Virus record (IMG/VR): IMGVR_UViG_3300003886_000028
Span: 1 to 57,143 of that record
Direction: 5' to 3' (one strand)
DNA length: 57,143 bases
Source of the DNA: a virus
Lineage: Duplodnaviria > Caudoviricetes
Shown: positions 1-57,143 of the stretch, one piece after another
Position numbering within the stretch: the stretch's first letter is position 1
Layout: each line of letters starts with the position of its first letter
Program-made: the position numbers and the translations under genes
Notes under the pieces: model-generated
Databases searched by the model: none
The model's input: the letters and a program-made list of their open reading frames with translations, nothing else
What the model was told of the DNA's origin: nothing

Positions 1-109
1 CACCATGCTCCCTGCTGCCCCGCAAATAACTATTGCATGCGACGACTTGTGTTCAGCGGTTGTACTTGCGGCGCGGCAACTGTCGCACGACGTCAAACGG
101 AACCTAGCA

Positions 110-280
110 ATGACTGAGGGCCAGCAGAAAACTCAACTAACGCAGGAAATACTAATCCACTCAGCAACGTGGTGGATGACGGACGCCGAAAAGATGAGGA
201 CGAGGCGAAACGACCCTTGCCCGTGCGGCTCCGGTCGCAAGTTCAAGAAATGCTGCATCACCGGCATGCGTAGCCGCTGA
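110..280 (+). CDS. small SEC-C (SecA C-terminal zinc-binding) motif protein
   Basis: RNDPCPCGSGRKFKKCC is the canonical SEC-C motif; start uncertain (ATG 5 or ATG 110). Confidence 0.7.
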   Translation: MTEGQQKTQLTQEILIHSATWWMTDAEKMRTRRNDPCPCGSGRKFKKCCITGMRSR

Positions 281-301
281 CTATAACTGACAGGAACCTA
301 T

Positions 302-751
302 ATGAACATTACAAAATCACAAGTAGAGCGAGTGCTGCTGTCAAAAATCAAGGGACTTGACCCAATAGCGGTATTTCTGATTGATCATAGCAAGGAACAA
401 GGTTCGATAATCATCACCTGTTGCGGCCAAGCGTGGACGGCGTTCTGGGCTGCTATGGGTAAAAGAAATGTTGCAGATTTCGTGCTGTCTTGCGACAAAT
501 ACTATTTAGCGGGCAGCCTGTCGTCTGTCAGTTCCACGGCAATTGACTACGACCGAATCGGCCGCAAGATCGGCCATGACGTTGAAATCACGACGATGGC
601 CTACTTCGATGCAGAACTAGTGGATGCCTACGGCCCTGACTGGCGTATGGATATACCAACGAAGCCAAATCACGAATACGAATATCTGTGTCGGATTATT
701 TTGGCCGTTCAACAAGGACTGGTCACTGTCCTACAACAACAGGAGCGGTGA
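302..751 (+). CDS. conserved hypothetical phage protein
   Basis: AGGA RBS; 149 aa ORF with IIITCCGQAWTAFW and YEYLCRII motifs typical of phage accessory proteins. Confidence 0.7.
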   Translation: MNITKSQVERVLLSKIKGLDPIAVFLIDHSKEQGSIIITCCGQAWTAFWAAMGKRNVADFVLSCDKYYLAGSLSSVSSTAIDYDRIGRKIGHDVEITTMAYFDAELVDAYGPDWRMDIPTKPNHEYEYLCRIILAVQQGLVTVLQQQER

Positions 752-960
752 TTTTGGAGATGACTGGAAGGACTTGGCCGCTATGGTGAAACTCCGGACG
801 CGAACACTCACGGATAGACGGGGAACCTCGCTACATAGGTGCCGAGCAGCAGTAGACCTGATCGCGCGACTAGGGCCGCACACGAGCGGCGGGAAGCCGG
901 CAGAGCGCCAATCTCCGAACCAGTCATCTTTAAAGCCACTGATCACAACGACAAGGTCTA

Positions 961-1041
961 CCCGCCGCAGTTCTCAAGTAAGGTTTCCAGCGAATTGGCA
1001 GAAAATAGCCAGTTCGCGGGGTGCTACCACACCCACGCCCA
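961..1041 (+). repeat. diverged direct copy of 1737..1817 (internal part of the DHH gene)
   Basis: 81-nt ungapped alignment, 12 mismatches counted by eye. Confidence 0.9.
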
Positions 1042-1128
1042 ATCCAGCGCCTGATCGCGAGAAAACTGGTTATAACCGCCAGCCGCAAAATTGTGGCGCA
1101 CCATCAACTTTTCTAAGGAAAATACCCA

Positions 1129-1944
1129 ATGAACAAACCCTTATGCATTTATCACGGCGGATGCGATGACGGCTTCGCCAGCGCCTATGCGGTCCACCTT
1201 GCGTATAGCAAGGGCGTTGACTTTCACTACGGAATTTATCAGCAAGAACCACCAGATTGCACGGGGCGGGAAGTTTTTCTGGTGGACTTCAGTTACAAGC
1301 GCGATGTGATGGAAAAAATCATCGCGGTAGCGGACCGGGTCACAGTGTTGGATCACCACAAATCCGCTGAGGCCGAACTCACTCCGCTGCTGGAGTCTGG
1401 AAAACTCGATGGCAGGTTCGATATGACGCGGTGCGGCGCCGTAATAACATGGAACTACTTCTCGGTGAACTCTACCCCAATGCCGTGGTTATTCGAATAC
1501 ATTCAGGACCGTGACCTTTGGCGCAAACAACTGCCGGACTGCGACCAGATCATCATGGCTCTACGTTCATATCCGCATGATTTTAAGATTTGGGGGTCAA
1601 TTATTGCAAAGGGTCGAGACGCACTGCACAAAGAGGGAGTATCCATATATCGGTATTATCGACAGATTGTAGACAACCTCAAGGAGACCGCGATTCGACA
1701 GAGAATAGGCGGCATTGAGGTTCCTGTCGTCAATTGCCCGCCGCAGTTCTCAAGTGAGATTGCCGGCGAACTGGCAGAAAATAGACAATTCGCAGCCTGC
1801 TACCGTACCCACGCCCACGGCACAACCTATTCGTTGCGATCGCGGAAAGGAGGTTTAGACGTGTCGGCGATTGCCAAACAGTACGGCGGTGGGGGGCATG
1901 CAAATGCGGCGGGGTTCACGACAGAGAAACCGCTGCTGCCCTAA
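1129..1944 (+). CDS. DHH/DHHA1-family phosphoesterase
   Basis: YHGGCDDG, LVDF, LDHH, DRDLW, SLRS and GGGHANAAG motifs; AAGGA RBS. Confidence 0.9.
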   Translation: MNKPLCIYHGGCDDGFASAYAVHLAYSKGVDFHYGIYQQEPPDCTGREVFLVDFSYKRDVMEKIIAVADRVTVLDHHKSAEAELTPLLESGKLDGRFDMTRCGAVITWNYFSVNSTPMPWLFEYIQDRDLWRKQLPDCDQIIMALRSYPHDFKIWGSIIAKGRDALHKEGVSIYRYYRQIVDNLKETAIRQRIGGIEVPVVNCPPQFSSEIAGELAENRQFAACYRTHAHGTTYSLRSRKGGLDVSAIAKQYGGGGHANAAGFTTEKPLLP

Positions 1945-1946
1945 GA

Positions 1947-1983
1947 AAAAGGCGCGGTAGCTTTTGCGGCTACCGCGCCTTTT
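1947..1983. terminator. bidirectional intrinsic terminator
   Basis: AAAAGGCGCGGTAGC-TTTTGCG-GCTACCGCGCCTTTT perfect stem with A/T tails between convergent genes. Confidence 0.9.
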
Positions 1984-2012
1984 GGCGCACGAGTGTCATT
2001 TCCGTGAGTTGA

Positions 2013-2432
2013 TTACGGTGTGGCAATCTCGGCGCTATCGCGGGGAGGCCCATCAGTCGGACTGTCCGGGTTTACTGTTCCACCGCCGATCCCACCGCCT
2101 GCTCCGGGTTCTGGGATTTCGACCTCACCACCAACACCGCCGGGGTGGTCGACCGTATCGGGTGCATTTCCACCATCAGATTCCAGCTGATCCCCACGCG
2201 CCAGCAATTCATCAACTTCAGAATTAACGCGATCTTTTAGATCATCAAAGTCCAGTTCACCCTCACCCAGCATGTAAGCAGCAACAGCCTGCATATGCGC
2301 GTCTACGTCCTGCCGGTTCTTCTTCAGAAACACACCTCGCCGTACATAATCAGCGGCTCGCTCATTGTCCTGAGACTCGAAGAACCTTAGTGCAAACCCG
2401 AGGAATAGATCAATAATCAATGTTTTTCGCAT
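2013..2432 (-). CDS. hypothetical protein at end of lysis cassette (acidic Gly/Pro-rich tail)
   Basis: AGGAG RBS; follows the lipoprotein gene. Confidence 0.7.
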   Translation of the reverse strand: MRKTLIIDLFLGFALRFFESQDNERAADYVRRGVFLKKNRQDVDAHMQAVAAYMLGEGELDFDDLKDRVNSEVDELLARGDQLESDGGNAPDTVDHPGGVGGEVEIPEPGAGGGIGGGTVNPDSPTDGPPRDSAEIATP

Positions 2433-2457
2433 GATACTTCAGCTCCTATGAATGAGG

Positions 2458-3135
2458 TTACGACACTGCAACGGTTTGGCAGTATGTGATGGCCCGCGGC
2501 GATTCGGTCATGAGAGCGGCATCCATACAGGCATTGTATTGGCTTGACCCACCGACAGCCTTGATCGCATCCACCAGCCGCGAGATAGCCACAGCGGCTT
2601 CAGACAGTGCTGCGGCGAGCGTTGCCTCGTTTTCTGCGGAGCGAACCGCCCTGTAAGCGCTGCCGGCATCAATTAACGAGACCACTAACGGCCGGGTTTC
2701 CAGCGCTATTCTCTGCAGGCTGCGAAGGTTTGCCGGACTCAGCTTGCCCTCATCGTCGAGCCGGTTAATGCCTCGAACCTCAGCGAAGTAATGCTCGCCA
2801 ACCACGTAGGAGGTTTCCGCCAGTCCATCAGCAGCTTTGTAGGCAGCACGGGTACCGGAGCAACCGGAGAGTACAAGAGCGCCGAGAATCAACGCGATTA
2901 CGCCAATGAAAGCCGGTGAGTTCGTGTCGGTGCCTGTACCTGGCAACGCTTTAATGCCGGCGTCAGACTTAAACAGGATACCGGCGGAAACAATCAGGGC
3001 GCCCGTAAAGAGTTCTCCCAACATTTCGGGGGCGGTGGCCATCAGGTCGGGCAGGAAGTACGAGGCCAGCCACAACAGTGCGACCGAGACAAAGGTCGCG
3101 AGTGCACTGATTTGTACGTTGGTTTGTCCGTTCAT
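2458..3135 (-). CDS. membrane protein: holin-like TMs plus internal lipobox (possible holin/spanin-type lipoprotein)
   Basis: three hydrophobic segments, the third ending in LVLSG-C; directly downstream of endolysin. Confidence 0.6.
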   Translation of the reverse strand: MNGQTNVQISALATFVSVALLWLASYFLPDLMATAPEMLGELFTGALIVSAGILFKSDAGIKALPGTGTDTNSPAFIGVIALILGALVLSGCSGTRAAYKAADGLAETSYVVGEHYFAEVRGINRLDDEGKLSPANLRSLQRIALETRPLVVSLIDAGSAYRAVRSAENEATLAAALSEAAVAISRLVDAIKAVGGSSQYNACMDAALMTESPRAITYCQTVAVS

Positions 3136-3196
3136 AAACTTTCTCCACCAAATGAATGAATTTGTTTGGGTGCGGTGATTTTACATGGAAATCGGA

Positions 3197-3787
3197 TTAA
3201 TTCACCTTTTCGGTGTGTCGCGCCTCGATACGATCCGCCATTGAGTCGATAAATTTGGCGGCTCGATTGTTCCAACCCCCGGCCCAGCGGGCCTGAAGAT
3301 TGAAGCCGGCGCGACGCGCCTTGGCCAGTTCAGGGTCGCGCCCAATCAAGCGCCCGAAGAGTCGTATCCGAAACGATATCACCCGCAAGTAGAGCTCGCG
3401 GGGGTCTGCGGAGTTGACAAACTCAATCGTGATGTCACCGATAATCCCGTCTTGCCGAGTCCCGACGGACCGCTGCAACCACTTCGTCGCTGCCCTGGGT
3501 CCGTGGTGAACCCCAGCATCAACGACGAGCTCACGCAGGTATGGACAGGCGATGAGTTCAAATTTTGGTTTGATGATGTATTTTCGGCGGTAGAAACTGC
3601 GCGCTTGTGACTCAGTGATTGCCTGCACATCGCGGGCGGTAGCGCCGGGGTCGTTGATGTGTTCCCGCCAGGCCTTTAGTGTAATTCCACCCTTGGTGGG
3701 GCCTCCTCGATCGGCGGGATCGTTAGTGTATTTGGGCCAGCCCTCACGCCGGAGTATGCCGGAGACAATTTTCACTTCAAGCGTCAT
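3197..3787 (-). CDS. endolysin, glycoside hydrolase family 108 with PG-binding domain
   Basis: REGWPKYTNDPADRGGPTKGGIT; DAGVHHG, LQRSVG, DGIIG, GWNNR. Confidence 0.9.
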   Translation of the reverse strand: MTLEVKIVSGILRREGWPKYTNDPADRGGPTKGGITLKAWREHINDPGATARDVQAITESQARSFYRRKYIIKPKFELIACPYLRELVVDAGVHHGPRAATKWLQRSVGTRQDGIIGDITIEFVNSADPRELYLRVISFRIRLFGRLIGRDPELAKARRAGFNLQARWAGGWNNRAAKFIDSMADRIEARHTEKVN

Positions 3788-3830
3788 ACGGGGAGCCTTC
3801 TGTTATTGGCTTGAGGTATGCTCATGCGCC

Positions 3831-4031
3831 ATGACAATTATGTCCATAATAGCAGTAACGTTTATCTCGTGGCTGCTGCTGTTTTTAATGCTGGCGCTGT
3901 TCGACACATTCGTCTACGGCTACAAAAGTCCCATTCACTGGTGGTACTGCTGCATCGACAAAGACCCCAGGTCGGGTATCTGGTACTACGGGAGTTTGCC
4001 AGCGGCGCGACGGAGAGTTCGACGGCGGTAA
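3831..4031 (+). CDS. small single-TM protein, antisense to the late operon
   Basis: 66 aa, hydrophobic N-terminus and Arg-rich C-terminus; fills the gap between endolysin and the giant protein gene. Confidence 0.5.
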   Translation: MTIMSIIAVTFISWLLLFLMLALFDTFVYGYKSPIHWWYCCIDKDPRSGIWYYGSLPAARRRVRRR

Positions 4032-4033
4032 CG

Positions 4034-7000
4034 CTACTGGTCGTTGACTCGCTCGTTGTAGAGCCGGTTAAACTGATTCATCGTGTCCTTGATCTCGTCC
4101 CCAATATTGCTGATCTGGCGTTTCTTTTCTGCGTCTGACAGATCCGATTCGTCAATTCTATTACGCTCTTTGCGCTGTTTCATGAGGTAGCTATCGGATT
4201 TGCGACGTTCCCCAATCAGGGAATATTCGCCCCATCGAGCTTCCTTTAGTTCTAATTCAGCGTCGATGTTTTTGGTCTCGATGTAGTGTTTTGCTTCTTT
4301 TTCGGTGATACGGACCGCATCGGCATTACGGTAGTACTCCTGGTACAGCGTACCGAGGCCGGGCTGGCCATAGAGTTTACGAAGCAGCGGAATCTCGTAG
4401 GTCTCAATCTCATCGCCTTTGAGGGCCTTGATTGGCGTGGACACCGTGTCTGCGATGAATCGGCCCGCACCACCGGTGACGTTATCGATGATCAGGTCGA
4501 TCATTTCCGGGTTGATATCCACGGTGCCGCTGCGGAATTCATTACCGCCAGTCAATTCATTGAGTTTTTCGGCGACCCACCGCGACGGCTCGCGAACGCT
4601 ATTCCAGTATTGCTGTGATTCCGGGGCATCGACATCGAAAGGATTGCCCTCGGGGCGCAGCGGGCGTCCGGCCCAGTCTTTGTTCTCGCCCCACTGAACG
4701 ATTGGGTCCGTGATTGTGGGTGAAATGATTTGCCCCAGCGAGGCATCACCACCGATCGGATTGAAAGAACCGGCCACCGATGCGGCCACTCGAAGCGCGC
4801 CAGCGCTGGCCTTAAAGTTCTTTTTGGTCGCAGCCTCACCTGTGACCTGCCCCATGACGTGGAACACGTTGTAGCCCCAGGGCAGCGGTATCTTGACGTA
4901 ATCACCCTTGCCGCCTGGTAGCATGAAAATGAGGTTTCGCTCCTTTACGTGGTCCGGAATCTTGTCGTAGCGATTCTTGCCGTCCTCATCGTCTCCACCC
5001 ATTGCTCGATTCATGATGTCTAGGAATGTGGCGAAAACAATTGTGGCACCAATCAACACTCGTACCTTCGGGCTTTTAGCAGCGCCCACAATGATCCGGG
5101 CCGAGCCTTGAATGCTGGCGTTATAAAACAGCCACAGCGCGTTCATTATCTGCCCGTAATCGCCTTTGCGGTTGAAGTTGACGGTCAGTTCTTTGGCGAG
5201 CCTCGCCGACTTGCCCACGCTGATGCCTGCCCGACGCGCATGAACGAAGGCCGACAGCCGAACCGCATTCTCGACAGCCGTGTTCTCGTTCTCAATAAAC
5301 TCAAACAGGGCGCGCACCGATCGCTTCACCTTCAGCAGCGGCACGTCTCCTCGCAATTCTTCAACCCTATTGCGCAGCCGATCCTCTTTCTGGGAGATAT
5401 CGCCGTACAGGCCGAGCCATCCGGTTTGAGCGCCCGCTTTTCGGAACTCGTCAAATTCCTTGGCCCACGGATGATCTTTTTGGCTCTGAAACGCCCGAAT
5501 ACCACGCCACGCCTTACCGACGTCCTTGATGATGGTCCATTTCAGACTATCCACTTCCGTGGACGACAGGTTATATCCCGCGGTCTGTATGTCGCGGAGA
5601 AAGTTTGAAATTATGAATTCGGGGTTGTAGCCGGTGTTGATTGCGGCCAGATACCGCATGACCCGCGTCAACACGTTTATGATCGGTCCGGAGTTGTTGG
5701 CGCCCAGACTCTTCATTGCATGGGCAATGCGCATAGCCTCGTGGCTGCGCTGGTTAAACGTGACCGTGTGATCTTTGCCGGCAACCTTGACGACCAGTAC
5801 GTTATCGGCGAACTGGAACCCGCGGTGCGGTTTGTAAACCACCAATCCCTCGGCATCAAAGGTTGCTTTGAATTCGACCTTATCGACCGCGTACAACTCC
5901 TCGTTGGGATTGTTCTGGGCAAACCTCAGCATAGCCTGTGCCACTTTATTCTTCTCGGCCCGGATCAGGGTTGCCTCATGCTGGGCAGTGAGGTGCGACA
6001 GAATGCTGACTACCTCACGCTTAGAGCCTGCGCGGCGCTTTTGACGGCCCGTGACAGAGAATCCCTTGCCACGCTGTGGCGGGGTGTCTCCGAAGCCCTC
6101 ACGTTGCAATGGCACATAAAATTCGTAGGTCGATTCCCACTTTGCCACGGTTTTGGCCGTTTCCAGGCCAGATTCCACCAGCAGCTTGCGCTGGCTCGCA
6201 GTAATAGCATCGGTTAGTGCGGCAATCTCCTCAAGTTTTTGCAGATCACCCGACGCTTCGAAGTCGGCGATAATCGTGGATGCCGCCTCATTGGTCATGC
6301 CGCTCAGTCCATCGTTATCCTTTAGCCCGCGCGATTTATCGCCATCTTCACCAATATTGAGGTCTTTTTGCGGATCGATGGGATTGATGCGTTTGAGTTG
6401 GGCATTGGCTTCTGGGGCATGGCGGGCATGCAGATACGATTCGACATCCTCAATGTCGAGGCCTGATTCGCTGATTTTCTCCACCAACGGGTCAACGTGA
6501 TCGCGCTGAAAGTCCTCGATCGCCGCGCCAGCCATACCGTGGTATCGCAGTTCTGACAGATAAGCGTCTTCGGGTTCGGCAAGCTCTTCGAGTCCCCTCT
6601 CTTTTGCCGCCGTCTTCTGGGCCTTGTACAGATAATTGAATTTGTCCTGGAAGCGGAATATTGCCTCGGACAGGAACAGATTTGATTGTCGGTCTGGGGT
6701 TGGCTCAGGGGCCGTCTCCACAGACTTGCGTGGGCGATTCGGATTAAAGTCGCCGGGTTGAAGTGCTAGGCGACCTTCGGGAGAATTATCTTCTCTATAC
6801 TTGACAAGGTCTTTCCGAGTCAATACCTTGTCCCTGTAGCCCTTGACCTCCTGCAGCCCAGGCAATCGCAGCCCGGAACGTCCAGATAGGTCAAGGGTTT
6901 TTCTTTGGTCAATATATCGTAACAGTCCGTCCTCCACCCACCGTTTTAGAGGTGATTTTCGACCATCTTCGTACACGCTAACAATTAAGGTGGTACCACC

Positions 7001-10000
7001 GTTTGGTCGAGGCGCAGCAATTATACGAACAAGAGACTCGCCGACTGGGTCGGGTGCTATAAAAACTAACCGCCCAGGTTGAGTCTCAGATTCAAATACC
7101 AAGGTAGGGTTCTCCAGCCAGTTTGGTACTTTTTTCCAGTCTTCCGCAGTCAACCGATGATTAAACCTGCTGGCCGATACCTTACTCTCCACAAGGAAAA
7201 CGGGACCATCATCAATCCCGTGCATTGCCAAAACATCGCTGCGATCAAGTATTCGAACTCCAGTTGGGTCGGGTTTTTCCCCGGCAAATAGTTCATCAAT
7301 TCTGGACTCATAGATGCGGCGTGTATCGGCCAGTAAAGTTAACCTTTGACGCTTCTCATTAGCCGCCACTCCATCCCTCCGCCCCACCTCACCTCGATCG
7401 ATGCGCCGGAAGATATCGCCCGCACTCTGGAATCCAGCGCCGCGCAGCGCATTGCCGAGGGCTTCCAGAAATTCGCTAATTCTCTGGAAGGCGGTTTTCA
7501 GGAAACCCCTGGCTTGTTTCTGGCTCGTCGACCAGTCGGCGTGCAAGTCCGCGATCGCCTCTTCAACCAGCTGTTGCTCGGTGAGGTTGCGGCCGCTGTA
7601 CCGCTGGCGCACGCTATCCATGCGATCCTCCGCGGCACGCGCCAGCGCGGTCCATTCCGCGGTCCGGATCACCCCGATGTCTCGCAGGGCGTGAATAACC
7701 TCATGATCCATGACCCATGCCTTGTTCGGGGCATCAGCAGCCACCTCGATCAGGCGACCCAGATAACGGCCCTGTGCGCCAGACATGGCTGAACCAGCAC
7801 TGTTGCGAATCTCGTCAACCAGTTTGACCGCGACACGATCCGTGATACCCACCTTATCGAGCCGGGCCTTGAGGTCGGACTCAATCGCATCCGCTTTGCC
7901 GGCGACACCTGGCTGAAGCGTGAACAGCGGTAGCCCGAGGAGGGCTTGTTCGCGCATCGCGGGGGTGATTTGAATGGAGTGTACATCGATGCTTTCACGG
8001 CCAGCATCAACCCTGCGCTCGATGTATTGAGTAGCCTCAACATGGCTTTCAAACGGCCCTTGACGGGGCGTGTTCAGGCTTTCTACCCACCAGTTGTTAC
8101 CATCTTTAACGACTTCATATATTGCGCCCTCGCCAATACCAATAGATTCCACCTTAACGGCTCTATCCAGCTTTTTGGTGACTTTGCTGAACAGGTTTCG
8201 CAGCGTGCGATCGTAGAACCCCTTCATACCTTCGCCGCCAACCCTGAGGTCGAGGCCTGAGAGTCGCCGCCATGTCTTTTCGTCCGCTCGCGGAGACGGA
8301 GCGCCCTCACCGTTAATTATTTTCTCGGCAACATCCTTACCAACGATGTCTTCAAGTTCTTCGGGCTTTACGGCCTTACGATCAAAGACAATGTTGCCAC
8401 CGCGGTCTCTGGCGATAACAGCGTAGTTCGAGCCGTTTGGCTCAAAATCGATGTATTCCAGCCGTTTCGAGAGGTCGTATCGGTCTGCCTGCTGCTCCCC
8501 CGTGGTCCATGCCACCTGGTCGTAGCCACCCTCGGCCGCCATGCGAATCACCCGCTTGATTGCCAGTTCAACCCAAGCGTTGCCTTTGAATGGGGCGTCG
8601 GGGACCATTTCGTTCTTACCAATCCGAACATGGCGTGCGTCCGAATTCATCTCTTCCAGATAGGATAGTTGCTGAGCTGGACCCATGGCCGCCCAGTCCA
8701 CATCGGTAATGCCAAAGAACCTCTTGGCATCATCAGGTGTGAGTGGTTTATCAGATCGATATCCTTTGCGACGACCCGTTTGATGCCAGTCGCTCTGCAG
8801 TTCTTCGATGAATAGCACCTTCTCACCGTTCGGGCCGGAGCGATCGTTCAGGCGTACATGGGCGAGTACGTTGGCAGTATCGAAGTGGCCATCAATAAAA
8901 ACCCCGGCATCACGAGAGGCCAAGGGACTGCCAGGGGAGTTTGGATCAATATCCTCGCGCCGCGGCAATGTGAGTAGGACTTCGCGATAGTTCTCACCAC
9001 CTGGCAAAACGTGGTCTTGGTATTTGGTGGTTGTAAAATCGTCCGACATTTGTCGGCCAATCGCCTGTTTCAGACTTTTCGGTAAGTCGTCAAATTCAAT
9101 CTCATTGCCCTCTGGGTCCAGGTAGAGAGCCACTTCAGCATCGCTGTTGTCTAGTGTGTAACCTTCCCGGGCGAATATTTCCACCAATCCAGCGTTGCTG
9201 CTTTGCAACGTAACGTCTTCGACGCGCACCCCGTTGCCGGCGAGATATTCCACAATTTCGGCCTTGGTTACCGCACCTTCTTGGGTTGCGAGCCATTCCT
9301 CAATGCCGGTCCACTGAATTTCCTCGGCCTTCACACCGGGCTGCTTTTTCAGCATTGCCAGCATTTGATCGGGTTGGCCCTTCGCCTGTTTCAAGCCTTC
9401 CGCGGCGCGCGCCAGCGATGAGAAGTACCACGGCGCGTCGTCACGCAGCGAAAACATTTCAACGCCTGTGGCGGTCTCGCGGGACTCAATGGTCTCGAAC
9501 AAGTGATCGAAGGCAGCGCGGATCACCGGGATCTCAGCGGGCGTCGGGTAGGGATAGCCCGCCGCCTCTCCGGTGTTCTGGAATCCCATGCTCAGCGCGG
9601 CCTCGGCTTTCCAGTACTGCTCAGAGACGATATTCGCGAGGTAATCGTTCGAGGCGCCCTGGTCTTGCAGTTTGGCGATGATGTAGCTCTCAAACGCCCG
9701 GGCCGTCATTTCCCGGCCGGTTGACCAATACGCGTTGGTGCGGCGTTTATCAATCGACTCCGAGCGCTGTTTCAGGCTGGTCTGACTGATCGCCTGGACC
9801 ACGCCGTCAAAGGCTTCCACCACCTCGGGTCGGACGCCCTCACCGCGCTGTACCGCGTCTTCGCTGAGGAAACCATCGTTCTGCCCCCGGTTGCGGGAGA
9901 AGTAGTTGTCCATTGAGTGTAGCCACTCGTGCGCCAGCGAGCCCGATCCGGAGCGCTTGGTCAGATTGATGACCACCGTATCGGCTTCGAAGTGTGCTGC

Positions 10001-13000
10001 CGCCGCGCCAGCCCCACCGGTACCACGAGCTCCAAACGCCAAACCGAGGCGGCCATTCAGCGACAAGGCCTGAGCCGGCACGTCGAGCACGCCGGCGAGG
10101 TCCATCAATGCATCGTAGGCGCTATTCAGGTCCTGCTGGCGGCGCTTGCCCTCTACGTAGTTACCGAACTGGACTCCGCGGAAGCCGAAGGTCTCGGCGA
10201 ACACTGTTGGGGTGACGTCGGCGCCATCCCGATGATCCGAGCCAACCCGCGGCGCATTCTCGGGCCGTCGATCGGCAGGCAGTTCTTTCCAGCGCTTGAA
10301 GTCCGACACCAGTGCATCATGATTTTCATCGAGGTACTTGCGAGCCTCTTTGATGTTGTCGAACTCACGCAGATCGATCCGGTCCTTGCCCAGTTTCTTA
10401 CCGATGACAAATCGCCCCGCCTTCGGTCCGCGGCGATAGCTGTAAATGCTGAATTTGACCTGCTTCGAGGCCTTGGGCTGAGTATCGATGTTGTCGAACT
10501 CGGCCTTGAAATTCCCGATTGCGGCGTCTCGGGTATTACCCTTCGCCAACTCTATCGGCCAATTGCTGAAGGCAGTCGCCTTGGCGGCACGCGATACGGT
10601 CCAGATAACTTTGGGAGGATTGTACTTTTTGCCACCAAACAGGGAATATTTACCCTCTCTGAGCCGGATACCCTTCAACGATTTGCTGTGTCCCACGGCT
10701 TGATAAAGGTCAATGCTGGCATCGAGTTCGGTACGCAGGGTCAGAAACTCGGCGTTGTTTCTCAGCTTGGCAGTAATTGTGTCTTGCGTCAGCGTGCCAT
10801 CCAACACTTGACGCGCCATTTCCCGCAGCACTTTGGTTTGTTCAACCCAGCGCTTTGCCTTCCACGCCTTTCTAGGCTTGTTGGGAACCGTGTCTCGTGC
10901 GGTGCGGATGAATGCTACAGACCACGGATCCGCGCCGGCCTCCAGCATTGTCTCGTAGTTCGGAGCCGGCCAGGATTTCGAGAGCGGGACGACCGCAACA
11001 TCCAGTTCAGCGGCTTTGGTGAGATTGTCCTGATAAGCCGCCCAGACGTGTTTGCGGGCGCCGGTCAGCACTTCCCCGAAGTCTTCGATATCTGCCGACG
11101 GCTTGGGTGTCTTCTTTGGCGCATCCGTGAGGTCCGTTTGCTGGCGGGCCTGGCTGAACAGATCATCCGGCTTGCCGGTCTCGATCGAGTCCTGTCCGGT
11201 ATTTCGGCCCGTATCGCGCTTACGCTTCTCGTCAGCGAGCGCCTGCGCCGCCACAGTGTCATCCCCGAGCAGGTCGGGCTGAGTGGCTGGTGGTGTTGAT
11301 GTGGCGGTCTCAGGGGCGCTCTGCGCCGTGAGGGTTAACTCTTCACTGGGTTCTGCAGGCGTTTCAGCACTCGCTTGGCTGCCCGCTGCAGCTTTCTGAC
11401 TCGCGGCAACGAGGTCACGGACCCCGGCGATGAATCCGGCGTCGTCGTCTTCGAATCGTGTGGCGAGTCTTTCGACCGCATCTTCGTCAATCTCCGTCGC
11501 CGTGGCGACCAGTGCTACGTCATCCGCATTTTGAGGTGTTTCGTCGAGATCCTCAAACGCGAGTTCTTCGGGCGTCGGGAAGGCTTTGGTAAGTGTGTTT
11601 CTCTCCTGGGCGACCTCAACCAGAAAATTGAAATATTCTCGCGGCTTCGTGCCGAGGTACTTACCCGCCAGTCCTTTGTCGATTATACGCTCGGTTTGAG
11701 CCTCATTGTAGTTCCCGGGACGTCCTTTCCACCAATCCGCTTTTGGCACCCATGGCGTGCGGCCAGTGACCTCACCATCCTGATCCATCAACACGCGGCC
11801 GCCAATCTCTGCCCATCCCGATTCGCCCTTCATTATTTCCAGGGAATCGCGCACCTCACTGGATATCTCACCAGCCGGCACCGGGCTTGACAAATCTGCG
11901 GTTGCTTGACTTTCCACGGCTTGCGCACTTTCAGCCAGTCCACCCTCGGCACTCGGAAACTCGGGGACTTCTTTGAGCAGCTGTGCGATCGGCGCGTCGA
12001 GCCGGATCACACGGATATCTTTGCCGGCCTCCACAGCCGCCAGCCATTGGTGGTGCCCGTCGAGAACATTGCCCTCCCTGGAGACCAGTATGGCGCGATC
12101 CCCGCCCTCGAAGGCCATGGCCTTTCGGACCTTCTTTTCGGAGAATTCGGCTTGCGTCGGTTTCAGTGATATCGCGGGCACAGTCTCCTCAACACCTGCG
12201 ATGTCGCGGGCCTTCAGGAAATTGGCCAGAGCACCGCGATGCTCGGCTTTGATTTGCGGCATTTCGGTACGGGGCACATTCAGGGAGCCGCTGGTCTCGG
12301 CAAAACTGACCCATTCATCGTCGATGCGTTCACCGCGCAAAGCATTGGCAGCACCGGATTCAGCAGTTTCAGGTGTTAATGCACCGCCGGGGTCGGCGGC
12401 TGTGTCTGCACCAGGTACACCATCCGCATCGCTTTTGTCAGTCGGGGCGGTAATGGTTCGCAGTTGCTGCTCCACCGGCTCAATGCTCGCGCCTCGTTCC
12501 GGGTCACTAGCCGGTGCTGTCGCGCCAGGTTCAGTGCCTCGTCGAACGTCATTACGAAGTTGTGGTAGCTGATCAAGGCCTGTCTCCTCTGGAGCGATGG
12601 CAGCGACCGGTGTTAGTCCTTCAACATCGAGAGCGGGCTGGGTCAGTATTTCATCCCGTGGTGGCTCAATAGGCCTCGCCGGCGTTTGGGTTGTGTCTGG
12701 CGTTTCTTCACGACCGGGCGCGGTTGGTTCGATGGTAACGGCTTCAATACCTTGGGCTTCATCGGTTTGTGGCGCATCTTTTACCTCGATTGGGGCGATT
12801 CTACCCCGTAGTGTGTCAAACGGTTCCGCAACGGTGCGGCCATCGTCGTATTGCAGTTTCGCCCCGATAACCCCGTCTTGCTCATAGGCGTCGATCACGG
12901 TGGCGGGTTCTCCGGATACCGTGATTTGAGTCCCGATTTCGGGAAATCCTGCCCGCACAAGCATTTCTGTCGCGGCCTGCTGGCCCAACGCGTCTTGCAG

Positions 13001-14320
13001 TACTGCTCTGCCGGAACTGATCAATTCGTTGGGTATCGGGCTGTCCAGGTCTTCCTGTGAGAGCGGGTCCACCTCGGTGCGCGCCCGCTCACGTTCACCG
13101 ATTGGCTGTAGCGCGATGCCATAGGCATCCGCAATGGCCGCTGGCGCGCTTCGGTTATCACGTAGAAAGTCACGTTCCGCGGTTTCTGCCTCAGTCGGCG
13201 CCTCGATGGCCTCGAGGGTCTGAAGCCGCTCATCGGCTAATTGGGCGACCTCTTCGATGGGTTTTGGGGCGCTATCGGTGTCGGGTGTTGTATCCGGCGC
13301 TGTACCGCCTGCGCCGCGCCGCCGACCTGGCAATGCCAGCGTAAACAGTGTTTCCAATATGGCACCAGTGGTGAAGCCCACGGCGCCTTCTTCAACCCTT
13401 TCCGTGGTCCACACTCCGCGCTCCGGGTCGTACAGCTTTTGGGCAACCGCGGCATTCATAATGCCGGCGAACGATTCCTGGACCGCCTCTTCAGTGCCTT
13501 GTCGAACCGCACGTGCCAAGTAGCGTTTGATTACCCCTCCGCCTACCTTATCAAGCCGGTTAAGCAGGTTACCTACCGGAATGGCTTCGGTGGTGCCAAT
13601 GATGGCGCCCAGTTTTGAGGCTTCCAGCGCGGTCGCAATATCAGCACCCGAATCTATGGCTTGTTCAAATTGGTCAACACTATTAAGCGATGACCCCAAT
13701 ACTGCCGGCGCACCATAGGTCGCCAGGGCGGATGTGCCCACTACACCTCGGGTAACTAGCGCGGCGGAAACAAACCCCAGTGCCGAACCCAATCCCTGCG
13801 GCACTTTTGAGGTCCAAAACTCATCCTGCAACGCGGGATCGACGGGAAACTTGTCGGCGATGAACTTATCGATTGCGTTGCCGGCTTTGTATAGCGCTGA
13901 TTTTTGGGCCTTTTCCGCCTGTTCTGTCCACTGCGTGCGAACTTGCTGGCGCTGTTCGGGACTGGCCGAGGTATAGCCCTCATAAAATGACGTCAACGGG
14001 TCGGCCAATTCAATGACGCCAGCTGAGCCGGCGTATTGCGTTTTTGGCCGATAGGGTTCACCCCTATCGATGCGATCAAGGTTCCGCCACACCGACGGCT
14101 CTGGAGTGGTGGCCAATGCCAAAGACTTTGGGATCCCGGATACCACGCTGCTGAACCCACGAACCAGCGAACTCGATGCGGTACGCGCGCGGCCTGGCGG
14201 CACCTCAGCACCGCTAATAGGCGTTAAACCGGTGGTGTCGAGTTCCGTCAGCCCACCCGTATCCAGGCTGTTAAGCCCGGTGGTGTCGAGTGGTTTTAGG
14301 CCGGTAAGGTCTAGTGACAT
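4034..14320 (-). CDS. giant polyvalent internal virion/injected protein (ParB-like, LPD5, LPD1, MPTase-like, MuF-C-like, LPD38)
   Basis: 3428 aa; LKPTQ..LDGHHQW (ParB-like), IEDFGEVLTGARK (LPD5), AHEWLH..REMTARAFE (LPD1), HEVIH, ELTVNFNRKG (LPD38); last of the ejection genes. Confidence 0.85.
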   Translation of the reverse strand: MSLDLTGLKPLDTTGLNSLDTGGLTELDTTGLTPISGAEVPPGRARTASSSLVRGFSSVVSGIPKSLALATTPEPSVWRNLDRIDRGEPYRPKTQYAGSAGVIELADPLTSFYEGYTSASPEQRQQVRTQWTEQAEKAQKSALYKAGNAIDKFIADKFPVDPALQDEFWTSKVPQGLGSALGFVSAALVTRGVVGTSALATYGAPAVLGSSLNSVDQFEQAIDSGADIATALEASKLGAIIGTTEAIPVGNLLNRLDKVGGGVIKRYLARAVRQGTEEAVQESFAGIMNAAVAQKLYDPERGVWTTERVEEGAVGFTTGAILETLFTLALPGRRRGAGGTAPDTTPDTDSAPKPIEEVAQLADERLQTLEAIEAPTEAETAERDFLRDNRSAPAAIADAYGIALQPIGERERARTEVDPLSQEDLDSPIPNELISSGRAVLQDALGQQAATEMLVRAGFPEIGTQITVSGEPATVIDAYEQDGVIGAKLQYDDGRTVAEPFDTLRGRIAPIEVKDAPQTDEAQGIEAVTIEPTAPGREETPDTTQTPARPIEPPRDEILTQPALDVEGLTPVAAIAPEETGLDQLPQLRNDVRRGTEPGATAPASDPERGASIEPVEQQLRTITAPTDKSDADGVPGADTAADPGGALTPETAESGAANALRGERIDDEWVSFAETSGSLNVPRTEMPQIKAEHRGALANFLKARDIAGVEETVPAISLKPTQAEFSEKKVRKAMAFEGGDRAILVSREGNVLDGHHQWLAAVEAGKDIRVIRLDAPIAQLLKEVPEFPSAEGGLAESAQAVESQATADLSSPVPAGEISSEVRDSLEIMKGESGWAEIGGRVLMDQDGEVTGRTPWVPKADWWKGRPGNYNEAQTERIIDKGLAGKYLGTKPREYFNFLVEVAQERNTLTKAFPTPEELAFEDLDETPQNADDVALVATATEIDEDAVERLATRFEDDDAGFIAGVRDLVAASQKAAAGSQASAETPAEPSEELTLTAQSAPETATSTPPATQPDLLGDDTVAAQALADEKRKRDTGRNTGQDSIETGKPDDLFSQARQQTDLTDAPKKTPKPSADIEDFGEVLTGARKHVWAAYQDNLTKAAELDVAVVPLSKSWPAPNYETMLEAGADPWSVAFIRTARDTVPNKPRKAWKAKRWVEQTKVLREMARQVLDGTLTQDTITAKLRNNAEFLTLRTELDASIDLYQAVGHSKSLKGIRLREGKYSLFGGKKYNPPKVIWTVSRAAKATAFSNWPIELAKGNTRDAAIGNFKAEFDNIDTQPKASKQVKFSIYSYRRGPKAGRFVIGKKLGKDRIDLREFDNIKEARKYLDENHDALVSDFKRWKELPADRRPENAPRVGSDHRDGADVTPTVFAETFGFRGVQFGNYVEGKRRQQDLNSAYDALMDLAGVLDVPAQALSLNGRLGLAFGARGTGGAGAAAAHFEADTVVINLTKRSGSGSLAHEWLHSMDNYFSRNRGQNDGFLSEDAVQRGEGVRPEVVEAFDGVVQAISQTSLKQRSESIDKRRTNAYWSTGREMTARAFESYIIAKLQDQGASNDYLANIVSEQYWKAEAALSMGFQNTGEAAGYPYPTPAEIPVIRAAFDHLFETIESRETATGVEMFSLRDDAPWYFSSLARAAEGLKQAKGQPDQMLAMLKKQPGVKAEEIQWTGIEEWLATQEGAVTKAEIVEYLAGNGVRVEDVTLQSSNAGLVEIFAREGYTLDNSDAEVALYLDPEGNEIEFDDLPKSLKQAIGRQMSDDFTTTKYQDHVLPGGENYREVLLTLPRREDIDPNSPGSPLASRDAGVFIDGHFDTANVLAHVRLNDRSGPNGEKVLFIEELQSDWHQTGRRKGYRSDKPLTPDDAKRFFGITDVDWAAMGPAQQLSYLEEMNSDARHVRIGKNEMVPDAPFKGNAWVELAIKRVIRMAAEGGYDQVAWTTGEQQADRYDLSKRLEYIDFEPNGSNYAVIARDRGGNIVFDRKAVKPEELEDIVGKDVAEKIINGEGAPSPRADEKTWRRLSGLDLRVGGEGMKGFYDRTLRNLFSKVTKKLDRAVKVESIGIGEGAIYEVVKDGNNWWVESLNTPRQGPFESHVEATQYIERRVDAGRESIDVHSIQITPAMREQALLGLPLFTLQPGVAGKADAIESDLKARLDKVGITDRVAVKLVDEIRNSAGSAMSGAQGRYLGRLIEVAADAPNKAWVMDHEVIHALRDIGVIRTAEWTALARAAEDRMDSVRQRYSGRNLTEQQLVEEAIADLHADWSTSQKQARGFLKTAFQRISEFLEALGNALRGAGFQSAGDIFRRIDRGEVGRRDGVAANEKRQRLTLLADTRRIYESRIDELFAGEKPDPTGVRILDRSDVLAMHGIDDGPVFLVESKVSASRFNHRLTAEDWKKVPNWLENPTLVFESETQPGRLVFIAPDPVGESLVRIIAAPRPNGGTTLIVSVYEDGRKSPLKRWVEDGLLRYIDQRKTLDLSGRSGLRLPGLQEVKGYRDKVLTRKDLVKYREDNSPEGRLALQPGDFNPNRPRKSVETAPEPTPDRQSNLFLSEAIFRFQDKFNYLYKAQKTAAKERGLEELAEPEDAYLSELRYHGMAGAAIEDFQRDHVDPLVEKISESGLDIEDVESYLHARHAPEANAQLKRINPIDPQKDLNIGEDGDKSRGLKDNDGLSGMTNEAASTIIADFEASGDLQKLEEIAALTDAITASQRKLLVESGLETAKTVAKWESTYEFYVPLQREGFGDTPPQRGKGFSVTGRQKRRAGSKREVVSILSHLTAQHEATLIRAEKNKVAQAMLRFAQNNPNEELYAVDKVEFKATFDAEGLVVYKPHRGFQFADNVLVVKVAGKDHTVTFNQRSHEAMRIAHAMKSLGANNSGPIINVLTRVMRYLAAINTGYNPEFIISNFLRDIQTAGYNLSSTEVDSLKWTIIKDVGKAWRGIRAFQSQKDHPWAKEFDEFRKAGAQTGWLGLYGDISQKEDRLRNRVEELRGDVPLLKVKRSVRALFEFIENENTAVENAVRLSAFVHARRAGISVGKSARLAKELTVNFNRKGDYGQIMNALWLFYNASIQGSARIIVGAAKSPKVRVLIGATIVFATFLDIMNRAMGGDDEDGKNRYDKIPDHVKERNLIFMLPGGKGDYVKIPLPWGYNVFHVMGQVTGEAATKKNFKASAGALRVAASVAGSFNPIGGDASLGQIISPTITDPIVQWGENKDWAGRPLRPEGNPFDVDAPESQQYWNSVREPSRWVAEKLNELTGGNEFRSGTVDINPEMIDLIIDNVTGGAGRFIADTVSTPIKALKGDEIETYEIPLLRKLYGQPGLGTLYQEYYRNADAVRITEKEAKHYIETKNIDAELELKEARWGEYSLIGERRKSDSYLMKQRKERNRIDESDLSDAEKKRQISNIGDEIKDTMNQFNRLYNERVNDQ

Positions 14321-14329
14321 TGCGTGGCC

Positions 14330-15193
14330 TTATTTTACGTAGAGTTTTCCGTCGACCTCAATGATCGTTCCGGGCCGGGCAGAATCCTTAAACCAATTGA
14401 TGTCGGCCTGTGATGATGCCTGGTAAGGATCGGCCTCGGTACCGCTGCCTGTTGGTGCTCCCGCTTGCTCGGGGGGGGCACTTGTACGATCTTGCGGTGC
14501 GCCGGTTTGGGCTGAACCGGTTGATGCCGGAGCGGTGCCACCTTTCATTTCGTTGTAAATCTCAAGCGTCTTTTTCTGAATTGCCTCGGCACGGTTACCG
14601 CCATAACCCTCAAAATCTGTTTTGTCGCGGCTGAAGTACCCGGCCTGATCTGAGGCCCATTTTTCGGCGAGTCTCGCCGACTCGCGGTACTCGGAGCTTT
14701 CAACGTCGGTTTTAGAATTACCACCAGTTTGTGGCAAAACACGCTGTGCGAGATCCGGACGGCCCGCGGCGATCAACGATGCCGCAACCCCCTCCCAATC
14801 AGTAGTTTCGCCTTCAAACGATCCTTTGCCGCTGGTGTTGGGTTTAATCGCGATATCGATTTCACGTTTGTCGTCAACCGAGAGTCCGGTGTTGTTCTGG
14901 TCCTTCTTCCGCCCGCTCTTGATGTCGAGGTTTTTGGTCTCGCCACCCTGAGTTATCCCGATCAGATTACCGGCCTCATCGGGAACGACACTGCTCAACA
15001 ATCCCTTCCTGTTATTGAACTGCGTGGCATCCCTGGCTGTGGCGCGATCGTCGCGGGATTTTTCCCGGGACGACTGATTCTCCTCCCGGAGCCGCAACAT
15101 AGCTTCTTCACGCTTTGCTCGGGCGCTTTCGAGCATGCCTTCACCAAGACCGGCGAGCAGACCCCCAGCGATACGTTTCGCGGTACGACCCAT
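14330..15193 (-). CDS. putative internal virion/ejection protein
   Basis: GGLLAGLGEG N-terminus, helical charged composition, position in the ejection cassette. Confidence 0.6.
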   Translation of the reverse strand: MGRTAKRIAGGLLAGLGEGMLESARAKREEAMLRLREENQSSREKSRDDRATARDATQFNNRKGLLSSVVPDEAGNLIGITQGGETKNLDIKSGRKKDQNNTGLSVDDKREIDIAIKPNTSGKGSFEGETTDWEGVAASLIAAGRPDLAQRVLPQTGGNSKTDVESSEYRESARLAEKWASDQAGYFSRDKTDFEGYGGNRAEAIQKKTLEIYNEMKGGTAPASTGSAQTGAPQDRTSAPPEQAGAPTGSGTEADPYQASSQADINWFKDSARPGTIIEVDGKLYVK

Positions 15194-15808
15194 TTAACCT
15201 CCCCGCTGAGGCTGTGGGTTGGCCTCATCTGGCTTTGGCGCATTCTTTGCGTACTCGGTGATACCGGGAAAGACCTCTTCGATTTGGCCGGATTGTTCGG
15301 CTTTCGCGAGTTCCTGCAGGTCTGCCTGAAACGCCTCCTGTGGCAGCTTTCCCTGTTCTTGGCGAGTCTCTCGGTATTGGTCCATCGCGAGATACAGCGC
15401 GCTTTCCATGTCTTTTTCGCTGTATTCAATGCCGGCCTGGCCCGCCAGTTCTGCCATTTGCTCCAGCAACTCCGAGCCGCCATGCATCATGACGTCACCA
15501 CTGAGTTCTTGCCCGCCTTGTGCCGCCGAATCTTCGAGCCGGGTCACAATCATAACCAGAGAGTTTGCCAAGCCCTGCACGGGGTTGCCATCGCCTCTGA
15601 GCGATTCAATCAGCTGGGGCATCGCGGCCTCGTCATACATGATTTTCATGCCGTTGGTCACGAACGCGTCGTAGGCTTCCTGCTCCTCTGGACCCACATT
15701 GGCCGACTCTTCCTGATCAGCAGGCCCCGTGGCTTGAGTGGCATTAGGCACAGGCGCACCAGCATTGGGCGCCTGTGCTGAGGTTTGTTGATTTAATAAT
15801 CCGGGCAT
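15194..15808 (-). CDS. hypothetical virion-associated protein (acidic, helical)
   Basis: GGAGAG RBS; tightly packed in the operon. Confidence 0.65.
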   Translation of the reverse strand: MPGLLNQQTSAQAPNAGAPVPNATQATGPADQEESANVGPEEQEAYDAFVTNGMKIMYDEAAMPQLIESLRGDGNPVQGLANSLVMIVTRLEDSAAQGGQELSGDVMMHGGSELLEQMAELAGQAGIEYSEKDMESALYLAMDQYRETRQEQGKLPQEAFQADLQELAKAEQSGQIEEVFPGITEYAKNAPKPDEANPQPQRGG

Positions 15809-15819
15809 GTCGCTCTCCG

Positions 15820-16692
15820 TTATCCGCCTACCGATACTCGCACAATCCGCCCAACAGTCGGGTCAAATTGATATTCGAATGATCCGTAGCTCTTTGGATT
15901 AAATCGATCGGTCGGTGCCTGGCCACCCACGCTCGGCGCGGCGGTTTGATAGTTCTGCCCCGGATCGGTGCCTTCGTAATTAGCGCCGCGTAGACGCTGT
16001 TGCTCCCGGAGGTAGGCCAGTTCATCATCGCCCGCTGCGCCCGATAACAGGCCTTGACCGACACCTTTAATCAGGCCGCCAGCCAGTTCCGGATTGCGCT
16101 CAATCCAGCCACCCTTGCCGATGACCTTGGACAGCAGTCCACCGCCGCGGGGTGCCGGCGCTGTCGCAACATTTGCGGCCGGGGTGATTGCGGTGCCCGT
16201 CGCATCAATGGCGGTCATCTGTGGTGGTGCTGCACCGTCCGGTAGCGGGAATGTCGTGGCACCACCCTCAATGGGTTGGCCTGTGGCCGCGTCAATGGTG
16301 ACACCGCCACCTTGACCCGCCTGGGCCGCTGGGTTTCTCAGCGCGTTATAGCCGCTGAGCAGTCCACCAGTGATCGCCCCGGTTACCGCGCCGGCACGTG
16401 CACCCTTTGAAAATGAGCCTCCGCCGATCGATGATGCGATACCGCCGATCGCCGCAGCAGTGCCGGCCTGAGTAATCGCTCCGGTAATTGCGGACCCGAG
16501 AACTCCGGATCCCAGACTCGATGTTAGCGAACTCGCGGCCGCGGCCCATCCACCTTTGGCAAAGCTAAGCCCCAGTGCAGCGCCACCTGTAAACACCAGC
16601 GCCCCAACAGCCAATGCGATTGGCGCTATCTTTTTGATGGCCTTCACAACCTTTTTGAAGATTTTTTTTATACCCTTGAAAACGCTGGACAT
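15820..16692 (-). CDS. Gly/Ala-rich ejection (DNA-transfer) protein
   Basis: amphipathic FKGIKKIFKKVVKAIKK followed by Gly-rich hydrophobic helices. Confidence 0.65.
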   Translation of the reverse strand: MSSVFKGIKKIFKKVVKAIKKIAPIALAVGALVFTGGAALGLSFAKGGWAAAASSLTSSLGSGVLGSAITGAITQAGTAAAIGGIASSIGGGSFSKGARAGAVTGAITGGLLSGYNALRNPAAQAGQGGGVTIDAATGQPIEGGATTFPLPDGAAPPQMTAIDATGTAITPAANVATAPAPRGGGLLSKVIGKGGWIERNPELAGGLIKGVGQGLLSGAAGDDELAYLREQQRLRGANYEGTDPGQNYQTAAPSVGGQAPTDRFNPKSYGSFEYQFDPTVGRIVRVSVGG

Positions 16693-17198
16693 TACGAGCC
16701 CTCCGCCTGTTGTCTTGGTTCAGTGAAGTCAATTCGATACAGCCCGCCGCACTGCTCTAGGCCCGCGCCTGTATACAGTCCGGCAACACGGGTCCAATCC
16801 GTCGCATCATCGGTCGCACCGAGCAATATCTTGATGACCTTGGGATTATCTTCTGCCCAGCGGATCAATGCCAACACAATGTCTCTGGCATCTCTGGGAT
16901 CGATTTGTTCGGTGACAATGAAGAGCAGGTCCGTGACCTTGAGTTCCTTCAGACACGGATAGACCAGGTCGATAATGCCGATAACAAAGCCTGTGACCTC
17001 GTTGTCGCGCTCCGCAACCAGTACCAATGACCCCATGTAGTTCAATTGGCCATGGCGTTGGATAGATTGAGCCAGCAGTTGTTTCGCCGCAATCTCGTCA
17101 AATGTGGTGAGTGCGGCGTCTCGGCTGGTCGCATGGGCCTCGACCATGATGTCAACGAGTCGCGGGATATCCACGAAATTGGCGGGACGCACGCTCAT
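16692..17198 (-). CDS. GNAT-family acetyltransferase-like protein
   Basis: VRPA..D, VLVAERDNEVTGF, LIRWA, LY..AGL pattern; usual position in podovirus tail/ejection region. Confidence 0.75.
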   Translation of the reverse strand: MSVRPANFVDIPRLVDIMVEAHATSRDAALTTFDEIAAKQLLAQSIQRHGQLNYMGSLVLVAERDNEVTGFVIGIIDLVYPCLKELKVTDLLFIVTEQIDPRDARDIVLALIRWAEDNPKVIKILLGATDDATDWTRVAGLYTGAGLEQCGGLYRIDFTEPRQQAEGS

Positions 17199-18136
17199 CT
17201 AGTTAATCTGCCCGGGAAGCCACCCGGGAAATATCCCGGCCCCGGGTTAATACCTGGTGGTGTTGGAGTGCCCGCGGGCTGTCCCCAACTCAGTTCAATC
17301 CCATAGAATTGTTCGAGCAATCTCAGGTTTGAATCCCGGATGTTGCTGGCGTGATTCAAATATCGTTGCCTCTCGTTCGCGGGGATATCGGCGTTGCTCA
17401 TGATGGCCGCCACCATATTGCTGTAGGAGGCCTCGTAGGCTTGCGCGAGCTGTCCTGCCGCCGCACGCTCTTGAGCAGACAGGTTCAGTGTGGAAAGTCG
17501 ATCCTGAAGGGCAAGGTCTGCACCCTGCATGCGCTCGCGGCTCTCAAGTTCCGTATCAAGGCGGCCCTGGGCGGCCTGAAGCTGCTGCAACGCCTGCTGT
17601 TCTTGCGAGGTCAGCTGCATTCCAAGGCGCTCTCTGGCGGCGGCCTGTTCTGCGTCCTGCAGTTGAGAGCGACTGCCTAATTCACGCTCCAGAAATTCAC
17701 GGTTAGCCTCGATGGTTTGGGTTTGCAGGCGCTCACGGCTGCCAATGTCGAGACCCTGCATGCGCTCGCGGCTATTAATTTCATTTCCGGACAGGCGCTC
17801 ACGGCTATCGAGTTCTGTACCCAGAAACTCGCGCTGCGCCCCGATTTGCCGAATCTCGCTCTTGTCCTGGAACTTGAAAGCCCTGTCCTGGATGTTGCTC
17901 TGCTGATTTTGCGCAGCGGTTTGACTAGCAATTGGTAAGGCGGCTGATATTCGGGAATCCTCAATGGCACTAACCCCCATTGTAGAATTCAGTAGGCCTC
18001 GTCGATTTGCCACTTTCTTGCCGCGGGTATCGGCTTGCTGCATGTACGGATTGTTTTTATTAAGGACGCGAGCCATTTCAGCCCCAACGTCGGTGTTTTT
18101 GCGTTGATACCCGCCTGTTACCGAATTGTCCAACAT
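17195..18136 (-). CDS. ejection/pilot-like coiled-coil protein
   Basis: NRRGLLNSTM motif, Gln-rich, repeated SRER(L/M) units. Confidence 0.65.
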   Translation of the reverse strand: MLDNSVTGGYQRKNTDVGAEMARVLNKNNPYMQQADTRGKKVANRRGLLNSTMGVSAIEDSRISAALPIASQTAAQNQQSNIQDRAFKFQDKSEIRQIGAQREFLGTELDSRERLSGNEINSRERMQGLDIGSRERLQTQTIEANREFLERELGSRSQLQDAEQAAARERLGMQLTSQEQQALQQLQAAQGRLDTELESRERMQGADLALQDRLSTLNLSAQERAAAGQLAQAYEASYSNMVAAIMSNADIPANERQRYLNHASNIRDSNLRLLEQFYGIELSWGQPAGTPTPPGINPGPGYFPGGFPGRLTR

Positions 18137-18139
18137 GGC

Positions 18140-18478
18140 TCACCCATCCTTATTGTCCAAATTTCTGTTGATCAGCGTATCGAGCTTCGTGTTGAATTGC
18201 CTACTCGAGTCTGAGATACGATTGTGCACCACTCTCAACCCTTCCTTGATTTCAGTCATATCGTCTCGTAGATTGTCGTAATGGACCTTTACGACCTGCA
18301 GGCGCGCCTCATGATCCGATATTACGGCATTATTGTCTGCCACCTTGGTACTCAATTCTGCATTCTTTCTCAGCACAACACCTGCAAACGCCGTAGAAAC
18401 AGCCAGTAGCGCCCCGGCTACCCATTCCAGAATTGTAGAACCCGCGGGTGGCGGTATCTGATGTGGCTCAATAGGCAT
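18140..18478 (-). CDS. single-TM coiled-coil protein (holin-like?)
   Basis: N-terminal TM followed by heptad pattern. Confidence 0.55.
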   Translation of the reverse strand: MPIEPHQIPPPAGSTILEWVAGALLAVSTAFAGVVLRKNAELSTKVADNNAVISDHEARLQVVKVHYDNLRDDMTEIKEGLRVVHNRISDSSRQFNTKLDTLINRNLDNKDG

Positions 18479-18481
18479 TGA

Positions 18482-18802
18482 TCAATTATTCCCGCTCAAT
18501 ATAGAGTTTCGACGGTTGTGGTGGAGGCGAATCTCATCGCGCAGTGAAGTAATTTCCTGAACTTCGCCGGCGCTGAGAGGGCGTTGCTGTTGCGCTGCCC
18601 TATCCGTGATTCGTGCAATTTTGAGTTTAAGTACATCGATTTTGTGAGTGATCGACTCCAACTCATTCCAGCTTTGCATTTCAGCATGCTCGCTGGTAGC
18701 GATAGTACGAGGCTGATAAAAATGCGCCGCATCCGAGTAATACCCGGCCAATGCCAATAATCCCACCACTGTTGCAATCATCAGGTTCACCTTTTTGGTC
18801 AT
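18482..18802 (-). CDS. single-TM/signal-anchored coiled-coil protein
   Basis: MTKKVNLMIATVVGLLALAG then helical domain. Confidence 0.55.
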   Translation of the reverse strand: MTKKVNLMIATVVGLLALAGYYSDAAHFYQPRTIATSEHAEMQSWNELESITHKIDVLKLKIARITDRAAQQQRPLSAGEVQEITSLRDEIRLHHNRRNSILSGNN

Positions 18803-19398
18803 GTCGTGCTGCCGTCTCCGGATACGCTTATTTGTGCCGTATCGAGTAGCGTGCCGCCGCTGGAGGCGTTGTAGAAATTGAGCGTGAACGTAGCGTTTTG
18901 GACTCCACCAAAAGCAGAACTCACCCCGATGTCAAAGTTTCCAGCTCCCAGGTTAACGCGCCCCGCTCCAATATCGTCGGTATCCAGTGTTCCCGAGTCA
19001 ATCGTTCGCTCAACCCAGACAGCGCTAGCGGCCCCACTCTCCAGCCAAAGCTCATTTGCGATTGAAAAAAAACCATCCTCATTAGACTGGTAATAATTTC
19101 CATCGGAACTTACGCGAACATTAGCAACCGCCACGCCCTCAATAATTCTTTGGGTTGAATGAAATTTATTCGCCAATTCCACGACCAGGCTTGAATAGAA
19201 CTGCCGCAACGTACCGCTGTCGTTGATCCAGCCTGTCTGAATCTCACGCAGCGTGCCGCTATCGTTGACGTAGATCCCGGTGATTTCACGCAGCGTGCCG
19301 CTGTCGTTGACGTACACGCCTTGGGCAGATACCAGCGAGGTGGCCAGCATTAGCCCCAACGCGAATCGTCTCGCTATTGTGGCGAATCGTTTCATCAA
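18799..19398 (-). CDS. tail-fibre-associated protein with signal peptide
   Basis: signal peptide ending VSA; three (V/I)NDSGTLR repeats. Confidence 0.65.
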   Translation of the reverse strand: MMKRFATIARRFALGLMLATSLVSAQGVYVNDSGTLREITGIYVNDSGTLREIQTGWINDSGTLRQFYSSLVVELANKFHSTQRIIEGVAVANVRVSSDGNYYQSNEDGFFSIANELWLESGAASAVWVERTIDSGTLDTDDIGAGRVNLGAGNFDIGVSSAFGGVQNATFTLNFYNASSGGTLLDTAQISVSGDGSTT

Positions 19399-20582
19399 TA
19401 CACCAGCCGGATATCGCCGGTCGACATACCCGTGGTATCCGTCGGGGTTGTCGCGGTCACCACGATGCGACCACTCGCATAGGCGGTATTATTGTGGGTA
19501 ATCACGGCGCGACCCGCAATATCAATACTGCCGGCACTCTGGCGGGTGATTGTTGTATCGACGCTATTGCCAATATTGACACCACCAAAATGAGGAAAAC
19601 TTGAAGTACCAAGCCCCAGATTGGTTCTCGCGCCTGAAGCCGTTGATGAACCGGTACCGCCTTGGGCAACCGACAAGTCTGTACCCGACCAGTTATTAGC
19701 ATTGATACTGTTCAACGTGGCGAGGGAACCCAGGCCGAGGTTGGTTCTAGCACCCGACGTGGTCGATGACCCAGTACCACCATTGGCAACGGACAGATCG
19801 GTACCGGACCAGTTGTTATTGCTGATCGTAGTCAGCGTGGCGAGGGAACCCAGGCTGAGCGAGGCTCGTGCGGTAGCACCGCTTTCTGCGACCCATGTCG
19901 AGCCATTACCGACAATAAAGTTGCCGTTGGTATCCGCCAGCCCAGCGATCGCACTGAGGTCCGTATCGAAGGCCTGGACGTTCGCTCCAATTGTGAGCCC
20001 TAAGTTGGTTCTGGCGCCACTCGACGTCGACGATCCTGTACCACCATTGGCAACGGACAGATCAGTACCGGACCAGTTGCCACCGTTGATTGTGCTGAGA
20101 GTAGCGATTGACCCGAGGCCCAGTGAGGTTCTAGCGACTGAACCGGTCTCTACGATCCAGCCAGCACCGTTACCGACAATGAAGTTGCTGTCCGTCGTGT
20201 TGAGTCCCGACAACGCGCTTAGACCCGCGTCAAAGGCCTGTACATCGGTACCAATCGCAAGCCCAAGGCTAGTCCGGGCTCCGGCCGCTGTCGTAGCCCC
20301 GGTGCCTCCCACGGAAATACCGAGCCCACCGCTGGCCACGGTCAGCGCGGTGCCACCTGCATTGACCACGACGATATTGCCGCCGTTGCCCGCCAGTGGC
20401 GGCAGCTTGTCCGCTATGTTGGTATCGATCGAGGCAAACTCGGTGCGAAAATCAGCGCTATTAAGCTGCGATCGCTGCACCGGGCGCCCAGTGGCTTCGT
20501 ACCAGTCCTGGGCGCCTGCAATGCCCGCGACCAGAGCGATTCCAAGCAAGAATCCGAATACTTTGTTTCTCATTGACTTCAT
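19395..20582 (-). CDS. tail fibre with GGTG/ARTNLGL repeats and signal peptide
   Basis: repeated LSVANGGTGSST.SGARTNLGL units; signal peptide ending AGA; directly after the tail-tube gene. Confidence 0.8.
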   Translation of the reverse strand: MKSMRNKVFGFLLGIALVAGIAGAQDWYEATGRPVQRSQLNSADFRTEFASIDTNIADKLPPLAGNGGNIVVVNAGGTALTVASGGLGISVGGTGATTAAGARTSLGLAIGTDVQAFDAGLSALSGLNTTDSNFIVGNGAGWIVETGSVARTSLGLGSIATLSTINGGNWSGTDLSVANGGTGSSTSSGARTNLGLTIGANVQAFDTDLSAIAGLADTNGNFIVGNGSTWVAESGATARASLSLGSLATLTTISNNNWSGTDLSVANGGTGSSTTSGARTNLGLGSLATLNSINANNWSGTDLSVAQGGTGSSTASGARTNLGLGTSSFPHFGGVNIGNSVDTTITRQSAGSIDIAGRAVITHNNTAYASGRIVVTATTPTDTTGMSTGDIRLVY

Positions 20583-22693
20583 CCTCTTACCTGAACCGTT
20601 GGCGTAAACCGATAGTGAATGCCACTAAGCAGCAATGGCTCAAAAAAGTCGCTGTCCTTGGTGATAACCCAGCCAATGTTACGACCCTCGCCCCGTAAAT
20701 CCAGCCCTACCGTCGGCACGGTCGTGGAATCATCCCAGACAATGCCGGTATCCCACATCAGCCCGCTGTCCCAAGACGCCCCAGCCGAAGCGGGCATTTC
20801 AGCGGTTTGCGTATCGGGCTGCGCCACTTCGCTACGGCCATAGTCGAGCTGATACCCCAGGTCGAATTCGGCATATCCCGTGCTACGACCCTCCAGGGTG
20901 ACCGGGGCGTAGTACTGCTTTATCCACTCAATCGACTTGCCGTGATCGAAGTGGGTATACAGGTATGCGTAGATATTCTCGCCGTCAAAACTGGTGCCGC
21001 GCTCCATCTGATACACAAAGCCATCATCCGCACCAAAGAATATCTCCTCATTCCCGTCAGGGTCCTCTTCCGACCAGATAGTTGTGATCTGGTGGTTCAG
21101 GGTAATCGGCATCATACCCTTCATCTTCTTGCCTTCCATGGTCGAATAAATCGCCGTTCTATCGGAGAAAAAGAGGCGGTACTGGTTCTTGTCACGCACC
21201 ACACAACTCGCGACCGCCAGCGGCTTTTTCTCATTGATCAGCTTACGCAGCCGGTTACTCATGCTGGAGTGGTCAAAGTTGCCGAAGGCCTGAACGGTAC
21301 GCAGGTCGGTGATGCCTCGATCGTCGAGGAACAATGTGTAGGCCAACTGCTGAATCGTCCACTCATACGCGCCAACCTTTTCGCGGTATCGGATCAGGTT
21401 CCAGTCGCTGGAGTCATTGCCGTACAACGTGAAAATTTGCTGGCGGCACGCGATCAGAAGCGCCGCATTGCCTTCTCCACCAGGTTCCACGTGAAACCCG
21501 GTAATGGGGCTGCCCGTCGCAATTTCGCCAGCACCGAGTACCACAGACCACGCGAATGGCGATCCGATACCTGAGTGCTGGGCACTGCCGTCAAAGCTGA
21601 AAAACAGCTGGTTCTTGTGCACATAGACGTGAGTGGGTGTGTCATCGACCATGCCGGTGCGAATCTTTGCGAACACCGCACCATCGAACTCCCAGCCATT
21701 GTTAACACCATCAGAGCCATAGATTCGTTCCGGCCCTCTCGGATCCGCAAAGTTTGAGCCATCATGGTCAAGCCGTCCGTTGGGCAGCAGCGTGATGGCC
21801 GCAGAATCCCCAGCGATGGTGGCTACGTTCAGGTTTGCGCCAACATTCAGGTTCTCGGCTTGAAACACGCCGACCTGTCCAGATAGCGTGAGCCAACCCA
21901 CAACATCAGCGCCCGCCCAGGTTCCTGATACGAGTTGTACTCGCCGCACCGTCGCGGTGGCACCAGAGATTGCCCCGGTCGCAACATCGCCTTCGGCAAC
22001 CTCGTACGCGCCACCACTGGTGATGGCCACCTCACGACCCAGATCAACCAATACCCAACCCGCTGCGCTTGATCGGTGCAGGGAGGCGGCGAGGCCACCA
22101 ATATCGTTTCGAATCGCGTATTTTGTGGCGCCGAGTGTGAAACCGCCCCATACCGAGCCTTCACCGGGGGCGGCGGTGATGTCGGCGCGGTACGCATCGG
22201 CGGCTAGGTTCTTGTATTGGGCCGTGAGTCTTGTGGTCGGGGAACTGTCAGAATACCCTTGAGCATCCGCATTGCCTTGAACAACAGCGGCAACGGTGAG
22301 GTTTTCAGCCGCATCATTGAATATGCCGGTGACCTTGGTTAGGACCAGGTAGGTCTGTGCCGGGTCATCCGGATAGGTCGTGATGGCAATCACTAGTCCT
22401 GTCGCGGCACTTATCGCGCCCGCCACAATATTACCGACTGCGATCACACCAGTCATGGTTACATCGAGGATGGTGAATCCGGCGGATGACGGCGCGCCTT
22501 GCCCGTCAAAACGCTCATACCCGGCGAGATCCCGATAACCGTCTTCCACCGCTATTTCATAATTCACCGCGTCGCGGAGTACCCCGGGTGGTATTGACCA
22601 TGCCGGCGTCTCCAGATCAAGCCCACCCGCGAATCGAGTGAACGAGTCCTTGGGCCGGAGTCCGGGCGATAAGGGCATGCCTCCGCCAAACAT
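20579..22693 (-). CDS. tail tubular B / DNA-stabilisation protein
   Basis: ~700-aa beta-rich protein, FAGGLDL..GYERFDG N-terminus; ATG overlaps the upstream stop (TGATG). Confidence 0.75.
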   Translation of the reverse strand: MFGGGMPLSPGLRPKDSFTRFAGGLDLETPAWSIPPGVLRDAVNYEIAVEDGYRDLAGYERFDGQGAPSSAGFTILDVTMTGVIAVGNIVAGAISAATGLVIAITTYPDDPAQTYLVLTKVTGIFNDAAENLTVAAVVQGNADAQGYSDSSPTTRLTAQYKNLAADAYRADITAAPGEGSVWGGFTLGATKYAIRNDIGGLAASLHRSSAAGWVLVDLGREVAITSGGAYEVAEGDVATGAISGATATVRRVQLVSGTWAGADVVGWLTLSGQVGVFQAENLNVGANLNVATIAGDSAAITLLPNGRLDHDGSNFADPRGPERIYGSDGVNNGWEFDGAVFAKIRTGMVDDTPTHVYVHKNQLFFSFDGSAQHSGIGSPFAWSVVLGAGEIATGSPITGFHVEPGGEGNAALLIACRQQIFTLYGNDSSDWNLIRYREKVGAYEWTIQQLAYTLFLDDRGITDLRTVQAFGNFDHSSMSNRLRKLINEKKPLAVASCVVRDKNQYRLFFSDRTAIYSTMEGKKMKGMMPITLNHQITTIWSEEDPDGNEEIFFGADDGFVYQMERGTSFDGENIYAYLYTHFDHGKSIEWIKQYYAPVTLEGRSTGYAEFDLGYQLDYGRSEVAQPDTQTAEMPASAGASWDSGLMWDTGIVWDDSTTVPTVGLDLRGEGRNIGWVITKDSDFFEPLLLSGIHYRFTPTVQVRG

Positions 22694-23406
22694 CAGGCCA
22701 GTGCCTTGGCCCACCGCATGCGGTGGCGCCCGTACCATTGATTGAGTACCAACGCGTCTAAGAGCGTCTCACCCTCGGTATTTGCCCAGGCCAGTATTTC
22801 CTGCCCAACCACGTTGTAGGCATATTTGAAGAGGGCGCGATACACGATAAGCATGTGGTAGTCCGAAGGCATTTCGGGAATATCGTCATCGACAGCCATC
22901 TGTTGCAGGCCTTTCCAGTACGTACCCGTGATGCGATAGACCCCATCGGGCGGTGGTCCAACATAGAGCGTGTCATCAGGTTTGACTGAAATTACTCCGG
23001 GGTAAGCTGGCGTGTTGACACCGCGAACATAAACGCCCCGAAACTCCATCCAGGGATAAATAACGAGTTCCCGTTCAGTCAATTTCCCTTCGCTCACCAG
23101 GTAGATAAACGGCTGTTCCTCTTCATCCATATCCCACGCCTTAAATCGTGAGATTACCGCAGCATCATCAACGTCGGTCACTGCGGCGGGGGCGTAGCTG
23201 GCGGTGCTGGCCACAGTATCCAGCGTCCAATCACTACGCAGCCATTTCCAACGTCCGTCCTGGTCGCGCTGGATATCGTTCCACGCCTCGATTGTCCACC
23301 GCACCAGATCCGCGGACCTGCCGACTTGGCCGGTTACCGCGTCGGGGGGACTGCCGGGTAGCTTCGCTTCGTAATGCAGCGTCTGGACGAGGTTGAGGAG
23401 GTCCAC
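22693..23406 (-). CDS. head-tail adaptor (tail tubular A-like)
   Basis: WKWLR, P.PDGVY.I, DDDIPEMPSDYH.LIVY motifs. Confidence 0.75.
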   Translation of the reverse strand: MDLLNLVQTLHYEAKLPGSPPDAVTGQVGRSADLVRWTIEAWNDIQRDQDGRWKWLRSDWTLDTVASTASYAPAAVTDVDDAAVISRFKAWDMDEEEQPFIYLVSEGKLTERELVIYPWMEFRGVYVRGVNTPAYPGVISVKPDDTLYVGPPPDGVYRITGTYWKGLQQMAVDDDIPEMPSDYHMLIVYRALFKYAYNVVGQEILAWANTEGETLLDALVLNQWYGRHRMRWAKALA

Positions 23407-23409
23407 ACG

Positions 23410-23877
23410 TTACGCCACTCGTTGAAACGGGTAGGCCGGTACTTCACGGGGAATGGGGTTCAATCCACCATCTCCCAACGATTCGTATTTGTACGCGATC
23501 GCGTTATTCAGCACCTCAAAATAGGATAGGGGAATATCAACCTCTTTGCCACGCGGTATCAGCATGGCCTTGCCGTTAACACTCACCGGTACCGGCTCAT
23601 TGCCACCGGGGTCTTCGGTAATGCTGATGACAATGCGTACCTTGTCGTCCTCGGGACTGGCCTGGACATCGGTTACCGGTCGCGGGGCAGCGCCGGCATG
23701 CTTCTGAATGTCCTCTTCCTTTGAGACCATGATGTAGTCCTTGCCCCATGCCGCAGTGATTTTCGCCACCACGGTTTCATCTTTCGTGTTTGGCGGAAGG
23801 TTTAATCCGAGCGAGTTATTTGCAAACTCTCGAAACTGGGCCTGAGTTGCCTCCGCGATGCTGATTTTCTGATTCAT
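23410..23877 (-). CDS. conserved head-region hypothetical protein
   Basis: VPVSVNGK..LIPRGKEVDIP..EVL..A motif seen near N4-gp56-type capsid genes. Confidence 0.7.
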   Translation of the reverse strand: MNQKISIAEATQAQFREFANNSLGLNLPPNTKDETVVAKITAAWGKDYIMVSKEEDIQKHAGAAPRPVTDVQASPEDDKVRIVISITEDPGGNEPVPVSVNGKAMLIPRGKEVDIPLSYFEVLNNAIAYKYESLGDGGLNPIPREVPAYPFQRVA

Positions 23878-23898
23878 TGTCTGTTACCCCTTGGGTGA

Positions 23899-24498
23899 TT
23901 ACTCGTCGTAGCCCTCAAGCTCAATCAAGAACTTGCCAGCGGTGTAGACCGCATTAGTACCGGCGCCACTACCAACCAGATACACATACTCATCATCGGC
24001 AGGCAGTCCGGTAAATGCCCGAACGGTGCCAATGGCCCAGTCGCCCGCCGCGGTCTGCAGCGCGGTTTCCGTCAGGCCCGCGACAGGAGCATCTTCAGTA
24101 CCTGTTTCCTCAGTAGCTGAATACGCATCGATATCGGGTTCACCGGTGCCTGGCGCTTCGAGGCAGGTCATCCGGCCCGAGAAGATAGTGCCGTTACGTG
24201 CCTTGGTGATACGGCCAAGGTGGCAGTTAGCTGCAGCCTCGACGCCGATGATGTCGCCGGCGGCCGAACTGCTCAATCCCGTTAAATCAATGAGAATTGC
24301 GGTTTTGATAATGCCGCCGACTCGATCGACGCTTGATTTGATGATGGTGCCTGTGCCCGCGGAAATTCCGGCGCCAGCGCCGACCTCGAGGGTTTTGCCT
24401 TCGACCTGTGATCGCAGCAGTATTTCGAGTGAATTCAGATGACCACGGCCCGCCTGTTGGGCGTACTGAAGCGATTCAGCGGTTGTCAATGCCTTCAT
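23899..24498 (-). CDS. putative virion structural protein
   Basis: GAGGAA RBS before ATG 24498; Gly/Ala/Thr-rich beta protein. Confidence 0.65.
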   Translation of the reverse strand: MKALTTAESLQYAQQAGRGHLNSLEILLRSQVEGKTLEVGAGAGISAGTGTIIKSSVDRVGGIIKTAILIDLTGLSSSAAGDIIGVEAAANCHLGRITKARNGTIFSGRMTCLEAPGTGEPDIDAYSATEETGTEDAPVAGLTETALQTAAGDWAIGTVRAFTGLPADDEYVYLVGSGAGTNAVYTAGKFLIELEGYDE

Positions 24499-24534
24499 GA
24501 TGCTATTCCTCTGTTGTTGAGACAACGCAAAGAT

Positions 24535-24556
24535 GGGGCGGTCTGGAGACCGCCCC
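24535..24556 (-). terminator. GC-rich hairpin after capsid/decoration genes (terminator or attenuator)
   Basis: GGGGCGGTC-TGGA-GACCGCCCC (plus strand); weak U-tract on minus strand. Confidence 0.55.
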
Positions 24557-24565
24557 GGCTATTGC

Positions 24566-25117
24566 TTAGTTGTCGTTACGCCACGCGGTCCAGCGCAGGA
24601 GTCTCGCCTCTTCGGCAACAGTCGCACCGATGGTGAAACCCTTAGAACTGGTACCGGAGACGCCGACAAACGCCGCGATGCCTCCGGCGCCCGGCGGCGC
24701 TGCGGCCACCTCAGTGTCGATGTCGTAACCGTGCGAGACCTGGACGGTCACAGTTGCATCATCAACGGCGCCAGCCGCTTCACCGATAATGTTCTCGGCT
24801 TGGAACGTTCCGAAGATTTGATCGCGTTCAGCAACAAAGAACCCCGCCGCGTCACCGCTAGGCCAGTCGCCGGAGTACAGCAGCACAGATTCGACAAATG
24901 CCGTGGCGCCTGATGTCACGCCAGTTATCTTGGTGCCCGGGACGATTGCGTTGATGCCGCCACCGCTAAATGGGATGACCATCCGGTTAGGGAAGCCAAC
25001 GGTGACAGAGTCACCGTCTGTGGCGTTGAAAACCTCTACGCGATCAGGAATCCAACCGAGTTCGACGTTGATGGCGGCTGCATTACCAACCACTTCGCCT
25101 GATTTGAAAGATTGCAT
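24566..25117 (-). CDS. putative capsid decoration protein
   Basis: GAGGA RBS before ATG 25117; INVELGWIPDRVEV motif; immediately after the capsid gene. Confidence 0.6.
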   Translation of the reverse strand: MQSFKSGEVVGNAAAINVELGWIPDRVEVFNATDGDSVTVGFPNRMVIPFSGGGINAIVPGTKITGVTSGATAFVESVLLYSGDWPSGDAAGFFVAERDQIFGTFQAENIIGEAAGAVDDATVTVQVSHGYDIDTEVAAAPPGAGGIAAFVGVSGTSSKGFTIGATVAEEARLLRWTAWRNDN

Positions 25118-25164
25118 AATAATTTCCTCTATATGCGTTGTTGAGACTGGTGCCGCACCTCGCT

Positions 25165-26175
25165 TTACAGCAAGGTGACAGCAACTTCCAGGCGAGCCAT
25201 CCAGAGTTGATTCAGGATGATTGTGGCGTGCCACGTCTTCCATCCCACGTATCCGCGCTGGCCCAGTGGATCAGACTTAGATATAACTCCCGGCCGCAGA
25301 ACGGTGGGAGAAATAGCGCCTTGACCACGAAGTGGTACGGTACCGTAGGCATGCTTCCCGATATACAGAATCGGGTAAACGTCCGCACTCACACCCGACG
25401 TGGAGACCATGTCGCTGCCCGATCCGCCGAACGCACCGCCAGCATCGGTAAACGGATCAAGATCTGGCGAGCAGATATAACGCACATCCTCGACCGTTCC
25501 GAGCTCGTATTCGCTGATAATCTGGCGACTACCGTATTCAGCGGTCGGCGTGAAACCTTGGAGATTCCGGATATCCTGCTCAACATCGGTGTGGTGAATC
25601 GCGACATACGCTGCCTCAACTGGCTTGGTGCCGTAGTTAACGCTGCCACTCAAGATGCGGGTGATCTTGTACGACTTCTGCGCCTTCAACGCTCGCATCA
25701 CTGCGCGCTGCTTGTTCAGGCTGATCGGCGTGTTCACTACGCTTCGGCTCGCGCCGTTGGCATAGACCACGTTGGTACCGGCCCGGAGTACACCCCAGTT
25801 CAGGGCTTCCAGGGTACGGCCAATATTTTCACCGGCCTGTTCCGTTGCATCGTTCAGCACCGGATCTTCGTGGGTGTCTTCGATCACATCAGTGATCTCG
25901 ACGATTTGCCCGTATTGCTTCAGAGAGACCGAAACGTCTTCATAAGCAAACTGGGTTGCCGTCGGCGTAATGCCCTCGACCAGCGGCGTTGTCGCAGCGG
26001 TGAAGACCTTGGGACGGCGGAATTTGATGGTTTGCGTCTTATTCCGGGGCATCGGCTTAATCATGCCGAATTTGTCCAGAATGACGACCGGGGCCTGATG
26101 CTTAAGCATTTGGCGCTCAGCATAGACATTAGTACGCGTACTGACGCCTGGGTCGGTATAACGGGTAGTAGTCAT
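25165..26175 (-). CDS. major capsid protein, N4-gp56 family
   Basis: TIKFRR, PLVEGITP, LKQYG, SDPLGQRGYVGWK. Confidence 0.95.
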   Translation of the reverse strand: MTTTRYTDPGVSTRTNVYAERQMLKHQAPVVILDKFGMIKPMPRNKTQTIKFRRPKVFTAATTPLVEGITPTATQFAYEDVSVSLKQYGQIVEITDVIEDTHEDPVLNDATEQAGENIGRTLEALNWGVLRAGTNVVYANGASRSVVNTPISLNKQRAVMRALKAQKSYKITRILSGSVNYGTKPVEAAYVAIHHTDVEQDIRNLQGFTPTAEYGSRQIISEYELGTVEDVRYICSPDLDPFTDAGGAFGGSGSDMVSTSGVSADVYPILYIGKHAYGTVPLRGQGAISPTVLRPGVISKSDPLGQRGYVGWKTWHATIILNQLWMARLEVAVTLL

Positions 26176-26194
26176 GGCTTACGTTCCTGAGAGT

Positions 26195-27295
26195 TCAGGC
26201 TCGCTGCTGTTGCTGACGCTCTTCCTGCTTATCAAAAGCCTTCCAGATCGCCTTTTCGTCCCCGTCTTCGGGAATTCCTGTGGCGGCACTGGGGCCACCT
26301 CGGCGAGTGGTTGAGGCTGATTCAAGCTGGCGCTGTCGCTTATCAGAGAGCTGGGTTCCGTTGTCCTTACCAGTATCGGCAAGGGCCGTTTCTGTGTTGG
26401 AGTTACCAGTATCAGTATTCTCCTGGGCAGAACGGAAGGCCTTGAAGCGGCTGAGTACATCAGCGGCTTCCGCGGCGTCCACTATCTCTTCACCATTGCG
26501 AATAGCGGCCTCTTGAATGTGCCGTGGCTGTTCTCTTAGCCAGGGCATTAATTCCGGGGCGTCTATCACTTTTTCCCAATCGTCGTGCTCCTCGGCGAGC
26601 AGCTTTTCCTGCTCATCTGCCAAGTTTTGTGCTCGATCTATGCCGATAACGTCGAGTTGTCGGTTTTGGCTCTCGATTTGTGCAGTGAGAGAACTTACGA
26701 GCGTTTCCATCGGTTTCGCGACTTCGGGGTATTCCTTGGCAAACGCCTTCCAATCGTCTGAGCCAACAACACCTTTTGAATCGCTTTTTTCTACTGCTTC
26801 TCCCGCGTTGTCACTGGCGGCCGCTTTATTGGCGTCCGGGGCTGCGGCGGGCTTGTCCTGCTTCATCAGACCATTGATCTGGCGCTGTGCCGCGGCTAAG
26901 CGGCCCCGCTGGGATCGATCCGATTGTTCGAGCTTCTTGATCTGTGCCTGGGCGGCATCAAATGCGGCCCGTTGTGTATCGTTTGCGCCCGCCCACGGAT
27001 CATCCGTATCCGGGGTGGCTTTGTCGGACGGATCACCGTCGGACAGGTCTTGCGGTGGGACATCCTCATTCTCACCAACTTTGGCTGCTTCTGCGCCCGC
27101 GTCATCGGTTGGGGCTGCTGCCGCAGCGCCAGCACTATCGTCGGGGGCTGGATCAGCCTTAGATTCTTCTTGCTCGATTTCGGCCCAGATCGTTTCGTCG
27201 TCTTTGCCTTCGTCCTCGAGCTTATCGTCGACCAGATCAAGGTCTGTATCGTCGATTTTTTGAGTATTGGACTCTTTGGGGGCAGTTTCGCTCAT
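26195..27295 (-). CDS. capsid scaffolding protein
   Basis: very acidic, coiled-coil, directly upstream of the capsid gene. Confidence 0.7.
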   Translation of the reverse strand: MSETAPKESNTQKIDDTDLDLVDDKLEDEGKDDETIWAEIEQEESKADPAPDDSAGAAAAAPTDDAGAEAAKVGENEDVPPQDLSDGDPSDKATPDTDDPWAGANDTQRAAFDAAQAQIKKLEQSDRSQRGRLAAAQRQINGLMKQDKPAAAPDANKAAASDNAGEAVEKSDSKGVVGSDDWKAFAKEYPEVAKPMETLVSSLTAQIESQNRQLDVIGIDRAQNLADEQEKLLAEEHDDWEKVIDAPELMPWLREQPRHIQEAAIRNGEEIVDAAEAADVLSRFKAFRSAQENTDTGNSNTETALADTGKDNGTQLSDKRQRQLESASTTRRGGPSAATGIPEDGDEKAIWKAFDKQEERQQQQRA

Positions 27296-27456
27296 TTCTC
27301 GCCAGCACCGTCAAGAGCGCTCTTCATTTCACGCTTTTTCTTCATTGCCGCTTTCAAGCGCTTTGGGTCAGCCTTGATCTTTTCCGCATCAATGAGTATG
27401 CGTAGATCATTCTCGGCTTCCCAGTCTTTGTCTGAGGCTGAAATTGATCGGGCCAT
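27292..27456 (-). CDS. small basic head-region protein (54 aa, not in ORF track)
   Basis: MARSISASDKDWEAENDLRILIDAEKIKADPKRLKAAMKKK...; start and stop overlap both neighbours. Confidence 0.7.
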   Translation of the reverse strand: MARSISASDKDWEAENDLRILIDAEKIKADPKRLKAAMKKKREMKSALDGAGEK

Positions 27457-27692
27457 TAGCTTTCAATCCCGTCGCGGGTTTCTACCAGACCCAGAAGTTC
27501 TTTGAGTTCTTCGACGGCACCACGCTGATTCTCGGTGTCCGACATATCCAGTCCCACCACTTCCAGATTGCCGCGGCGCATCTTAAGGCGACCATTAGCC
27601 CAATCGCGAATTGCCAACCAGGTATCACTAGCAACGTCAATGCTGTGTGGTGCCTGCTCTTCAGCCAAAATACTAGAAATATCCGCCACCAC
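27456..27692 (-). CDS. small head-assembly protein after portal
   Basis: W..I...L....RG...LKELL pattern typical of small post-portal genes. Confidence 0.6.
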   Translation of the reverse strand: MVADISSILAEEQAPHSIDVASDTWLAIRDWANGRLKMRRGNLEVVGLDMSDTENQRGAVEELKELLGLVETRDGIES

Positions 27693-29898
27693 TGGGTCCT
27701 TGTTGTTGCGTAACCGCTGCTTCGGTAGCGATCATACGTTCCTTGCTACCTCGTTCCTCGCGAGCATCATCCAATTTTGCACGGAGTTCGTCAAGTTTCA
27801 TGTTGTTCACCCCCGCGAGCTTGATGAGTTCTGTTTCTCGATTCAAGTTTGCTAACGCGATTCGCCCGTCCCATTCCATTTGCTTTGCGTTCATCGCAGT
27901 TTCGAGCTTTATCATTTCCAGATCGGGCTGGGGCGGCGATTTAGCGGCCTTAGCCTCATCCTGAGCTATTTCTTCGTTGGTCTTCACCAGATCGTTGGCC
28001 GGAATCATCATGGTCTGTGCGAGCCGGCGCAGTCCGAGTAATCCCTCTTCCTTCAAATATTTTCCGAGCGTGGGATGATTCGCGAAATTTCCGAGGAATA
28101 ACAGCAGGTTTGCGCTTTGGAGTTCGCGAACCAACAGTACCGAGGTACCGCGCGCATCCACTTCGAAATCACCTTTGATCTGCTCTTTCTTACTGAATTG
28201 CATCAGGAAGTCGTACATCCGACGAATCGTGGGCGTGGTGATATCGTCGTCCCAGTTTTTCACAATTCTCCGAAACACAACGTTCGCCGAGTTCATTAGC
28301 AGTGACATGCCCTGGGCAGTCTTAGTTACATTCGCGCCCTGCTCGCCCTGAGCAATAACGGGCATGCTCGTTTCCTCATCGATATTGCGTTTGCACAGTT
28401 CGATGAGGGCCGATAGTTCTTGTAGGTGGCTATCTATATTAATGACCTCAAACGGTTTTTCGTTCTTGGGTGCTCCTGATTTTCGTATCCATATTTTTCG
28501 CGGCTCCAGCGCCCACACCCCATTCTCAGGCTCTATAATTTTAGGGTTAACAACAATTTGTGGACCCGACGCGAGGCCAGCGTTGTCCATCAGTGCCCGC
28601 CATGCCGCCGCCATAGCGGCCTGCGGGTCTCGCATGATGTAGGGGATACCAAACCCAAATATGCTGGCATCGTCCTTTTCGAGGCAAAACACGCTGTAGA
28701 TCGGATCACCGCTATCGAGATAGTGGAGTCCAAACTTCAGCAATTCGCCCTGGCAGAACCAGACAACGGCTTCGACTTCATCGAGCGGGTCAACCTCAAT
28801 GTCTTCGAGATCACTAAGAATGCCCTCGTTCTGACTCAACGCCGCGATTTCCTTCATTTCGTCCATGGACAGCGGGCCGTGATATTCCCAAACGTGGTAT
28901 CGATCGGTCACGCTTTCGTTGTACGACCCCGTGATTGATCGTAGATCAGCCAGGTATGTCGGGGTGGTGCTATTTGCGCCCGCAATGATGAGTCGACGAA
29001 TCGCGTCCTTATCAAAGCCGGGACGGCGTGAGAGTCGGCGCAGTTGTTTCTTGTTCAGCATGTGGCGTTCGTAATTGCCCTCGCTGTCCTCAATTTTAGT
29101 GGCATCCATATCGGGGAAGAAGTTCCACGGGTCGGTACGCCACAACACGGGTCTGGTGTCATCGACCTCGTTCATCGAATATTCGGTCTTGCCCTCAATA
29201 ACCTCGCCATTCTCATCAAGCAGGTTCTGCAACTTCCAGGCACGCCGCGTGCGATCGCCAATTACCGGGCCTTTGATAATGCCGGTCCCCATTTTGCAGG
29301 CGTCATCAATGATTTCGCGGGCCTGAGCCGCGTAGTTGGCTTGGCGCAGATGGTCGTCAATCTCTTCTTCCATGGCCCTGGCGCGCTTTTTAGCCTCATC
29401 CATGCGGGCCTGGACCGACTCGGCGGCTTGTGCCGAACCTTCAGCAGCCGCTTTCAGTTGAGGGTTTTCGGGATCCGCTGCAGCCGCAATTTCAGCGGTG
29501 GCGGCGGCTTGCGCTACTTCTTCTGCCTCAACGGTGAGTTCCGGGACCGGTGTTGGGCCTATTCCCCAGTTGCGATCGTCGGTCGGAAACAGCATGTCCG
29601 ATAGCCGCGACGCCATAGCGTTTGTCTTCGGGCGCGTCGAGTTTATGAACAACATTGATTTTCTTGCTTTTTTGAACTCTTCTTTCAGGCCAGTACTGTA
29701 TCTGCCATGAAATTGAGCCAGATCATCGAGCCAGCGTTTTTCTACAATTTCCCGCTCACCGACGCGCCGCTCCGCCTCTTTGTCGAGACGGCCCACGATG
29801 GCGGCGAGGCGTTCCGCGGTGTCTTTTTTCTGGCTATCGTCGTCGGGATCGTTGAACGATTCGCCGTATTCTGATTCAGGCTTTGGAGTGGATGCCAT
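27673..29898 (-). CDS. portal protein
   Basis: 741 aa; TRPKT, GTGIIKGP, DPWNFFPD, FGFGIP, TAQGMSLLM, IKGDFEVDARG. Confidence 0.9.
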   Translation of the reverse strand: MASTPKPESEYGESFNDPDDDSQKKDTAERLAAIVGRLDKEAERRVGEREIVEKRWLDDLAQFHGRYSTGLKEEFKKARKSMLFINSTRPKTNAMASRLSDMLFPTDDRNWGIGPTPVPELTVEAEEVAQAAATAEIAAAADPENPQLKAAAEGSAQAAESVQARMDEAKKRARAMEEEIDDHLRQANYAAQAREIIDDACKMGTGIIKGPVIGDRTRRAWKLQNLLDENGEVIEGKTEYSMNEVDDTRPVLWRTDPWNFFPDMDATKIEDSEGNYERHMLNKKQLRRLSRRPGFDKDAIRRLIIAGANSTTPTYLADLRSITGSYNESVTDRYHVWEYHGPLSMDEMKEIAALSQNEGILSDLEDIEVDPLDEVEAVVWFCQGELLKFGLHYLDSGDPIYSVFCLEKDDASIFGFGIPYIMRDPQAAMAAAWRALMDNAGLASGPQIVVNPKIIEPENGVWALEPRKIWIRKSGAPKNEKPFEVINIDSHLQELSALIELCKRNIDEETSMPVIAQGEQGANVTKTAQGMSLLMNSANVVFRRIVKNWDDDITTPTIRRMYDFLMQFSKKEQIKGDFEVDARGTSVLLVRELQSANLLLFLGNFANHPTLGKYLKEEGLLGLRRLAQTMMIPANDLVKTNEEIAQDEAKAAKSPPQPDLEMIKLETAMNAKQMEWDGRIALANLNRETELIKLAGVNNMKLDELRAKLDDAREERGSKERMIATEAAVTQQQGPSGGGYF

Positions 29899-29899
29899 G

Positions 29900-30643
29900 T
29901 TAGTAGGCCGTCCTGGGGTCAGTGGCCGTTTGGCCGTGAATTAAGTGCTGCTGAACCGGCACTGGTATAGCAATAGCTTTGCCGGAAAGCACGATATACC
30001 GCATTGTATCCATCAGATGATCAAAGACATTGACAACATTACCTTTCTCGTCTCGCCGGTACAAACGGTACTCGGCCTGCCAATTCATTAGGGTTTTGAA
30101 TATCTTGAGGCGGCCCGTGGAGAGCAGGTTCCAAACGTCGTAAATCCCAGCCTCCAGCGCATTCGCTGACTCGGTCAGGTTCAGTCCGAGATCCCGATAC
30201 GTGACCAAAAGCTGTTCACCGTCTTTTTGACTGCGCCCTCGCGCCGCGGGATCAATTAATCCCGGTATCCACTCGCCGCGTGCCTGGATTGCGGTTACGT
30301 GAATCGAGGGTTCGGCCTTGCCACGGTAGTGTTCGGTGTACATATACCAGCAGTCGGACTCTCGATCGAGAGCGGCCCAAAGCGCGGCGGTGCGGTTCCA
30401 GCCCACATCCAACGCATAAACGCGTGGCCAATGAGCGGGTATCGCAAACGGGTCAACCAGAATTTCCGACAATTGAATCGGGTAAATCGCGCCAGCACCG
30501 AGGCTTGGCTCGCCTTTTGAGCGCGCGTCTCGTAAGTACTCTGGCGTGGCCTCCATGAGTTCACGCTTGGTCTTCTCGTCGAGATGGGGCACATCGTCCC
30601 AACTCGCGGTGACCAGATACTTCGATTGTGATATTTCAGGCAT
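29900..30643 (-). CDS. terL: terminase large subunit, C-terminal RNase H-like nuclease half
   Basis: WDDVPHL, ALDVGW, IDPAARGRSQ, YRRDEKG, DHLMDTMRY. Confidence 0.9.
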   Translation of the reverse strand: MPEISQSKYLVTASWDDVPHLDEKTKRELMEATPEYLRDARSKGEPSLGAGAIYPIQLSEILVDPFAIPAHWPRVYALDVGWNRTAALWAALDRESDCWYMYTEHYRGKAEPSIHVTAIQARGEWIPGLIDPAARGRSQKDGEQLLVTYRDLGLNLTESANALEAGIYDVWNLLSTGRLKIFKTLMNWQAEYRLYRRDEKGNVVNVFDHLMDTMRYIVLSGKAIAIPVPVQQHLIHGQTATDPRTAY

Positions 30644-30805
30644 AAAGCGGTTTCCGTCGCTTACCGGTACAAAACTTTCCCGACCTCACCGGTTTACCCA
30701 TGACGCGCCCGGCAGAAAAAAGCAAATACGGGGTTAGGCACATTTAGGGAGCGACAGCATTACAGGTAGCACCGCGAGACTACCCTGGAGTCGAGGTCGC
30801 CCCAG

Positions 30806-31201
30806 TTATGAGCAATCCGCATCGCAAAACGCGACCCGGAGCGTGCCTTCGCGCACGTCGTTATTGGATAGCCCGACCCAAAACCCGCCGGCGGGAATGC
30901 GGAAGTCGCTAGTCGTTAGGCCTGTCGTCGGACTCGTACCCAGCTGCATATGCATGACCTCATCGCAGTAAATCCAGAGATATCGTGTACTCGATGTAAA
31001 CGCACTGGCGATTGCGGCTGGCGCAGTCGCCGTGACGACCTGCGTCCTCGGTGTCGGCGCCGTGACTAGCGGTATATTAATCCGATTGCCACCCAGGTCG
31101 GTGATCAGGCTCGTGAACTCCGAGACCGAGCAGGTCGCGGCCAATGCCTGAGATAACGGCAACAGCGCCAGCAGTAGTGTTGATAAAATCAATCGCTTCA
31201 T
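30806..31201 (-). CDS. secreted beta-rich protein
   Basis: GGAG RBS; signal peptide MKRLILSTLLLALLPLSQALA; four Cys. Confidence 0.75.
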   Translation of the reverse strand: MKRLILSTLLLALLPLSQALAATCSVSEFTSLITDLGGNRINIPLVTAPTPRTQVVTATAPAAIASAFTSSTRYLWIYCDEVMHMQLGTSPTTGLTTSDFRIPAGGFWVGLSNNDVREGTLRVAFCDADCS

Positions 31202-31219
31202 TATTTCTCTCCAGCGGGG

Positions 31220-31453
31220 CTAATCCCAGTTATCAGGAAATCTAAACAAATTTTTCAGGTCGTTGTCACTACTCACCGGGGAGGGCGGGTCGGGTGGCAG
31301 ACACGACTCATCCAGGTACGAGGCTTGCATATAAGCGGGACCAAAATATCCGCCAGCGACAAAGCAGTCTGCCTCAAGGCTGGCATTGCCAACCGAAGAA
31401 AACAATACCAGTCCGGTGGCGGCCAGGGCTACGGTGCTACTACGCCTTCGCAT
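31220..31453 (-). CDS. small putatively secreted protein
   Basis: basic N-terminus, hydrophobic core, GNA cleavage-like site, two Cys. Confidence 0.5.
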   Translation of the reverse strand: MRRRSSTVALAATGLVLFSSVGNASLEADCFVAGGYFGPAYMQASYLDESCLPPDPPSPVSSDNDLKNLFRFPDNWD

Positions 31454-33292
31454 ACTGCGTTCTCCACAATGATGTAGTTGTCGGTGCTTACCGCGGCGGT
31501 CATTGGTCTGAACAGCACGGTATCGCTGGCGGCCGTGAAGCTGTAAATGCAGCTGGTCTGGCCCGCCGCAGCACCCGAGGTCATGACGATCGCGTTGCCC
31601 TTCCAGTAGTCGTTACCTTGCGTGAGCGCGGCGTCAACACAGGTCGTGGTGGATCCAGAATCACACGTTCCGGTGCGTAGCGTGTAACCGTTCAATATGG
31701 AAACTGTGGTCACCGCTCCAATCGTGTTGTTTTCACCGTTATATCCGGTGCCATCAAAAAACCGTTCCGCGTTATCGGCGGCAAACGCATCACCAGAGAT
31801 AGCCCCAACATCAACCGTGTCTGTAGAGGCATTGAAATACGTGTCGGACGGGACGGATCGTGCGATAAACTCAGCATCTGTTGGCGAGTCATAGGCGAGC
31901 AATGCTGCATCCATTTCTGATCGCATCTGGACCGTGCTGAGATTGTTCAGGTTACCGATGATGTTGCCAGCAGTACCCGCACCGTAAGCGCCTGGCAGCG
32001 CCGTCAACCACGGATCTCCGGCCGAGGCGGCACCGTCCAACAGCAGATCGAGCCTGCCGCCATCTGCCCACTCGGTTTGCAGTATGTTTGTATCCGCAAC
32101 GATTGCGGAGTTTGTATCCATTTCAATTCGAATTTGCTCAACCGTAGGAGATGAGCCGCCAGCACCGGTAAGCCACGCTACATCACCCCGGGCGCGTATC
32201 GCGGCGAGGCTATGGGTGCCGGTCAGGAACCCTGCGCCCTCAATACCCACAAACCTTGTGGGATAGTCGTCAGTCTGTAGTTCGTTTGTATCGGCCAGGA
32301 CCGCATCCAGGTCTGTGCAGAGCTGAAATTCGAGTGTGCCGGCAACCGGAGAAGCACACGGAAGCGCGGCCCATGCCGCGGTGAAATCGTTAGCGGTTTG
32401 CAGTGGCGTTGAGATTGCGGTGCCATTCCAGAACTGGGCATCAGCTGGAACAAACTCGCCAAACGAACCTGTAGCCGTATGACCCGCCCGAAGCTCATCC
32501 CACACTCCATCAGCTATTGCGGCTACCGTGGGGGCAGAACCACCTGCACCTGTAGTCCATGTCCCCGCCCCACCGGCAGTGGTTTGAACCAGTATGGCGT
32601 TGATGTCGGCGCTATTATTATTAGCGGTTTGAGCCGTGCCGGCAACAGCCGCGATATCAACACGTCCGGTTGTCGCTGTAATCGACAAATCCGACCAGTT
32701 AGTCGGTGCTGACACAGCCAATATTGCTGAGTTAGTGCCGCGCATCGGAGCGGTGTCGACACCGTCCGTACCGCGCATATTGGCTACGGTCGTGACATTC
32801 GCGACAGTATCTACCGCGGGATCGAAATAATCAGCGGCCAGTACCGTCCGCAAGATCAAGTCGGCATTTATCAATCCATCGTAGTCAACCAGAGCGGTAT
32901 CGGCTTCGGAATTTACTTGCGCTGCCGTTAGCGAACCAACAGCCGATGCTGCGTGAAAGTTGTCATAAACCGACTCTTCATACACATAGCAGCGCGTGAA
33001 ATAGGGTGCAGCGCCAGCAACCTGCACATCAATACTCAAAATTCCTACCGTTGCGGTATCCGTAGCGTCAAGAACAATTTGGTATTTCCCAATCTCGTCG
33101 TGCGTCGCCCCGCCCGATATCCGTGTTGGCAATTGTCAGCGCCGTTTCAGCCGTTACCCCGTCCGTTGAGTCCACAAACGGTCCCAGCAGCAATTCCTGA
33201 CTGGCCGTAGACTGACGTAACGCACAATCGGATGCTAACGCCGGAATCGACAACAACGATGCGAATACCGCAATAGTTATTCGTTTGATCAT
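31429..33292 (-). pseudogene. tail-fibre/adhesin-like protein with signal peptide, frameshifted at ~33116
   Basis: 5' ORF (signal, LRQSTASQ..GPFVDSTDG..TIANTDI) continues in another frame as SGGATHDEIGKY..LDATDT; Ala/Thr/Asp-rich fibre repeats. Confidence 0.7.
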
Positions 33293-33294
33293 TA

Positions 33295-34050
33295 TCAATT
33301 TTCCCCTAAAAGCTGTCGGTTGTAGTGAAATATCGCATTATTTGTGGCGCTTACTACAAATCCTCTAACCACAACTGTTGTCGCTGTCCAATTCTCGCTC
33401 TCGCTCAGCGTAAATGCGCTGGGATCATCAGTATCCGCCGCCAAATCCCGACGCGCCGAGAATATACGACACGACGCGTTGACTGTATTGTTTACAATTG
33501 TTGATGTCTGCCCGACCGTATAATCTGTAGGCCAGGTGCTGACGCTTGAATCATCATCTGAAACGCCCACTATGGTAATGAACGTATTGTCATCGACACC
33601 CCAACTCGCTGTTACCGCAGTTGGATCAGGATTGGTATTGCCCCCATTCGCGTAGACCGAAATTTCTGGTGGTGTCGTGCCGTGCCAATTCTCAATGCGA
33701 TAAACCTGTCCGGCCGTCTCTGTGGCGCCGAACTGAAGGCTGAACGATATTGTCGTACCACCCTCAGTTCCGTCCGATATTCGATAACCCGTCCACGTAG
33801 CAATCCCACTTCTGAGGCCCTCAGCGAGTAATGTCCAACCTGCCGGCACGGTTATCGCACCAACGCTGTTCCCGGTCGATAAGGTCACAATTAACAAATC
33901 GCCGCTATTAACCGTGGCTGGATTGTCAATTATCGCGGGGTTTCCACCCGTCGTATTCAACGTTTCGGTTATCGTGATGCCTGTCGGGAAATTCGCGTAG
34001 ACGGCTCCCGACAGGAGGACTGTTACCAAGAGTATTAAGCGTTTTCTCAC
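33295..34050 (-). CDS. secreted beta-sandwich tail-type protein
   Basis: GTG start overlapping upstream TGA; signal peptide ending VYA; GDLLIV..PAGWT motif. Confidence 0.7.
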   Translation of the reverse strand: MRKRLILLVTVLLSGAVYANFPTGITITETLNTTGGNPAIIDNPATVNSGDLLIVTLSTGNSVGAITVPAGWTLLAEGLRSGIATWTGYRISDGTEGGTTISFSLQFGATETAGQVYRIENWHGTTPPEISVYANGGNTNPDPTAVTASWGVDDNTFITIVGVSDDDSSVSTWPTDYTVGQTSTIVNNTVNASCRIFSARRDLAADTDDPSAFTLSESENWTATTVVVRGFVVSATNNAIFHYNRQLLGEN

Positions 34051-36141
34051 GATCCCGGTTTCCACAGAATTGATCCGCCGTCACCCGACCCGCCGCCGCC
34101 ATTCGAGGCTGCACACCACACCACGCCATAGCGCGGGATTGCTGCGGGTGTCCATGATCCACCGTCGTTCGTACTGATGGGCAAATTGTCCCAACACGGA
34201 TGCGTGAATGACTCTAACGTCCACTGCGAGGAGAGCGTGGTTCCCGGAACATCATTGTTGGTCCAGACCCTGTTACCGCGACGCTCCAACAACATTACTG
34301 TTCTATCGTTACGTGGATCGATCAACAGGTGGGCACCAGCATTGATGTCGCTCTGTACGCTAATTGGGAGCGGTACGAGCTGCGGTGTCGCGCTCGGATT
34401 GATCCCATAGCTGGCCGGAATGACAATACCGTCCAGCGAGACGTCGCGGCCTGAGCCGAAAAACACGACGTCATGGCCGGGAATATACAAACTGCTGTTG
34501 TGGTTTCGGTTACCGTAGGGCGGTCCCAAACCAAAATTAGCGCCCTGTGTCCAGGTTTGAGCGAGTTTGTCGAACCACGCAAAACGCAGTCGAACCACGC
34601 AAAACGCACTGAACTGTACGCGAACAGCCCTGGCCTGCCTGGCCCCATTAGATTTGGATGATACGCCGCACCTGGATTAGGGCTATCCGTTGACCAAATG
34701 TCGAACGCCGCTAACGGCAAATCAGTCCACGTGTCGGCAGATCGTGAATAGTGTCGGATCGTGCGCGTTCGGACGGGTGCTGCGGTGTGACCGTCCTCGA
34801 CATGGTAGTAATCGCCCGGATCATCCGTGTGATCAAATGCTGCAGTCCAAATATGCCCAACCTTGCCTGGCGTGACATCCAAATTGGGTGAGCGCCATGT
34901 ATTTGTTTGTTCATCGTAAATAAAGTGTCTGGCCGCTCCCCCACTCTGCGCTTTGCCCATATACTGCAATTCACGATTCTCGTTATCCCAAAACGCGGTG
35001 CGGTTCTGCCACGAAATATCGAACGCCTGGCTCTGCGGATTAAACGCAATCGCATCGGCAGTCCACGCACCGTTTGCCAGTGCCGCTGCGGCCAGTTCCA
35101 GCACAGAGCCGCTAAATGTACTCGGCGGCGGGATGTATTGTTTGGAGAAAATCAACTGATCGTATTTTTGCCAGAAATCAGTCGCGATGTTAAATCCATT
35201 GTGAAATGTGCCTAAGATTGTTGCGTTCCACGCATGTGGGTCAATTTCCTGATAATCAATCACTTCTGATTGGGCATCGAATATTGTCGTATACGTTTTC
35301 TCACCTGCGCGTACACGCCTGACAACAATTCGGGTGGTCGCGGCGAGTTCATCACCCGGTCCGACTTGGTACAGGTAATGGATCCATTCATCGGTAATGT
35401 GCGGAACGTTGGGTACAACAGTCGTCGTAGACTGCCCACCGGCTTTGTACAAATCGAAATCAACACTATTTTCGTAGTTGGTAACCAGTTCCTGCGCGGT
35501 CAGAGAACGTTGGGTTCTTGTTAGATATTTTATTTTTCCACCGTCAATCCCGACCGGTATTCGCCGCGGGTCTAACTTCATCGCCATTTGAAAATAGAAT
35601 ACATCCATGTGCCCTCAGATGCCGGACCATAGTCACCACCGACCCACGTCTGAGTTTGATTTCCATCCGGCACCGGCGCCCATGTTCGCAACGTTAAGTT
35701 GCCGCCATCGGCCGGATCGTTAGTGACTTTTCCGTTACCCGGTGCAGCCATCGGTGAAAACGGACGCCACCAATCTTTTCCGTCGGTTGAGCCTGCCGCT
35801 CTAAATGCCTGTAGAGACCCGCCTCCTGTTAGAAAATCGTTAGTGTCTCTGAATATAGAGTTTTGCGGGCGCTGCAATCCGGGCGCATCAAGTGGGTCAT
35901 TTCCATAACCATTCGTCCAGCGGAACTGAGCAACTTCTGCGTCATCGCGAAAATCATGATTCCAAACCACGCCGTCCAGATTTGAGCGGTATTGCCAGTC
36001 ATTTTCCGCCGCGCCTGTCGGGGGTGGAGGCGGCTCCACCATGATCAATCCCGCATCGGCATCGCCGATCAACGCACGGCCCACCGCCATTAGGATGGCT
36101 AGGAATACCACTCCTATGCTGAGTATTTTGATTTTTTTCAT
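34047..36141 (-). pseudogene. ~690-aa secreted lyase/lectin-like plus Kelch-like propeller protein, broken by two frameshifts
   Basis: three overlapping ORFs; joined by +1 nt at ~35607 and by removing a 20-bp tandem duplication at 34569..34608. Confidence 0.7.
34569..34608. repeat. perfect 20-bp tandem duplication
   Basis: GTCGAACCACGCAAAACGCA x2. Confidence 0.95.
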
Positions 36142-36162
36142 AGACGGGTATTTCCGGGTCGG

Positions 36163-36990
36163 TCAGTTCAGGATGTCCGGCCGCTGCTCCGCCGGCAAAA
36201 ACGACAAAACAACTTCGGAGAGGCCGGATAGCGGGGTAAACGTTAGCAGGGTAATGCCGTTCAACGTGGCGGTTCGGATCAATGCTTCATTATAAACGTC
36301 CATTGGTGGTTCCTCGTCGAACCAGATTACGTGCTTGCCGGTACCCTGAAATGCTTTTCGGCCCTGATCATAGCTTTTTTGACCCAACAATGACCAGCCC
36401 CCACTGACGTGTCGGATCGGAACCGTGTCCACAACGTTTTGTACACCCGATCGCCAAATCGGCTGGCCAATCAGGTCACCAGGTATAACGCCCGTGCCAT
36501 CGACACCCCTGCGTCCACCTCGCCACGTGATCTCTCCGAGCAGATTTAACTGGATAATGTCTCGGGTCGTCTCGTACGTATCGCCAGCAACCCAGGCACT
36601 AATTGGGCTCTCGAAGCGCTTTCCCTCCCACCAGTGCGGGTATAAGCCGGTGAGGTGACACGACGTCTCATAGCCACCACCACCCAGGGTTTTTCCGATG
36701 CGGTTTGCGCACATGAAGCAGCGCTCGCGGTGCGTCGCGCCGACACTGAAGAAGTCGAGGTGTTTTTGGTACCGGTCCCGGGCATAGATTATCTGATTCG
36801 GCTCAATCAGCCCGCCCAGTATTGAGGGTCCTGTCCATATCGTGGTTTCGTCGGGAAACAACGAATAAAACAGGCGGGTCGCCTGAAACGAGTCTTTTTT
36901 GCGAAACAGTTCAAGCTGGCGGCGCTTGTCCGCAAGAGTGCTCCCGCCGCTGGGCCTAACCTGCTGTATCAGGCCTGGCACTAGAATCAA
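36163..36990 (-). CDS. terL: terminase large subunit, N-terminal ATPase half
   Basis: Walker A ANRIGKT, FQG, Walker B IWFDEEPP, coupling motif TFTPLSG; start codon uncertain. Confidence 0.9.
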   Translation of the reverse strand: MILVPGLIQQVRPSGGSTLADKRRQLELFRKKDSFQATRLFYSLFPDETTIWTGPSILGGLIEPNQIIYARDRYQKHLDFFSVGATHRERCFMCANRIGKTLGGGGYETSCHLTGLYPHWWEGKRFESPISAWVAGDTYETTRDIIQLNLLGEITWRGGRRGVDGTGVIPGDLIGQPIWRSGVQNVVDTVPIRHVSGGWSLLGQKSYDQGRKAFQGTGKHVIWFDEEPPMDVYNEALIRTATLNGITLLTFTPLSGLSEVVLSFLPAEQRPDILN

Positions 36991-37492
36991 TGCCGAAGCG
37001 CTGCAATTCCCTGTCGACCTCCTCTTCAGTCATCATATCGATGTCCTGATATTTGATTGGGCCACCGCCCCTACCCGTGACCTCGCGACGGTTCGTGTGC
37101 ACATCGCCAACCTCCTTGGCGATGCGCTCCAACATATCGGCCATTGCCACGAAATTCTTATTGCCCTTGAACGCCCGACTCGCGTTGGCGAGCTGGCGTA
37201 CCCGTACCGCTTTATTTGCCTCGGGCACGAATTTGTCGATGTGTTCCAGGAAATTCTTACGAGTCCGCTCATAGAGCTCTGCCCATTTCTTCGCACACCG
37301 CGCGCCGGCCTGTTTAGTGTGGTCGTATTTCTCCACATTCTGCGGAGTGATCTTTAGGCCGAACTCAGTGTAGACCGCATCGGCCGTTTCCTGGGGTGTT
37401 GCATAACACGCAACCTGTTGAACGATAAAGGTTCTGTGCACGCTGGTAAGTATGTTCCTGCGGCGCCTTTTTGCCTTCTTTTTGGACGCCAT
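36956..37492 (-). CDS. terS: terminase small subunit (DUF2280-like)
   Basis: FIVQQVACYATP, YD.TK.AG, LE.IAKEVG, EVTGRGGGPI. Confidence 0.8.
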   Translation of the reverse strand: MASKKKAKRRRRNILTSVHRTFIVQQVACYATPQETADAVYTEFGLKITPQNVEKYDHTKQAGARCAKKWAELYERTRKNFLEHIDKFVPEANKAVRVRQLANASRAFKGNKNFVAMADMLERIAKEVGDVHTNRREVTGRGGGPIKYQDIDMMTEEEVDRELQRFGIDSSARPDTAG

Positions 37493-37699
37493 CTACCCCC
37501 CTCCACACCCAGTATCGATGATCCGACCGTGCCGGGAAGCCTGCTGTGCCGCCTCAATCAGTCCCTCGGCGAGTTCAAAGGTCTGCTCCACCGTCAGCTT
37601 CAGGTGATCCACATTTTGCGTCCGAAAGTCGACTAAAACACGGCCATCGTGGAGCGTACCAACCACAACACTCACGGCGGTATCAGGGGTATCAGGCAT
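37493..37699 (-). CDS. hypothetical protein
   Basis: 68 aa, abuts terS. Confidence 0.55.
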   Translation of the reverse strand: MPDTPDTAVSVVVGTLHDGRVLVDFRTQNVDHLKLTVEQTFELAEGLIEAAQQASRHGRIIDTGCGGG

Positions 37700-38156
37700 T
37701 AACGTCTTCCTCTATTAATTTGCGGGCCATCCCAGGTGTCACCATGGGTCCATAGATCGGACTAGCGAGCTTCAGAGCGATGTGTTTGGACGCGATGCGC
37801 CGCTCGCGGCGGTTACCGTTGGTCAATAACCAGATATATTCGGCGCGGTGCGCCACGACCTCCTCCTCCAATCTGAACTTTGCATCCGTGATGTATCGCT
37901 CCCACCAATCGAGAACATCTTGGCCCCGGCCCTGGCGATCGCTGTGCACGGACTCATGCAGCATGACCTCTGGTGAGATTAGTACGCCGTATGGATTGTA
38001 GAGTTCCGGCCCAAACGAGAAAATGACGTCCTGTCGATCACTAATCCTGAATGCGTCGGCGATATACGAATACAGCGGCGGAAACTCATGGATTATTTGC
38101 TGGCTCACGGACAGTTCCCGGCGTGGTACCGAATGAACATGCCCCATAGTGGCCAA
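37692..38156 (-). CDS. HExxH zinc-metallopeptidase-like protein
   Basis: LHESVH..Q..Y..FR.EEE.A motif; start may be later. Confidence 0.6.
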   Translation of the reverse strand: MATMGHVHSVPRRELSVSQQIIHEFPPLYSYIADAFRISDRQDVIFSFGPELYNPYGVLISPEVMLHESVHSDRQGRGQDVLDWWERYITDAKFRLEEEVVAHRAEYIWLLTNGNRRERRIASKHIALKLASPIYGPMVTPGMARKLIEEDVNA

Positions 38157-38226
38157 GCCGCTGCCAGCGTTAACGCGATCAGTGCAGTGTAAGCCACTAT
38201 TACAACTATTCCCTTGATTTTATCCC

Positions 38227-38631
38227 TCATGCGTCACGCACCACTCCATTCTCAATATAACCAATCCAGCCGCACTCCCCGACTAAAATGGCATCGTCAC
38301 AGAGCGCTTCAGCATTGATCGTCGAGGGTGCATGCTCCCTTCGCAGCGAGAGGTCTTCGAAGCCGGTGCCAGTCATAGCCCAGCGCCCATGGGCGGGTGT
38401 GGCTCCAAGCGGAACTCCACGCGACTCGCTCCAGACCAGCACCAGGTGAGTACCTATGCCGCCCCCGTTTGCCCTGAAACACTTCGGGCACAGAAACTGA
38501 ACACCCTGTGCTTCCTCCAGGGTCGCGACACACGTGTGGTAAATACGGGACTTTGCCGCCTCGTAACGCCTGAACGTGGGCTGCAACATCACCAGAGGCA
38601 CCACTGCGCTATCGGCGTGACAATGGTTCAT
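38227..38631 (-). CDS. DUF6527-like Cys/His protein
   Basis: FLCPKC, H, W...G..DLSL, CGW.GYI.NG; ATG 38631 chosen. Confidence 0.6.
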   Translation of the reverse strand: MNHCHADSAVVPLVMLQPTFRRYEAAKSRIYHTCVATLEEAQGVQFLCPKCFRANGGGIGTHLVLVWSESRGVPLGATPAHGRWAMTGTGFEDLSLRREHAPSTINAEALCDDAILVGECGWIGYIENGVVRDA

Positions 38632-38710
38632 AACACCGTGTCCGGATAGCGTATAGAAGCTATTGCCCATAATTTGGGATATTTGTTCCATATTTTTAGA
38701 TTCGACACCC

Positions 38711-39424
38711 TCACCCAACGGCTCGAATGCACGTGCCACAGGCTTGTGCGAGCCGCGCGGTGGATATTTCGGGGCGCTGCATCGCCGCATCAACAAATTC
38801 CTGCACGTTCTCGCCGGCGGCACGCAGGCCGAAGCGGCGCACCACACCAGCAAACTCCTCAACATCATGGCCCCGAATAGTCCAGACCGGCAAACCGTCA
38901 TTCTTTCTAAACCTGGGCTGGCCAAATTCATCAAGTGCCTGACCACAATGAAATAGTTCGTGGTCAACCAGCGCACAGAAACTGCCGTCGTCAACCGCAT
39001 CGGCATAGATCGCATCGAAGGTGAGCAGGAAGTCTGGCTCATCGCCAAACCACTCCTCAATCTGCTGGCGAGCGCGTCCCGCCGGCCATTTGCCAGACCG
39101 ACCGTAGGTATTCGCCGGGATCTCGGCCTGGCCAACAACGATGCGGGCCTGCCGCGTGTTCTCAACGTTGGTCCACAAACAGCCAATGGTGGCCTGGGTG
39201 AGGTGGCTATGCTCAGCGGTGTAAAGGCGACCAGACTCATCCAGGTAAGCGGTCCGTATCCAGTTCAGTAGGTCGGGGGAAGGCATAAAGGAACCCGCCG
39301 AAAGCACTCCCTCGCTCGACAGTTCAGGCGAGAGAAGAGCTTGCGGTGGTGCGGGGCGCGCCAGCAGATGGGATACATTAGCCATAACGGCTGCAATTCT
39401 GGGGTAGCGCGGCCCGAAGGTCAA
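38711..39424 (-). CDS. putative phage metallopeptidase
   Basis: ALVDHELFHC and HDVEEF..VV.RFG motifs; start uncertain. Confidence 0.8.
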   Translation of the reverse strand: MTFGPRYPRIAAVMANVSHLLARPAPPQALLSPELSSEGVLSAGSFMPSPDLLNWIRTAYLDESGRLYTAEHSHLTQATIGCLWTNVENTRQARIVVGQAEIPANTYGRSGKWPAGRARQQIEEWFGDEPDFLLTFDAIYADAVDDGSFCALVDHELFHCGQALDEFGQPRFRKNDGLPVWTIRGHDVEEFAGVVRRFGLRAAGENVQEFVDAAMQRPEISTARLAQACGTCIRAVG

Positions 39425-39483
39425 CGAATTTGAAACTTTTTGTTACGTATCAATTACCGATGATCGAAACATGTTGTTCTCCT

Positions 39484-39888
39484 TCAAACCTCGTTGATTT
39501 TCAGCCCCATACTGTGAATAAGGGCCCGTTTGATTCGGTAAATCTCAGGACGAAACCGACTCTGCATTTTGACGTCTTCAATGATTAACTCGCCAGTAGC
39601 TACTTCGGTATATCTAAAATCCGCGACATAAACCATCTGCCGCTTGCTCGGGTAGTACCGGACCTTAACCCCGCCGAGAATAATTTTAATACGCGGCTGC
39701 AGGTCGAGGTCAACAATCTCGCCGCACTGGAGGCGATCGCGCAGTACCAGGTAGCGTTTGGCCTCACGCTTCGAATCAAAGGTATGGCCGAACAGGCGCG
39801 ACTTTTTGACATTGGGATATCGGCACTTTTTCTTTTCAGTGGGATCCGGCTCAGTCTTTAGCGCTGCCAGTCGCCTGGGTTTCCTCAT
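39484..39888 (-). CDS. DUF1064-family PD-(D/E)xK endonuclease
   Basis: FDSKREA.RY, LQP, YVADFRY, IEDVK. Confidence 0.85.
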   Translation of the reverse strand: MRKPRRLAALKTEPDPTEKKKCRYPNVKKSRLFGHTFDSKREAKRYLVLRDRLQCGEIVDLDLQPRIKIILGGVKVRYYPSKRQMVYVADFRYTEVATGELIIEDVKMQSRFRPEIYRIKRALIHSMGLKINEV

Positions 39889-40522
39889 CTAGTTTTTTCT
39901 CCGCCCAGTTAATGTAATCAATCAATTGTTCGCGAGTGCGATCAGCCGCTGAGTCTGCCACATCAGGCTCTCCCAGTTCCATGGCCAACTTGCTGGCTTC
40001 CTTTACCAATTCTTTCTTGGTGCGCGGATCGGTAAATTCATTTAATTCAGGTATTGGTGACTCATTGCTAGAATTATCCAGAGCCAATTCCTTTTGATCC
40101 GTATCGGACTTCACGTATTCAGCCGATTGCATGTAGGCATCAATGTCCGGCGTCACAATGACCAATACCTGCGCTTGAGCCGCATCGGCAAGTGCGTGGC
40201 GGTGCGCCGCAGAGTCCGATATTTCCAGCGAACAGATAATTCCCTTCTTTTTGAAGTTTGTCCCAGCCACAGTGGCGCGTACCGCGGGAACACCCTCTGC
40301 GAATAATTCGGTGAAACCCGCGTCCAGTGCACCCCGGATACGGCGCTTGAGGCGGTCCAGTATCTCGCGTTGTTGAATCTCGCTTTGCGTGCCCCAGACC
40401 GACTGATTGGGATTTGACGGGCACTGAATCGTGGCCAGTTCGTCTTTCATCTGTGATAGTAGGTGTCCAACAATTGCATCAGCGGCAGTGCTCGGCCCCT
40501 TGGGTGGTTTTTGTGCGGTCAT
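39851..40522 (-). CDS. hypothetical protein
   Basis: 223 aa, coupled to neighbours. Confidence 0.65.
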   Translation of the reverse strand: MTAQKPPKGPSTAADAIVGHLLSQMKDELATIQCPSNPNQSVWGTQSEIQQREILDRLKRRIRGALDAGFTELFAEGVPAVRATVAGTNFKKKGIICSLEISDSAAHRHALADAAQAQVLVIVTPDIDAYMQSAEYVKSDTDQKELALDNSSNESPIPELNEFTDPRTKKELVKEASKLAMELGEPDVADSAADRTREQLIDYINWAEKKLDEETQATGSAKD

Positions 40523-40730
40523 TGGTTTGTCCCTCTCGGTAATAATCGTTAAGAACGGCCTGCAATATGGTTATCCGCAGGTCTGCGGTGACCCTATTGA
40601 GCTTGTTGTTCTCGACCCAGCGCGGATACAGTCGTTTGCGGGTTTTGAGTTCGCGCTCGAGTTCAGAAACCTTGTGCGCTAGCGTGACGTGCCGCGGGCG
40701 CAGGGTTGGAAACATATCACCGGCCATCAC
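40479..40730 (-). CDS. conserved small phage protein
   Basis: ERELK.R.R.YPRWV motif. Confidence 0.65.
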   Translation of the reverse strand: MMAGDMFPTLRPRHVTLAHKVSELERELKTRKRLYPRWVENNKLNRVTADLRITILQAVLNDYYREGQTNDRTKTTQGAEHCR

Positions 40731-41013
40731 GACCCTTCGCCTGCCGCAGTATTTTCACCACCAGGGAAAGCTCCAGGCGTTTCATGCTGGCGCCGTGCTG
40801 ACGCCCCGCCACAAACCCATATTTGAACGTGCCGGCCCGATTCGGGCATTGCACTTTCTGGTTCAGACACACCCGATTGTTTGCTGGACAAAACTCCAGT
40901 AAATAGCCGGTGCGCCAGCCCGCGCAGTAATCGCTTTCACCAAACGCGGCATGAACTATTAGCAGAGCCGCAAGAGCCAGCACCTTTACTAAATGTCTCA
41001 GGACTCCACGCAT
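40717..41013 (-). CDS. small secreted Cys-rich protein
   Basis: signal peptide; YCAGW..GY..CP..C..CP. Confidence 0.55.
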   Translation of the reverse strand: MRGVLRHLVKVLALAALLIVHAAFGESDYCAGWRTGYLLEFCPANNRVCLNQKVQCPNRAGTFKYGFVAGRQHGASMKRLELSLVVKILRQAKGRDGR

Positions 41014-41181
41014 TTCTTACACCTCACGTACTTGACGGGTTCCTGTGATTTGGGGCGACTAATCGTGTGCCCGCACTCCAGAAACAGTTCCACCGAACTC
41101 GAATTGTTTGCCGCGTATTGCGGCTGATAGTAGCGCCTGCCCGTAATTCTCCGGCGCGGCCGTGTGGGTGGGTTTACGATA

Positions 41182-41367
41182 TTAGTGGCTCGCTCTAACC
41201 GTGATGGGGCAAAGCTGGTAAGCCTTCACGGTAGTCGCAAAATCCGAGCCAAGATGGTCATAAATGCAAATCTTGTTCATGCCGGATATGTATTCGTCTT
41301 TGTAGAATGCCGTGCACGCAAAAGCCGGTGCCGACAGCAAAACCAATGCCAATGCTAGATTTTTCAT
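41182..41367 (-). CDS. small secreted protein
   Basis: MKNLALALVLLSAPAFA signal; KICIYD and CP motifs. Confidence 0.65.
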   Translation of the reverse strand: MKNLALALVLLSAPAFACTAFYKDEYISGMNKICIYDHLGSDFATTVKAYQLCPITVRASH

Positions 41368-41600
41368 AACGTTTTTCCTTTAGTAAACCAATGCATGTGA
41401 ACGCCTTTTAGCCAGGCCCAGCCGTAAAAAAAACTCATGAAGAGTATTCCCCACTGGCTCGCCTGATACGCGCTGTAGAGCCAAAACGGCTGTGCCGCGA
41501 TACCGAACAGGCACGCGTACCGCCGGCGACTCTCGTGTTTTGACTGTGTCAGAAAGATAGCCACGACGCCGGTAAAGGCGATTCCGACCTGGTCAATCAT
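41364..41600 (-). CDS. small multi-TM membrane protein
   Basis: QPFW...QWG motif, three hydrophobic segments. Confidence 0.65.
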   Translation of the reverse strand: MIDQVGIAFTGVVAIFLTQSKHESRRRYACLFGIAAQPFWLYSAYQASQWGILFMSFFYGWAWLKGVHMHWFTKGKTL

Positions 41601-42006
41601 TTACGTGTCTCCAAACGTAATCGCCTTCGATGATGGCTGTTTCGTTTTCCTTGCAAGAGCAGACAAATTCTGAGTATTTGTTGGCCACCGGTTTCCAGAA
41701 GTTTCGGGCCTTTCCACCAGGCACGTGGTTATCTTCGTCTGAACCCTCCATGTCGAAGAGTTTCAAAATTAGTGGTACTTCATCAGCGGGGATACGCTCT
41801 CCATTCTTCGATACGCTGATGTGGTATTCAGGTCCAAGACTTTCTCGGTGATCATCCTCAGCAACCTCCACAGCCGTGATCACCGCGTGCCCGTACTTGC
41901 TGATATACCGCTCACCCGGATAGCCAAGGTTAACGACGTGATCGTAGAGGCGCCAATCTTTGCGGTGGGTAGGCGGGCGCTTTGGCTTGATAATTACCTC
42001 GCTCAT
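41593..42006 (-). CDS. hypothetical protein
   Basis: GAGG RBS; EYHISVS motif. Confidence 0.65.
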   Translation of the reverse strand: MSEVIIKPKRPPTHRKDWRLYDHVVNLGYPGERYISKYGHAVITAVEVAEDDHRESLGPEYHISVSKNGERIPADEVPLILKLFDMEGSDEDNHVPGGKARNFWKPVANKYSEFVCSCKENETAIIEGDYVWRHVND

Positions 42007-42543
42007 TTACTCTACCTCTGCGCTCTGCAGCGCCTGAATTTTTTTGAAGCCCTGGGCGACCTGTTCCCGGACCGTATTGGGCGATCGCCCCAACTGCTCC
42101 GCAATCTCGCCGCAACTGTAGCCGTAGACTTTCCTCAACACGAAGGCATGGCGCATTTTCTCGGGGAGATGCGTAATGGCGGCACATAGGTTCTCGAACT
42201 GCTGTTCCGCCATGACCTGGCGCTCCACGGACGGCGTATCGTGATCTGCAGCAATTTCGTTGGTCTCGATCGAGACGTCGACCAGAACAATTTTATTCTT
42301 TCGGTACGCGTCGTAGACAAGATTGCGCATCGTGACAAACAGAAACCCCAACGGCTCGCGGATTTCATTACCCTTTCGAAGGTGGTCGTGCGCCTTGAGA
42401 AAGGTTTCCTGAACCAGGTCGTCCGCTTCGGCACCGATGCCCACCTGGTTTCTGGCAAACCGGGTCAAGCGATCGCAGTGATCCCTGTACAGCATTGCCG
42501 CTGCTTCGTTGCTATGCGGGAGATTGAGGGCGCACTCACTCAT
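42007..42543 (-). CDS. ECF-type RNA polymerase sigma-70 factor
   Basis: region 2 ADDLVQETFLK, region 4 LPEKMR.AFVLR..GYS..EIAEQLG.S.NTV. Confidence 0.9.
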   Translation of the reverse strand: MSECALNLPHSNEAAAMLYRDHCDRLTRFARNQVGIGAEADDLVQETFLKAHDHLRKGNEIREPLGFLFVTMRNLVYDAYRKNKIVLVDVSIETNEIAADHDTPSVERQVMAEQQFENLCAAITHLPEKMRHAFVLRKVYGYSCGEIAEQLGRSPNTVREQVAQGFKKIQALQSAEVE

Positions 42544-44402
42544 TTTCTAATCTCCATGCCCGCAATTCTCTCTCCAATCCACCGCATACACGGCACAGCC
42601 ATGCTGTTCCCAAGAGACTTGTAAACCGCTGAGTCGCTGCTTATGGGTCGATTGGAACTTTTCGACGCATCCTCTGAATGTGCATATCGCAAAGGCCATG
42701 TCCTTTGTGCTTGCGGCCACAATTTGGAACATCGCAAAAACGCTCTTGCCGGTGACGCTTCAAGTGGCAACTCCGACAAAGTGTTTCTAAGTTCTCCGGC
42801 AAGTTGTTCATAGGATTTTCGTCGATATGGTGAACGTCCAGCCTTTCGTGCTTCCCGCAGTCTTTGCAGGAATCCTGCAGACCATCTTTTCTTGCCCACA
42901 TGCGAGATGTTCTGACGCTTTGCGTACTGCTCTGCCTGCGCCCACTGAAGCCATCCGACATGCACTCCTGCGAGCAAAATTTCCGGCGTGAGAAGTGCAA
43001 CAAAGATTCGACGTTTTTCACGTAGCTTATCTTTCCCGTTTTCTTCGATACTCGTCGCTTTTGGATAAGTTTCTTTCTTTCCAGCCTCTCGCCACAATTC
43101 ATGCAGTATTTGAGCGGAGTGGGCTTCATCGGCATTGCCATAAGTTAATTCCAAATAGTCGTCAGGAAATTGCTGTAAACGAGAGCACTCTGTCGGGGTA
43201 AGTCGTCTGATAGCTAAATCCTGATGGATATAGGTTTGCTGCTTCGCCCCTGGTTCTGCCGACAGAGTTCCGGACTGGTCCATCAATCGAACCTCGTCAC
43301 GTTGGTTCTGTGCAAAGGCAACTACGTTTTCTTGCCCGTGGTTTTGGCCCAACGCAAACGCCTGATCCGATGTGCAGGGATCTTGCGTACCATGGACAAC
43401 GCACAGGTTCTCATCGTCCTCTTTTCGGCGACCCGGTGCATTAACGCCTGGCCGTGATGATCCTGCCGTCAGTGGCGCAGCGACGTCCGGCGATCCGCGT
43501 ATAACAATCGGAGTCTGGCATTCATCGGCAGTAGTATTGATGCCCTTGTGCATTCTGGCTGTCAGTGGATTGGCAACCTCTGGAACTAAAAGCGCCTCTC
43601 TGGATGCGTTGTCTCCGTATGGGTTTCCTGTTAGTGATGGGGCTATTGGAATTAAACAATCTTGTCCTCGCCCGTCACCGACTCTATCAAATCCCGGGCC
43701 ACTTGCTTTAAGGTACGGTGCAACATCGTAGGTATCTCTTTCCCTCGTTTCCCCGCTCGGCGGAGAATTCCTAAGCAGGCTTTCGGGGTCAAATAATACC
43801 GCTGCGGCACGACGCCAGTCTCCAAGATATCCGACAACGAACACGCGACGGCGCCGCTGGGGAACTCCGAAGTATTGAGCGTTAAGAGTTCGGTAGGCGA
43901 ACCCATACCCGAGTTTTTGAAGTCCGGCCAGGAAGCATCCGAACGCATGGCTTTCTTCTGCTTCGTAAGAGTCGAAGATAGTTTGCCCGTCTCTGGTTCC
44001 CACTCGTAGTTGGTCTGTCGATCGACGTGGATCGGGAGCGTCGTGAGAAGTTGACGACAAGACTCCGGGGACGTTCTCCCATACCAGCCAGTTGGGGCGG
44101 TAGCGGTTAGTGATTGCAAGATAGACGAGTGCGAGGTTTCCGTTAGGGTCAGCCAGTCCCTTCCTAAGTCCGGCGATACTGAATGAAGTACACGGTGTTC
44201 CTCCGACGAGAACATCGAAGTCTGTGTCGGGCCATTGTTTGAAGTCATTCATGTCCCCATAATTTGGTACATCCGGATAATGGTGTTGCAAGACCGCGTT
44301 GGGGAATTTCTCAATCTCAGAGAACCCAACCGCTTGCCAGCCAAGCGGTTGCCAGGCTACTGTTGCCGCTTCAATTCCTGAGCATACCGATAGATATTTC
44401 AT
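42540..44402 (-). CDS. C5 cytosine DNA methyltransferase with large insertions
   Basis: CSGIE (I), GTPC (IV), ENV (VI), QRRRR (VIII), RRLTP.EC.RLQ.FP (IX), LGNS (X). Confidence 0.9.
   Translation of the reverse strand: MKYLSVCSGIEAATVAWQPLGWQAVGFSEIEKFPNAVLQHHYPDVPNYGDMNDFKQWPDTDFDVLVGGTPCTSFSIAGLRKGLADPNGNLALVYLAITNRYRPNWLVWENVPGVLSSTSHDAPDPRRSTDQLRVGTRDGQTIFDSYEAEESHAFGCFLAGLQKLGYGFAYRTLNAQYFGVPQRRRRVFVVGYLGDWRRAAAVLFDPESLLRNSPPSGETRERDTYDVAPYLKASGPGFDRVGDGRGQDCLIPIAPSLTGNPYGDNASREALLVPEVANPLTARMHKGINTTADECQTPIVIRGSPDVAAPLTAGSSRPGVNAPGRRKEDDENLCVVHGTQDPCTSDQAFALGQNHGQENVVAFAQNQRDEVRLMDQSGTLSAEPGAKQQTYIHQDLAIRRLTPTECSRLQQFPDDYLELTYGNADEAHSAQILHELWREAGKKETYPKATSIEENGKDKLREKRRIFVALLTPEILLAGVHVGWLQWAQAEQYAKRQNISHVGKKRWSAGFLQRLREARKAGRSPYRRKSYEQLAGELRNTLSELPLEASPARAFLRCSKLWPQAQRTWPLRYAHSEDASKSSNRPISSDSAVYKSLGNSMAVPCMRWIGERIAGMEIRK
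42641..43141 (-). CDS. HNH endonuclease nested in another frame of the MTase
   Basis: CxxC, FCSQEC, VHHIDENPMNN..NL..LCRSCH; GGA upstream of ATG. Confidence 0.85.
   Translation of the reverse strand: MAMPMKPTPLKYCMNCGERLERKKLIQKRRVSKKTGKISYVKNVESLLHFSRRKFCSQECMSDGFSGRRQSSTQSVRTSRMWARKDGLQDSCKDCGKHERLDVHHIDENPMNNLPENLETLCRSCHLKRHRQERFCDVPNCGRKHKGHGLCDMHIQRMRRKVPIDP
43652..44248 (-). CDS. alternative-frame polypeptide resembling the M.EcoHK31I beta subunit
   Basis: SLSDILE..P.RYYL.PKAC.GILRRA..RGK motif; GGGGAC RBS-like sequence upstream. Confidence 0.7.
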   Translation of the reverse strand: MTSNNGPTQTSMFSSEEHRVLHSVSPDLGRDWLTLTETSHSSILQSLTATAPTGWYGRTSPESCRQLLTTLPIHVDRQTNYEWEPETGKLSSTLTKQKKAMRSDASWPDFKNSGMGSPTELLTLNTSEFPSGAVACSLSDILETGVVPQRYYLTPKACLGILRRAGKRGKEIPTMLHRTLKQVARDLIESVTGEDKIV

Positions 44403-44407
44403 TGCGG

Positions 44408-45169
44408 TTACTTTCTCAGACACCCCTTCCACGCCGCCGCGGTGCGTCGCTGGGCCTCATCGCACTGGTTGCGCCCATCGTTGGCCAGGGTCAGTTCGTG
44501 GGTCAATGTCTGGTTTTCGTTGGACAGGGCCTTTACCGCGCTGCGAAGACCGTCCAGTTCTGCCTGGTCTCGTAACAGGTTAACAAGGTGGGTTCGGCAG
44601 GCCTGCGTCTTGTTCTTGGCGCCCCTCATGTTGCCGCCGAAGCGGGTTTGCATGGATTTGGTGCCGCAGCGAGCCTCGATCGCCGCCAGCCGCATACCCA
44701 TTTCCGCCAGCCAGTTCGCATCAGCATCCGCTTCACAATCGCGAATCTTTCGAGACAACCAGCGGGGTACCGGCAATCCCAGCGAGCCGGAACCGTTCAG
44801 ATTGGTGTATCCGAAGCCAATAACCTCGCCACATTTTATGTTAGAGAACGCCGGCGGGGCGTAGCTGGTGTTGCTGGGGAAGTCGTAGGTCACGGTATCG
44901 CCATCGACCCTCACCGTTGTATCGCCCGCATCTACGACCACAGCGACATCGCTGGAGGCGTCCACGTCGGTCTGGTTTTCGGCAACCGAAGATGACTCTG
45001 CCGCGGCGCGGGCGTTAGAGGCGCTCTCACTGCTGCTAGTGGCGTCGCCGCCGCGGGCTATTTGGTCCTGGTGTTGTTCTTGCCGGGACTGCTCAGGTGG
45101 CTTTGGCTTTCCCGCATGGGCTGTAAAGCTCAGGCTCAGGGTTATTATTCCGATGATTGTTGCTTGCAT
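44408..45169 (-). CDS. secreted Cys-containing coiled-coil protein
   Basis: signal peptide ending AHA; C-terminal heptads. Confidence 0.65.
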   Translation of the reverse strand: MQATIIGIITLSLSFTAHAGKPKPPEQSRQEQHQDQIARGGDATSSSESASNARAAAESSSVAENQTDVDASSDVAVVVDAGDTTVRVDGDTVTYDFPSNTSYAPPAFSNIKCGEVIGFGYTNLNGSGSLGLPVPRWLSRKIRDCEADADANWLAEMGMRLAAIEARCGTKSMQTRFGGNMRGAKNKTQACRTHLVNLLRDQAELDGLRSAVKALSNENQTLTHELTLANDGRNQCDEAQRRTAAAWKGCLRK

Positions 45170-45543
45170 TGCTGTACTCCGTGGTCGTCACTTAGATGCC
45201 AGGTGTCGGGTGTCGGGTATGGACCGGTTTGCTTGTCTATGAGTTCAAGGGCTGGTACCAGGTGTTCTGCTACCTGGTTTCCCAGCGGGGTTAGGCGGTA
45301 CATGAACGGGCGGCGGCCTCTGCGTGGCTTAAACCCAGTTAGTCCGTTTCGATCGAGTTCTGTGATGGGGGCATTGGCATAGGGGTCTGATTTGTACCGT
45401 TCCACGAAACCATCGGTGACCAGGCGCACCAGCATTTTTGCCGCCCCATTCTTGGCATGCCCCATCGTAAAGGTGACTAGGTTGGGGGTTGCGGGCTGAA
45501 CGGTATGCAGCGCGACGAGGCAATTCATGTGGTATCGGTCCAC
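45145..45543 (-). CDS. winged-HTH-like protein
   Basis: L.RL..DGFVER...YRLT..G pattern. Confidence 0.55.
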   Translation of the reverse strand: MDRYHMNCLVALHTVQPATPNLVTFTMGHAKNGAAKMLVRLVTDGFVERYKSDPYANAPITELDRNGLTGFKPRRGRRPFMYRLTPLGNQVAEHLVPALELIDKQTGPYPTPDTWHLSDDHGVQQCKQQSSE

Positions 45544-45741
45544 TTATTCCTCTCCCCAGATTCTGACATCGGTTCCTTGTGTGTGGTGTTCTATAAGTGC
45601 GTGCAGGCACCGCAAGTGAAACTGCAAATAGGACTCGGACGCCGTTTCATGGTCAAACCAAAGCCCCTCATCTTCGGCCTGCTTATCCACCATCACCCTG
45701 ATTTCTTGTAAGGGGGTCAGTTTCGGGTCGGTAGTCATCAT
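45544..45741 (-). CDS. hypothetical protein
   Basis: QAEDEGLWF..E.YLQ..LR.LH motif. Confidence 0.6.
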   Translation of the reverse strand: MMTTDPKLTPLQEIRVMVDKQAEDEGLWFDHETASESYLQFHLRCLHALIEHHTQGTDVRIWGEE

Positions 45742-45858
45742 CAGTTTTCACCTTTGTTGCTGTCCATCCTTGTTTTCCAACGAACCAGTTCCGCGGCACT
45801 CTCGTCCTGTTTTGTTAAATAATTCCTGAGCAACTTGATTATTGTTGTTATTTCCATA

Positions 45859-46962
45859 TCACGTGCCCTTCTCATTTTTCCATTCCTCGGCATCTTCGAG
45901 GTCTTTGAAGTCCACCACACCGGCCCCCGCGCCATCGAATTCAGACACCCATTCGGTGGTGGATTGTTTGTTTGGTGCCGGGGCTGGGCTATCCGGAGTT
46001 ACCGTCCCCCTCGGACTTTCTCTTTGCTGGACGGGAGCACTGTCCGGCCCGCCACTCTTCGGTGTATTGGGTTTTACCTCGGGTGCTGGGGCGAAGCGTT
46101 TATCCCATTCCCGCTTTGCCGCATTGCGGATGTCGGGTTTGTCGGTGATGTTCTTCAGCAGCCAGGTGAGTTCGCGTTCATCCATTTCGGCGAACGCTTT
46201 GTCGAGCATCTTGCCCCTGGTACCGATCGGGCAGTGTGTGAGATGGGCACCGGTGTTGTATTGGCCCGTCTTCGGCTTACGCTGGCGCGCACTGGTTGAG
46301 TTGCCGCCTTTTTTTCTCGCCGCATCCCGCGCGACCTGGGCGAGGAAGTCGTCTTCGAACAATGCCGAGATGCCGGGCAGACGCAGTACCGCGTCGACCC
46401 GGGCGCGCTTGCACGCGATCTTCAGGGTGTTGTTGAGGTCGCCCCGGTGATCACCGCGGGTCGCAGCGCCCATACCTTCGGCTATCTTGTTCTCAGCACT
46501 GGCCAGTACATGGCACGTCATAATGACGTCCGAGATTTGTTTACCCGTCACCGCCGCCCTGATGTAGTCCTGGTAGCCCGTGTAGGTTGCTTCAAGTCCG
46601 AGCATTGCGAGTACTTTATCGGCGCCAGGGGCCCACAACGAGTTGTCTGACCAGTGATACGGCTCGCGTTTATAGCTGCAGGCCCATGGTTTTGGGCATT
46701 TATCCTTATTCGCGTGATGGATGCGCCCGAAGTCTTTGTCGGGGATCAGCATTTCACGCATAAATGAGGCGAGTTGGTCGTAGTTTTCCTGCCGCGATAT
46801 CAGTTGGTTCTTGAATACAACGGGTTCGGCCGCCAGCGGACTGAATGAGACTACCTGATTGGCGCCGGCACGTACTATGGCACCCGCCTTAGCGCCAGTA
46901 GGAATAGCTTCGGAATAATTTTCACCGTTTTTGACAATTTCGCCTTCGAGTTGAGTCACCAC
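45859..46962 (-). CDS. putative recombination/ssDNA-annealing protein
   Basis: DFG.I, L..PGA.K, NTLKIACKRA.VDA motif and low-complexity C-terminus. Confidence 0.5.
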   Translation of the reverse strand: MVTQLEGEIVKNGENYSEAIPTGAKAGAIVRAGANQVVSFSPLAAEPVVFKNQLISRQENYDQLASFMREMLIPDKDFGRIHHANKDKCPKPWACSYKREPYHWSDNSLWAPGADKVLAMLGLEATYTGYQDYIRAAVTGKQISDVIMTCHVLASAENKIAEGMGAATRGDHRGDLNNTLKIACKRARVDAVLRLPGISALFEDDFLAQVARDAARKKGGNSTSARQRKPKTGQYNTGAHLTHCPIGTRGKMLDKAFAEMDERELTWLLKNITDKPDIRNAAKREWDKRFAPAPEVKPNTPKSGGPDSAPVQQRESPRGTVTPDSPAPAPNKQSTTEWVSEFDGAGAGVVDFKDLEDAEEWKNEKGT

Positions 46963-47234
46963 GATATTCCCCGCTTGATTGATAGCAGGAGCGATGCTTC
47001 GACCACTAATCCTTCATCGACAGAATCCACAAAACCCACCTCAATGTCTTCGACATACGTCACTAAGCAATCGAGGTATGGTGGGCCTGAGCCTTGGCCT
47101 TCCAAATGAATTCGAAGGCACTTACCGCCCACAACTTTGGTGTCGGCTGGAACGATGAGCGTACGCTTTTGCGCCAGCATGATGGCCTGAAACTCGGCGG
47201 CATTGACGTGGTGCAGTGGGTTGCTCAGTTTCAA
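46956..47234 (-). CDS. hypothetical protein (possibly ASCH/DUF3850-like)
   Basis: TTG start overlapping upstream stop; weak resemblance only. Confidence 0.4.
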   Translation of the reverse strand: MKLSNPLHHVNAAEFQAIMLAQKRTLIVPADTKVVGGKCLRIHLEGQGSGPPYLDCLVTYVEDIEVGFVDSVDEGLVVEASLLLSIKRGISW

Positions 47235-47470
47235 TGTATTTCTCCCGATGCCGTCGACATCTCGATTGTCACGGGGGCGCCGTGACTGAGGTTTCGCACC
47301 ATTTCCGCCTCGTCCTTTCCAGCGAAGATGAAGATGTCGCCGACACCCCCCATATCCTCCAGTGAGCACTTGATTGGCTGACCTTTTTTGAGGCGTGCCA
47401 GATTCTCGTGTGAGAGTCCAAGCCCGTACACGGGGCGCCCATCCTTGGTTTCTCCCTTGAATTTAACCAT
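47231..47470 (-). CDS. hypothetical protein
   Basis: LGLS.ENL.RLK.G.PI motif. Confidence 0.6.
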   Translation of the reverse strand: MVKFKGETKDGRPVYGLGLSHENLARLKKGQPIKCSLEDMGGVGDIFIFAGKDEAEMVRNLSHGAPVTIEMSTASGEIH

Positions 47471-47471
47471 G

Positions 47472-47657
47472 CTAGGTTCCCATTGATATTTCGAGGTGAT
47501 CGATTTCGGCGTGTTCCATCATTGCGTCGTATTGCTCGCGTAGACAGTCCAGGCAGCACTGGCTGCGGGTTATCTCATCGATGGCGCAGGGCGTGCCGCA
47601 GTGCGCGCAGCGGGTAGTTAGGACTGCCACAGAATTTGTGTCCTTGCAGGCTTCCAT
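47472..47657 (-). CDS. small Cys-rich protein
   Basis: CxxC..CxxC. Confidence 0.45.
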   Translation of the reverse strand: MEACKDTNSVAVLTTRCAHCGTPCAIDEITRSQCCLDCLREQYDAMMEHAEIDHLEISMGT

Positions 47658-48040
47658 CAGCTATTCCGCCTAATTCTGAATATTTTATCGAGGTCGGCTG
47701 ACGTGACGGTGTGCTTCGCCAGCGGCAGGCCGCAATCGGAACAACTGTCGTCGTGTTCTGGGTTCCACACGAAGACGTGTCGCATCCGCTCGTTTTTGGA
47801 AAACCCTTCAAGCCGCTGGTATTCGTTCTGCCCCCCGCCGAGTTCACCGATCAGTTCGCACGAGGTAAGCAAGCTCTCGTATTCGGCCCGAACCACGGTG
47901 ACCTCTGTCAGGGTTGGATTTTCGATAACGAGGTTTTCCTCGATGAATGCGAGGGTTGCCTTCTCGAGGGCACTTATCATCGAGTCAGCTATCCACACCA
48001 GAGCATAGCTGTCGGAGGTAATCAGATACGCGTTAGCCAT
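47657..48040 (-). CDS. hypothetical protein with C-terminal His/Cys knuckle
   Basis: AGGAG RBS; H.F...C..CG...H. Confidence 0.6.
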   Translation of the reverse strand: MANAYLITSDSYALVWIADSMISALEKATLAFIEENLVIENPTLTEVTVVRAEYESLLTSCELIGELGGGQNEYQRLEGFSKNERMRHVFVWNPEHDDSCSDCGLPLAKHTVTSADLDKIFRIRRNS

Positions 48041-48314
48041 TATTTTTCTCCTGAATAATCAGCGATGCCCGATTGATTTTTCTCATTGCGCCGCGCTTTG
48101 TAGCGGTAATGCAACTGTACCCACCCTCAAGCCGTATAAACCAAAGCCAGCGCTTGCAAAGGACAATTACAAACTTAGTCCAGGTCTGGTTTGGCCACCC
48201 AAAGCCGTTGCGGAGTTGCCAGCGCCGGCGGTCGCTGACACGCACCTTAGTTAGCCGGTACTTGACGCCATTACGCGAACCCAGTTCGGTGAATCTCAGT
48301 ACTTTTGACTTCAC
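48033..48314 (-). CDS. basic hypothetical protein
   Basis: coupled ORF. Confidence 0.5.
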   Translation of the reverse strand: MKSKVLRFTELGSRNGVKYRLTKVRVSDRRRWQLRNGFGWPNQTWTKFVIVLCKRWLWFIRLEGGYSCITATKRGAMRKINRASLIIQEKNNG

Positions 48315-48323
48315 GGGCGATCC

Positions 48324-48593
48324 TCAGACCCGGCTCGGGGGTGGTACGCCAAGGGCATCAGCAATTTCAGTGACATTCCGGCGGCGAGGCACATATGGGG
48401 ACTGGTCATCGTGCTTGCCCACGCAGGTCGGGGTGTTGCGCATGTCTTCGGCCCACGCCTGAAAGTCCGCCATCAGCGTTTCCGCGGGGAGTTGCCCGGT
48501 TTCCAGGGTGAAGCAGGACACGAGCTCGTTGAGGGCGCGACTCAATATGGAATGGCGCTCCTGCATGTTTTTCTCAGAATTTGGTTTCGGCAT
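48324..48593 (-). CDS. hypothetical protein
   Basis: GAGGA RBS. Confidence 0.55.
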   Translation of the reverse strand: MPKPNSEKNMQERHSILSRALNELVSCFTLETGQLPAETLMADFQAWAEDMRNTPTCVGKHDDQSPYVPRRRNVTEIADALGVPPPSRV

Positions 48594-48595
48594 GT

Positions 48596-48868
48596 CTATT
48601 CCTCTTCACGTAAAAATGCATAGAAATCATCTAGGACGGCGTCCAGCGCATCAATGCAACACCCCAATTCGTCGATGGAGGATTGTTTCTCTGAGCCTGC
48701 AGGACCTCCTCTATATCGATAGTCCTTTGCCAATAGAGCCTCTTGGGCGCGAGACTCCTCGCCCCGCAGCCGATGAAGGCCCGTGGTATCAATGTGCGCC
48801 ACGATGCGCCTCAGCGCTGCTTTACGCATCCGGTCCATCTCCAGCAGCAGCCTCAACAAGTTGGGCAT
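48596..48868 (-). CDS. hypothetical protein
   Basis: packed in the operon; start uncertain. Confidence 0.5.
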   Translation of the reverse strand: MPNLLRLLLEMDRMRKAALRRIVAHIDTTGLHRLRGEESRAQEALLAKDYRYRGGPAGSEKQSSIDELGCCIDALDAVLDDFYAFLREEE

Positions 48869-49010
48869 AGCTCATAAATACCCGGTTACCGTCACGAATG
48901 ACCTGGTACTTGCCGTCTAAGACGCGGCGATCAAACGTTGCGCGTGAAATACCGAGTTGTTTCAAACACTCACTCACCGAATATCGCAGTTTTTGCTCTG
49001 GTTTGCCCAT
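48822..49010 (-). CDS. excisionase/AlpA-like HTH protein
   Basis: YSV.E..KQLGISRATF.RRV..G; GGAGAGG RBS. Confidence 0.7.
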   Translation of the reverse strand: MGKPEQKLRYSVSECLKQLGISRATFDRRVLDGKYQVIRDGNRVFMSYAQLVEAAAGDGPDA

Positions 49011-49111
49011 GAACCTCTCCGTAACGTGGTGTTATTATGATGCGTATTGAGGTACTATGCAAGTTATAAATAAAACCCACCGTTTCATTATTGCTCGTGG
49101 AGAATACCGCC

Positions 49112-50356
49112 GTGATTAAAAAATTGACCAACAAACAGAAAAGCACATTTTCACATTACATACGCAAATGGACCGCCATCGGGTTATCAACAGATCGCAT
49201 TAATAGAAAAAAACACAACCACGCGATTAACGGCGTCTATGCATTGGCTGGGTTAGGTTGCCCGAAAATTATTTATACACCGTGTCCTCTTAGTGCGGCT
49301 TTGGCAGCAGCCATTTATGCTAAGTATGTAAACGATAGTTCAAACTCAGCGGTGGAATCAGCGGTGAACTCAGCGGTGGAATCAGCGGTGGAATCAGCGG
49401 TGAACTCAGCGGTGGAATCAGCGGTGGAATCAGCGGTGGAATCAGCGGTGGAATCAGCGGTGAACTCAGCGGTGGAATCAGCGGTGGAATCAGCGGTGGA
49501 ATCAGCGGTGCACTCAGCGGTGCACTCAGCGGTGCACTCAGCGGTGGAATCAGCGGTGGACTCAGCGGTGCGCTCAGCGGTGCGCTCAGCGGTGCGCTCA
49601 GCGGTGAACTCAGCGGTGGAATCAGCGGTGGAATCAGCGGTGCGCTCAGCGGTGCGCTCAGCGGTGAACTCAGCGGTGAACTCAGCGGTGGAATCAGCGG
49701 TGGAATCAGCGGTGGAATCAGCGGTGCACTCAGCGGTGATCAGGTTCCAGTCTTATTTGTGGGGCAATCAATGGGCTGGTTATGCTGCGTGGGGAGAATT
49801 TTTCCGCGACCAATGTGGTGTTGACGTAAATAATGACTGTCTGTCGATGATGAGAAATGGCCACTATATATGGCCATTTAAGAATGTTTGTTTTGCGTCA
49901 GAAAAACCAATAGCAATTCACACGGATGATCAGGGCCGCAGTCACTGCGAAAATGGCCCCGCGGTGGAATACGAATCCGGTTGGGGCGCGTATTGCTGGC
50001 ACGGTACGAACATTCCGCCAGAATGGGTGTTAGATAAACCGCCTTCTGCTGCTGCAGCCATTCGTTGGAAAAACATGGAACAACGCCGCGCCGCCTGCGA
50101 AATTGTTGGCTGGGTTAACATCCTGGAACAACTGAACGCCAGAGTAATCGACAAACACATCAATCCTATGGTTGGCGAACTCTTAGAGGTTGATATTCCC
50201 GATGTTGGCCGCGAGAAATTTCTCAAGGTCATGTGCGGAACTAATCGTGAATTTGCATTACCTGTACCCCCAGAAATGAAAACCGCGGAGGAAAGCCAGC
50301 GTTGGCTGAATTTCGTGCCTGATAATATTGACTTTTTACCAGAGGTGAGAACATGA
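49112..50356 (+). CDS. DUF6745-domain protein with xSAV tandem repeats
   Basis: W..IGLST, SEKP..IH.D..GR.H.ENGPAV.Y.SGW..Y.WHG, N.EQRR; GGAGA RBS before GTG 49112. Confidence 0.8.
   Translation: MIKKLTNKQKSTFSHYIRKWTAIGLSTDRINRKKHNHAINGVYALAGLGCPKIIYTPCPLSAALAAAIYAKYVNDSSNSAVESAVNSAVESAVESAVNSAVESAVESAVESAVESAVNSAVESAVESAVESAVHSAVHSAVHSAVESAVDSAVRSAVRSAVRSAVNSAVESAVESAVRSAVRSAVNSAVNSAVESAVESAVESAVHSAVIRFQSYLWGNQWAGYAAWGEFFRDQCGVDVNNDCLSMMRNGHYIWPFKNVCFASEKPIAIHTDDQGRSHCENGPAVEYESGWGAYCWHGTNIPPEWVLDKPPSAAAAIRWKNMEQRRAACEIVGWVNILEQLNARVIDKHINPMVGELLEVDIPDVGREKFLKVMCGTNREFALPVPPEMKTAEESQRWLNFVPDNIDFLPEVRT
49343..49738 (+). repeat. 33 x 12-bp coding tandem repeat NNN-TCAGCGGTG
   Basis: invariant 9-mer; variable codon GAA/AAC/CAC/GAC/CGC. 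Confidence 0.95.
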
Positions 50357-50688
50357 AAACTTTTAAAGGATTATACGTAGCACAAGGCGATCTGAACATA
50401 TTCTCAGTAAGCGAAATCCCCAACCGCTTGACAGAAAAGCCAGCAGAAAACGGTCAGCATACGCTGGCTCACAGTGAGACAGGCCACCACCACGTCATTG
50501 ATGGCAACACTGTGCGCGTCTACGAGCAAGATGAATTCATTTCTTTTATCGATGTCGAGGAAAAATCAAATGTTGTGCATCTGCGTGGTTTCGATACACA
50601 CGAAACGATAGTTCTGCCACCGGGTAAGTATCGCGTCTCGCGACAGCGCGAATACACAGCCGAGGGATTTCGCTTAGCCGCCGACTAA
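50353..50688 (+). CDS. His-rich partner of the DUF6745 protein
   Basis: QGD, LAHSETGHHH, H.TI.LP.G.Y.V.RQREY; overlaps the DUF6745 stop. Confidence 0.8.
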   Translation: MKTFKGLYVAQGDLNIFSVSEIPNRLTEKPAENGQHTLAHSETGHHHVIDGNTVRVYEQDEFISFIDVEEKSNVVHLRGFDTHETIVLPPGKYRVSRQREYTAEGFRLAAD

Positions 50689-50699
50689 GGGAGGTACCT

Positions 50700-50876
50700 A
50701 TGGACCTGATCGACTGGATCTTTATCGTTGTGTTGGGCTGGCTAATTGGCGATGCCGCTGGGTTTCTGAGGAGAGCGGATAACTGGGGCGCCCGTATCAT
50801 TTCGGGCAGCCTGATATTGCTCTGGGCCTGGCTTATTCTGGCGTTGTTACACCGAGCCTCGGAGGTGGTGTTTTGA
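50700..50876 (+). CDS. small 2-TM membrane protein (58 aa, not in ORF track)
   Basis: GGAGG RBS; MDLIDWIFIVVLGWLIG...ILLWAWLILALL. Confidence 0.7.
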   Translation: MDLIDWIFIVVLGWLIGDAAGFLRRADNWGARIISGSLILLWAWLILALLHRASEVVF

Positions 50877-51106
50877 GCCTACTCAGTGAGCAAGAGAAAT
50901 TCGCGCGAAAAAACTGGACGCGGGATACGGAGGGTAACTACATCGATTGGACCCAGCCGCCCTTCTATGTCCGCGGTGTGCTGCATTTCATGCTGCCCGG
51001 TGAAACTTCGATTGATTTTGAAACGCTGGGGAAGCGAACCCAGGAGTATATGAAATTGACACGCCACCGAATGACGCGTAGAAATAAAAACGGCCCAGCA
51101 CTGTGA
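50873..51106 (+). CDS. hypothetical protein
   Basis: GGAGG RBS, TTG start overlapping upstream stop. Confidence 0.6.
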   Translation: MSLLSEQEKFARKNWTRDTEGNYIDWTQPPFYVRGVLHFMLPGETSIDFETLGKRTQEYMKLTRHRMTRRNKNGPAL

Positions 51107-51121
51107 AGGAGCTGGGCCGTT
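51084..51121 (-). terminator. intrinsic terminator (U-tract on minus strand)
   Basis: AACGGCCCAGC...GCTGGGCCGTT with adjacent A5 on plus strand. Confidence 0.65.
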
Positions 51122-51170
51122 AGAAGAAGCCAAGAAATATCTTAGGGATATTGGCTACCTGCGCAGATTG

Positions 51171-51198
51171 ATTATACCAAATCCGCAGATGCCCGCAA
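51171..51198 (-). promoter_or_regulatory. sigma70 extended -10 promoter
   Basis: TTGCGG-N16-TATAAT with TGn extension. Confidence 0.6.
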
Positions 51199-51457
51199 CC
51201 CGAAACACAACATCTAGTGCTTGTTCTCGTACCCGATACGAAAATAATGGGGTTGAAGCGTGCCTGCTCGGATTAAAGCGCTATCTGGTTCACCGGTCCT
51301 GCGCCCATCTGACCGCCAGCTGATATGGAATCTGTCGAGAGAAGAGGACTTGAGTACTCCGCCAGCCCTGCCTGCCGAGGAAAGAGGGCTAATAGTCTCT
51401 GAGATTTATGAAATCAGCCTAATAATACTGGCTTGCGGTTATTCGGAAACCGTCAAA

Positions 51458-51569
51458 TCAAGGATCGATTTTGAGTAGGAAACGCTCCTCCACCTTCACC
51501 TTCAGGTCGGCCTTATTGGTTATCGCGTAGATACCAATGCCATAGTCGCGGCAAACCCGCCAGTTTCAT
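51458..51569 (-). pseudogene. possible GIY-YIG endonuclease remnant
   Basis: GIYAITNKADLKV then KVEERFLLKIDP*, out of frame with its ATG. Confidence 0.35.
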
Positions 51570-52783
51570 TCTTCGGCGTAGAAACAGCGGAGGCAAATGA
51601 ATTCCTGATTGTGGATCGCCGCAGTTGTCGCAATGCTGACCGCCTCTTTGCAATCCCTACAGAGCGGATCAATGTCTGCGATGCGTTTTTTCACCAACGT
51701 ATCCTGGACCGGCTCGCACACCGGCAATACGTCAAACCGTAATTGTTGCTGGCGCAGACGGTCACGCTGAAACTCCAGGTACTCTGGGTTTAGATCAATC
51801 CCGAGCCATTTTCGCCCTAACTGCTCCGCGACCTGGGCGACAGTACCGGACCCCATAAAGGGATCAAACACGACGTCGCCAGGCCTTGAGCCGGCGAGAA
51901 TGCAAGGTTCAACCAGCTTTCTGGGAAATGTGGCGAAATGGGCTTCGGAATACGGCTCGCTTGCGATAGTCCAGACAGTACGTTTGTTACGACTCTCTAC
52001 AAGCCCAGATACTGCGGCTGAAAACGATTCGTTTTGTTTGTTGCGCCCGCCCGCGCCACGACCAAACTTAGTGGAATCCCGCAGACCCTGTTCGGCGCGG
52101 CCCGTATCTTTTGGGCCACGATTCGCATGCTTCAGCGTTGAGTGAGCGCCTTTGCCCACATCCCAACCACTGACCGCCTTCGGGTTTACCCCATCGCCAC
52201 GAGAATGCGCCCCGCCTGTCACCGGTTCCTTGATGGCATCCGCGTCGTAGTAGTACCGCGGTGACTTGGTTAGCAAGAACAGATGCTCATGCGCTTTGGT
52301 GCAGCGATCGGTCACGGATTCTGGCATCGGCGCCGGCTTGTTCCAGATGATTTCCTGCCGCAGATACCAGCCGTCGGCCCGCAACAGCAGCGCCAGCATC
52401 CACGGCATGCCGACCATGTCCTTTTGCTTTAATCCGGAACGCCGCTTCTGGCGACCCGCGCGCTGGCGCGTAGATTTTGGTAGGTATGCGTGCTTTCCTC
52501 CAGTTTTCCCGCCAGACTTGCCATCGGTCGCATAGCTATCCCCCATGTTGAGCCACAGCACGCCGTCATCCGCCAGCAACTCTCTGACCAGTCGTAAGAC
52601 ACCCCGCATCCTAGTCAGGTAGCGTATTGGCGTGCGCTCCAAACCTATCTGCCCGGGAACGCCGTAATCTCGTAGTCCCCAATAGGGAGGCGAGGTGACG
52701 ACACACTGGACCTTAACGCCGGCCGCAATCATTTCACGCATCACGGTCCGGCAATCGCCTATATGGCAGGTACCCGTGGTCAC
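51566..52783 (-). CDS. N4/N6 DNA methyltransferase, beta class
   Basis: TSPPYW near N-terminus; HFATFP, DPFMGSGT near C-terminus. Confidence 0.92.
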   Translation of the reverse strand: MTTGTCHIGDCRTVMREMIAAGVKVQCVVTSPPYWGLRDYGVPGQIGLERTPIRYLTRMRGVLRLVRELLADDGVLWLNMGDSYATDGKSGGKTGGKHAYLPKSTRQRAGRQKRRSGLKQKDMVGMPWMLALLLRADGWYLRQEIIWNKPAPMPESVTDRCTKAHEHLFLLTKSPRYYYDADAIKEPVTGGAHSRGDGVNPKAVSGWDVGKGAHSTLKHANRGPKDTGRAEQGLRDSTKFGRGAGGRNKQNESFSAAVSGLVESRNKRTVWTIASEPYSEAHFATFPRKLVEPCILAGSRPGDVVFDPFMGSGTVAQVAEQLGRKWLGIDLNPEYLEFQRDRLRQQQLRFDVLPVCEPVQDTLVKKRIADIDPLCRDCKEAVSIATTAAIHNQEFICLRCFYAEE

Positions 52784-52967
52784 TGATCCGGGTACTCACG
52801 GACCTGCAGGGCGGTCGTAAACGAAACGAAATTGTTGTATTTATGCCAGTTTGCTTGCAATCCTTGTTTCATGAAAATGGCCCTCCATTCGCTCGGCAAT
52901 CATTGAGTATGCCCGTGCACCACTGAGGTTCCATGGGCCTTGGGGTGTATCCTGATTTGTCGCTCAT
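52780..52967 (-). pseudogene. collapsed DUF5131 (Gp37/Gp68-like) gene
   Basis: MSDKS fused to RPMEPQW..I..C, frameshift, then FMKQ...LQVREYP. Confidence 0.55.
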
Positions 52968-53038
52968 TTTAATTACCAATGTTTTGGAAGTTAGACGGCC
53001 ATCGAAGCAGAAAGACTCCATAGTGTTTTTTCAAAAAA

Positions 53039-53810
53039 TTAGCCCCTCTTGACTCGTTCAAACTCGATAACCCACACCCAAGGATTCGAGTCCCAGCCAT
53101 GGCCACGATTGTGGTTGAGTCCGTCCCATAGGCTCGCAAAATATGCCCGCAACAAATCATCCGTGACGTTGGCCCCGGTCGGGCCTCTAAATGCCGTAGC
53201 AGTTTCGTTGCTGATGTAGTCGCAGGGCGGAAAATTGCCCGTGTGGTTCAACAACTGGCCACCCGCTTCTCTTGAAACAGGAATCCGCACACCCTCGGCG
53301 ATACAGGCCATCGGCGTGATGTCCTGCAACCGCTCGACGCGCACTGACGTTACTTCGAGTAGCAGGCGGCAAGCCCATCGCGGCATGTGAATCGACGGCC
53401 GCCAGCAAAAATCACCTTGGCTCGGCTTGCCGACTCCCCACTGATAGTCGTCGGCTAGATTAGCCCGGTATACCAGTCGGTCGCCTTTCTGTGGTTTGCG
53501 GCCGTTCTTGCATCGTGGGTGATCGGCATTTAATGATCCCCATGTCTCCCGCACCCACAAAACAGTACCCGGCGCGCCGTATGGGCACTTAAGGCCCCAT
53601 TCACCAAGCTCATCATATATTCCAAAAACATCAGGATCAGGCCGCTCATCGCCAAACCTGTCGTAACCTGTCGGTGAATAGAATTCAGGTCCATAAAATA
53701 ACTCATCAACATCTGGCTGGAAACTAAGCACACGCCGGGTCTGAGTTTTTTGTCCGGCAAGAATTGCTCGCACCATTGGTGCCGATAAAGAGTATGGGTT
53801 TTTCGCCCAC
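53039..53810 (-). pseudogene. ASCH-like MVRAIL..KTQTRR protein with a +1 insertion near the start
   Basis: GTG 53810 gives MGEKPILF; removing one nt (~53786) restores SAPMVRAIL; also LWVRETW, PSIHMPRWA, NPWVWVIEF. Confidence 0.75.
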
Positions 53811-53883
53811 CTACAATCTCTCCTTCTTCGTAGTAACTATCTCGCCATGCAACAAGAGGTCGATAGGGCTGATTTTGACGACG

Positions 53884-54129
53884 TCACCCATCATCGTCTC
53901 CAGCCTCAAGCGAGGCGTTATGCAGGTCAACAATATGTTGGGCAAATTCACCCCTATCGGGCGGCTCGGTGTCATAAATTTCGGCCCACTCGTCGCTTTC
54001 CATAAAATCAATTATTGCCATTCCGACATACGGGTCTGGATTGCCGGCGACGATATATGGCTGCATGTTCGTGGGTAGCCATGGTGCGCCAACCACGTAC
54101 CAGCGCTGCTTTAGAGTTTCGTGAGCCAT
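53884..54129 (-). CDS. hypothetical protein
   Basis: GGAGG RBS; A.HIV.LHN motif. Confidence 0.6.
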   Translation of the reverse strand: MAHETLKQRWYVVGAPWLPTNMQPYIVAGNPDPYVGMAIIDFMESDEWAEIYDTEPPDRGEFAQHIVDLHNASLEAGDDDG

Positions 54130-54392
54130 TACGTGTCCTCCTCAATCGTTCTGGCCTTGGTGCCGAAGAAATCGGCCGGTATCGAGACGCCCTTTGCCTG
54201 CCCCAGCACAACCAGGGGGCCGCGGTAATCGAATGGAATGCCGCGGCGCATCCAATTACTCACCGCCTGCGACGACATTTCTTTACCCATATGCTCGTTT
54301 ATCGCCCGCGACACTGCAGTCGGGCCACCGTAATCAGCAATCAGCTTGACGTGGGCTTTCAGTTCTTCATCCGTGGTGGCTAGGCGCGGCAT
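54129..54392 (-). CDS. Cro-like HTH regulator
   Basis: GG.TAVSR.I...S.QAVSNW.RRGIP; GGAG RBS before ATG 54392. Confidence 0.75.
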   Translation of the reverse strand: MPRLATTDEELKAHVKLIADYGGPTAVSRAINEHMGKEMSSQAVSNWMRRGIPFDYRGPLVVLGQAKGVSIPADFFGTKARTIEEDT

Positions 54393-54461
54393 AAATCTAT
54401 CTCCATTGAAGTGGGGCGTTTTGGGACATCTCGCGATATTTGGCGCCAACATTGACTGCGA

Positions 54462-54497
54462 TACAGTTTGACTGTAACCCCATGTTACACTCATACT
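54462..54497. promoter_or_regulatory. divergent promoter/operator region
   Basis: TACAGT-N3-ACTGTA and TGTAAC-N5-GTTACA palindromes overlapping TTGACT-N18-CATACT. Confidence 0.5.
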
Positions 54498-54602
54498 GTT
54501 TTTTTTACTACATTTCACTGGCCAGGTGAGAATAAAGACTTCTCATCATAACCGTTCGCGGCGGTCAGTAATTTGTCCTTGGAACAATCATCAGGAAATA
54601 GT

Positions 54603-55037
54603 ATGAACACAGAAATCAAGGAAATAACGGCCCCCAAGCCACGGTTTGAAGTAATTGGTGATGGAATGGTTAACGACCACAACACTGGCTTGATATGGAC
54701 ACAATCCGACGTTGGCGACGGGAGACTAAATCACCAAAACGCAATGCGTGCGTGTGCTGATCTTAGTCTTGGCGGGCATGCTGATTGGCGCTTGCCAGCA
54801 TGGGATGAATTGCTTTCGCTGATCGATGTCGAAAGATACAGACCTGCCATAAACATCGAGTTTTTTCCGGGTTGCAAATCATCGTATTACCGAACCGGCA
54901 CACCTTACCAAACCGGCACACCTGTATTGCCTTCAACCCGCGATTACGTGTGGGGCGTCAACTTCGGCAGCGGTAACTTAAATGGTTACACTTGCAATAG
55001 CAGCGGCTTCGTCCGGGCCGTTCGGTCATCGGGGTAA
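54603..55037 (+). CDS. DUF1566 (Lcl C-terminal, CLec-fold) protein
   Basis: V.D..TGLIW, A..AC..L.LGGH.DWRLP...EL.SL, W.VNF..G, FVRAVR. Confidence 0.85.
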   Translation: MNTEIKEITAPKPRFEVIGDGMVNDHNTGLIWTQSDVGDGRLNHQNAMRACADLSLGGHADWRLPAWDELLSLIDVERYRPAINIEFFPGCKSSYYRTGTPYQTGTPVLPSTRDYVWGVNFGSGNLNGYTCNSSGFVRAVRSSG

Positions 55038-55143
55038 TGAGGGTCAAGTGTCCGGGATGATGATGTGGATGGAGAGGAAGAATGAGCCTCATTTGCTTAT
55101 CGAAAACCCGCCAGCCGGTTTTTTGATTTTGGAGCGTACGGAA

Positions 55144-55320
55144 ATGGCGGATTGTGAGCACCGATGGGTGGGTAACGATGGGTGCGGCGCTCTACCAATA
55201 TGGCAGCGATTATACGGTCGCGTCATGCGAGTGCGGTGTGCAAACTGCAATATTTGCGCCTGGGTCATGCGGTCGGCGTGGAAAAACATTCTCCGCCGCC
55301 AGCCGCCAGAGTTCCCGTGA
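55144..55320 (+). CDS. small Zn-finger-like protein
   Basis: GGAG RBS; CEH.W and CANC. Confidence 0.5.
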   Translation: MADCEHRWVGNDGCGALPIWQRLYGRVMRVRCANCNICAWVMRSAWKNILRRQPPEFP

Positions 55321-55505
55321 GAGTTAAATGCCCGAGGTGTAACCGAAAGGTTCGAGCAAACAATCAGATTGGACCTGATGACTGGCCAGAACTAATTCTG
55401 GCTACCCACCATGCCCGCAGCTATCCGCGGCGAATAATTTGCCACTACAGCAAAAAACGCTTCGAACTGAACAGCGTTAAAATTATTGACAGGGAAACCT
55501 CATGA
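55317..55505 (+). CDS. small Zn-finger-like protein
   Basis: GTG overlapping upstream TGA; CPRC..H..C. Confidence 0.5.
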   Translation: MRVKCPRCNRKVRANNQIGPDDWPELILATHHARSYPRRIICHYSKKRFELNSVKIIDRETS

Positions 55506-55663
55506 ACCGTATTTCCTTATCGAAAAGAAGTGCTACGCCGGATCGATGTGGAAGACATCGGCCATCTATCTTCACTCTGCTACGACGCCGACATGCGGGC
55601 GATACTGATAAAAGTTGACGGCGAATACGCTGTTGAGTGCAGGCCGAAAATGGAGAAGAGATA

Positions 55664-55900
55664 ATGGATGTTGATAACGAGAATAAAATGGATGTGCAGA
55701 TTGAGCATCATAGGCAATTACAGAGCGATGCCTATATTAGTTCAGTGAAGTCCGAAAACGAACGGAGAAAAGATGCTCACACAATATGGCAGAGGCATGT
55801 TTCTACGGTTAACTACATCAATATTGTACAGGTAATCGCTATTGTTTCGATGTGTGCGAGCATGGTTTTTCTGGCTCTAAAACTAATCGAAAAAATTTAA
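55664..55900 (+). CDS. small protein with C-terminal TM
   Basis: GGAG upstream; hydrophobic C-terminus. Confidence 0.55.
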   Translation: MDVDNENKMDVQIEHHRQLQSDAYISSVKSENERRKDAHTIWQRHVSTVNYINIVQVIAIVSMCASMVFLALKLIEKI

Positions 55901-55921
55901 TGAGCATGACAAACAGTCCTT

Positions 55922-56120
55922 GCCCCTGCGTCTATCGGTGTCGCGCTGATACGGGGTGGAACAAATCATGCGCCGCAATGCCGGGAGTTTCCCGGAGTGC
56001 GCGGAAAGCGGGCCAGTCTCGCGAGGTACCTTTATACCTGAACGGGGTCGGCGGACAGGCGACCGATCCCCACGAAGCTAGCAAAGTCCAAGCCGTTTAC
56101 CTGCCCTCTGAGCGGTTTGG
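55922..56120 (+). ncRNA. candidate structured RNA (several hairpins)
   Basis: at least four stems with G-U pairs in an intergenic stretch. Confidence 0.35.
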
Positions 56121-56143
56121 CACTGACTATCGGGGATACGAAC

Positions 56144-56728
56144 ATGAGTGACATAATCGAAGAAATGTGCGGGCCATTGCGAGGGTGTCGAGCCGAGGCG
56201 ACTGTATGGGCAGAAATTAGGCGCCTGACTGCTGAAAAGGACCAACTGCTATCCGAGAACGTAAAGCTATTGGAGAAAAAGCTGTTTGGGAAAAAAGCCG
56301 AGGCGGACGCACTGGAACAGGCTCAGTTTGAATCGGAAGTAGCCAAAGAGCGTGAGGCGATTGACGACTCTGAATCGAGACTCCGTGAAAGGCATATCGA
56401 GCAGCTTGAGGCAGCACTTAAGGAGATAGCCAAATATTACACACCAAACTGGAATGTCGGCGACACTCACGAATCTACCCAACGGCTTTCACAGATTGCA
56501 AGGGTGGCGCTTGGGTCCATCGTAGAGTTGAACTGTACCCATCCACAGCGCACCAATGCTGGTGGCTATGAGCAGTGTGATATATGCGGCGAGAAATGGC
56601 CTGATTCCGATGTTGGGGGCTGTATGCACGGAGTCAGTATCCATAAGAAATGCGAAATTTGCCGGCATGATGCCGAAATGAACGGAGCCAAAGCAGATAA
56701 CTCGGACAGGTTTTTCAGCGTGCCATAG
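56144..56728 (+). CDS. modular coiled-coil plus Cys/His-knuckle phage protein
   Basis: GGGGA RBS; CTHP..CDIC, CMHG..CEIC. Confidence 0.65.
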   Translation: MSDIIEEMCGPLRGCRAEATVWAEIRRLTAEKDQLLSENVKLLEKKLFGKKAEADALEQAQFESEVAKEREAIDDSESRLRERHIEQLEAALKEIAKYYTPNWNVGDTHESTQRLSQIARVALGSIVELNCTHPQRTNAGGYEQCDICGEKWPDSDVGGCMHGVSIHKKCEICRHDAEMNGAKADNSDRFFSVP

Positions 56729-56740
56729 ACAGTGAATGAC

Positions 56741-56769
56741 TTGACATCTTCACACCGTTAGTGTACCGT
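56741..56769 (+). promoter_or_regulatory. sigma70-type early promoter
   Basis: TTGACA-N17-TACCGT. Confidence 0.6.
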
Positions 56770-56821
56770 CTATACATGGCGTTGGGACAGGCCCGACGCG
56801 ACAGGCAACAGGAGCCTAGAA

Positions 56822-57019
56822 ATGAAAGTCACCGAATCTCAACATAACGACTGCCTCATGATATGCCATCGATTTTCCGACACTATTTCAGTCTCGGAAA
56901 AGACGACATTAAACGTTGTTGCGGGTGCGTTCGCCTGCAATAGTGATGTCAGTTACACGGATATTGCAGATGCGGACAGCATAGTCGTAAAGTACCGAGA
57001 AATTTTGGTTGAGGTATAA
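56822..57019 (+). CDS. hypothetical protein
   Basis: AGGAG RBS. Confidence 0.6.
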   Translation: MKVTESQHNDCLMICHRFSDTISVSEKTTLNVVAGAFACNSDVSYTDIADADSIVVKYREILVEV

Positions 57020-57021
57020 AA

Positions 57022-57143
57022 ATGAAACTCACCCCATTTGCAGAAGCATGTGTCTCCACTGTGCCAGTTAACGAATTGGTAGATGCGTTGAATGGTCCCG
57101 TTGACTCTAACGATTTGGTGGAGTGGGACATCACAGAGGCTGA
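57022..57143 (+). CDS. hypothetical protein, truncated by window end
   Basis: GAGG RBS; open to the end of the window. Confidence 0.55.
   Translation, partial: MKLTPFAEACVSTVPVNELVDALNGPVDSNDLVEWDITEA

Follow-up and report, generated by a model that had tools for sequence, protein, structure and literature searches.

Why should the tail fibres of a tailed phage begin with what look like Sec signal peptides, when tailed-phage assembly is, in the textbook account, wholly cytoplasmic? The question is raised by a viral DNA stretch of 57,143 nucleotides (the window, meaning that whole stretch), in which a first-pass annotation had noticed seven leader-bearing ORFs and read them as one appendage system. 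Leader-bearing ORFs of late operons are usually dismissed as morons or membrane proteins. All seven were confirmed on the minus strand at their coordinates, with the N-termini that had been quoted, and each passes from basic residues through a hydrophobic core to an AxA-like site. Two of the seven, 18799..19398 and 19395..20582, are true tail-module genes, and lie among the following features:

20579..22738, minus strand: tail protein of 719 aa, likened to a nozzle or tube B by its position and conserved ahead of the fibre
19395..20582, minus strand: fibre A, a tail fibre precursor matched by nine PHROGs and PDB 7z47
18799..19398, minus strand: small distal-tail protein with the leader ..SLVSA↓QGVY (arrow, predicted cleavage site)
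18140..18802, minus strand: two small proteins immediately following the leader-bearing pair, both combining a single transmembrane segment with a coiled coil

Leaders were called by a heuristic scan for n-, h- and c-regions and an AxA site rather than by SignalP, with a cut-off score of at least 3.4. Among the 65 window ORFs of at least 70 aa the scan flagged eight, namely the seven and 18482..18802, while in agreement with the first-pass annotation the capsid, the portal and the 237-aa and 719-aa tail proteins were unflagged. The closely spaced Cys pairs that had been quoted (CASPVAGTLEFQLC, CDSGSTTTC and CDADC) were likewise all found. Lys or Arg precedes the hydrophobic core in all seven; their h-regions span 8-17 residues with a mean Kyte-Doolittle hydropathy of at least 1.7, the longest, in 35578..36141, being ambiguous; and small uncharged residues occupy positions -3 and -1 (AGA↓Q, VSA↓Q, ALA↓A, GNA↓S, ALA↓S, VYA↓N). 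In none of the seven is position +1 a lipobox Cys. The leader of 18799..19398 contains RR, and those of its homologues do not.

Wrong start codons or chance hydrophobic N-termini could produce such a pattern: the public gene call for 18799..19398 begins 63 codons downstream (P0241, 136 aa), and two of the leader-bearing ORFs are fragments of frameshifted genes. Against this, the scan flagged only 2.0% (19/936) of ORFs of at least 100 aa in 80 TerL-anchored related loci, giving the window a six-fold enrichment over that background, and homologues conserve both the leaders and what follows them, also in full-length ORFs of the phage loci L108 and L130. In L108 the leaders stand on the fibre (493 aa) and then on downstream ORFs of 190, 177 and 491 aa, two of them flagged by the scan and the other two (the fibre and the 177-aa ORF) judged by eye or from the N-domain set; in L130 three consecutive genes have leaders. 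On the evidence of these gene runs the leader is a module-level trait, and judged from the sequences the leaders are not due to chance; we consider an artefact highly implausible.

Aligning the proteins to their homologues, a check suggested by the first-pass annotation, revealed that the leader is an add-on before a conserved N-terminus in four unrelated families (19395..20582; 18799..19398; 33295..34065; and 33068..33298 plus 31429..33132). In all four, the majority of homologues start exactly at the window's predicted cleavage site, right after the initiator Met, and the leader-bearing homologues, in which the small -3/-1 grammar recurs, are a minority.

The pattern is clearest in fibre A, in which a Sec-type leader of 21-24 aa, ending AGA↓QDWY, is followed by a conserved N-domain and then by GGTG..AR..LGL repeats. 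The nine matching PHROGs are labelled 'tail fiber protein' (E down to 7e-16), and PDB 7z47, 'Putative tail fiber', matches the repeats only (E 4e-5). Translation probably starts at codon 4, the second ATG, where the spacing of an AAGAGG is better, and this choice leaves the leader unaffected; since codons 12 to 35 hold no ATG, GTG or TTG, there is no leaderless isoform. The DWY-type N-domain was found in 20 of the best 120 homologues, of which 15 carry a 19-26-aa leader ending in AxA immediately before (Q/A/E)DWY and five are leaderless, starting MSDWY or MSEYY, with MSDWY aligning at the cleavage site. Among 54 N-domains from homologues and loci, 18 bear a leader and 36 have a prefix of 1-3 residues, with no intermediates. 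On a tree of the 51 distinct N-domains the leader state needs about four changes, at least two of them forced by well-supported branches, a number as low as which was reached by none of 500 label shuffles; the window's fibre A falls in a leader-bearing clade of 15 (support 100/95). None of these N-domains was found in cultured phages in a collection of 50,697 records.

In 18799..19398 the leader is followed by three VNDSGTLREI-type repeats and a beta-sandwich C-domain (AF2 model, pLDDT 72.5). Three of its homologues are leader-bearing, seven start directly at the first repeat and three are without repeats. The leader-bearing homologue P0245 and the leader-bearing fibre P0123 are both listed with a longest contig of 6765 bp.

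We next consider whether the mature fibre could attach to the particle. The fibre had been placed directly after the tail tube; it does follow the 719-aa gene, but 'tail tube' is a label given by position only. The sole PHROG match of the 719-aa protein is labelled 'amidase' (E 3.6e-7), and a search of PDB sequences returned no match to it. In L098, L108 and G001-G003 the protein is likewise conserved upstream of a fibre; in the relatives G001, G002 and G003 this fibre is leaderless, has a homologous N-domain and occupies the same slot as fibre A, and the synteny extends further to an acetyltransferase and a giant protein. The complex model proposed in the first-pass annotation, here of the mature fibre A N-domain with the 719-aa protein, gave an ipSAE of 0.61 against 0.00 for the best control; of 80 solved complexes 58 attained that mark, as did 2 of 110 mismatched pairs. 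The docking runs agree in at least 82% of contacts, with a partner pLDDT of at least 76, and the modelled interface joins residues 653-671 of the 719-aa protein to residues 34-43 of all three fibre copies. The model supports, but does not demonstrate, binding of the mature fibre A N-domain to the 719-aa tail protein.

These data also bear on whether the leaders are removed at all. Left uncleaved, the hydrophobic N-termini could be inner-membrane anchors for the fibres, or hydrophobic elements inside the virion or the fibre trimer. In 35578..36141 and its L130 counterpart a long hydrophobic stretch precedes a conserved GRAL(V/I)GD, so that this leader may be a signal-anchor, and 18482..18802, which adjoins the fibres, is clearly of the signal-anchor type. 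However, small -3/-1 residues are kept before the conserved N-terminus in dozens of divergent leaders of four families, and an anchor would not need them; the h-regions are short for a membrane span, and the predicted docking surface lies 10-19 residues from the cleavage site. We therefore regard retained anchors as improbable. As to the pair at 18140..18802, 18482..18802 has a coiled coil beside its signal-anchor-like segment, and 18140..18478 weakly matches an Rz-like spanin PHROG (E 2e-4); both probably belong with lysis or spanin-type proteins and not with exported appendages.

The remaining five of the seven ORFs lie elsewhere, in a 5.5-kb cargo island that sits between the two halves of a split large terminase gene, so the reading of all seven as one late-operon system does not hold:

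36163..36990, minus strand: N-terminal (ATPase) half of the large terminase, a separate ORF (phrog_31467, E 4e-76; phrog_2 TerL)
35578..36141, minus strand: fragment 1 of a 689-aa gene, with the leader or signal-anchor MKKIKILSIGVVFLAILMAVG..ADA↓GL, 72% identical to the L130 start
34322..35608, minus strand: fragment 2 of the 689-aa gene, 91% identical to L130 over residues 3-342, with frame changes at both ends
34047..34598, minus strand: fragment 3 of the 689-aa gene, 92% identical to L130
34569..34608, no strand: perfect 20-nt tandem duplication, shifting the frame between fragments 2 and 3
33295..34065, minus strand: leader-bearing all-beta protein of a large viral family, gene intact
33068..33298, minus strand: fibre B leader ..SIPALA↓SDC and the first ~45 residues of its N-domain (homologues P0018, P0031)
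31429..33132, minus strand: fibre B body, containing repeats and 7 Cys, among them C-x12-C and C-x8-C pairs (1265 homologues)
31220..31453, minus strand: ORF of 77 aa without homologues; it has 2 Cys and a weaker leader, MRRRSSTVALAATGLVLFSSVGNA↓S
30806..31201, minus strand: ORF of 131 aa without homologues; it has 4 Cys and a canonical leader, ..SQALA↓ATC
29900..30643, minus strand: C-terminal (nuclease) half of the large terminase, a separate ORF (phrog_5653; phrog_2 TerL)

By tblastn the N-half of the terminase matches the TerL of 409 phage records, and the C-half matches 415 phage records. In EBPR podovirus 1 both are contiguous in a single TerL, to which the N-half aligns over residues 18-266 and the C-half from residue 7 onward. 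The gene is split in 43 of 78 related loci, with gaps that range across relatives from none to 7439 nt and contain unrelated ORFs; the island is a fixed site whose content differs in every relative. An intron was rejected as the cause of the split, as no Rfam family, group I and II introns included, was found at E<=0.1 across 29800..37100, and the stop codon that ends the N-half and the ATG that opens the C-half speak against an intron or intein. Promoter-like sites in the island numbered 6 against 5.7 expected, and terminator-like sites 7 against 6.7. A split terminase with a hypervariable gap island is a recombination hot spot worth a study of its own. In Bcep22-like podoviruses such as JC1, several tail fibre genes and then a giant virion protein precede the lysis module, and the packaging genes are interrupted by a stretch of accessory genes that separates TerS from an intact TerL of 533 aa; SignalP was reportedly applied there only to lysis proteins and for lipoprotein prediction (PMC9144972). 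The layout resembles the window in its fibre genes, giant virion protein and accessory genes in the packaging region, but TerL is intact and of another type in JC1, whereas in the window terL itself is in two pieces.

Within the island lies a mobile cassette of three genes, each product of which has a leader: the 689-aa protein, a beta-sandwich protein and a disulfide-rich fibre. The same cassette is present in L130, which has an unrelated phage backbone, and lies outside the tail module in both. The membership of 35578..36141, 33295..34065 and 33068..33298 in this shared cassette also tells against the reading as one appendage system. The 689-aa gene is uninterrupted in L130 (7950-10019), which lacks the 20-nt duplication, and is broken twice in the window, near 35578..35608 and by the duplication at 34569..34608; 35578..36141 is not the independent gene it had seemed but the first fragment. 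With two of the three cassette genes frameshifted, their products cannot, taking the assembly as it stands, be indispensable to the virion of this phage: either the proteins are not needed by this phage or these are assembly errors, and on the two frameshifted genes the cassette is dispensable or decaying here.

The intact cassette gene, 33295..34065, has a copy in L130 (76% identical) and 3772 homologues at E<=1e-3, most of which align query residue ~25 to their own residue 3. Leaderless members start M-AFPxV; 24 of the best 150 matches are leader-like, and among 61 stand-alone members the motif lies within the first 4 residues in 27 and a leader is flagged in 12. Its AF2 model has a pLDDT of 91, and its BFVD matches include Mycobacterium phage entries named 'minor tail protein'.

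In fibre B the leader-bearing ORF is out of frame with the body, the break falling at a G-rich run near 33105..33120. A leader precedes the LxQ(S/A)TAS..GPFVD N-domain in P0018 and P0031, whereas 35 of 37 others start M-x-LKQSTA directly; the body shares 57% identity with P0002, which has a leader and lies in L130. Cys counts in the family members with a leader are 6, 6, 6, 8, 6, 8 and 8 (even in 7/7), compared with a median of 2 among the 107 others (Mann-Whitney p 2e-5, ignoring kinship of the sequences), and the C-x12-C 'QLC' motif is, in this family, limited to the window, P0002 and P0018. A leader together with 6-8 Cys fits periplasmic oxidative folding of the predicted proteins. Cys is absent from fibre A and from the majority of its relatives with a leader, so disulfides cannot be the general reason for export.

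The two orphan ORFs are predicted to be small exported proteins. For 30806..31201 we found no PHROG, Pfam or phage-record match, and for 31220..31453 no homologues and no PHROG or Pfam match; the latter has the lowest leader score of the set (3.48), begins MRRR and has a weakly hydrophobic core, and its signal may be of the Tat rather than the Sec type. An Llp/Cor-type exclusion lipoprotein was rejected for both, as ALA↓ATC and GNA↓SLE have no Cys at +1.

The proteins might nevertheless be exported without entering the virion, acting on the producer envelope by masking or modifying receptors (for superinfection exclusion, or to keep progeny off debris), or serving as secreted decoys or adhesins. 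This would suit the five ORFs in an island of ever-changing content, the cassette that moves between unrelated backbones and lies within the tail module of neither, its two broken and hence dispensable genes, the small, Cys-containing orphans at 30806 and 31220, and the 689-aa protein, for which there is a weak lead, and no more than that, to sialidase/BNR-like proteins (0.84). It suits fibre A less well: fibre A stands in the slot of syntenic leaderless fibres, and no leaderless fibre paralogue was seen among the window ORFs; leader-bearing forms retain the N-domain, which is the particle-attachment end in fibres; and docking on the tail protein is predicted. Nor does any of the seven have the lipobox Cys of Llp/Cor-type exclusion lipoproteins. 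We judge this reading unlikely, if deserving of real weight.

The interpretation we favour, with our confidence evenly balanced, is that true signal peptides, of the Sec type and for signal peptidase I, have been grafted onto distal-tail proteins, with extracytoplasmic 'tailing'. The computations show the grammar of the leaders, their add-on position and recurrence, the association with Cys, the synteny and the predicted docking; that the proteins are exported, cleaved and folded in the periplasm, and when and where they attach, we infer. Fibre A and 18799..19398 would be made as precursors, exported via SecYEG and cut just before the conserved N-terminus, so that the mature N-terminus would be the same as that of the cytoplasmic fibres of related phages. 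They would fold and trimerise in the periplasm, and the mature N-domain would dock on the 719-aa protein of fibre-less particles as the cytoplasmic and periplasmic compartments merge during holin-mediated lysis or immediately afterwards; particles and fibres would thus meet only at lysis, in an extracytoplasmic 'tailing' step. The host is presumably diderm, going only by an endolysin PHROG and the weak Rz-like match. Fibre assembly after export, with joining only at lysis, is to our knowledge unprecedented for tailed phages, and we found no precedent for their exported tail fibres in the literature.

A broader proposal, which we hold tentatively and at somewhat less than even confidence, is that scattered tailed phages finish their virions outside the cytoplasm: the whole receptor-binding module, fibres and accessory proteins, would be Sec-exported, folded in the periplasm (some with disulfides) and attached at lysis to fibre-less particles, gain or loss of a ~22-residue leader would switch between cytoplasmic and periplasmic maturation, and leader-bearing cassettes would move between unrelated phages. 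The data suggest that host-recognition parts of this phage and of scattered relatives mature outside the cytoplasm. If fibres are exported, particle completion can be extracytoplasmic and tied to lysis, disulfide-stabilised receptor-binding proteins become feasible for phages of diderm hosts, leader-bearing late-operon ORFs may be host-range determinants, and fibre-swapping in engineered phages must deliberately keep or remove the leader. Four families with repeated leader gain or loss provide a comparative pattern open to clear, cheap experiments.

Several known systems share parts of this scheme. The Sec-exported and SAR endolysins of phages (Lys44 of oenococcal phage fOg44, P1 Lyz) have an N-terminal signal, use host Sec and wait outside the cytoplasm until lysis, as is proposed here for other late proteins; they are lysis enzymes, however, whereas the cargo in the window is a tail fibre, with an N-domain that cytoplasmic fibres share. 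The Ff proteins g3p and g8p are virion proteins that, like those described here, bear signal peptides, which are cleavable, and are assembled outside the cytoplasm, g3p needing periplasmic disulfides; but inoviruses extrude through the envelope without lysis, and the window is that of a tailed phage with an HK97-type capsid protein, portal, terminase and endolysin. T5 Llp and the Cor proteins of phi80 and N15 are receptor-blocking lipoproteins encoded beside receptor-binding genes, and as small exported proteins beside fibre genes they are a possible model for 30806..31201 and 31220..31453, although a lipobox is found in 0/7 ORFs here and the main cases are the fibres themselves. Finally, P22 heads are 'tailed' by tailspike and T4 long fibres can be attached in vitro, so that fibres join finished particles by mixing; this joining after assembly is what the proposed mechanism needs, except that in P22 and T4 both partners are cytoplasmic.

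All seven ORFs that the first-pass annotation had described as starting with a Sec-type leader, together with the N-termini it quoted, were present in the window as described. Leaders were called by a simple rule-based scan of our own and by comparative reading rather than by a trained predictor; the rule asked for a core of 8-18 uncharged residues with a mean hydropathy of at least 1.7, preceded by a stretch of net positive charge, for small residues at -3 and -1 within 8 residues past the core, and for no proline at +1. A score of at least 3.4 was reached by 8 of the 65 window ORFs of at least 70 aa, namely the seven (18799..19398; 19395..20582, fibre A of the tail module; 30806..31201; 31220..31453; 33068..33298, the leader and start of the N-domain of the Cys-rich fibre B, whose body is 31429..33132; 33295..34065; and 35578..36141) and 18482..18802, apparently a signal-anchor combined with a coiled coil. 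As a background, the scan flagged 19 of 936 ORFs of at least 100 aa (2.0%) in 80 related loci that were obtained by terminase similarity and not picked for fibres. None of the capsid, portal, 237-aa and 719-aa tail proteins was flagged. Three further matches (scores 2.5-3.1) fell on plus-strand ORFs overlapping minus-strand genes and were taken as spurious. The early-region ORF 44408..45169 starts MQATIIGIITLSLSFTAHA, followed past the apparent cleavage site by GKPKP; this stretch is leader-like, lacks a basic n-region and was missed by the scan.

The window (57,143 bp; completeness estimated at 91%) carries its late genes on the minus strand throughout, in the following order of transcription:

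36956..37492, minus strand, TerS-like gene
36163..36990, minus strand, large terminase (TerL), N-terminal (ATPase) half
Between the terL halves, minus strand, 5.5-kb stretch of ORFs (the island)
29900..30643, minus strand, TerL, C-terminal (nuclease) half
27673..29898, minus strand, portal
25165..26175, minus strand, major capsid protein
Between the capsid and 719-aa genes, minus strand, small head and tail genes, and the 237-aa tail protein
20579..22738, minus strand, 719-aa tail protein, directly before fibre A
19395..20582, minus strand, fibre A
18799..19398, minus strand, 199-aa ORF
18140..18802, minus strand, two small proteins, each with one transmembrane segment and a coiled coil
After these two, minus strand, acetyltransferase
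4034..14320, minus strand, 3428-aa protein
3197..3787, minus strand, endolysin, last in the late order

One member of the 18140..18802 pair has a weak Rz-like spanin match; the pair lies between the fibre and virion-protein genes and distant from the endolysin. The N-terminus of the 3428-aa protein is built of short L(T/D)GL.PLD repeats, and giant PHROGs without a known function match the ~1100 residues at its C-terminus (phrog_616, E 1e-257). Elsewhere, the window encodes two large DNA methyltransferases (42540..44432 and 51566..52783) and a DHH phosphoesterase (1129..1944), and a tRNA search of it found none. A Pfam search with the ten ORFs of this finding returned zero families, and the cultured-phage collection held no near-DNA match to 18000..37500.

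The seven ORFs had been read as one appendage set of the late operon; the ORFs are real, but five of the seven belong to a cargo island that fills the gap of a split terL. TerL is encoded by two ORFs, one for the ATPase half and one for the nuclease half, with 5.5 kb between them; jointly they span the contiguous TerL of EBPR podovirus 1. Among the 78 related loci with both halves, these were fused in 35, split but adjacent in 18, and separated by 60-500 nt in 16 and by more than 500 nt in 9, the largest gap (7439 nt) being that of the nearest relative, L002. The inserted ORFs vary from locus to locus, and the terL gap is, in the window's clade, a hot spot at which unrelated cargo is inserted. 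An intron in terL was rejected, since an Rfam search of the island region returned zero families and thus no group I or II intron. Repeats flanking the island ends were searched for and none was found, promoters and terminators were not in excess of shuffles, and a PHROG search with the eight island ORFs gave zero matches. The island of L002 holds a lipoprotein-like ORF (985..1434; ..FPIVAC) and a leaderless fibre-B-like 745-aa gene, and that of another relative, L015, encodes putatively exported proteins (6026..6600), one with a Tat-like signal (MRRRSFLRGLAAAAAS..) and one with a Sec-like signal.

The proposal that the leaders are additions in front of conserved N-termini was borne out by homologue alignments in four unrelated families. 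Fibre A has 4532 homologues, and 20 of the best 120 share its N-domain (DWY..G.P...S.L.S...R.EF..I......KLP.L.GNG). In 15 of these 20, the window's record included, a leader ending in AxA stands directly before (Q/A/E)DW(Y/F), and the remaining five start MSDWY or MSEYY with no leader. When ORFs from the fetched loci were added (54 N-domains), the prefix was 19-26 residues long in 18 and 1-3 residues long in 36, with no intermediate lengths. A profile search of genome contigs with the fibre A alignment found only two MAG loci, each leaderless, and matches to fibre A in the cultured-phage collection were confined to repeats. The 199-aa protein had 15 matches, 14 of which were read: three have a leader and then the first VNDSGTLREI-type repeat, seven start at that repeat, three match the C-domain only and the last is the window ORF itself in a shorter gene call. 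The public call for this ORF (P0241, 136 aa) begins past the leader and three repeats; since the homologues show that the longer ORF is the real one, automatic annotation conceals its leader.

For 33295..34065 there were 3772 homologues (E<=1e-3); in most of the best 150 the alignment begins at residue 3 of the homologue and residue ~25-26 of the query, and 24 of these 150 have a leader-like N-terminus. Among the 61 members of at most 275 aa in the best 150, (A)FPxV lies within the first four residues in 27 and a leader was flagged in 12 (one doubtful); in the other 22, inspection by eye suggests a leader in four, and most of the remainder open at once with a variant of this motif. A scan of viral contigs with 33295..34065 gave zero matches. 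In the fibre B family (1265 homologues), an LKQSTA..GPF.D N-domain occurs in 37 of the best 120, of which 35 start M-x-LKQSTA and two (P0018 and P0031) have a leader first, as in the window. Leaders were also present in five members with other N-domains (P0002, P0026, P0030, P0019 and P0050). The cultured-phage collection gave a single match to fibre B, to the N-domain only, in Microcystis phage Mvi-Yong1342-1.

A maximum-likelihood tree of 51 distinct fibre A N-domains (63 columns), in which many forks were unresolved, needed four changes of leader state, and its well-supported branches force at least two; none of 500 label shuffles was as low as four. The window's fibre A falls within a leader-bearing clade of 15 (support 100/95), and three loci (L087, L098 and L108) are lone leader-bearing tips beside leaderless ones. 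L108 has portal, capsid and tail-protein PHROGs identical to those of the window, with leaders on the fibre (seen in the N-domain set) and on later ORFs of 190 and 491 aa (flagged by the scan) and 177 aa (by eye). Likewise, a fibre (P0123) and a repeat protein (P0245), both leader-bearing, were taken to be from one contig because the longest contig of each is 6765 bp. On these comparisons, the leader trait travels with the module. Downstream of the fibre module in L108, a distant relative, is a 70-aa lipoprotein-like ORF (17469..17681; ..LLLSVGC).

Three relatives' genomes found by way of the terminase loci (the proviruses G001 and G002, and G003) have the same order of tail protein, fibre and, further on, acetyltransferase and giant protein, the last with N-terminal repeats as in the window. 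The giant proteins of G001 and G002 are 2376 and 2919 aa long and have their N-terminus in common with that of the window. In all three, the fibre in the same slot is leaderless (MTNGFFNHDN.., MSNDYFTHEN.. and MANDYFDSID..) and has a similar kind of N-domain. A leaderless isoform of fibre A made from an internal start was ruled out, since codons 12-35 contain zero start codons and the window therefore cannot make one. Modelling of the mature fibre on the tail, a check put forward in the first-pass annotation, predicted docking: a complex of three chains of fibre A residues 25-100 and the 719-aa tail protein gave an ipSAE of 0.61, compared to 0.00 for the best control. Of 80 solved complexes 58 attained this mark, as did 2 of 110 mismatched pairs; these counts apply only roughly because our own alignment and three copies were used. 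At least 82% of contacts agreed between runs, the partner pLDDT was at least 76, and in the predicted interface the three fibre chains enclose tail residues 653-671 with their residues 34-43. As a prediction, the model supports binding of the fibre A N-domain to the 719-aa tail protein. The latter had zero matches among PDB sequences, and a Foldseek search of the PDB with the 18799..19398 model gave no usable match (best E 0.02).

The island genes have counterparts in a different phage background. A metagenome locus, L130, has its 585-aa TerL in one piece, along with a portal and a capsid protein of the SU10 type; none of the three is similar to its counterpart in the window. Directly past the L130 portal gene lie three cassette genes: a single 689-aa ORF that starts with a leader or anchor, a homologue of 33295..34065 (76% identity) and the fibre P0002 (57% identity to fibre B), the last two both leader-bearing. 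Cassette DNA is 77% identical over 2677 nt, and the cassette appears to be mobile. Since the 689-aa ORF equals three window ORFs, 35578..36141 (72%), 34322..35608 (91%) and 34047..34598 (92%), this gene is broken twice in the window as assembled: by a frameshift near 35578..35608, and by another that stems from the perfect tandem duplication of 20 nt at 34569..34608. A third copy, 75% identical, lies at 34700..34719. Fibre B is also frameshifted, near 33105..33120, so that its body is cut off from the leader and the start of the N-domain, leaving 33295..34065 as the only intact cassette gene in the window as assembled. The N-domains behind the leaders differ (QSTA-type in the window fibre B, EYGV-type in the L130 fibre), as would be expected if each N-domain suits the phage that carries it.

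The 33295..34065 model (pLDDT 91) is all-beta past the leader helix. Foldseek found no neighbour for it in the PDB (best E 0.017, TM <0.3); it resembles many viral proteins, including 'minor tail protein' entries of Mycobacterium phages (E 1e-8 to 1e-5, TM 0.5-0.7). Cellular proteins carry the domain joined to PKD, Ig, LamG and InlB-B-repeat domains, which points to an extracellular-type binding or enzymatic module. A sialidase/BNR-like assignment of the 689-aa protein is a weak Atlas lead (0.84) and is treated as a lead only; among PDB sequences this protein matched just a TPR-like stretch of ~35 residues, taken as spurious. The ORFs at 30806 and 31220 are orphans (no PHROG or Pfam match), and the cultured-phage collection had no match for 30806 or the 689-aa protein. 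Lipoprotein exclusion factors were rejected for lack of a lipobox.

The seven leader-bearing members of the fibre B family have 6, 6, 6, 8, 6, 8 and 8 cysteines, compared to a median of 2 in the 107 complete leaderless members, 11 of which have at least 6 (Mann-Whitney p 2e-5, a test that treats related sequences as independent). A C-x12-C 'QLC' motif is confined to the window, P0002 and P0018. This high Cys content fits folding in an oxidising compartment. The association is not general, since 9 of the 15 leader-bearing fibre A proteins have zero cysteines.

The exact signal-peptide grammar, the placement precisely at a conserved N-terminus, the repeated gain or loss, the module-level co-occurrence and the Cys association make genuine export signals the best explanation of the leaders, and a probable one. 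Synteny, the docking model and the N-domain that the fibre has kept suggest a further step, in which the exported fibre of the tail module joins particles at lysis or later; we give this slightly less than an even chance. The island cassette is no less likely to have an envelope-directed or other accessory function than to contribute to the virion. To our knowledge, export of a fibre followed by its joining the particle has never been seen in any tailed phage.

The overall gene layout resembles that of Bcep22-like podoviruses as set out in PMC9144972; the terminase is of another type, its nearest annotated relative being EBPR podovirus 1. In the main text of the papers covered by a full-text search, neither signal peptides on tailed-phage tail fibres nor a terL split with a cargo island was reported, and the phrase 'split terminase' was not found. 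Sec signals, fibres and morons are each already known; what is new is that they are combined, with the consequences this has for the assembly pathway.

Follow-up and report, generated by a model that had tools for sequence, protein, structure and literature searches.

A putative two-gene large terminase in a podovirus-like phage, with accessory genes between its halves

Layout of the divided large terminase gene

The podovirus-like phage represented by the window (the whole stretch of 57,143 nucleotides analysed here) probably makes its large terminase (TerL) as two proteins from two genes of one late operon; the split would be old, the two chains would reassemble, and the gap between the genes would be a hot spot for cargo. 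The genes concerned are the following.

36956..37492, minus strand: small-terminase-like gene (DUF2280), immediately 5' of TerL-N, with which it overlaps
36163..36990, minus strand: TerL-N, 275 aa, RecA-like ATPase core
30644..30805, minus strand: non-coding stretch of 162 nt before TerL-C, partly conserved with the relative L009 (alignment)
29900..30643, minus strand: TerL-C, 247 aa, with its own ATG
27673..29898, minus strand: portal gene, beginning 2 nt beyond the stop codon of TerL-C

The open reading frame (ORF) list agreed with the initial annotation that the ATPase half ends at 36163 and that the nuclease half has an ATG of its own at 30643, beside the portal gene. TerL-N terminates in TFTPLSGLSEVVLSFLPAEQRPDILN followed by a stop codon (36163-36165), nine residues past a conserved FLP and after the C-motif helix, and TerL-C opens with its new ATG at 30643 and the residues MPEISQSKYLVTASWDDVPHL. 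The gap between them (30644..36162, 5519 nt) holds eight co-oriented ORFs, corresponding to seven genes. No second TerL copy was found elsewhere in the record, which is linear with an estimated completeness of 91%.

TerL-N matched Pfam Terminase_6N (E 4e-10) and phrog_31467 (E 4e-76), the latter still carrying an unknown-function label, and a PDB sequence search with this half returned no match. TerL-C matched Pfam Terminase_6C (E 4e-5), phrog_5653 and phrog_2 ('terminase large subunit'), and the nuclease domain of P22 (4dkw; E 6e-18, aligned from residue 48). The Walker A (G99 K100), Walker B (D225 E226, with E227) and C-motif (TFTP, 250-253) were located in TerL-N; in an alignment of 38 split N halves the Walker A, the Walker B with its catalytic glutamate and the C-motif were invariant or nearly so, while among 35 aligned C halves the nuclease residue D79 was invariant and D208 nearly invariant. 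Of the features that define T4/P22-type large terminases, the ATPase motifs and the RNase H-like nuclease are therefore present, but the single polypeptide is not.

Both halves are intact, as initially annotated. In comparison with the closest relative (L009), dN/dS was 0.055 for TerL-N and 0.056 for TerL-C, with synonymous sites saturated, and values of 0.05-0.2 were obtained for most other split-split pairs, the exception being the N half of L010/L016 (0.48); the C halves of the window and L011 (dS saturated) and of L067 and L079 (dN zero) gave no usable ratio. These estimates indicate that both terL halves are under strong purifying selection.

The small-terminase-like gene was identified by Pfam DUF2280 (E 1e-28) and phrog_546 (E 5e-39), and its position matches that of TerS gp40 in EBPR podovirus 1; the portal gene matched Pfam SU10_portal (E 6e-10) as well as phrog_332 and phrog_1216. 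The window thus has the gene order small terminase, large terminase, portal, identical to that of EBPR podovirus 1. The Shine-Dalgarno-like sequence 5' of the TerL-C ATG is weak, as judged by eye. Predicted RNA folding of the 162-nt stretch before TerL-C was no better than that of shuffled sequences (z 0.43 and -0.89; two sequences aligned), and a promoter and terminator scan was not enriched over shuffles and called nothing in this stretch.

Position and history of the break

The cut lies inside the ATPase domain, approximately 47 residues upstream of the ATPase-nuclease hinge, and not at the hinge itself, as had been implied by the initial annotation; since it falls within the ATPase domain, the description 'ATPase gene plus nuclease gene' is only approximately right. 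Residues 1-47 of TerL-C comprise the last ATPase beta-strand and two helices, the RNase H-like nuclease beginning at residue 48, and Terminase_6N positions 158-213 map onto TerL-C residues 4-59. In fused relatives the Terminase_6N match runs to approximately residue 293, whereas residues 235-242 correspond to the cut. The AF2 model of one such relative (L027) places the cut on a loop (residues 235-239, pLDDT < 50); after this loop come a strand (243-248), helices (258-278) and another weak loop (282-286). ATPase-only crystal structures (P74-26 4znl, Z 20.5; T4 2o0h) cover residues 32/19 to 282-283 of this model, and nuclease-only structures begin at residues 282-287. A loop of approximately 15 residues joins the two motifs flanking the cut in the fused relatives (alignment), and since the N tail (9 aa) and C head (7 aa) of the window together approximate this loop, nothing is missing or added at the break.

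A survey of relatives, proposed as a check, found both the same split and variable cargo. The same break was present in 45 of 85 classified viral or phage loci and 38 of 71 classified bacterial-genome loci, although near-duplicates among the split and fused loci (four identical pairs; L089 repeats L010) mean that these numbers do not represent independent events. All 83 of these other loci share the break point of the window; together with the invariant motifs, this supports the initial proposal of a two-polypeptide terminase at the level of sequence. Hosts of the split bacterial-genome loci include Azospirillum, Fulvimarina, Sphingopyxis, Acetobacter, Novosphingobium, Acidovorax, Halomonas and related genera. 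In an independent gene-call set, the best 150 cluster representatives include 71 whose end coincides with the split point and 51 as long as the fused form. Of the 45 viral split loci, 18 have a spacer of <= 30 nt, 13 one of 31-300 nt, five one of 301-1000 nt and nine one of > 1000 nt; a spacer of <= 30 nt was also seen in 22 bacterial-genome split loci, and these short spacers mostly consist of overlapping stop and start codons (GTGA, TAATG, TGATG), typical of coupled genes.

The window belongs to a clade of 13 loci, all of which are split (SH-aLRT 96), and its closest relative is 76% identical, split and has a 7.4-kb spacer. The start of TerL-C (MPE[IV]S...) is conserved across many loci. Phylogeny indicates that the split is inherited and old, not accidental, and that it precedes the divergence of the 13-member clade. 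The histories of the two halves partly differ, with a C-tree clade of support 100 being rejected by the N data (AU p 5e-5; the clade was picked after the concatenated tree had been viewed), and the trees indicate that halves have been shuffled. Some relatives look degraded: in three of four bacterial genomes checked the N half was present and no C half was found anywhere in the genome, while in the fourth the sole C copy is 38% identical and its coordinates are > 100 kb from the N half (presuming the same contig). One further locus (L148) is broken at another place.

Content of the gap in the window and its relatives

The following features were found between the halves in the window.

35578..36141, minus strand: cargo ORF 1, 187 aa, signal-like N-terminus, starting 21 nt past the TerL-N stop
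34047..35608, minus strand: cargo gene 2, two overlapping ORFs (428 aa and 183 aa) through a frameshift
34569..34608, minus strand: exact 20-nt tandem duplication, two copies, which shifts the frame of cargo gene 2
33295..34065, minus strand: cargo ORF 3, 256 aa (251 aa in the record's gene call), signal-like N-terminus
33068..33298, minus strand: cargo ORF 4, 76 aa, signal-like N-terminus
31429..33132, minus strand: cargo ORF 5, 567 aa (532 aa in the record's gene call), repeat-rich, no signal-like N-terminus
31220..31453, minus strand: cargo ORF 6, 77 aa, signal-like N-terminus
30806..31201, minus strand: cargo ORF 7, 131 aa, signal-like N-terminus

The initial description of this block as co-oriented signal-peptide genes was accurate for orientation (8/8 ORFs), but signal-like N-termini were found in only five of the eight (187, 256, 76, 77 and 131 aa). 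In each of these five, two to three K/R residues are followed by a 12-aa stretch with a mean Kyte-Doolittle value of at least 2.18, which, on hydropathy as the sole criterion, fits signal peptides or membrane anchors. No Pfam or PHROG match at E <= 0.01 was obtained for any of the eight ORFs, in agreement with the initial statement that the gap carries no recognisable homing endonuclease, transposase or intein; this holds for the window but not for the site generally, as HNH genes are found there in two relatives (L086 and L123).

At the 20-nt duplication in cargo gene 2 the peptide RFAWFD is encoded twice, in two frames, and the frameshift could mean decay or an assembly error. The 428-aa ORF gave a weak beta-propeller (Kelch/BNR) lead (Atlas scores <= 0.82, TM < 0.5). 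The AF2 model of cargo ORF 3 is all-beta, with two tandem beta-sandwich halves (pLDDT 85, pTM 0.82), and had no clear match in the PDB (Foldseek none at E <= 0.001; best VIA Z 5.8); this ORF has 40 homologues, 11 with PF18998, and none was found in the viral_contigs or phages collections. Cargo ORF 5 has 1265 homologues at E <= 0.001, forming a large unnamed family on phage-sized contigs, with no functional family name among the 120 homologues listed and only unnamed viral clusters in the Atlas; it shares repeats with P0010 and is approximately 33% identical to a 745-aa protein of the L009 spacer. Cargo ORF 7 is weakly similar to the last ORF of the same spacer (E 5e-4). Separately, homologues of two of the cargo genes, with identities of 76% and 57%, are present on one 38,993-bp contig.

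Across relatives the spacers measure between -5 and 7433 nt and differ in content from locus to locus, as would be expected of the cargo landing site initially proposed; different content between the same flanks in related genomes is what defines an accessory-gene (moron) hot spot. Families identified in relatives' spacers include Tad2-like, Dam, HNH, N4 gp49/Sf6 gp66, RyR, Cpn10 (GroES-like), DUF1643, HTH and Laminin_G_3 (lectin-like). The HNH gene lies directly before the C half in both L086 (E 5e-6; phrog_1035 E 7e-20) and L123 (weak match). Inteins (LAGLIDADG) occur within the N halves of some relatives. A 46-aa ORF in the MW202785 spacer was considered as an AP2-type endonuclease relic and was dropped for want of Pfam support.

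Interpretation, precedents and significance

In the proposed mechanism, the RecA-like core of the ATPase, with its two Walker motifs and C-motif, would come from TerL-N, and TerL-C would supply the remainder of TerL: the final strand of the ATPase domain with two helices, then the hinge and the RNase H-like nuclease. The cut is within the ATPase domain, in a flexible loop at its surface; most likely, therefore, the two chains associate through non-covalent fragment complementation to form a single unit shaped like TerL, which would then act on the portal like an ordinary TerL. That the chains work together is inferred from evolutionary evidence and from structural reasoning on a relative's model. 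The gap would have become a hot spot in which accessory genes and homing endonucleases come and go, the seven genes of the window being five small signal-like ones, one for a repeat-rich phage protein and one apparently freshly frameshifted; as the cargo is co-oriented and tightly packed, it is probably co-transcribed with the packaging genes.

It is improbable that the halves work apart, with TerL-N alone as the motor and TerL-C as a free-standing nuclease in no stable complex. The phi29 gp16 motor works without a functional nuclease, many spacers are kilobases long, which removes any need for coupled synthesis of the chains, and the tree test gave partly different histories for the N and C halves; against this, TerL-N alone would be an incomplete ATPase domain, its last strand and two helices being on TerL-C, the tail and head amount to the fused-form loop with no new docking or capping segment, and the genes overlap or abut in 40 split loci. 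A dead terminase, its halves being relics of a TerL disrupted by the 5.5-kb block as a phage or prophage decayed, is very unlikely: the fresh frameshift in one cargo gene, the orphan N halves in some bacterial genomes and the linear, ~91% complete record would fit such decay, but both halves retain all catalytic motifs with dN/dS of ~0.06 against a relative of the same layout, the identical break in 83 other loci is older than the divergence of the 13-member clade, and the structural genes of the window are intact.

Hardly any weight is given to restoration of a single chain through a group I/II intron, a split intein, ribosomal bypassing or frameshifting. Inteins do occur within relatives' N halves, and the available text of one report describes short gaps in Streptomyces phage ter genes which may be bypassed (PMC10732093). 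However, the Rfam search, an intron check proposed at the outset, gave no hit at gathering score in the whole window and none at E <= 1 in 29800-37100 (introns too divergent for Rfam could escape it), no Hint/intein domain or extra residues were found at the ends of the halves (Pfam, alignment), the gap is full of ORFs and the TerL-C start is conserved in many loci. Least credible of all is an assembly chimera, in which terL would owe its cargo block to a false join. The contig does derive from a metagenome, but the independent contig L009 has the same layout, related C-proximal spacer genes and the partly conserved stretch before TerL-C, and the two junctions coincide exactly with the break seen in dozens of other loci.

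One-chain P22-type TerL proteins (P22 gp2, 4dkw; Sf6 gp2, 4idh) share the family, fold and TerS-TerL-portal order with the window, and the fused-relative model matched them with Z scores of 25.7 and 17, respectively; the window differs in having two genes and two chains, a cut in an ATPase-domain loop and 5.5 kb of other genes between. The nrdA gene of Aeromonas phage Aeh1 was reportedly described by Friedrich et al. in 2007 as an essential enzyme gene divided into two still-cooperating ORFs via a free-standing homing endonuclease. That case resembles the terL split in its two ORFs for one essential gene, with HNH genes at the split in L086 and L123, and differs in that the window gap has no endonuclease and holds kilobases of unrelated cargo and the split is clade-wide. 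In the openly accessible literature, no domain-level two-gene TerL of this kind was found except for a single sentence on the Arthrobacter cluster AT phages KellEzio and Kitkat (PMC5513430), an unrelated siphovirus lineage; in the available text, the two-gene terminase is mentioned without break mapping, survey or mechanism. N4-like phages have linked RNAP1 and RNAP2 genes with 0-8 spacing genes, including HNH endonucleases, a likewise variable insertion between a gene pair, but the enzyme is a different one and the available text does not describe the pair as a single domain cut in two (PMC5418858). In Jug phages terL is interrupted by group I introns or inteins (PMC12880540), which, like the LAGLIDADG inteins of N-half relatives, marks terL as a gene that selfish elements favour; there, removal of the interruption restores a single chain, whereas the window shows no sign of removal.

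A further reading, possible but doubtful, is that the cut is a selected device and not an accident that is tolerated, the two essential, conserved half-genes acting as fixed recombination arms and ensuring a slot for late expression, with the gap as a portable platform by which genes for anti-defence, DNA modification and surface or host-range functions pass from phage to phage. The two chains may also alter how TerL is viewed by Avs-type sensors; Avs-type immune proteins sense TerL, according to the available text of PMC11564622, and a structure search with the L027 model returned Avs3 bound to a terminase (PDB 8dgc).

Under the favoured reading of two cooperating chains, the split bears on models of the terminase motor, which assume relative movement of the ATPase core, lid and nuclease within a single TerL chain. 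A natural cut which appears to have been kept for a long time and in many lineages, several of them prophages of culturable bacteria, would offer a direct way of finding which covalent links the motor requires and a natural test of the one-chain norm. Annotators may also take it as a warning that 'truncated' terminase ORFs can be halves of a working enzyme, and the split site gives a specific and easily located spot for accessory genes, one spacer holding a Tad2-like anti-defence gene.

Packaging region and position of the break

The window record (linear, 57,143 bp, estimated completeness 91%) carries a podovirus-like gene set comprising a major head protein, a scaffold-like gene, a tail fibre, a giant 3428-aa protein, an endolysin and several methyltransferases. 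The large terminase (TerL) was found to be encoded by two intact genes, an ATPase-side piece (TerL-N) and a nuclease-side piece (TerL-C), and no second TerL copy was found in the whole record. The 5519 nt separating the stop of TerL-N from the ATG of TerL-C, as reported in the initial annotation, were borne out by the ORF coordinates. Elsewhere in the record, the 3428-aa ORF (4034-14320, minus strand) matches giant phage proteins of unknown function (phrog_616, E 1e-257) and contains an endolysin-like segment.

Packaging region of the window, in gene order
36956-37492, minus strand: small-terminase-like gene (DUF2280), first in order
36163-36990, minus strand: TerL-N, 275 aa (Terminase_6N, E 4e-10; phrog_31467, E 4e-76)
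between TerL-N and TerL-C, minus strand: cargo of eight co-oriented ORFs (from ORF reading)
29900-30643, minus strand: TerL-C, 247 aa (Terminase_6C, E 4e-5; phrog_5653 and phrog_2)
27673-29898, minus strand: portal gene, last in order

The profile matched by TerL-N, phrog_31467 (261 positions, labelled 'unknown function' in PHROGs), appears to be an overlooked family of split-terminase N halves.

The two halves were aligned at the break with one-chain relatives (EBPR podovirus 1 gp39, CV-1-33, two Manatee Spring phages and the fused locus L027). TerL-N ends 9 residues past a conserved FLP, TerL-C starts 7 residues ahead of a conserved Y-x-V-x-A-x-W-DDVPHL, and in the one-chain forms this position is occupied by a variable loop some 15 residues long. 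The break is clean, with no residues lost or gained, and so neither split-intein fragments nor a docking domain could be accommodated.

The cut had initially been placed between ATPase and nuclease; it was found instead to lie approximately 47 residues upstream of the hinge, within the ATPase domain. The P22 nuclease domain structure (4dkw, E 6e-18) matches TerL-C from residue 48 on only, and TerL-C residues 1-59 match positions 158-213 of the Pfam ATPase model Terminase_6N, weakly on their own (E 0.022). In fused relatives this model extends as far as approximately residue 293, beyond the cut position at approximately 235-242. In an AlphaFold2 model of L027 (mean pLDDT 79) the C-motif strand (215-220) and a helix (228-233) precede the cut, which falls on a loop at 235-239 (pLDDT <50) and is followed by a strand (243-248), helices (258-267 and 270-278), a weak loop (282-286) and the nuclease. 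ATPase-only structures aligned to residues 32..283 (P74-26 4znl; Z 20.5, rmsd 2.6 Å over 210 residues) and 19..282 (T4 gp17 2o0h; Z 14.5) of this model, and nuclease-only structures (SPP1 2wc9, G20c 5m1f, P74-26 5tge, Sf6 5c12 and RB49 3c6a) start at residues 282-287, these ranges giving the first and last aligned residues only. These boundaries, the extent of Terminase_6N and the 4dkw match place the true hinge at approximately residue 283 of the model.

Distribution and history of the split

When viral contigs were scanned for the N half, 122 relatives were recovered; the best 80 of these, the window and six phage-collection loci made up a set of 87 sources, two of which had only one of the halves within the stretch examined. 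Among the remaining 85 classified loci, 45 were split at the same loop and 40 were fused. Among the best 79 of at least 571 relatives in bacterial genomes, 71 could be classified; 32 were fused and 39 were not a single ORF, 38 of the 71 being split at the studied site and one (L148) broken elsewhere. Culturable hosts whose prophages carry this split include Azospirillum agricola, Sphingopyxis flava, Vreelandella aquamarina and Kushneria aurantia. These locus counts include near-duplicates (four identical pairs, and L089 repeats L010) and should not be read as numbers of events. The same break was seen in independent gene calls: among 1.84 billion cluster representatives searched, 2660 matched at E <= 0.001, and of the best 150 of these, 71 stop at the split point, 51 run on for at least 180 residues, 17 are intermediate and 11 are unclassifiable.

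Among the six phage-collection loci, the only split record is MW202785, a circular 40-kb metagenomic genome with two CDS each annotated 'large terminase protein'. In other cultured phages every match lies under a terminase annotation, which, judged from match tables only, is consistent with one chain. TerL of Xanthomonas phage DES1 (OK624832, 3785-6118) is fused at the studied site; its annotation is divided at a more upstream point, where a 165-aa hypothetical ORF separates the two parts.

Eight bacterial loci had no C half in the stretch examined, four of them with little DNA after the N half. Beyond the N halves of L092, L101, L141 and L110 lie 8-10 kb of DNA, again with no C half. When these four genomes were searched whole, no C half was found in three; the fourth yielded only a 38%-identical copy, with coordinates more than 100 kb from the placed N half and presumably on the same contig. 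Such N halves could be orphaned relics, or their partners could be located at a great distance.

In a tree of 79 loci (IQ-TREE quick search, LG+G4; after removal of six loci with too little coverage and two lacking a half), the window falls within a 13-locus clade (SH-aLRT 96) whose members are all split, their spacers spanning 0 to 7.4 kb. Closest to the window are L009 (76% identity, spacer of 7434 nt) and L011 (188 nt). Parsimony requires seven changes of the split or fused label, and well-supported branches make at least three of them unavoidable. The gene has therefore switched state several times, either through renewed cuts or through re-fusion.

The two halves also differ in divergence and in tree position. 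A clade with a support of 100 in the C tree (L019/L029/L030/L046/L033/L044/L032), picked after the concatenated tree had been seen, was ruled out by an AU test on the N data (p 5e-5), and between L067 and L079 the halves diverge unequally (dS 0.196 vs 0.031). The histories of the halves are partly different, which fits recombination at or near the gap and suggests that half-genes have been exchanged between phages.

Content of the gap

Spacer length, counted from the N stop codon up to the first C residue that aligns, ranges from -5 to 7433 nt in the 45 split viral and phage loci (18 of <= 30 nt, 13 of 31-300 nt, five of 301-1000 nt and nine of > 1000 nt). In the short spacers, stop and start codons overlap or abut (GTGA, TAATG, TGATG, TAAATG), the usual sign of separate yet coupled genes. 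Spacer content turns over among relatives, and many of their spacer ORFs had no match.

Spacer content with matches in relatives of the window
L010: Tad2-like anti-Thoeris domain (E 5e-23)
L088: Dam methylase (E 1e-22)
L041, L086 and L093: N4 gp49/Sf6 gp66 family
L041: RyR domain
L086: HNH endonuclease immediately ahead of the C half (HNH E 5e-6; phrog_1035 E 7e-20)
L123: weak HNH; the start of ORF 13800-14393 nearly repeats residues 1-14 of the following TerL-C
L136: Cpn10-like domain
L114: DUF1643
L018, L047 and L118: HTH proteins
L009: Laminin_G_3 protein, 775 aa
L093: weak beta-helix match

The ORF of L123 looks like the footprint of an endonuclease insertion at the start of the C half. 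In a Halomonas-group clade, a conserved ORF of 73-86 aa exactly occupies the gap and overlaps the stop and start codons of both neighbours; no Pfam match was found for it, and a role as third partner or as regulator is conceivable.

Gap-filling ORF of the Halomonas group
L067: 2777-2995
L079: 2245-2463
L127: 10618-10848
L128: 10618-10836
L129: 10702-10959

Among the best 150 N-half relatives, 17 end at the split point yet have more than 150 extra residues. Six long N-half relatives with extra residues (P0163-P0167 and P0178, four of them from the 17) all have intein, Hint or LAGLIDADG matches, some under the Pfam cut-off, and a half-gene can thus host an intein too.

None of the eight cargo ORFs of the window had a Pfam or PHROG match, and five have signal-like N-termini by simple hydropathy. 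A 256-aa protein was confidently predicted (pLDDT 85) to fold as two tandem beta-sandwich halves, with no clear counterpart in the PDB; 11 of its 40 homologues also have PF18998. A 567-aa ORF, called at 532 aa in the gene annotation of the record, is a member of a large, unnamed and internally repetitive family from phage-sized contigs (1265 matches), and is approximately 33% identical to a 745-aa protein of the L009 spacer. Overlapping ORFs of 428 and 183 aa were found to be one gene, read as two because an exact 20-nt tandem duplication (34569-34608, minus strand) shifts the frame; the duplication may have arisen by recent mutation, serve as an on/off switch or reflect an assembly error. Our best guess, held with low confidence, is that the cargo encodes envelope- or surface-directed proteins and a fibre-like protein.

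The cargo genes overlap or sit <= 21 nt apart, except for 162 nt before TerL-C, and would be co-transcribed with the packaging genes. G+C falls to 0.48-0.52 in parts of the block compared to approximately 0.55 in the flanks. The non-coding stretch ahead of TerL-C (30644-30805 in the window; 7958-8128 in L009) is partly conserved, and its folding energy was not unusual.

Function of the divided terminase

The window terminase has all the catalytic features of its parent family, the one-chain P22-type TerL, but not the single polypeptide. Walker A (G99 K100), Walker B (D225 E226 E227) and the C-motif (TFTP 250-253) are invariant or nearly so in 38 split N halves, while D79 is invariant and D208 nearly invariant among 35 split C halves. 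Both halves are under purifying selection: dN/dS (Nei-Gojobori) between the window and L009 was 0.055 for N and 0.056 for C, with synonymous sites saturated, and 0.05-0.2 for most other split pairs. The exception was the N-half pair L010/L016 (0.48); no usable ratio was obtained for the C halves of the window and L011 (dS saturated) or of L067 and L079 (dN zero). A dead enzyme is accordingly very unlikely, and the split TerL is most likely functional. That the halves act independently of each other is also unlikely, if somewhat less so. TerL-N by itself is an incomplete ATPase domain, the segment left on TerL-C corresponding to the terminal part called the 'lid subdomain' in P74-26, and since it is incomplete the two chains would have to reassemble by fragment complementation.

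Restoration of one chain by splicing or recoding has precedents in two reports, an intron splitting terL in Jug phages (PMC12880540) and possible recoding in Streptomyces phages (PMC10732093). No intein motif had been recognised initially between the halves, and Rfam gave no match over 29800-37100 even at E <= 1, nor any RNA family in the whole window at the gathering score; such restoration is highly improbable here. An assembly chimera, with the cargo block joined into terL by the assembler, is the least probable reading; the same cut recurs over many lineages, and the split is real and inherited.

The closest analogies are to two other loci. One is nrdA, reportedly found as 'genes-in-pieces' with a homing endonuclease. 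The other is the gap between RNAP1 and RNAP2 of N4-like phages, described as holding a variable gene set (PMC5418858). On a two-gene TerL, the only statement found in print was one sentence, for Arthrobacter cluster AT phages, on two TerL-related genes (4 and 10) (PMC5513430). No prior description of the split in this clade, or of its position in the fold, was found in a search confined to literature outside subscription journals.

The best-supported reading is a working two-chain terminase in which the gap between the genes has become a hot spot for accessory genes and homing endonucleases, and this is of clear interest for research on packaging motors and on phage genome plasticity.

Follow-up and report, generated by a model that had tools for sequence, protein, structure and literature searches.

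A probable dual-coded HNH endonuclease cassette in a phage C5 cytosine methyltransferase gene, comparable to the ShiLan domain

INTRODUCTION

HNH homing endonucleases encoded in group I introns, such as I-HmuI, occupy conserved sites of phage genes. A different solution is seen in the nrdA gene of Aeromonas phage Aeh1, where mobE is a free-standing homing endonuclease gene, the host gene is split, and the products of its two open reading frames (ORFs) reassemble. To our knowledge, homing endonucleases have been thought to persist in genes only by way of self-splicing introns, inteins, or gene splitting.

A fourth way was proposed in 2025, in which the insertion remains in the protein and the nuclease is hidden in another frame (PMC11855218). 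In the sections of that paper considered here, the proposal is based on a handful of mycobacteriophages and on the ShiLan domain, a hidden out-of-frame HNH in the gp65 DNA methylase of mycobacteriophage ShiLan (Arsenault, Gosselin & Gogarten 2025, Genes 16:178, PMC11855218; an earlier ShiLan-related paper is Gosselin et al. 2023, PMC9957025). According to section 3.6 of the same paper, the Pacc40 gp60 methylase also carries an insertion with a hidden, out-of-frame HNH-like ORF and an open host frame; this insertion lies at another position in a divergent methylase, and so the strategy recurs. Inteins with out-of-frame or antisense homing endonucleases are a further parallel (bioRxiv 10.1101/2025.01.02.630785, citing Gorbalenya 1998 and Gogarten 2002). 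As presented in the portion of the preprint used here, these inteins likewise have a nuclease gene overprinted on a host-frame-open insertion, but they keep their Hint splicing domains, and the insertion is removed from the protein.

RESULTS

An HNH ORF nested in a methyltransferase gene

The locus described here belongs to a virus of the Caudoviricetes (Duplodnaviria; IMG/VR record IMGVR_UViG_3300003886_000028) and was analyzed within the whole 57,143-nucleotide stretch of that record, referred to as the window. Its features are as follows:

42540..44402, minus strand: C5 cytosine DNA methyltransferase gene (PF00145), 620 aa from the ATG at 44402
43155..43208, minus strand: motif IX, RRLTPTECSRLQQFPDDY, left flank of the insertion site
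42642..43154, minus strand: insert of ~171 codons (~500 nt) between motifs IX and X
43146..43154, minus strand: LEL codons shortly before the HNH ATG, TTGGAATTA (GGAA) in the window
42641..43141, minus strand: putative HNH endonuclease ORF of 166 aa with a TAA stop, +1 relative to the methyltransferase frame
42752..42868, minus strand: predicted HNH catalytic core, CKDCG...DVHHIDENPMNN...NLETLCRSCHLKRH, HNH residues 92 to 130 (Pfam match, residues 92 to 132)
42594..42623, minus strand: motif X, YKSLGNSMAV, right flank of the insertion site

The minus-strand ORF as a whole (42540..44432) counts 630 aa from a GTG at 44432; the true methyltransferase start is likely the ATG at 44402, which gives 620 aa and matches P0001 and homologues. 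The sole Pfam match of the whole 620-aa protein is PF00145 (E 1.8e-42), and its AF2 model matches M.HaeIII and M.HhaI in Foldseek with an E of ~2e-10. Motifs I, IV (PC), VI (ENV), VIII (QxRxR), IX, and X (GN) follow one another in the order of C5 methyltransferases, and the PC of motif IV, the ENV of motif VI, the QRRRR of motif VIII, and the GN of motif X are invariant in alignments A1 and A4. The window methyltransferase reads PCT in motif IV where PCQ is usual, and it has a second small insertion that the AF2 model renders with low confidence.

The initial annotation had placed an insert of about 0.5 kb between motifs IX and X, and this is borne out by a motif IX-to-X distance of 195 residues in the window versus 29 to 36 in insert-less homologues. 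The comparison with insert-less alleles that it had proposed was made at the protein level with P0002, P0012, P0021, and 60 insert-less viral loci, and sets the boundaries at 42642..43154, accurate to within a few codons. In the insert-less alleles the place of the insert is taken by a loop of ~5 to 10 residues (TDIPG or TDIQPKGKAT). The insert is divisible by three in length, and its translation in the methyltransferase frame is LELTYGNADEAH...SSNRPI.

The complete 166-aa HNH frame with its own start and stop, also claimed at the outset, matches PF01844 over model positions 1 to 47 of 47 (E 1.7e-6) and phrog_1271 of PHROGs (E 1.1e-14), and a PDB sequence search with the HNH profile gave no match at an E of ≤0.01. 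From the N terminus, the predicted protein comprises a CxxC zinc ribbon, the HNH core, and, at the C terminus, the zinc module CGRKHKGHGLCDMH. Residues C92, C95, D102, H104, H105, N109, N113, N117, C122, C125, H126, and H130 are invariant in alignment A3, and the His...Asn...His/Asn pattern with paired CxxC zinc ligands, typical of a beta-beta-alpha-metal core, points to an HNH enzyme (PF01844, His-Me finger). The ATG lies ~13 nt inside the insert and the TAA within its last codons, so that the ORF fills nearly the whole insertion and leaves outside only about 13 nt at the 5' side and a few nucleotides at the 3' side.

In most relatives the codons equivalent to LEL are CTGGAGTTG, so that a GGAG Shine-Dalgarno core precedes the ATG by 7 nt. 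A core of at least 4 nt located 4 to 16 nt upstream of the HNH ATG is found in 24 of 37 elements; the window is not among these, its own GGAA being a weaker Shine-Dalgarno match than GGAG. A +1 frameshift that would fuse the methyltransferase N terminus to the HNH is unlikely, because both in the window and in most relatives a stop in the HNH frame precedes the ATG by one to two codons.

Tblastn of the window HNH against 50,697 phage records matched three records, none of them from a mycobacteriophage; a common HNH lineage with ShiLan is not detectable in this search. The ShiLan element was compared by its published description. By that description, in the sections cited, ShiLan and the window element share an extra insertion with a host frame free of stops and, in another frame, a complete HNH ORF flanked by zinc fingers, which fills nearly the whole insertion and stops within its last few nucleotides. 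They are also alike in having no intron or intein signature and a disjunct distribution among related methylases, and in both cases homologous host genes also bear inteins (here P0042, P0089, and P0133). The starts of the nucleases differ: the HNH of the window family is in the second (+1) frame, with an ATG ~13 nt into the insert, 149 to 166 aa, and a GGAG core in the proportion given above, whereas that of ShiLan is in the third frame, with a GTG 18 nt in, 195 aa, and no ribosome-binding site (as given in PMC11855218, sections 1.3 and 4.3).

Introns, inteins, and bypass

Since fewer than 20 nt of the insert lie outside the HNH ORF, there is no space for an intron core. Neither a group I nor a group II intron is indicated by covariance models: Rfam searched at an E of ≤10 over window positions 42300 to 43500 gave no intron family, only chance-level matches to RF04351 (E 0.82) and RF02507 (E 2.7) in the methyltransferase variable region outside the insert, and 19 related loci gave no intron family at the gathering score. 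The window element resembles I-HmuI-type systems in that an HNH homing-type enzyme occupies a conserved phage gene site, but differs in having no ribozyme core, so little sequence outside the ORF, and an open host frame. With mobE it shares a homing endonuclease gene within a coding region that is free of intron and intein, but here the host ORF is continuous. Inteins have a Hint fold with blocks A, B, F, and G, begin with Cys or Ser, and have His-Asn followed by Cys, Ser, or Thr at the C-terminal junction. Pfam finds no Hint or intein match in the insert, the predicted fold of which is all-helical and not Hint-like. The insert begins with Leu, and its end is not His-Asn; without a Hint domain, a Cys/Ser start, or a His-Asn end, it would have to stay in the protein. 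These results agree with the initial annotation, which had seen no intein ends and little room for a group I core.

In bypass of the T4 gene 60 type, the take-off and landing codons match, a stop directly follows take-off, and a stem-loop lies on the 5' side. In the window, the host frame has no stop at the 5' junction, the gap would be ~500 nt, and the end features are not conserved. The initial annotation had drawn attention to complementarity between the insert ends, and the blocks are indeed present (UUGGAAUU/AGUUCCAA, 8 bp of which one is G-U, and CUUAUGG/CCAUAAG). Their significance is not confirmed. The blocks follow each other as A1, A2 ... A1', A2', which is a crossing rather than a nested order, so that a single stem cannot form from them; 13 of 300 shuffles reach a Watson-Crick run of 7 nt, and in 19 of 20 related elements the end runs are only 4 to 6 nt, at chance level. 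The relative L005 has an 8-nt complementary block at the analogous place, a length reached by 3 of 300 shuffles.

The host frame is open across the family

The methyltransferase frame was said to remain stop-free through the insert, and it has no stop there, whereas synonymous-codon shuffles of the window HNH ORF predict 9.2; none of 5,000 shuffles was stop-free. Stop depletion, which had been proposed as a check, extends to the relatives. Of 35 distinct related elements, the majority of which were recovered through the HNH protein, 33 lack stops in the host frame, versus 2.7 to 11.0 stops expected per element by the same shuffling (sum, 244.6), and the third frame contains 1 to 12 stops per element. 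One of the two elements with a host-frame stop is on a rearranged contig, and in the other the stop is the natural gene end. The HNH is full length in 34 of the 35, and the set reaches divergences down to 33 to 44% HNH identity. In L067 the HNH is truncated and the host frame is still open.

Searching with the host-frame peptide gave 15 viral loci, all with both frames open; by the way it was found, this set is biased toward open frames. Another 39 loci, recovered with the HNH protein, are free of that bias, and the host frame spans the HNH ORF in 35 of these; among the four others, L039 is rearranged, and L048, L049, and L070 share only the C-terminal zinc module. By these counts, the open host frame is not the outcome of chance.

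A single-protein HNH search of viral contigs gave no relative; the relatives surfaced by alignment-based searches. When species-representative genomes were scanned for patterns from the host-frame alignment, a method limited by the pattern, 84 stretches matched, none of which was confirmed as a cellular or prophage copy. Three cultured phages carry the element, namely, Staphylococcus phage CUB-EPI_14, in which gp45 contains it without annotation, and Komagataeibacter phages phiKX1 and phiKX2.

Selection on the two frames

Both frames were compared for selection, as had also been proposed. The HNH frame has a pN/pS of 0.42 and an OLGenie-like dNN/dSN of 0.42 (bootstrap range, 0.35 to 0.51, which, like the other bootstraps of this kind, ignores shared ancestry), on par with the methyltransferase catalytic domain of the same genomes (0.43). 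These ratios indicate purifying selection on the HNH frame. In the host frame, dNN/dNS is 0.83 (bootstrap range, 0.72 to 0.99) and pN/pS is 0.93; overall amino acid constraint is weak there. A few host-frame sites are nevertheless under strong constraint at the codon level. At two Cys-Gly sites of the HNH where TGT-GGN supplies a host-frame Trp, Cys is encoded by TGT in 41 of 42 codons, versus 32 of 168 at other Cys sites (Fisher P = 2e-22), and at another site Arg is encoded by CGC in 21 of 21 codons, which yields an invariant host-frame Pro.

These results bear on two other explanations of the locus. In one, the insert is removed by an unrecognised self-splicing RNA or a T4 gene 60-like bypass, the open host frame being incidental; it draws on the two short complementary blocks at the window insert ends and on the block of L005. 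If the insert were skipped, however, selection on its host-frame reading would be pointless, and yet host-frame residues are kept by otherwise disfavored synonymous codons and 33 of 35 elements are stop-free against the stops expected in each. The Rfam results for the window and the 19 loci, the scant non-HNH sequence (no more than ~13 nt on one side and a few on the other), the missing stop after a take-off codon, and pairings that cross and are absent from 19 of 20 relatives all point the same way, making removal very improbable. In the other explanation, the insert is a dead relic in an inactive methyltransferase, its HNH ORF and open frame being due to chance or recent ancestry. The PCT of motif IV and the second small insertion would be in keeping with such decay, but with divergence down to 33 to 44% HNH identity the host frames and HNH ORFs remain open and full length in the numbers given above, pN/pS is ~0.42 to 0.43 in the HNH and in the methyltransferase catalytic domain, and neither protein varies at its catalytic residues, which leaves a relic hardly credible.

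Predicted structure of the host-frame insert

In the AF2 model of the full protein, the host-frame reading of the insert forms eight to nine helices, with pLDDT mostly at 80 to 95, and when modeled alone it has a mean pLDDT of 79.9 and a pTM of 0.74. This confidence may be inflated for an overprinted frame, since conservation in the alignment can be inherited from the HNH frame. Fold searches with the predicted domain gave nothing clear in Foldseek (best E, 1.6) and only generic helical bundles in VIA (best Z-score, 5.3); such weak matches do not establish a new fold. PHROGs gave no match to the host-frame insert. In the portions of the ShiLan paper cited, the host-frame product is described as low-confidence and loop- or hairpin-like, whereas AF2 predicts a confident helical domain here.

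Distribution and mobility

The insert is present in 31 of 112 homologous methyltransferases. On a FastTree of 112 rows, its distribution calls for 10 state changes, of which well-supported branches impose at least 7 (shuffled mean, 27.3), and part of this patchiness could be loss of the insert. The window methyltransferase is the only carrier within a 27-row clade with 99% support, and its nearest relatives P0002, P0012, and P0024 are insert-less, as is every one of 60 viral methyltransferase loci in another set. Related cassettes are also found upstream of motif IX in other methyltransferases, again with the HNH in the +1 frame relative to the host frame; there are thus two or more insertion sites, and the frame relation is always the same. 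No free-standing close relative of the window HNH was found among the related loci, and only the C-terminal zinc module is common to it and to the free-standing HNH_3-like ORFs of L048 and L070. The HNH-like ORF of Pacc40 gp60 differs, being related, in the account of the paper section cited above, to free-standing HNH genes beside methylases in other phages.

Divergence is about the same in the element and its host gene (HNH identity, 0.64; extein identity, 0.65; r = 0.48 over 66 pairs), whereas ShiLan elements are, by the published description considered here, diverged much below their hosts. A near-identical element was not observed in divergent hosts, and recent homing is therefore not demonstrated. 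The equal divergence of element and host gene, with its moderate correlation, points to long co-residence, and it is one ground on which the HNH might be seen as an enzyme that has ceased to home, or never did, and that the methyltransferase has domesticated as its partner, for example a restriction-like or nicking nuclease nested in the gene and controlled by modification, with the helical insert as a functional domain. Signs of selection in both frames and the predicted folding of the host-frame domain would fit this too, and section 4.2 of the ShiLan paper (PMC11855218) also raises reuse as a DNA-binding module. The target-recognition regions, however, are very different among carriers (the stretch from motif VIII to motif IX varies in length and cannot be aligned in A1), whereas the HNH is conserved, which makes a cognate specificity pair, and with it a nested restriction-modification pair, unlikely. 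Moreover, close relatives of the window methyltransferase work without the insert, the tree demands at least seven gains or losses, related cassettes sit at different sites in different methyltransferase subfamilies, and L067, with its truncated HNH and open host frame, looks like the expected decay phase of a selfish element. Domestication is accordingly judged unlikely.

DISCUSSION

The insert is probably a read-through, dual-coded, homing-type HNH cassette that resides in the methyltransferase coding sequence without an intron or intein. The initial annotation had offered two readings, a homing element that spares its host by overprinting or an insert removed by ribosomal bypass or an unusual splice. 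Stop depletion, codon-level selection, and the patchy distribution on the tree favor the first; the second is disfavored by the lack of an intron model, of a 5'-junction stop, and of conserved pairings. The arrangement itself has already been described, independently, for actinophage methylases (PMC11855218). As judged from its sequence and from that description, the window element is a new and widespread member of the ShiLan kind, with a different frame offset and start signal and an apparently different HNH lineage.

We infer that both frames are translated. Ribosomes on the methyltransferase mRNA would read straight through the insert, and the product would be a presumably active methyltransferase with a predicted all-helical domain of ~170 residues in the surface loop that joins motifs IX and X. 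The 166-aa HNH enzyme would arise by separate initiation at the internal +1-frame ATG, which in most relatives follows a GGAG made of host-frame codons. This nuclease presumably cuts insert-less methyltransferase alleles of coinfecting phages or prophages, and recombinational repair would then copy the cassette into the cut allele, completing homing.

A more tentative proposal concerns the −1 reading of the HNH gene, which may, through overprinting, have become a selected, autonomously folding helical domain of no known fold, making the cassette a dual-coding mobile module. The grounds for proposing selection on this domain are two Trp, a Pro, and several Leu, Tyr, and Phe residues held by disfavored synonymous codons. 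If this is true, the built-in spacer domain would let the nuclease gene colonize different surface loops of C5 methyltransferases, and its spread would take in phages of Proteobacteria and Firmicutes and many uncultured phages, well beyond actinophages.

The 35 distinct elements in environmental phage contigs, together with the three cultured phages, indicate that the strategy is widespread, and the comparison of the two frames provides the first quantitative evidence of selection on both. The locus also exposes a systematic annotation gap, in that gene callers give one long methyltransferase and overlook the nested nuclease. Overprinting has probably given rise to a protein domain in the host-frame insert, and, should the proposal of a dual-coding module be true, such cassettes would represent a third general solution to the host-gene problem of homing endonucleases, beside introns and inteins.

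An HNH gene nested in a phage methyltransferase gene

The IMG/VR virus record of 57,143 bases (estimated completeness, 91%) represents a tailed phage, since it codes for a major head protein, a portal/adaptor, a tail fiber, an amidase, and a second DNA methyltransferase (51566-52783, minus strand; phrog_67, E 3.8e-69). It also holds a giant ORF of 3428 amino acids (4034-14320, minus strand). The features of the methyltransferase locus are as follows.

42540..44432, minus strand: C5 cytosine DNA methyltransferase ORF (PF00145, E 1.8e-42)
43155-43208, minus strand: motif IX (RRLTPTECSRLQQFPDDY), left flank of the insert
42641..43141, minus strand: HNH ORF of 166 amino acids in the +1 frame (PF01844, E 1.7e-6; phrog_1271, E 1.1e-14)
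42594-42623, minus strand: motif X (YKSLGNSMAV), right flank of the insert

The methyltransferase likely starts with the ATG at 44402, giving a product of 620 amino acids in which motifs IX and X are separated by 195 residues, against 29 to 36 in insert-less homologues. The profile matches bear out the initial annotation of a complete HNH protein in another frame. In this protein the HNH core (DVHHIDENPMNN...CRSCH...H) is preceded by a CxxC zinc ribbon and followed by a C-terminal zinc module. Its ATG overlaps the host codons TAT-GGC and its TAA overlaps ATA-AGC, and the HNH ORF fills the insert except for ~13 nt at the 5' end and a few nucleotides at the 3' end.

The HNH protein is probably made by internal initiation, the simplest route given that the window, like most relatives, has an HNH-frame stop 1 or 2 codons upstream of the ATG; the same stop makes a methyltransferase-HNH frameshift fusion unlikely. 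An SD core is found 4 to 16 nt upstream of the ATG in 24 of 37 elements. In the family inserted between motifs IX and X it is GGAG, 7 nt before the ATG, built from the host codons Leu-Glu-Leu (CTGGAGTTG), and the window has GGAA at this position.

A further, short in-frame insertion of ~33 amino acids (TSHDAPDPRR...EAEESHA; 43953-44051, minus strand) lies in the methyltransferase after motif VI and before the conserved block that follows; in the methyltransferase protein alignment A1 only the homologue P0003 shares it. It is too short for a gene, and its AF2 pLDDT is <50. Downstream lies an ECF-type sigma-70 factor gene (42007-42543, minus strand; PF04542 and PF08281), whose start overlaps the methyltransferase stop in an ATGA (42540-42543), an arrangement that suggests translational coupling.

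Related elements and their insertion sites

Of the best 120 methyltransferase homologues, 31 have an insert that matches in size and position (26 identified by motif script and 5 by eye), and these inserts align in the methyltransferase frame. A host-frame alignment scan of viral contigs gave 15 loci, in all of which the methyltransferase frame is continuous and the HNH ORF in the +1 frame is complete. The next search used an HNH alignment, thus avoiding a bias toward open host frames, and returned 33 metagenome and 21 viral loci; the host frame spans the HNH ORF in 35 of the 39 that were previously unexamined. Of the four exceptions, L039 (77-628) has an HNH ORF that runs on into rpsR-like, bS18-resembling sequence and a methyltransferase frame that stops short; this metagenome contig is probably a chimera or has been rearranged. 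The other three (L048, L049, and L070) are different, free-standing HNH_3-like ORFs that have only the C-terminal CGRxHKGxGLCDMH module in common with the family. In two of these, both on high-GC contigs (L048, 2935-3621; L070, 2914-3678), the CGRxHKGxGLCDMHLQR zinc module is N-terminal, which suggests that phage HNH genes have shuffled modules. A search for the host-frame insert in longer proteins found 35, 33 of them with PF00145.

More distant HNH relatives (33 to 44% identity) occupy other sites in C5 methyltransferases. One site is where the variable region ends, upstream of motif IX (L034, L036, L065, L037, L038, L040, L047, L066, L067, and CUB-EPI_14 gp45); another lies between motifs IX and X in a low-GC methyltransferase subfamily (L041 to L046 and L069), where the HNH protein is without the C-terminal zinc module. 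In all of these cassettes the HNH ORF is in the host +1 frame and the host frame is open.

Two cultured-phage loci are annotated incompletely. In Staphylococcus phage CUB-EPI_14 (L071, 1342-3147), gp45 is annotated only as a DNA-cytosine methyltransferase, and in Komagataeibacter phage phiKX1 (L072, 1363-3019) the 548-amino-acid methyltransferase ORF is annotated as hypothetical fragments; the nested HNH ORF, of 172 amino acids in phiKX1, is unannotated in both.

The open host frame is not due to chance

Synonymous codons were shuffled within the HNH ORF, keeping its protein and codon usage. The initial annotation had the methyltransferase frame stop-free through the insert, and indeed it contains 0 stops where the shuffles predict 9.2; none of 5000 shuffles was stop-free, and the third frame has 7 stops. 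For 35 distinct elements, the window included, 2.7 to 11.0 host-frame stops are predicted for each and 244.6 in total, whereas 33 elements have none, which is the depletion across homologues that had been proposed as a check. Only L039 and phiKX1 have one stop each, the latter being the methyltransferase's own terminator, past which the HNH ORF runs by 10 nt. The nested arrangement is real and far beyond chance.

Selection in both frames

The IX-X family supplied 21 distinct elements, or 210 pairs, for which pN/pS is 0.42 when codons are read in the HNH frame and 0.93 when they are read in the methyltransferase frame. An OLGenie-like analysis gave a dNN/dSN of 0.42 (column bootstrap, 0.35 to 0.51) and a dNN/dNS of 0.83 (0.72 to 0.99), with bootstraps that ignore relatedness. 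For 12 elements analyzed earlier, nucleotide divergence by HNH codon position was 0.40 at the third, 0.285 at the first, and 0.26 at the second. The comparison of both frames foreseen at the outset thus shows clear purifying selection on HNH but weak overall constraint on the host-frame peptide.

At single sites, however, the host frame is clearly constrained. HNH cysteine codons are mostly TGC, with T in 32 of the 168 codons where T is allowed, yet at two Cys-Gly positions where TGT-GGN reads as host-frame Trp, TGT accounts for 41 of 42 codons (Fisher p 2e-22); at a third Cys-Gly position T occurs in only 3 of 21. One HNH Arg is CGC in 21 of 21 elements though four third bases are possible, giving an invariant host-frame Pro, and the codon choice for several HNH His, Asn, Asp, and Pro residues is invariant at positions of host-frame Leu, Tyr, Phe, or Pro. 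The catalytic domain of the methyltransferase has a pN/pS of 0.43 (12 carriers), from which the insert-carrying enzyme also looks functional. The depletion of stops and the signs of selection in both frames support the proposal that the element overprints its host gene.

Predicted structure of the host-frame insert

AF2 modeling of the whole protein (68-sequence alignment) gave a confident methyltransferase core that matches M.HaeIII and M.HhaI (Foldseek E ~2e-10) and a disordered variable region (residues 219 to 365, pLDDT <50). Eight helices are predicted for the host-frame insert, most of it at pLDDT 80 to 95; folded alone (20 sequences), the insert has a mean pLDDT of 79.9 and a pTM of 0.74, confidence values that may be inflated. 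No clear structural relative was retrieved (best Foldseek E 1.6; best VIA Z-score 5.3, to generic bundles), and no Pfam or PHROG family was found for the insert.

Splicing and bypass

The insert begins with Leu, has no His-Asn end, and lacks Hint motifs, in agreement with the initial reading that it is not an intein. Some homologous methyltransferases (P0042, P0089, and P0133) carry both a hidden-HNH insert and an intein (PF14528 LAGLIDADG_3, PF13403 Hint_2). The alternative to overprinting was removal by ribosomal bypass or an unusual splice, for which complementary blocks at the insert ends had been noted. These blocks are present, but they are crossing rather than nested, a 7-nt run arises in 13 of 300 shuffles, and they are not conserved: the longest end pairing is 4 to 6 nt, the chance level, in 19 of 20 other elements, and 8 nt in L005. 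Intron families gave no match in the window at E <= 10 and none at gathering score in 19 related loci. Bypass or splicing is not supported; overprinting is the supported reading.

Distribution on the methyltransferase tree

A FastTree phylogeny was built from 112 methyltransferases with the insert columns removed, after 8 of the 120 proteins, in which the motif pattern failed to locate the two motifs together, were dropped. The 31 carriers need 10 state changes on this tree (shuffled mean, 27.3), at least 7 of which are forced by branches with support >= 95. Among the 27 rows of a clade with 99% support, only the window enzyme carries the insert; its nearest relatives (P0002, P0024, and P0012) are without it. 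The empty site FPDxYTDIQPKGKATPDGPRYKALGNS is found in all 60 viral loci of another subclade (63 minus three whose length did not cover the motifs). Against recent homing, the HNH proteins (identity 0.64) and the methyltransferase N-domains (identity 0.65) have diverged to a similar extent, with a moderate correlation between the two (r = 0.48, 66 pairs). In L067 (2974-3324) the HNH ORF is truncated to 117 amino acids and its C-terminal zinc module is gone from the HNH frame, while the open methyltransferase frame still reads the peptide matching the lost part; this copy looks like an insert that has been kept while its nuclease decays, as would fit a selfish element in its decay phase.

Comparison with the ShiLan domain

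The element is of the same kind as the ShiLan domain, known since 2025. The 2025 paper (Arsenault et al., PMC11855218) describes a 202-amino-acid, host-frame-open insertion in a mycobacteriophage DNA methylase, with a hidden HNH ORF of 195 amino acids in the third frame that starts at a GTG 18 nt into the insertion and whose TAA falls within the final four nucleotides. The authors report a low-confidence host-frame structure, a disjunct distribution, and a second case, Pacc40 gp60, and they find neither intron or intein features nor an RBS; for ShiLan gp65, a hidden HNH insert together with an intein is likewise reported. A related earlier paper dates from 2023 (PMC9957025). A full-text search for "homing endonuclease" with "overprinting" found no paper, and for out-of-frame HNH insertions in methylases only PMC11855218 and a preprint about nucleases encoded out of frame in inteins were retrieved; a list in the repository of the 2025 paper may already contain relatives.

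Five features set the present element apart. Its HNH lineage is apparently different: a tblastn search with the window HNH gave 3 matches in 50,697 phage records, none in a mycobacteriophage. Here HNH is in the +1 frame and starts with ATG, often with an SD core, and the host-frame domain is confidently predicted as helical, in contrast to the third frame, the GTG without RBS, and the low-confidence structure described for ShiLan; element and host are equally diverged here. The window element is thus a new, much broader member of the ShiLan kind. It contributes a quantitative case for selection in each of the two frames, and cultured phages that carry related cassettes could serve for experiments.
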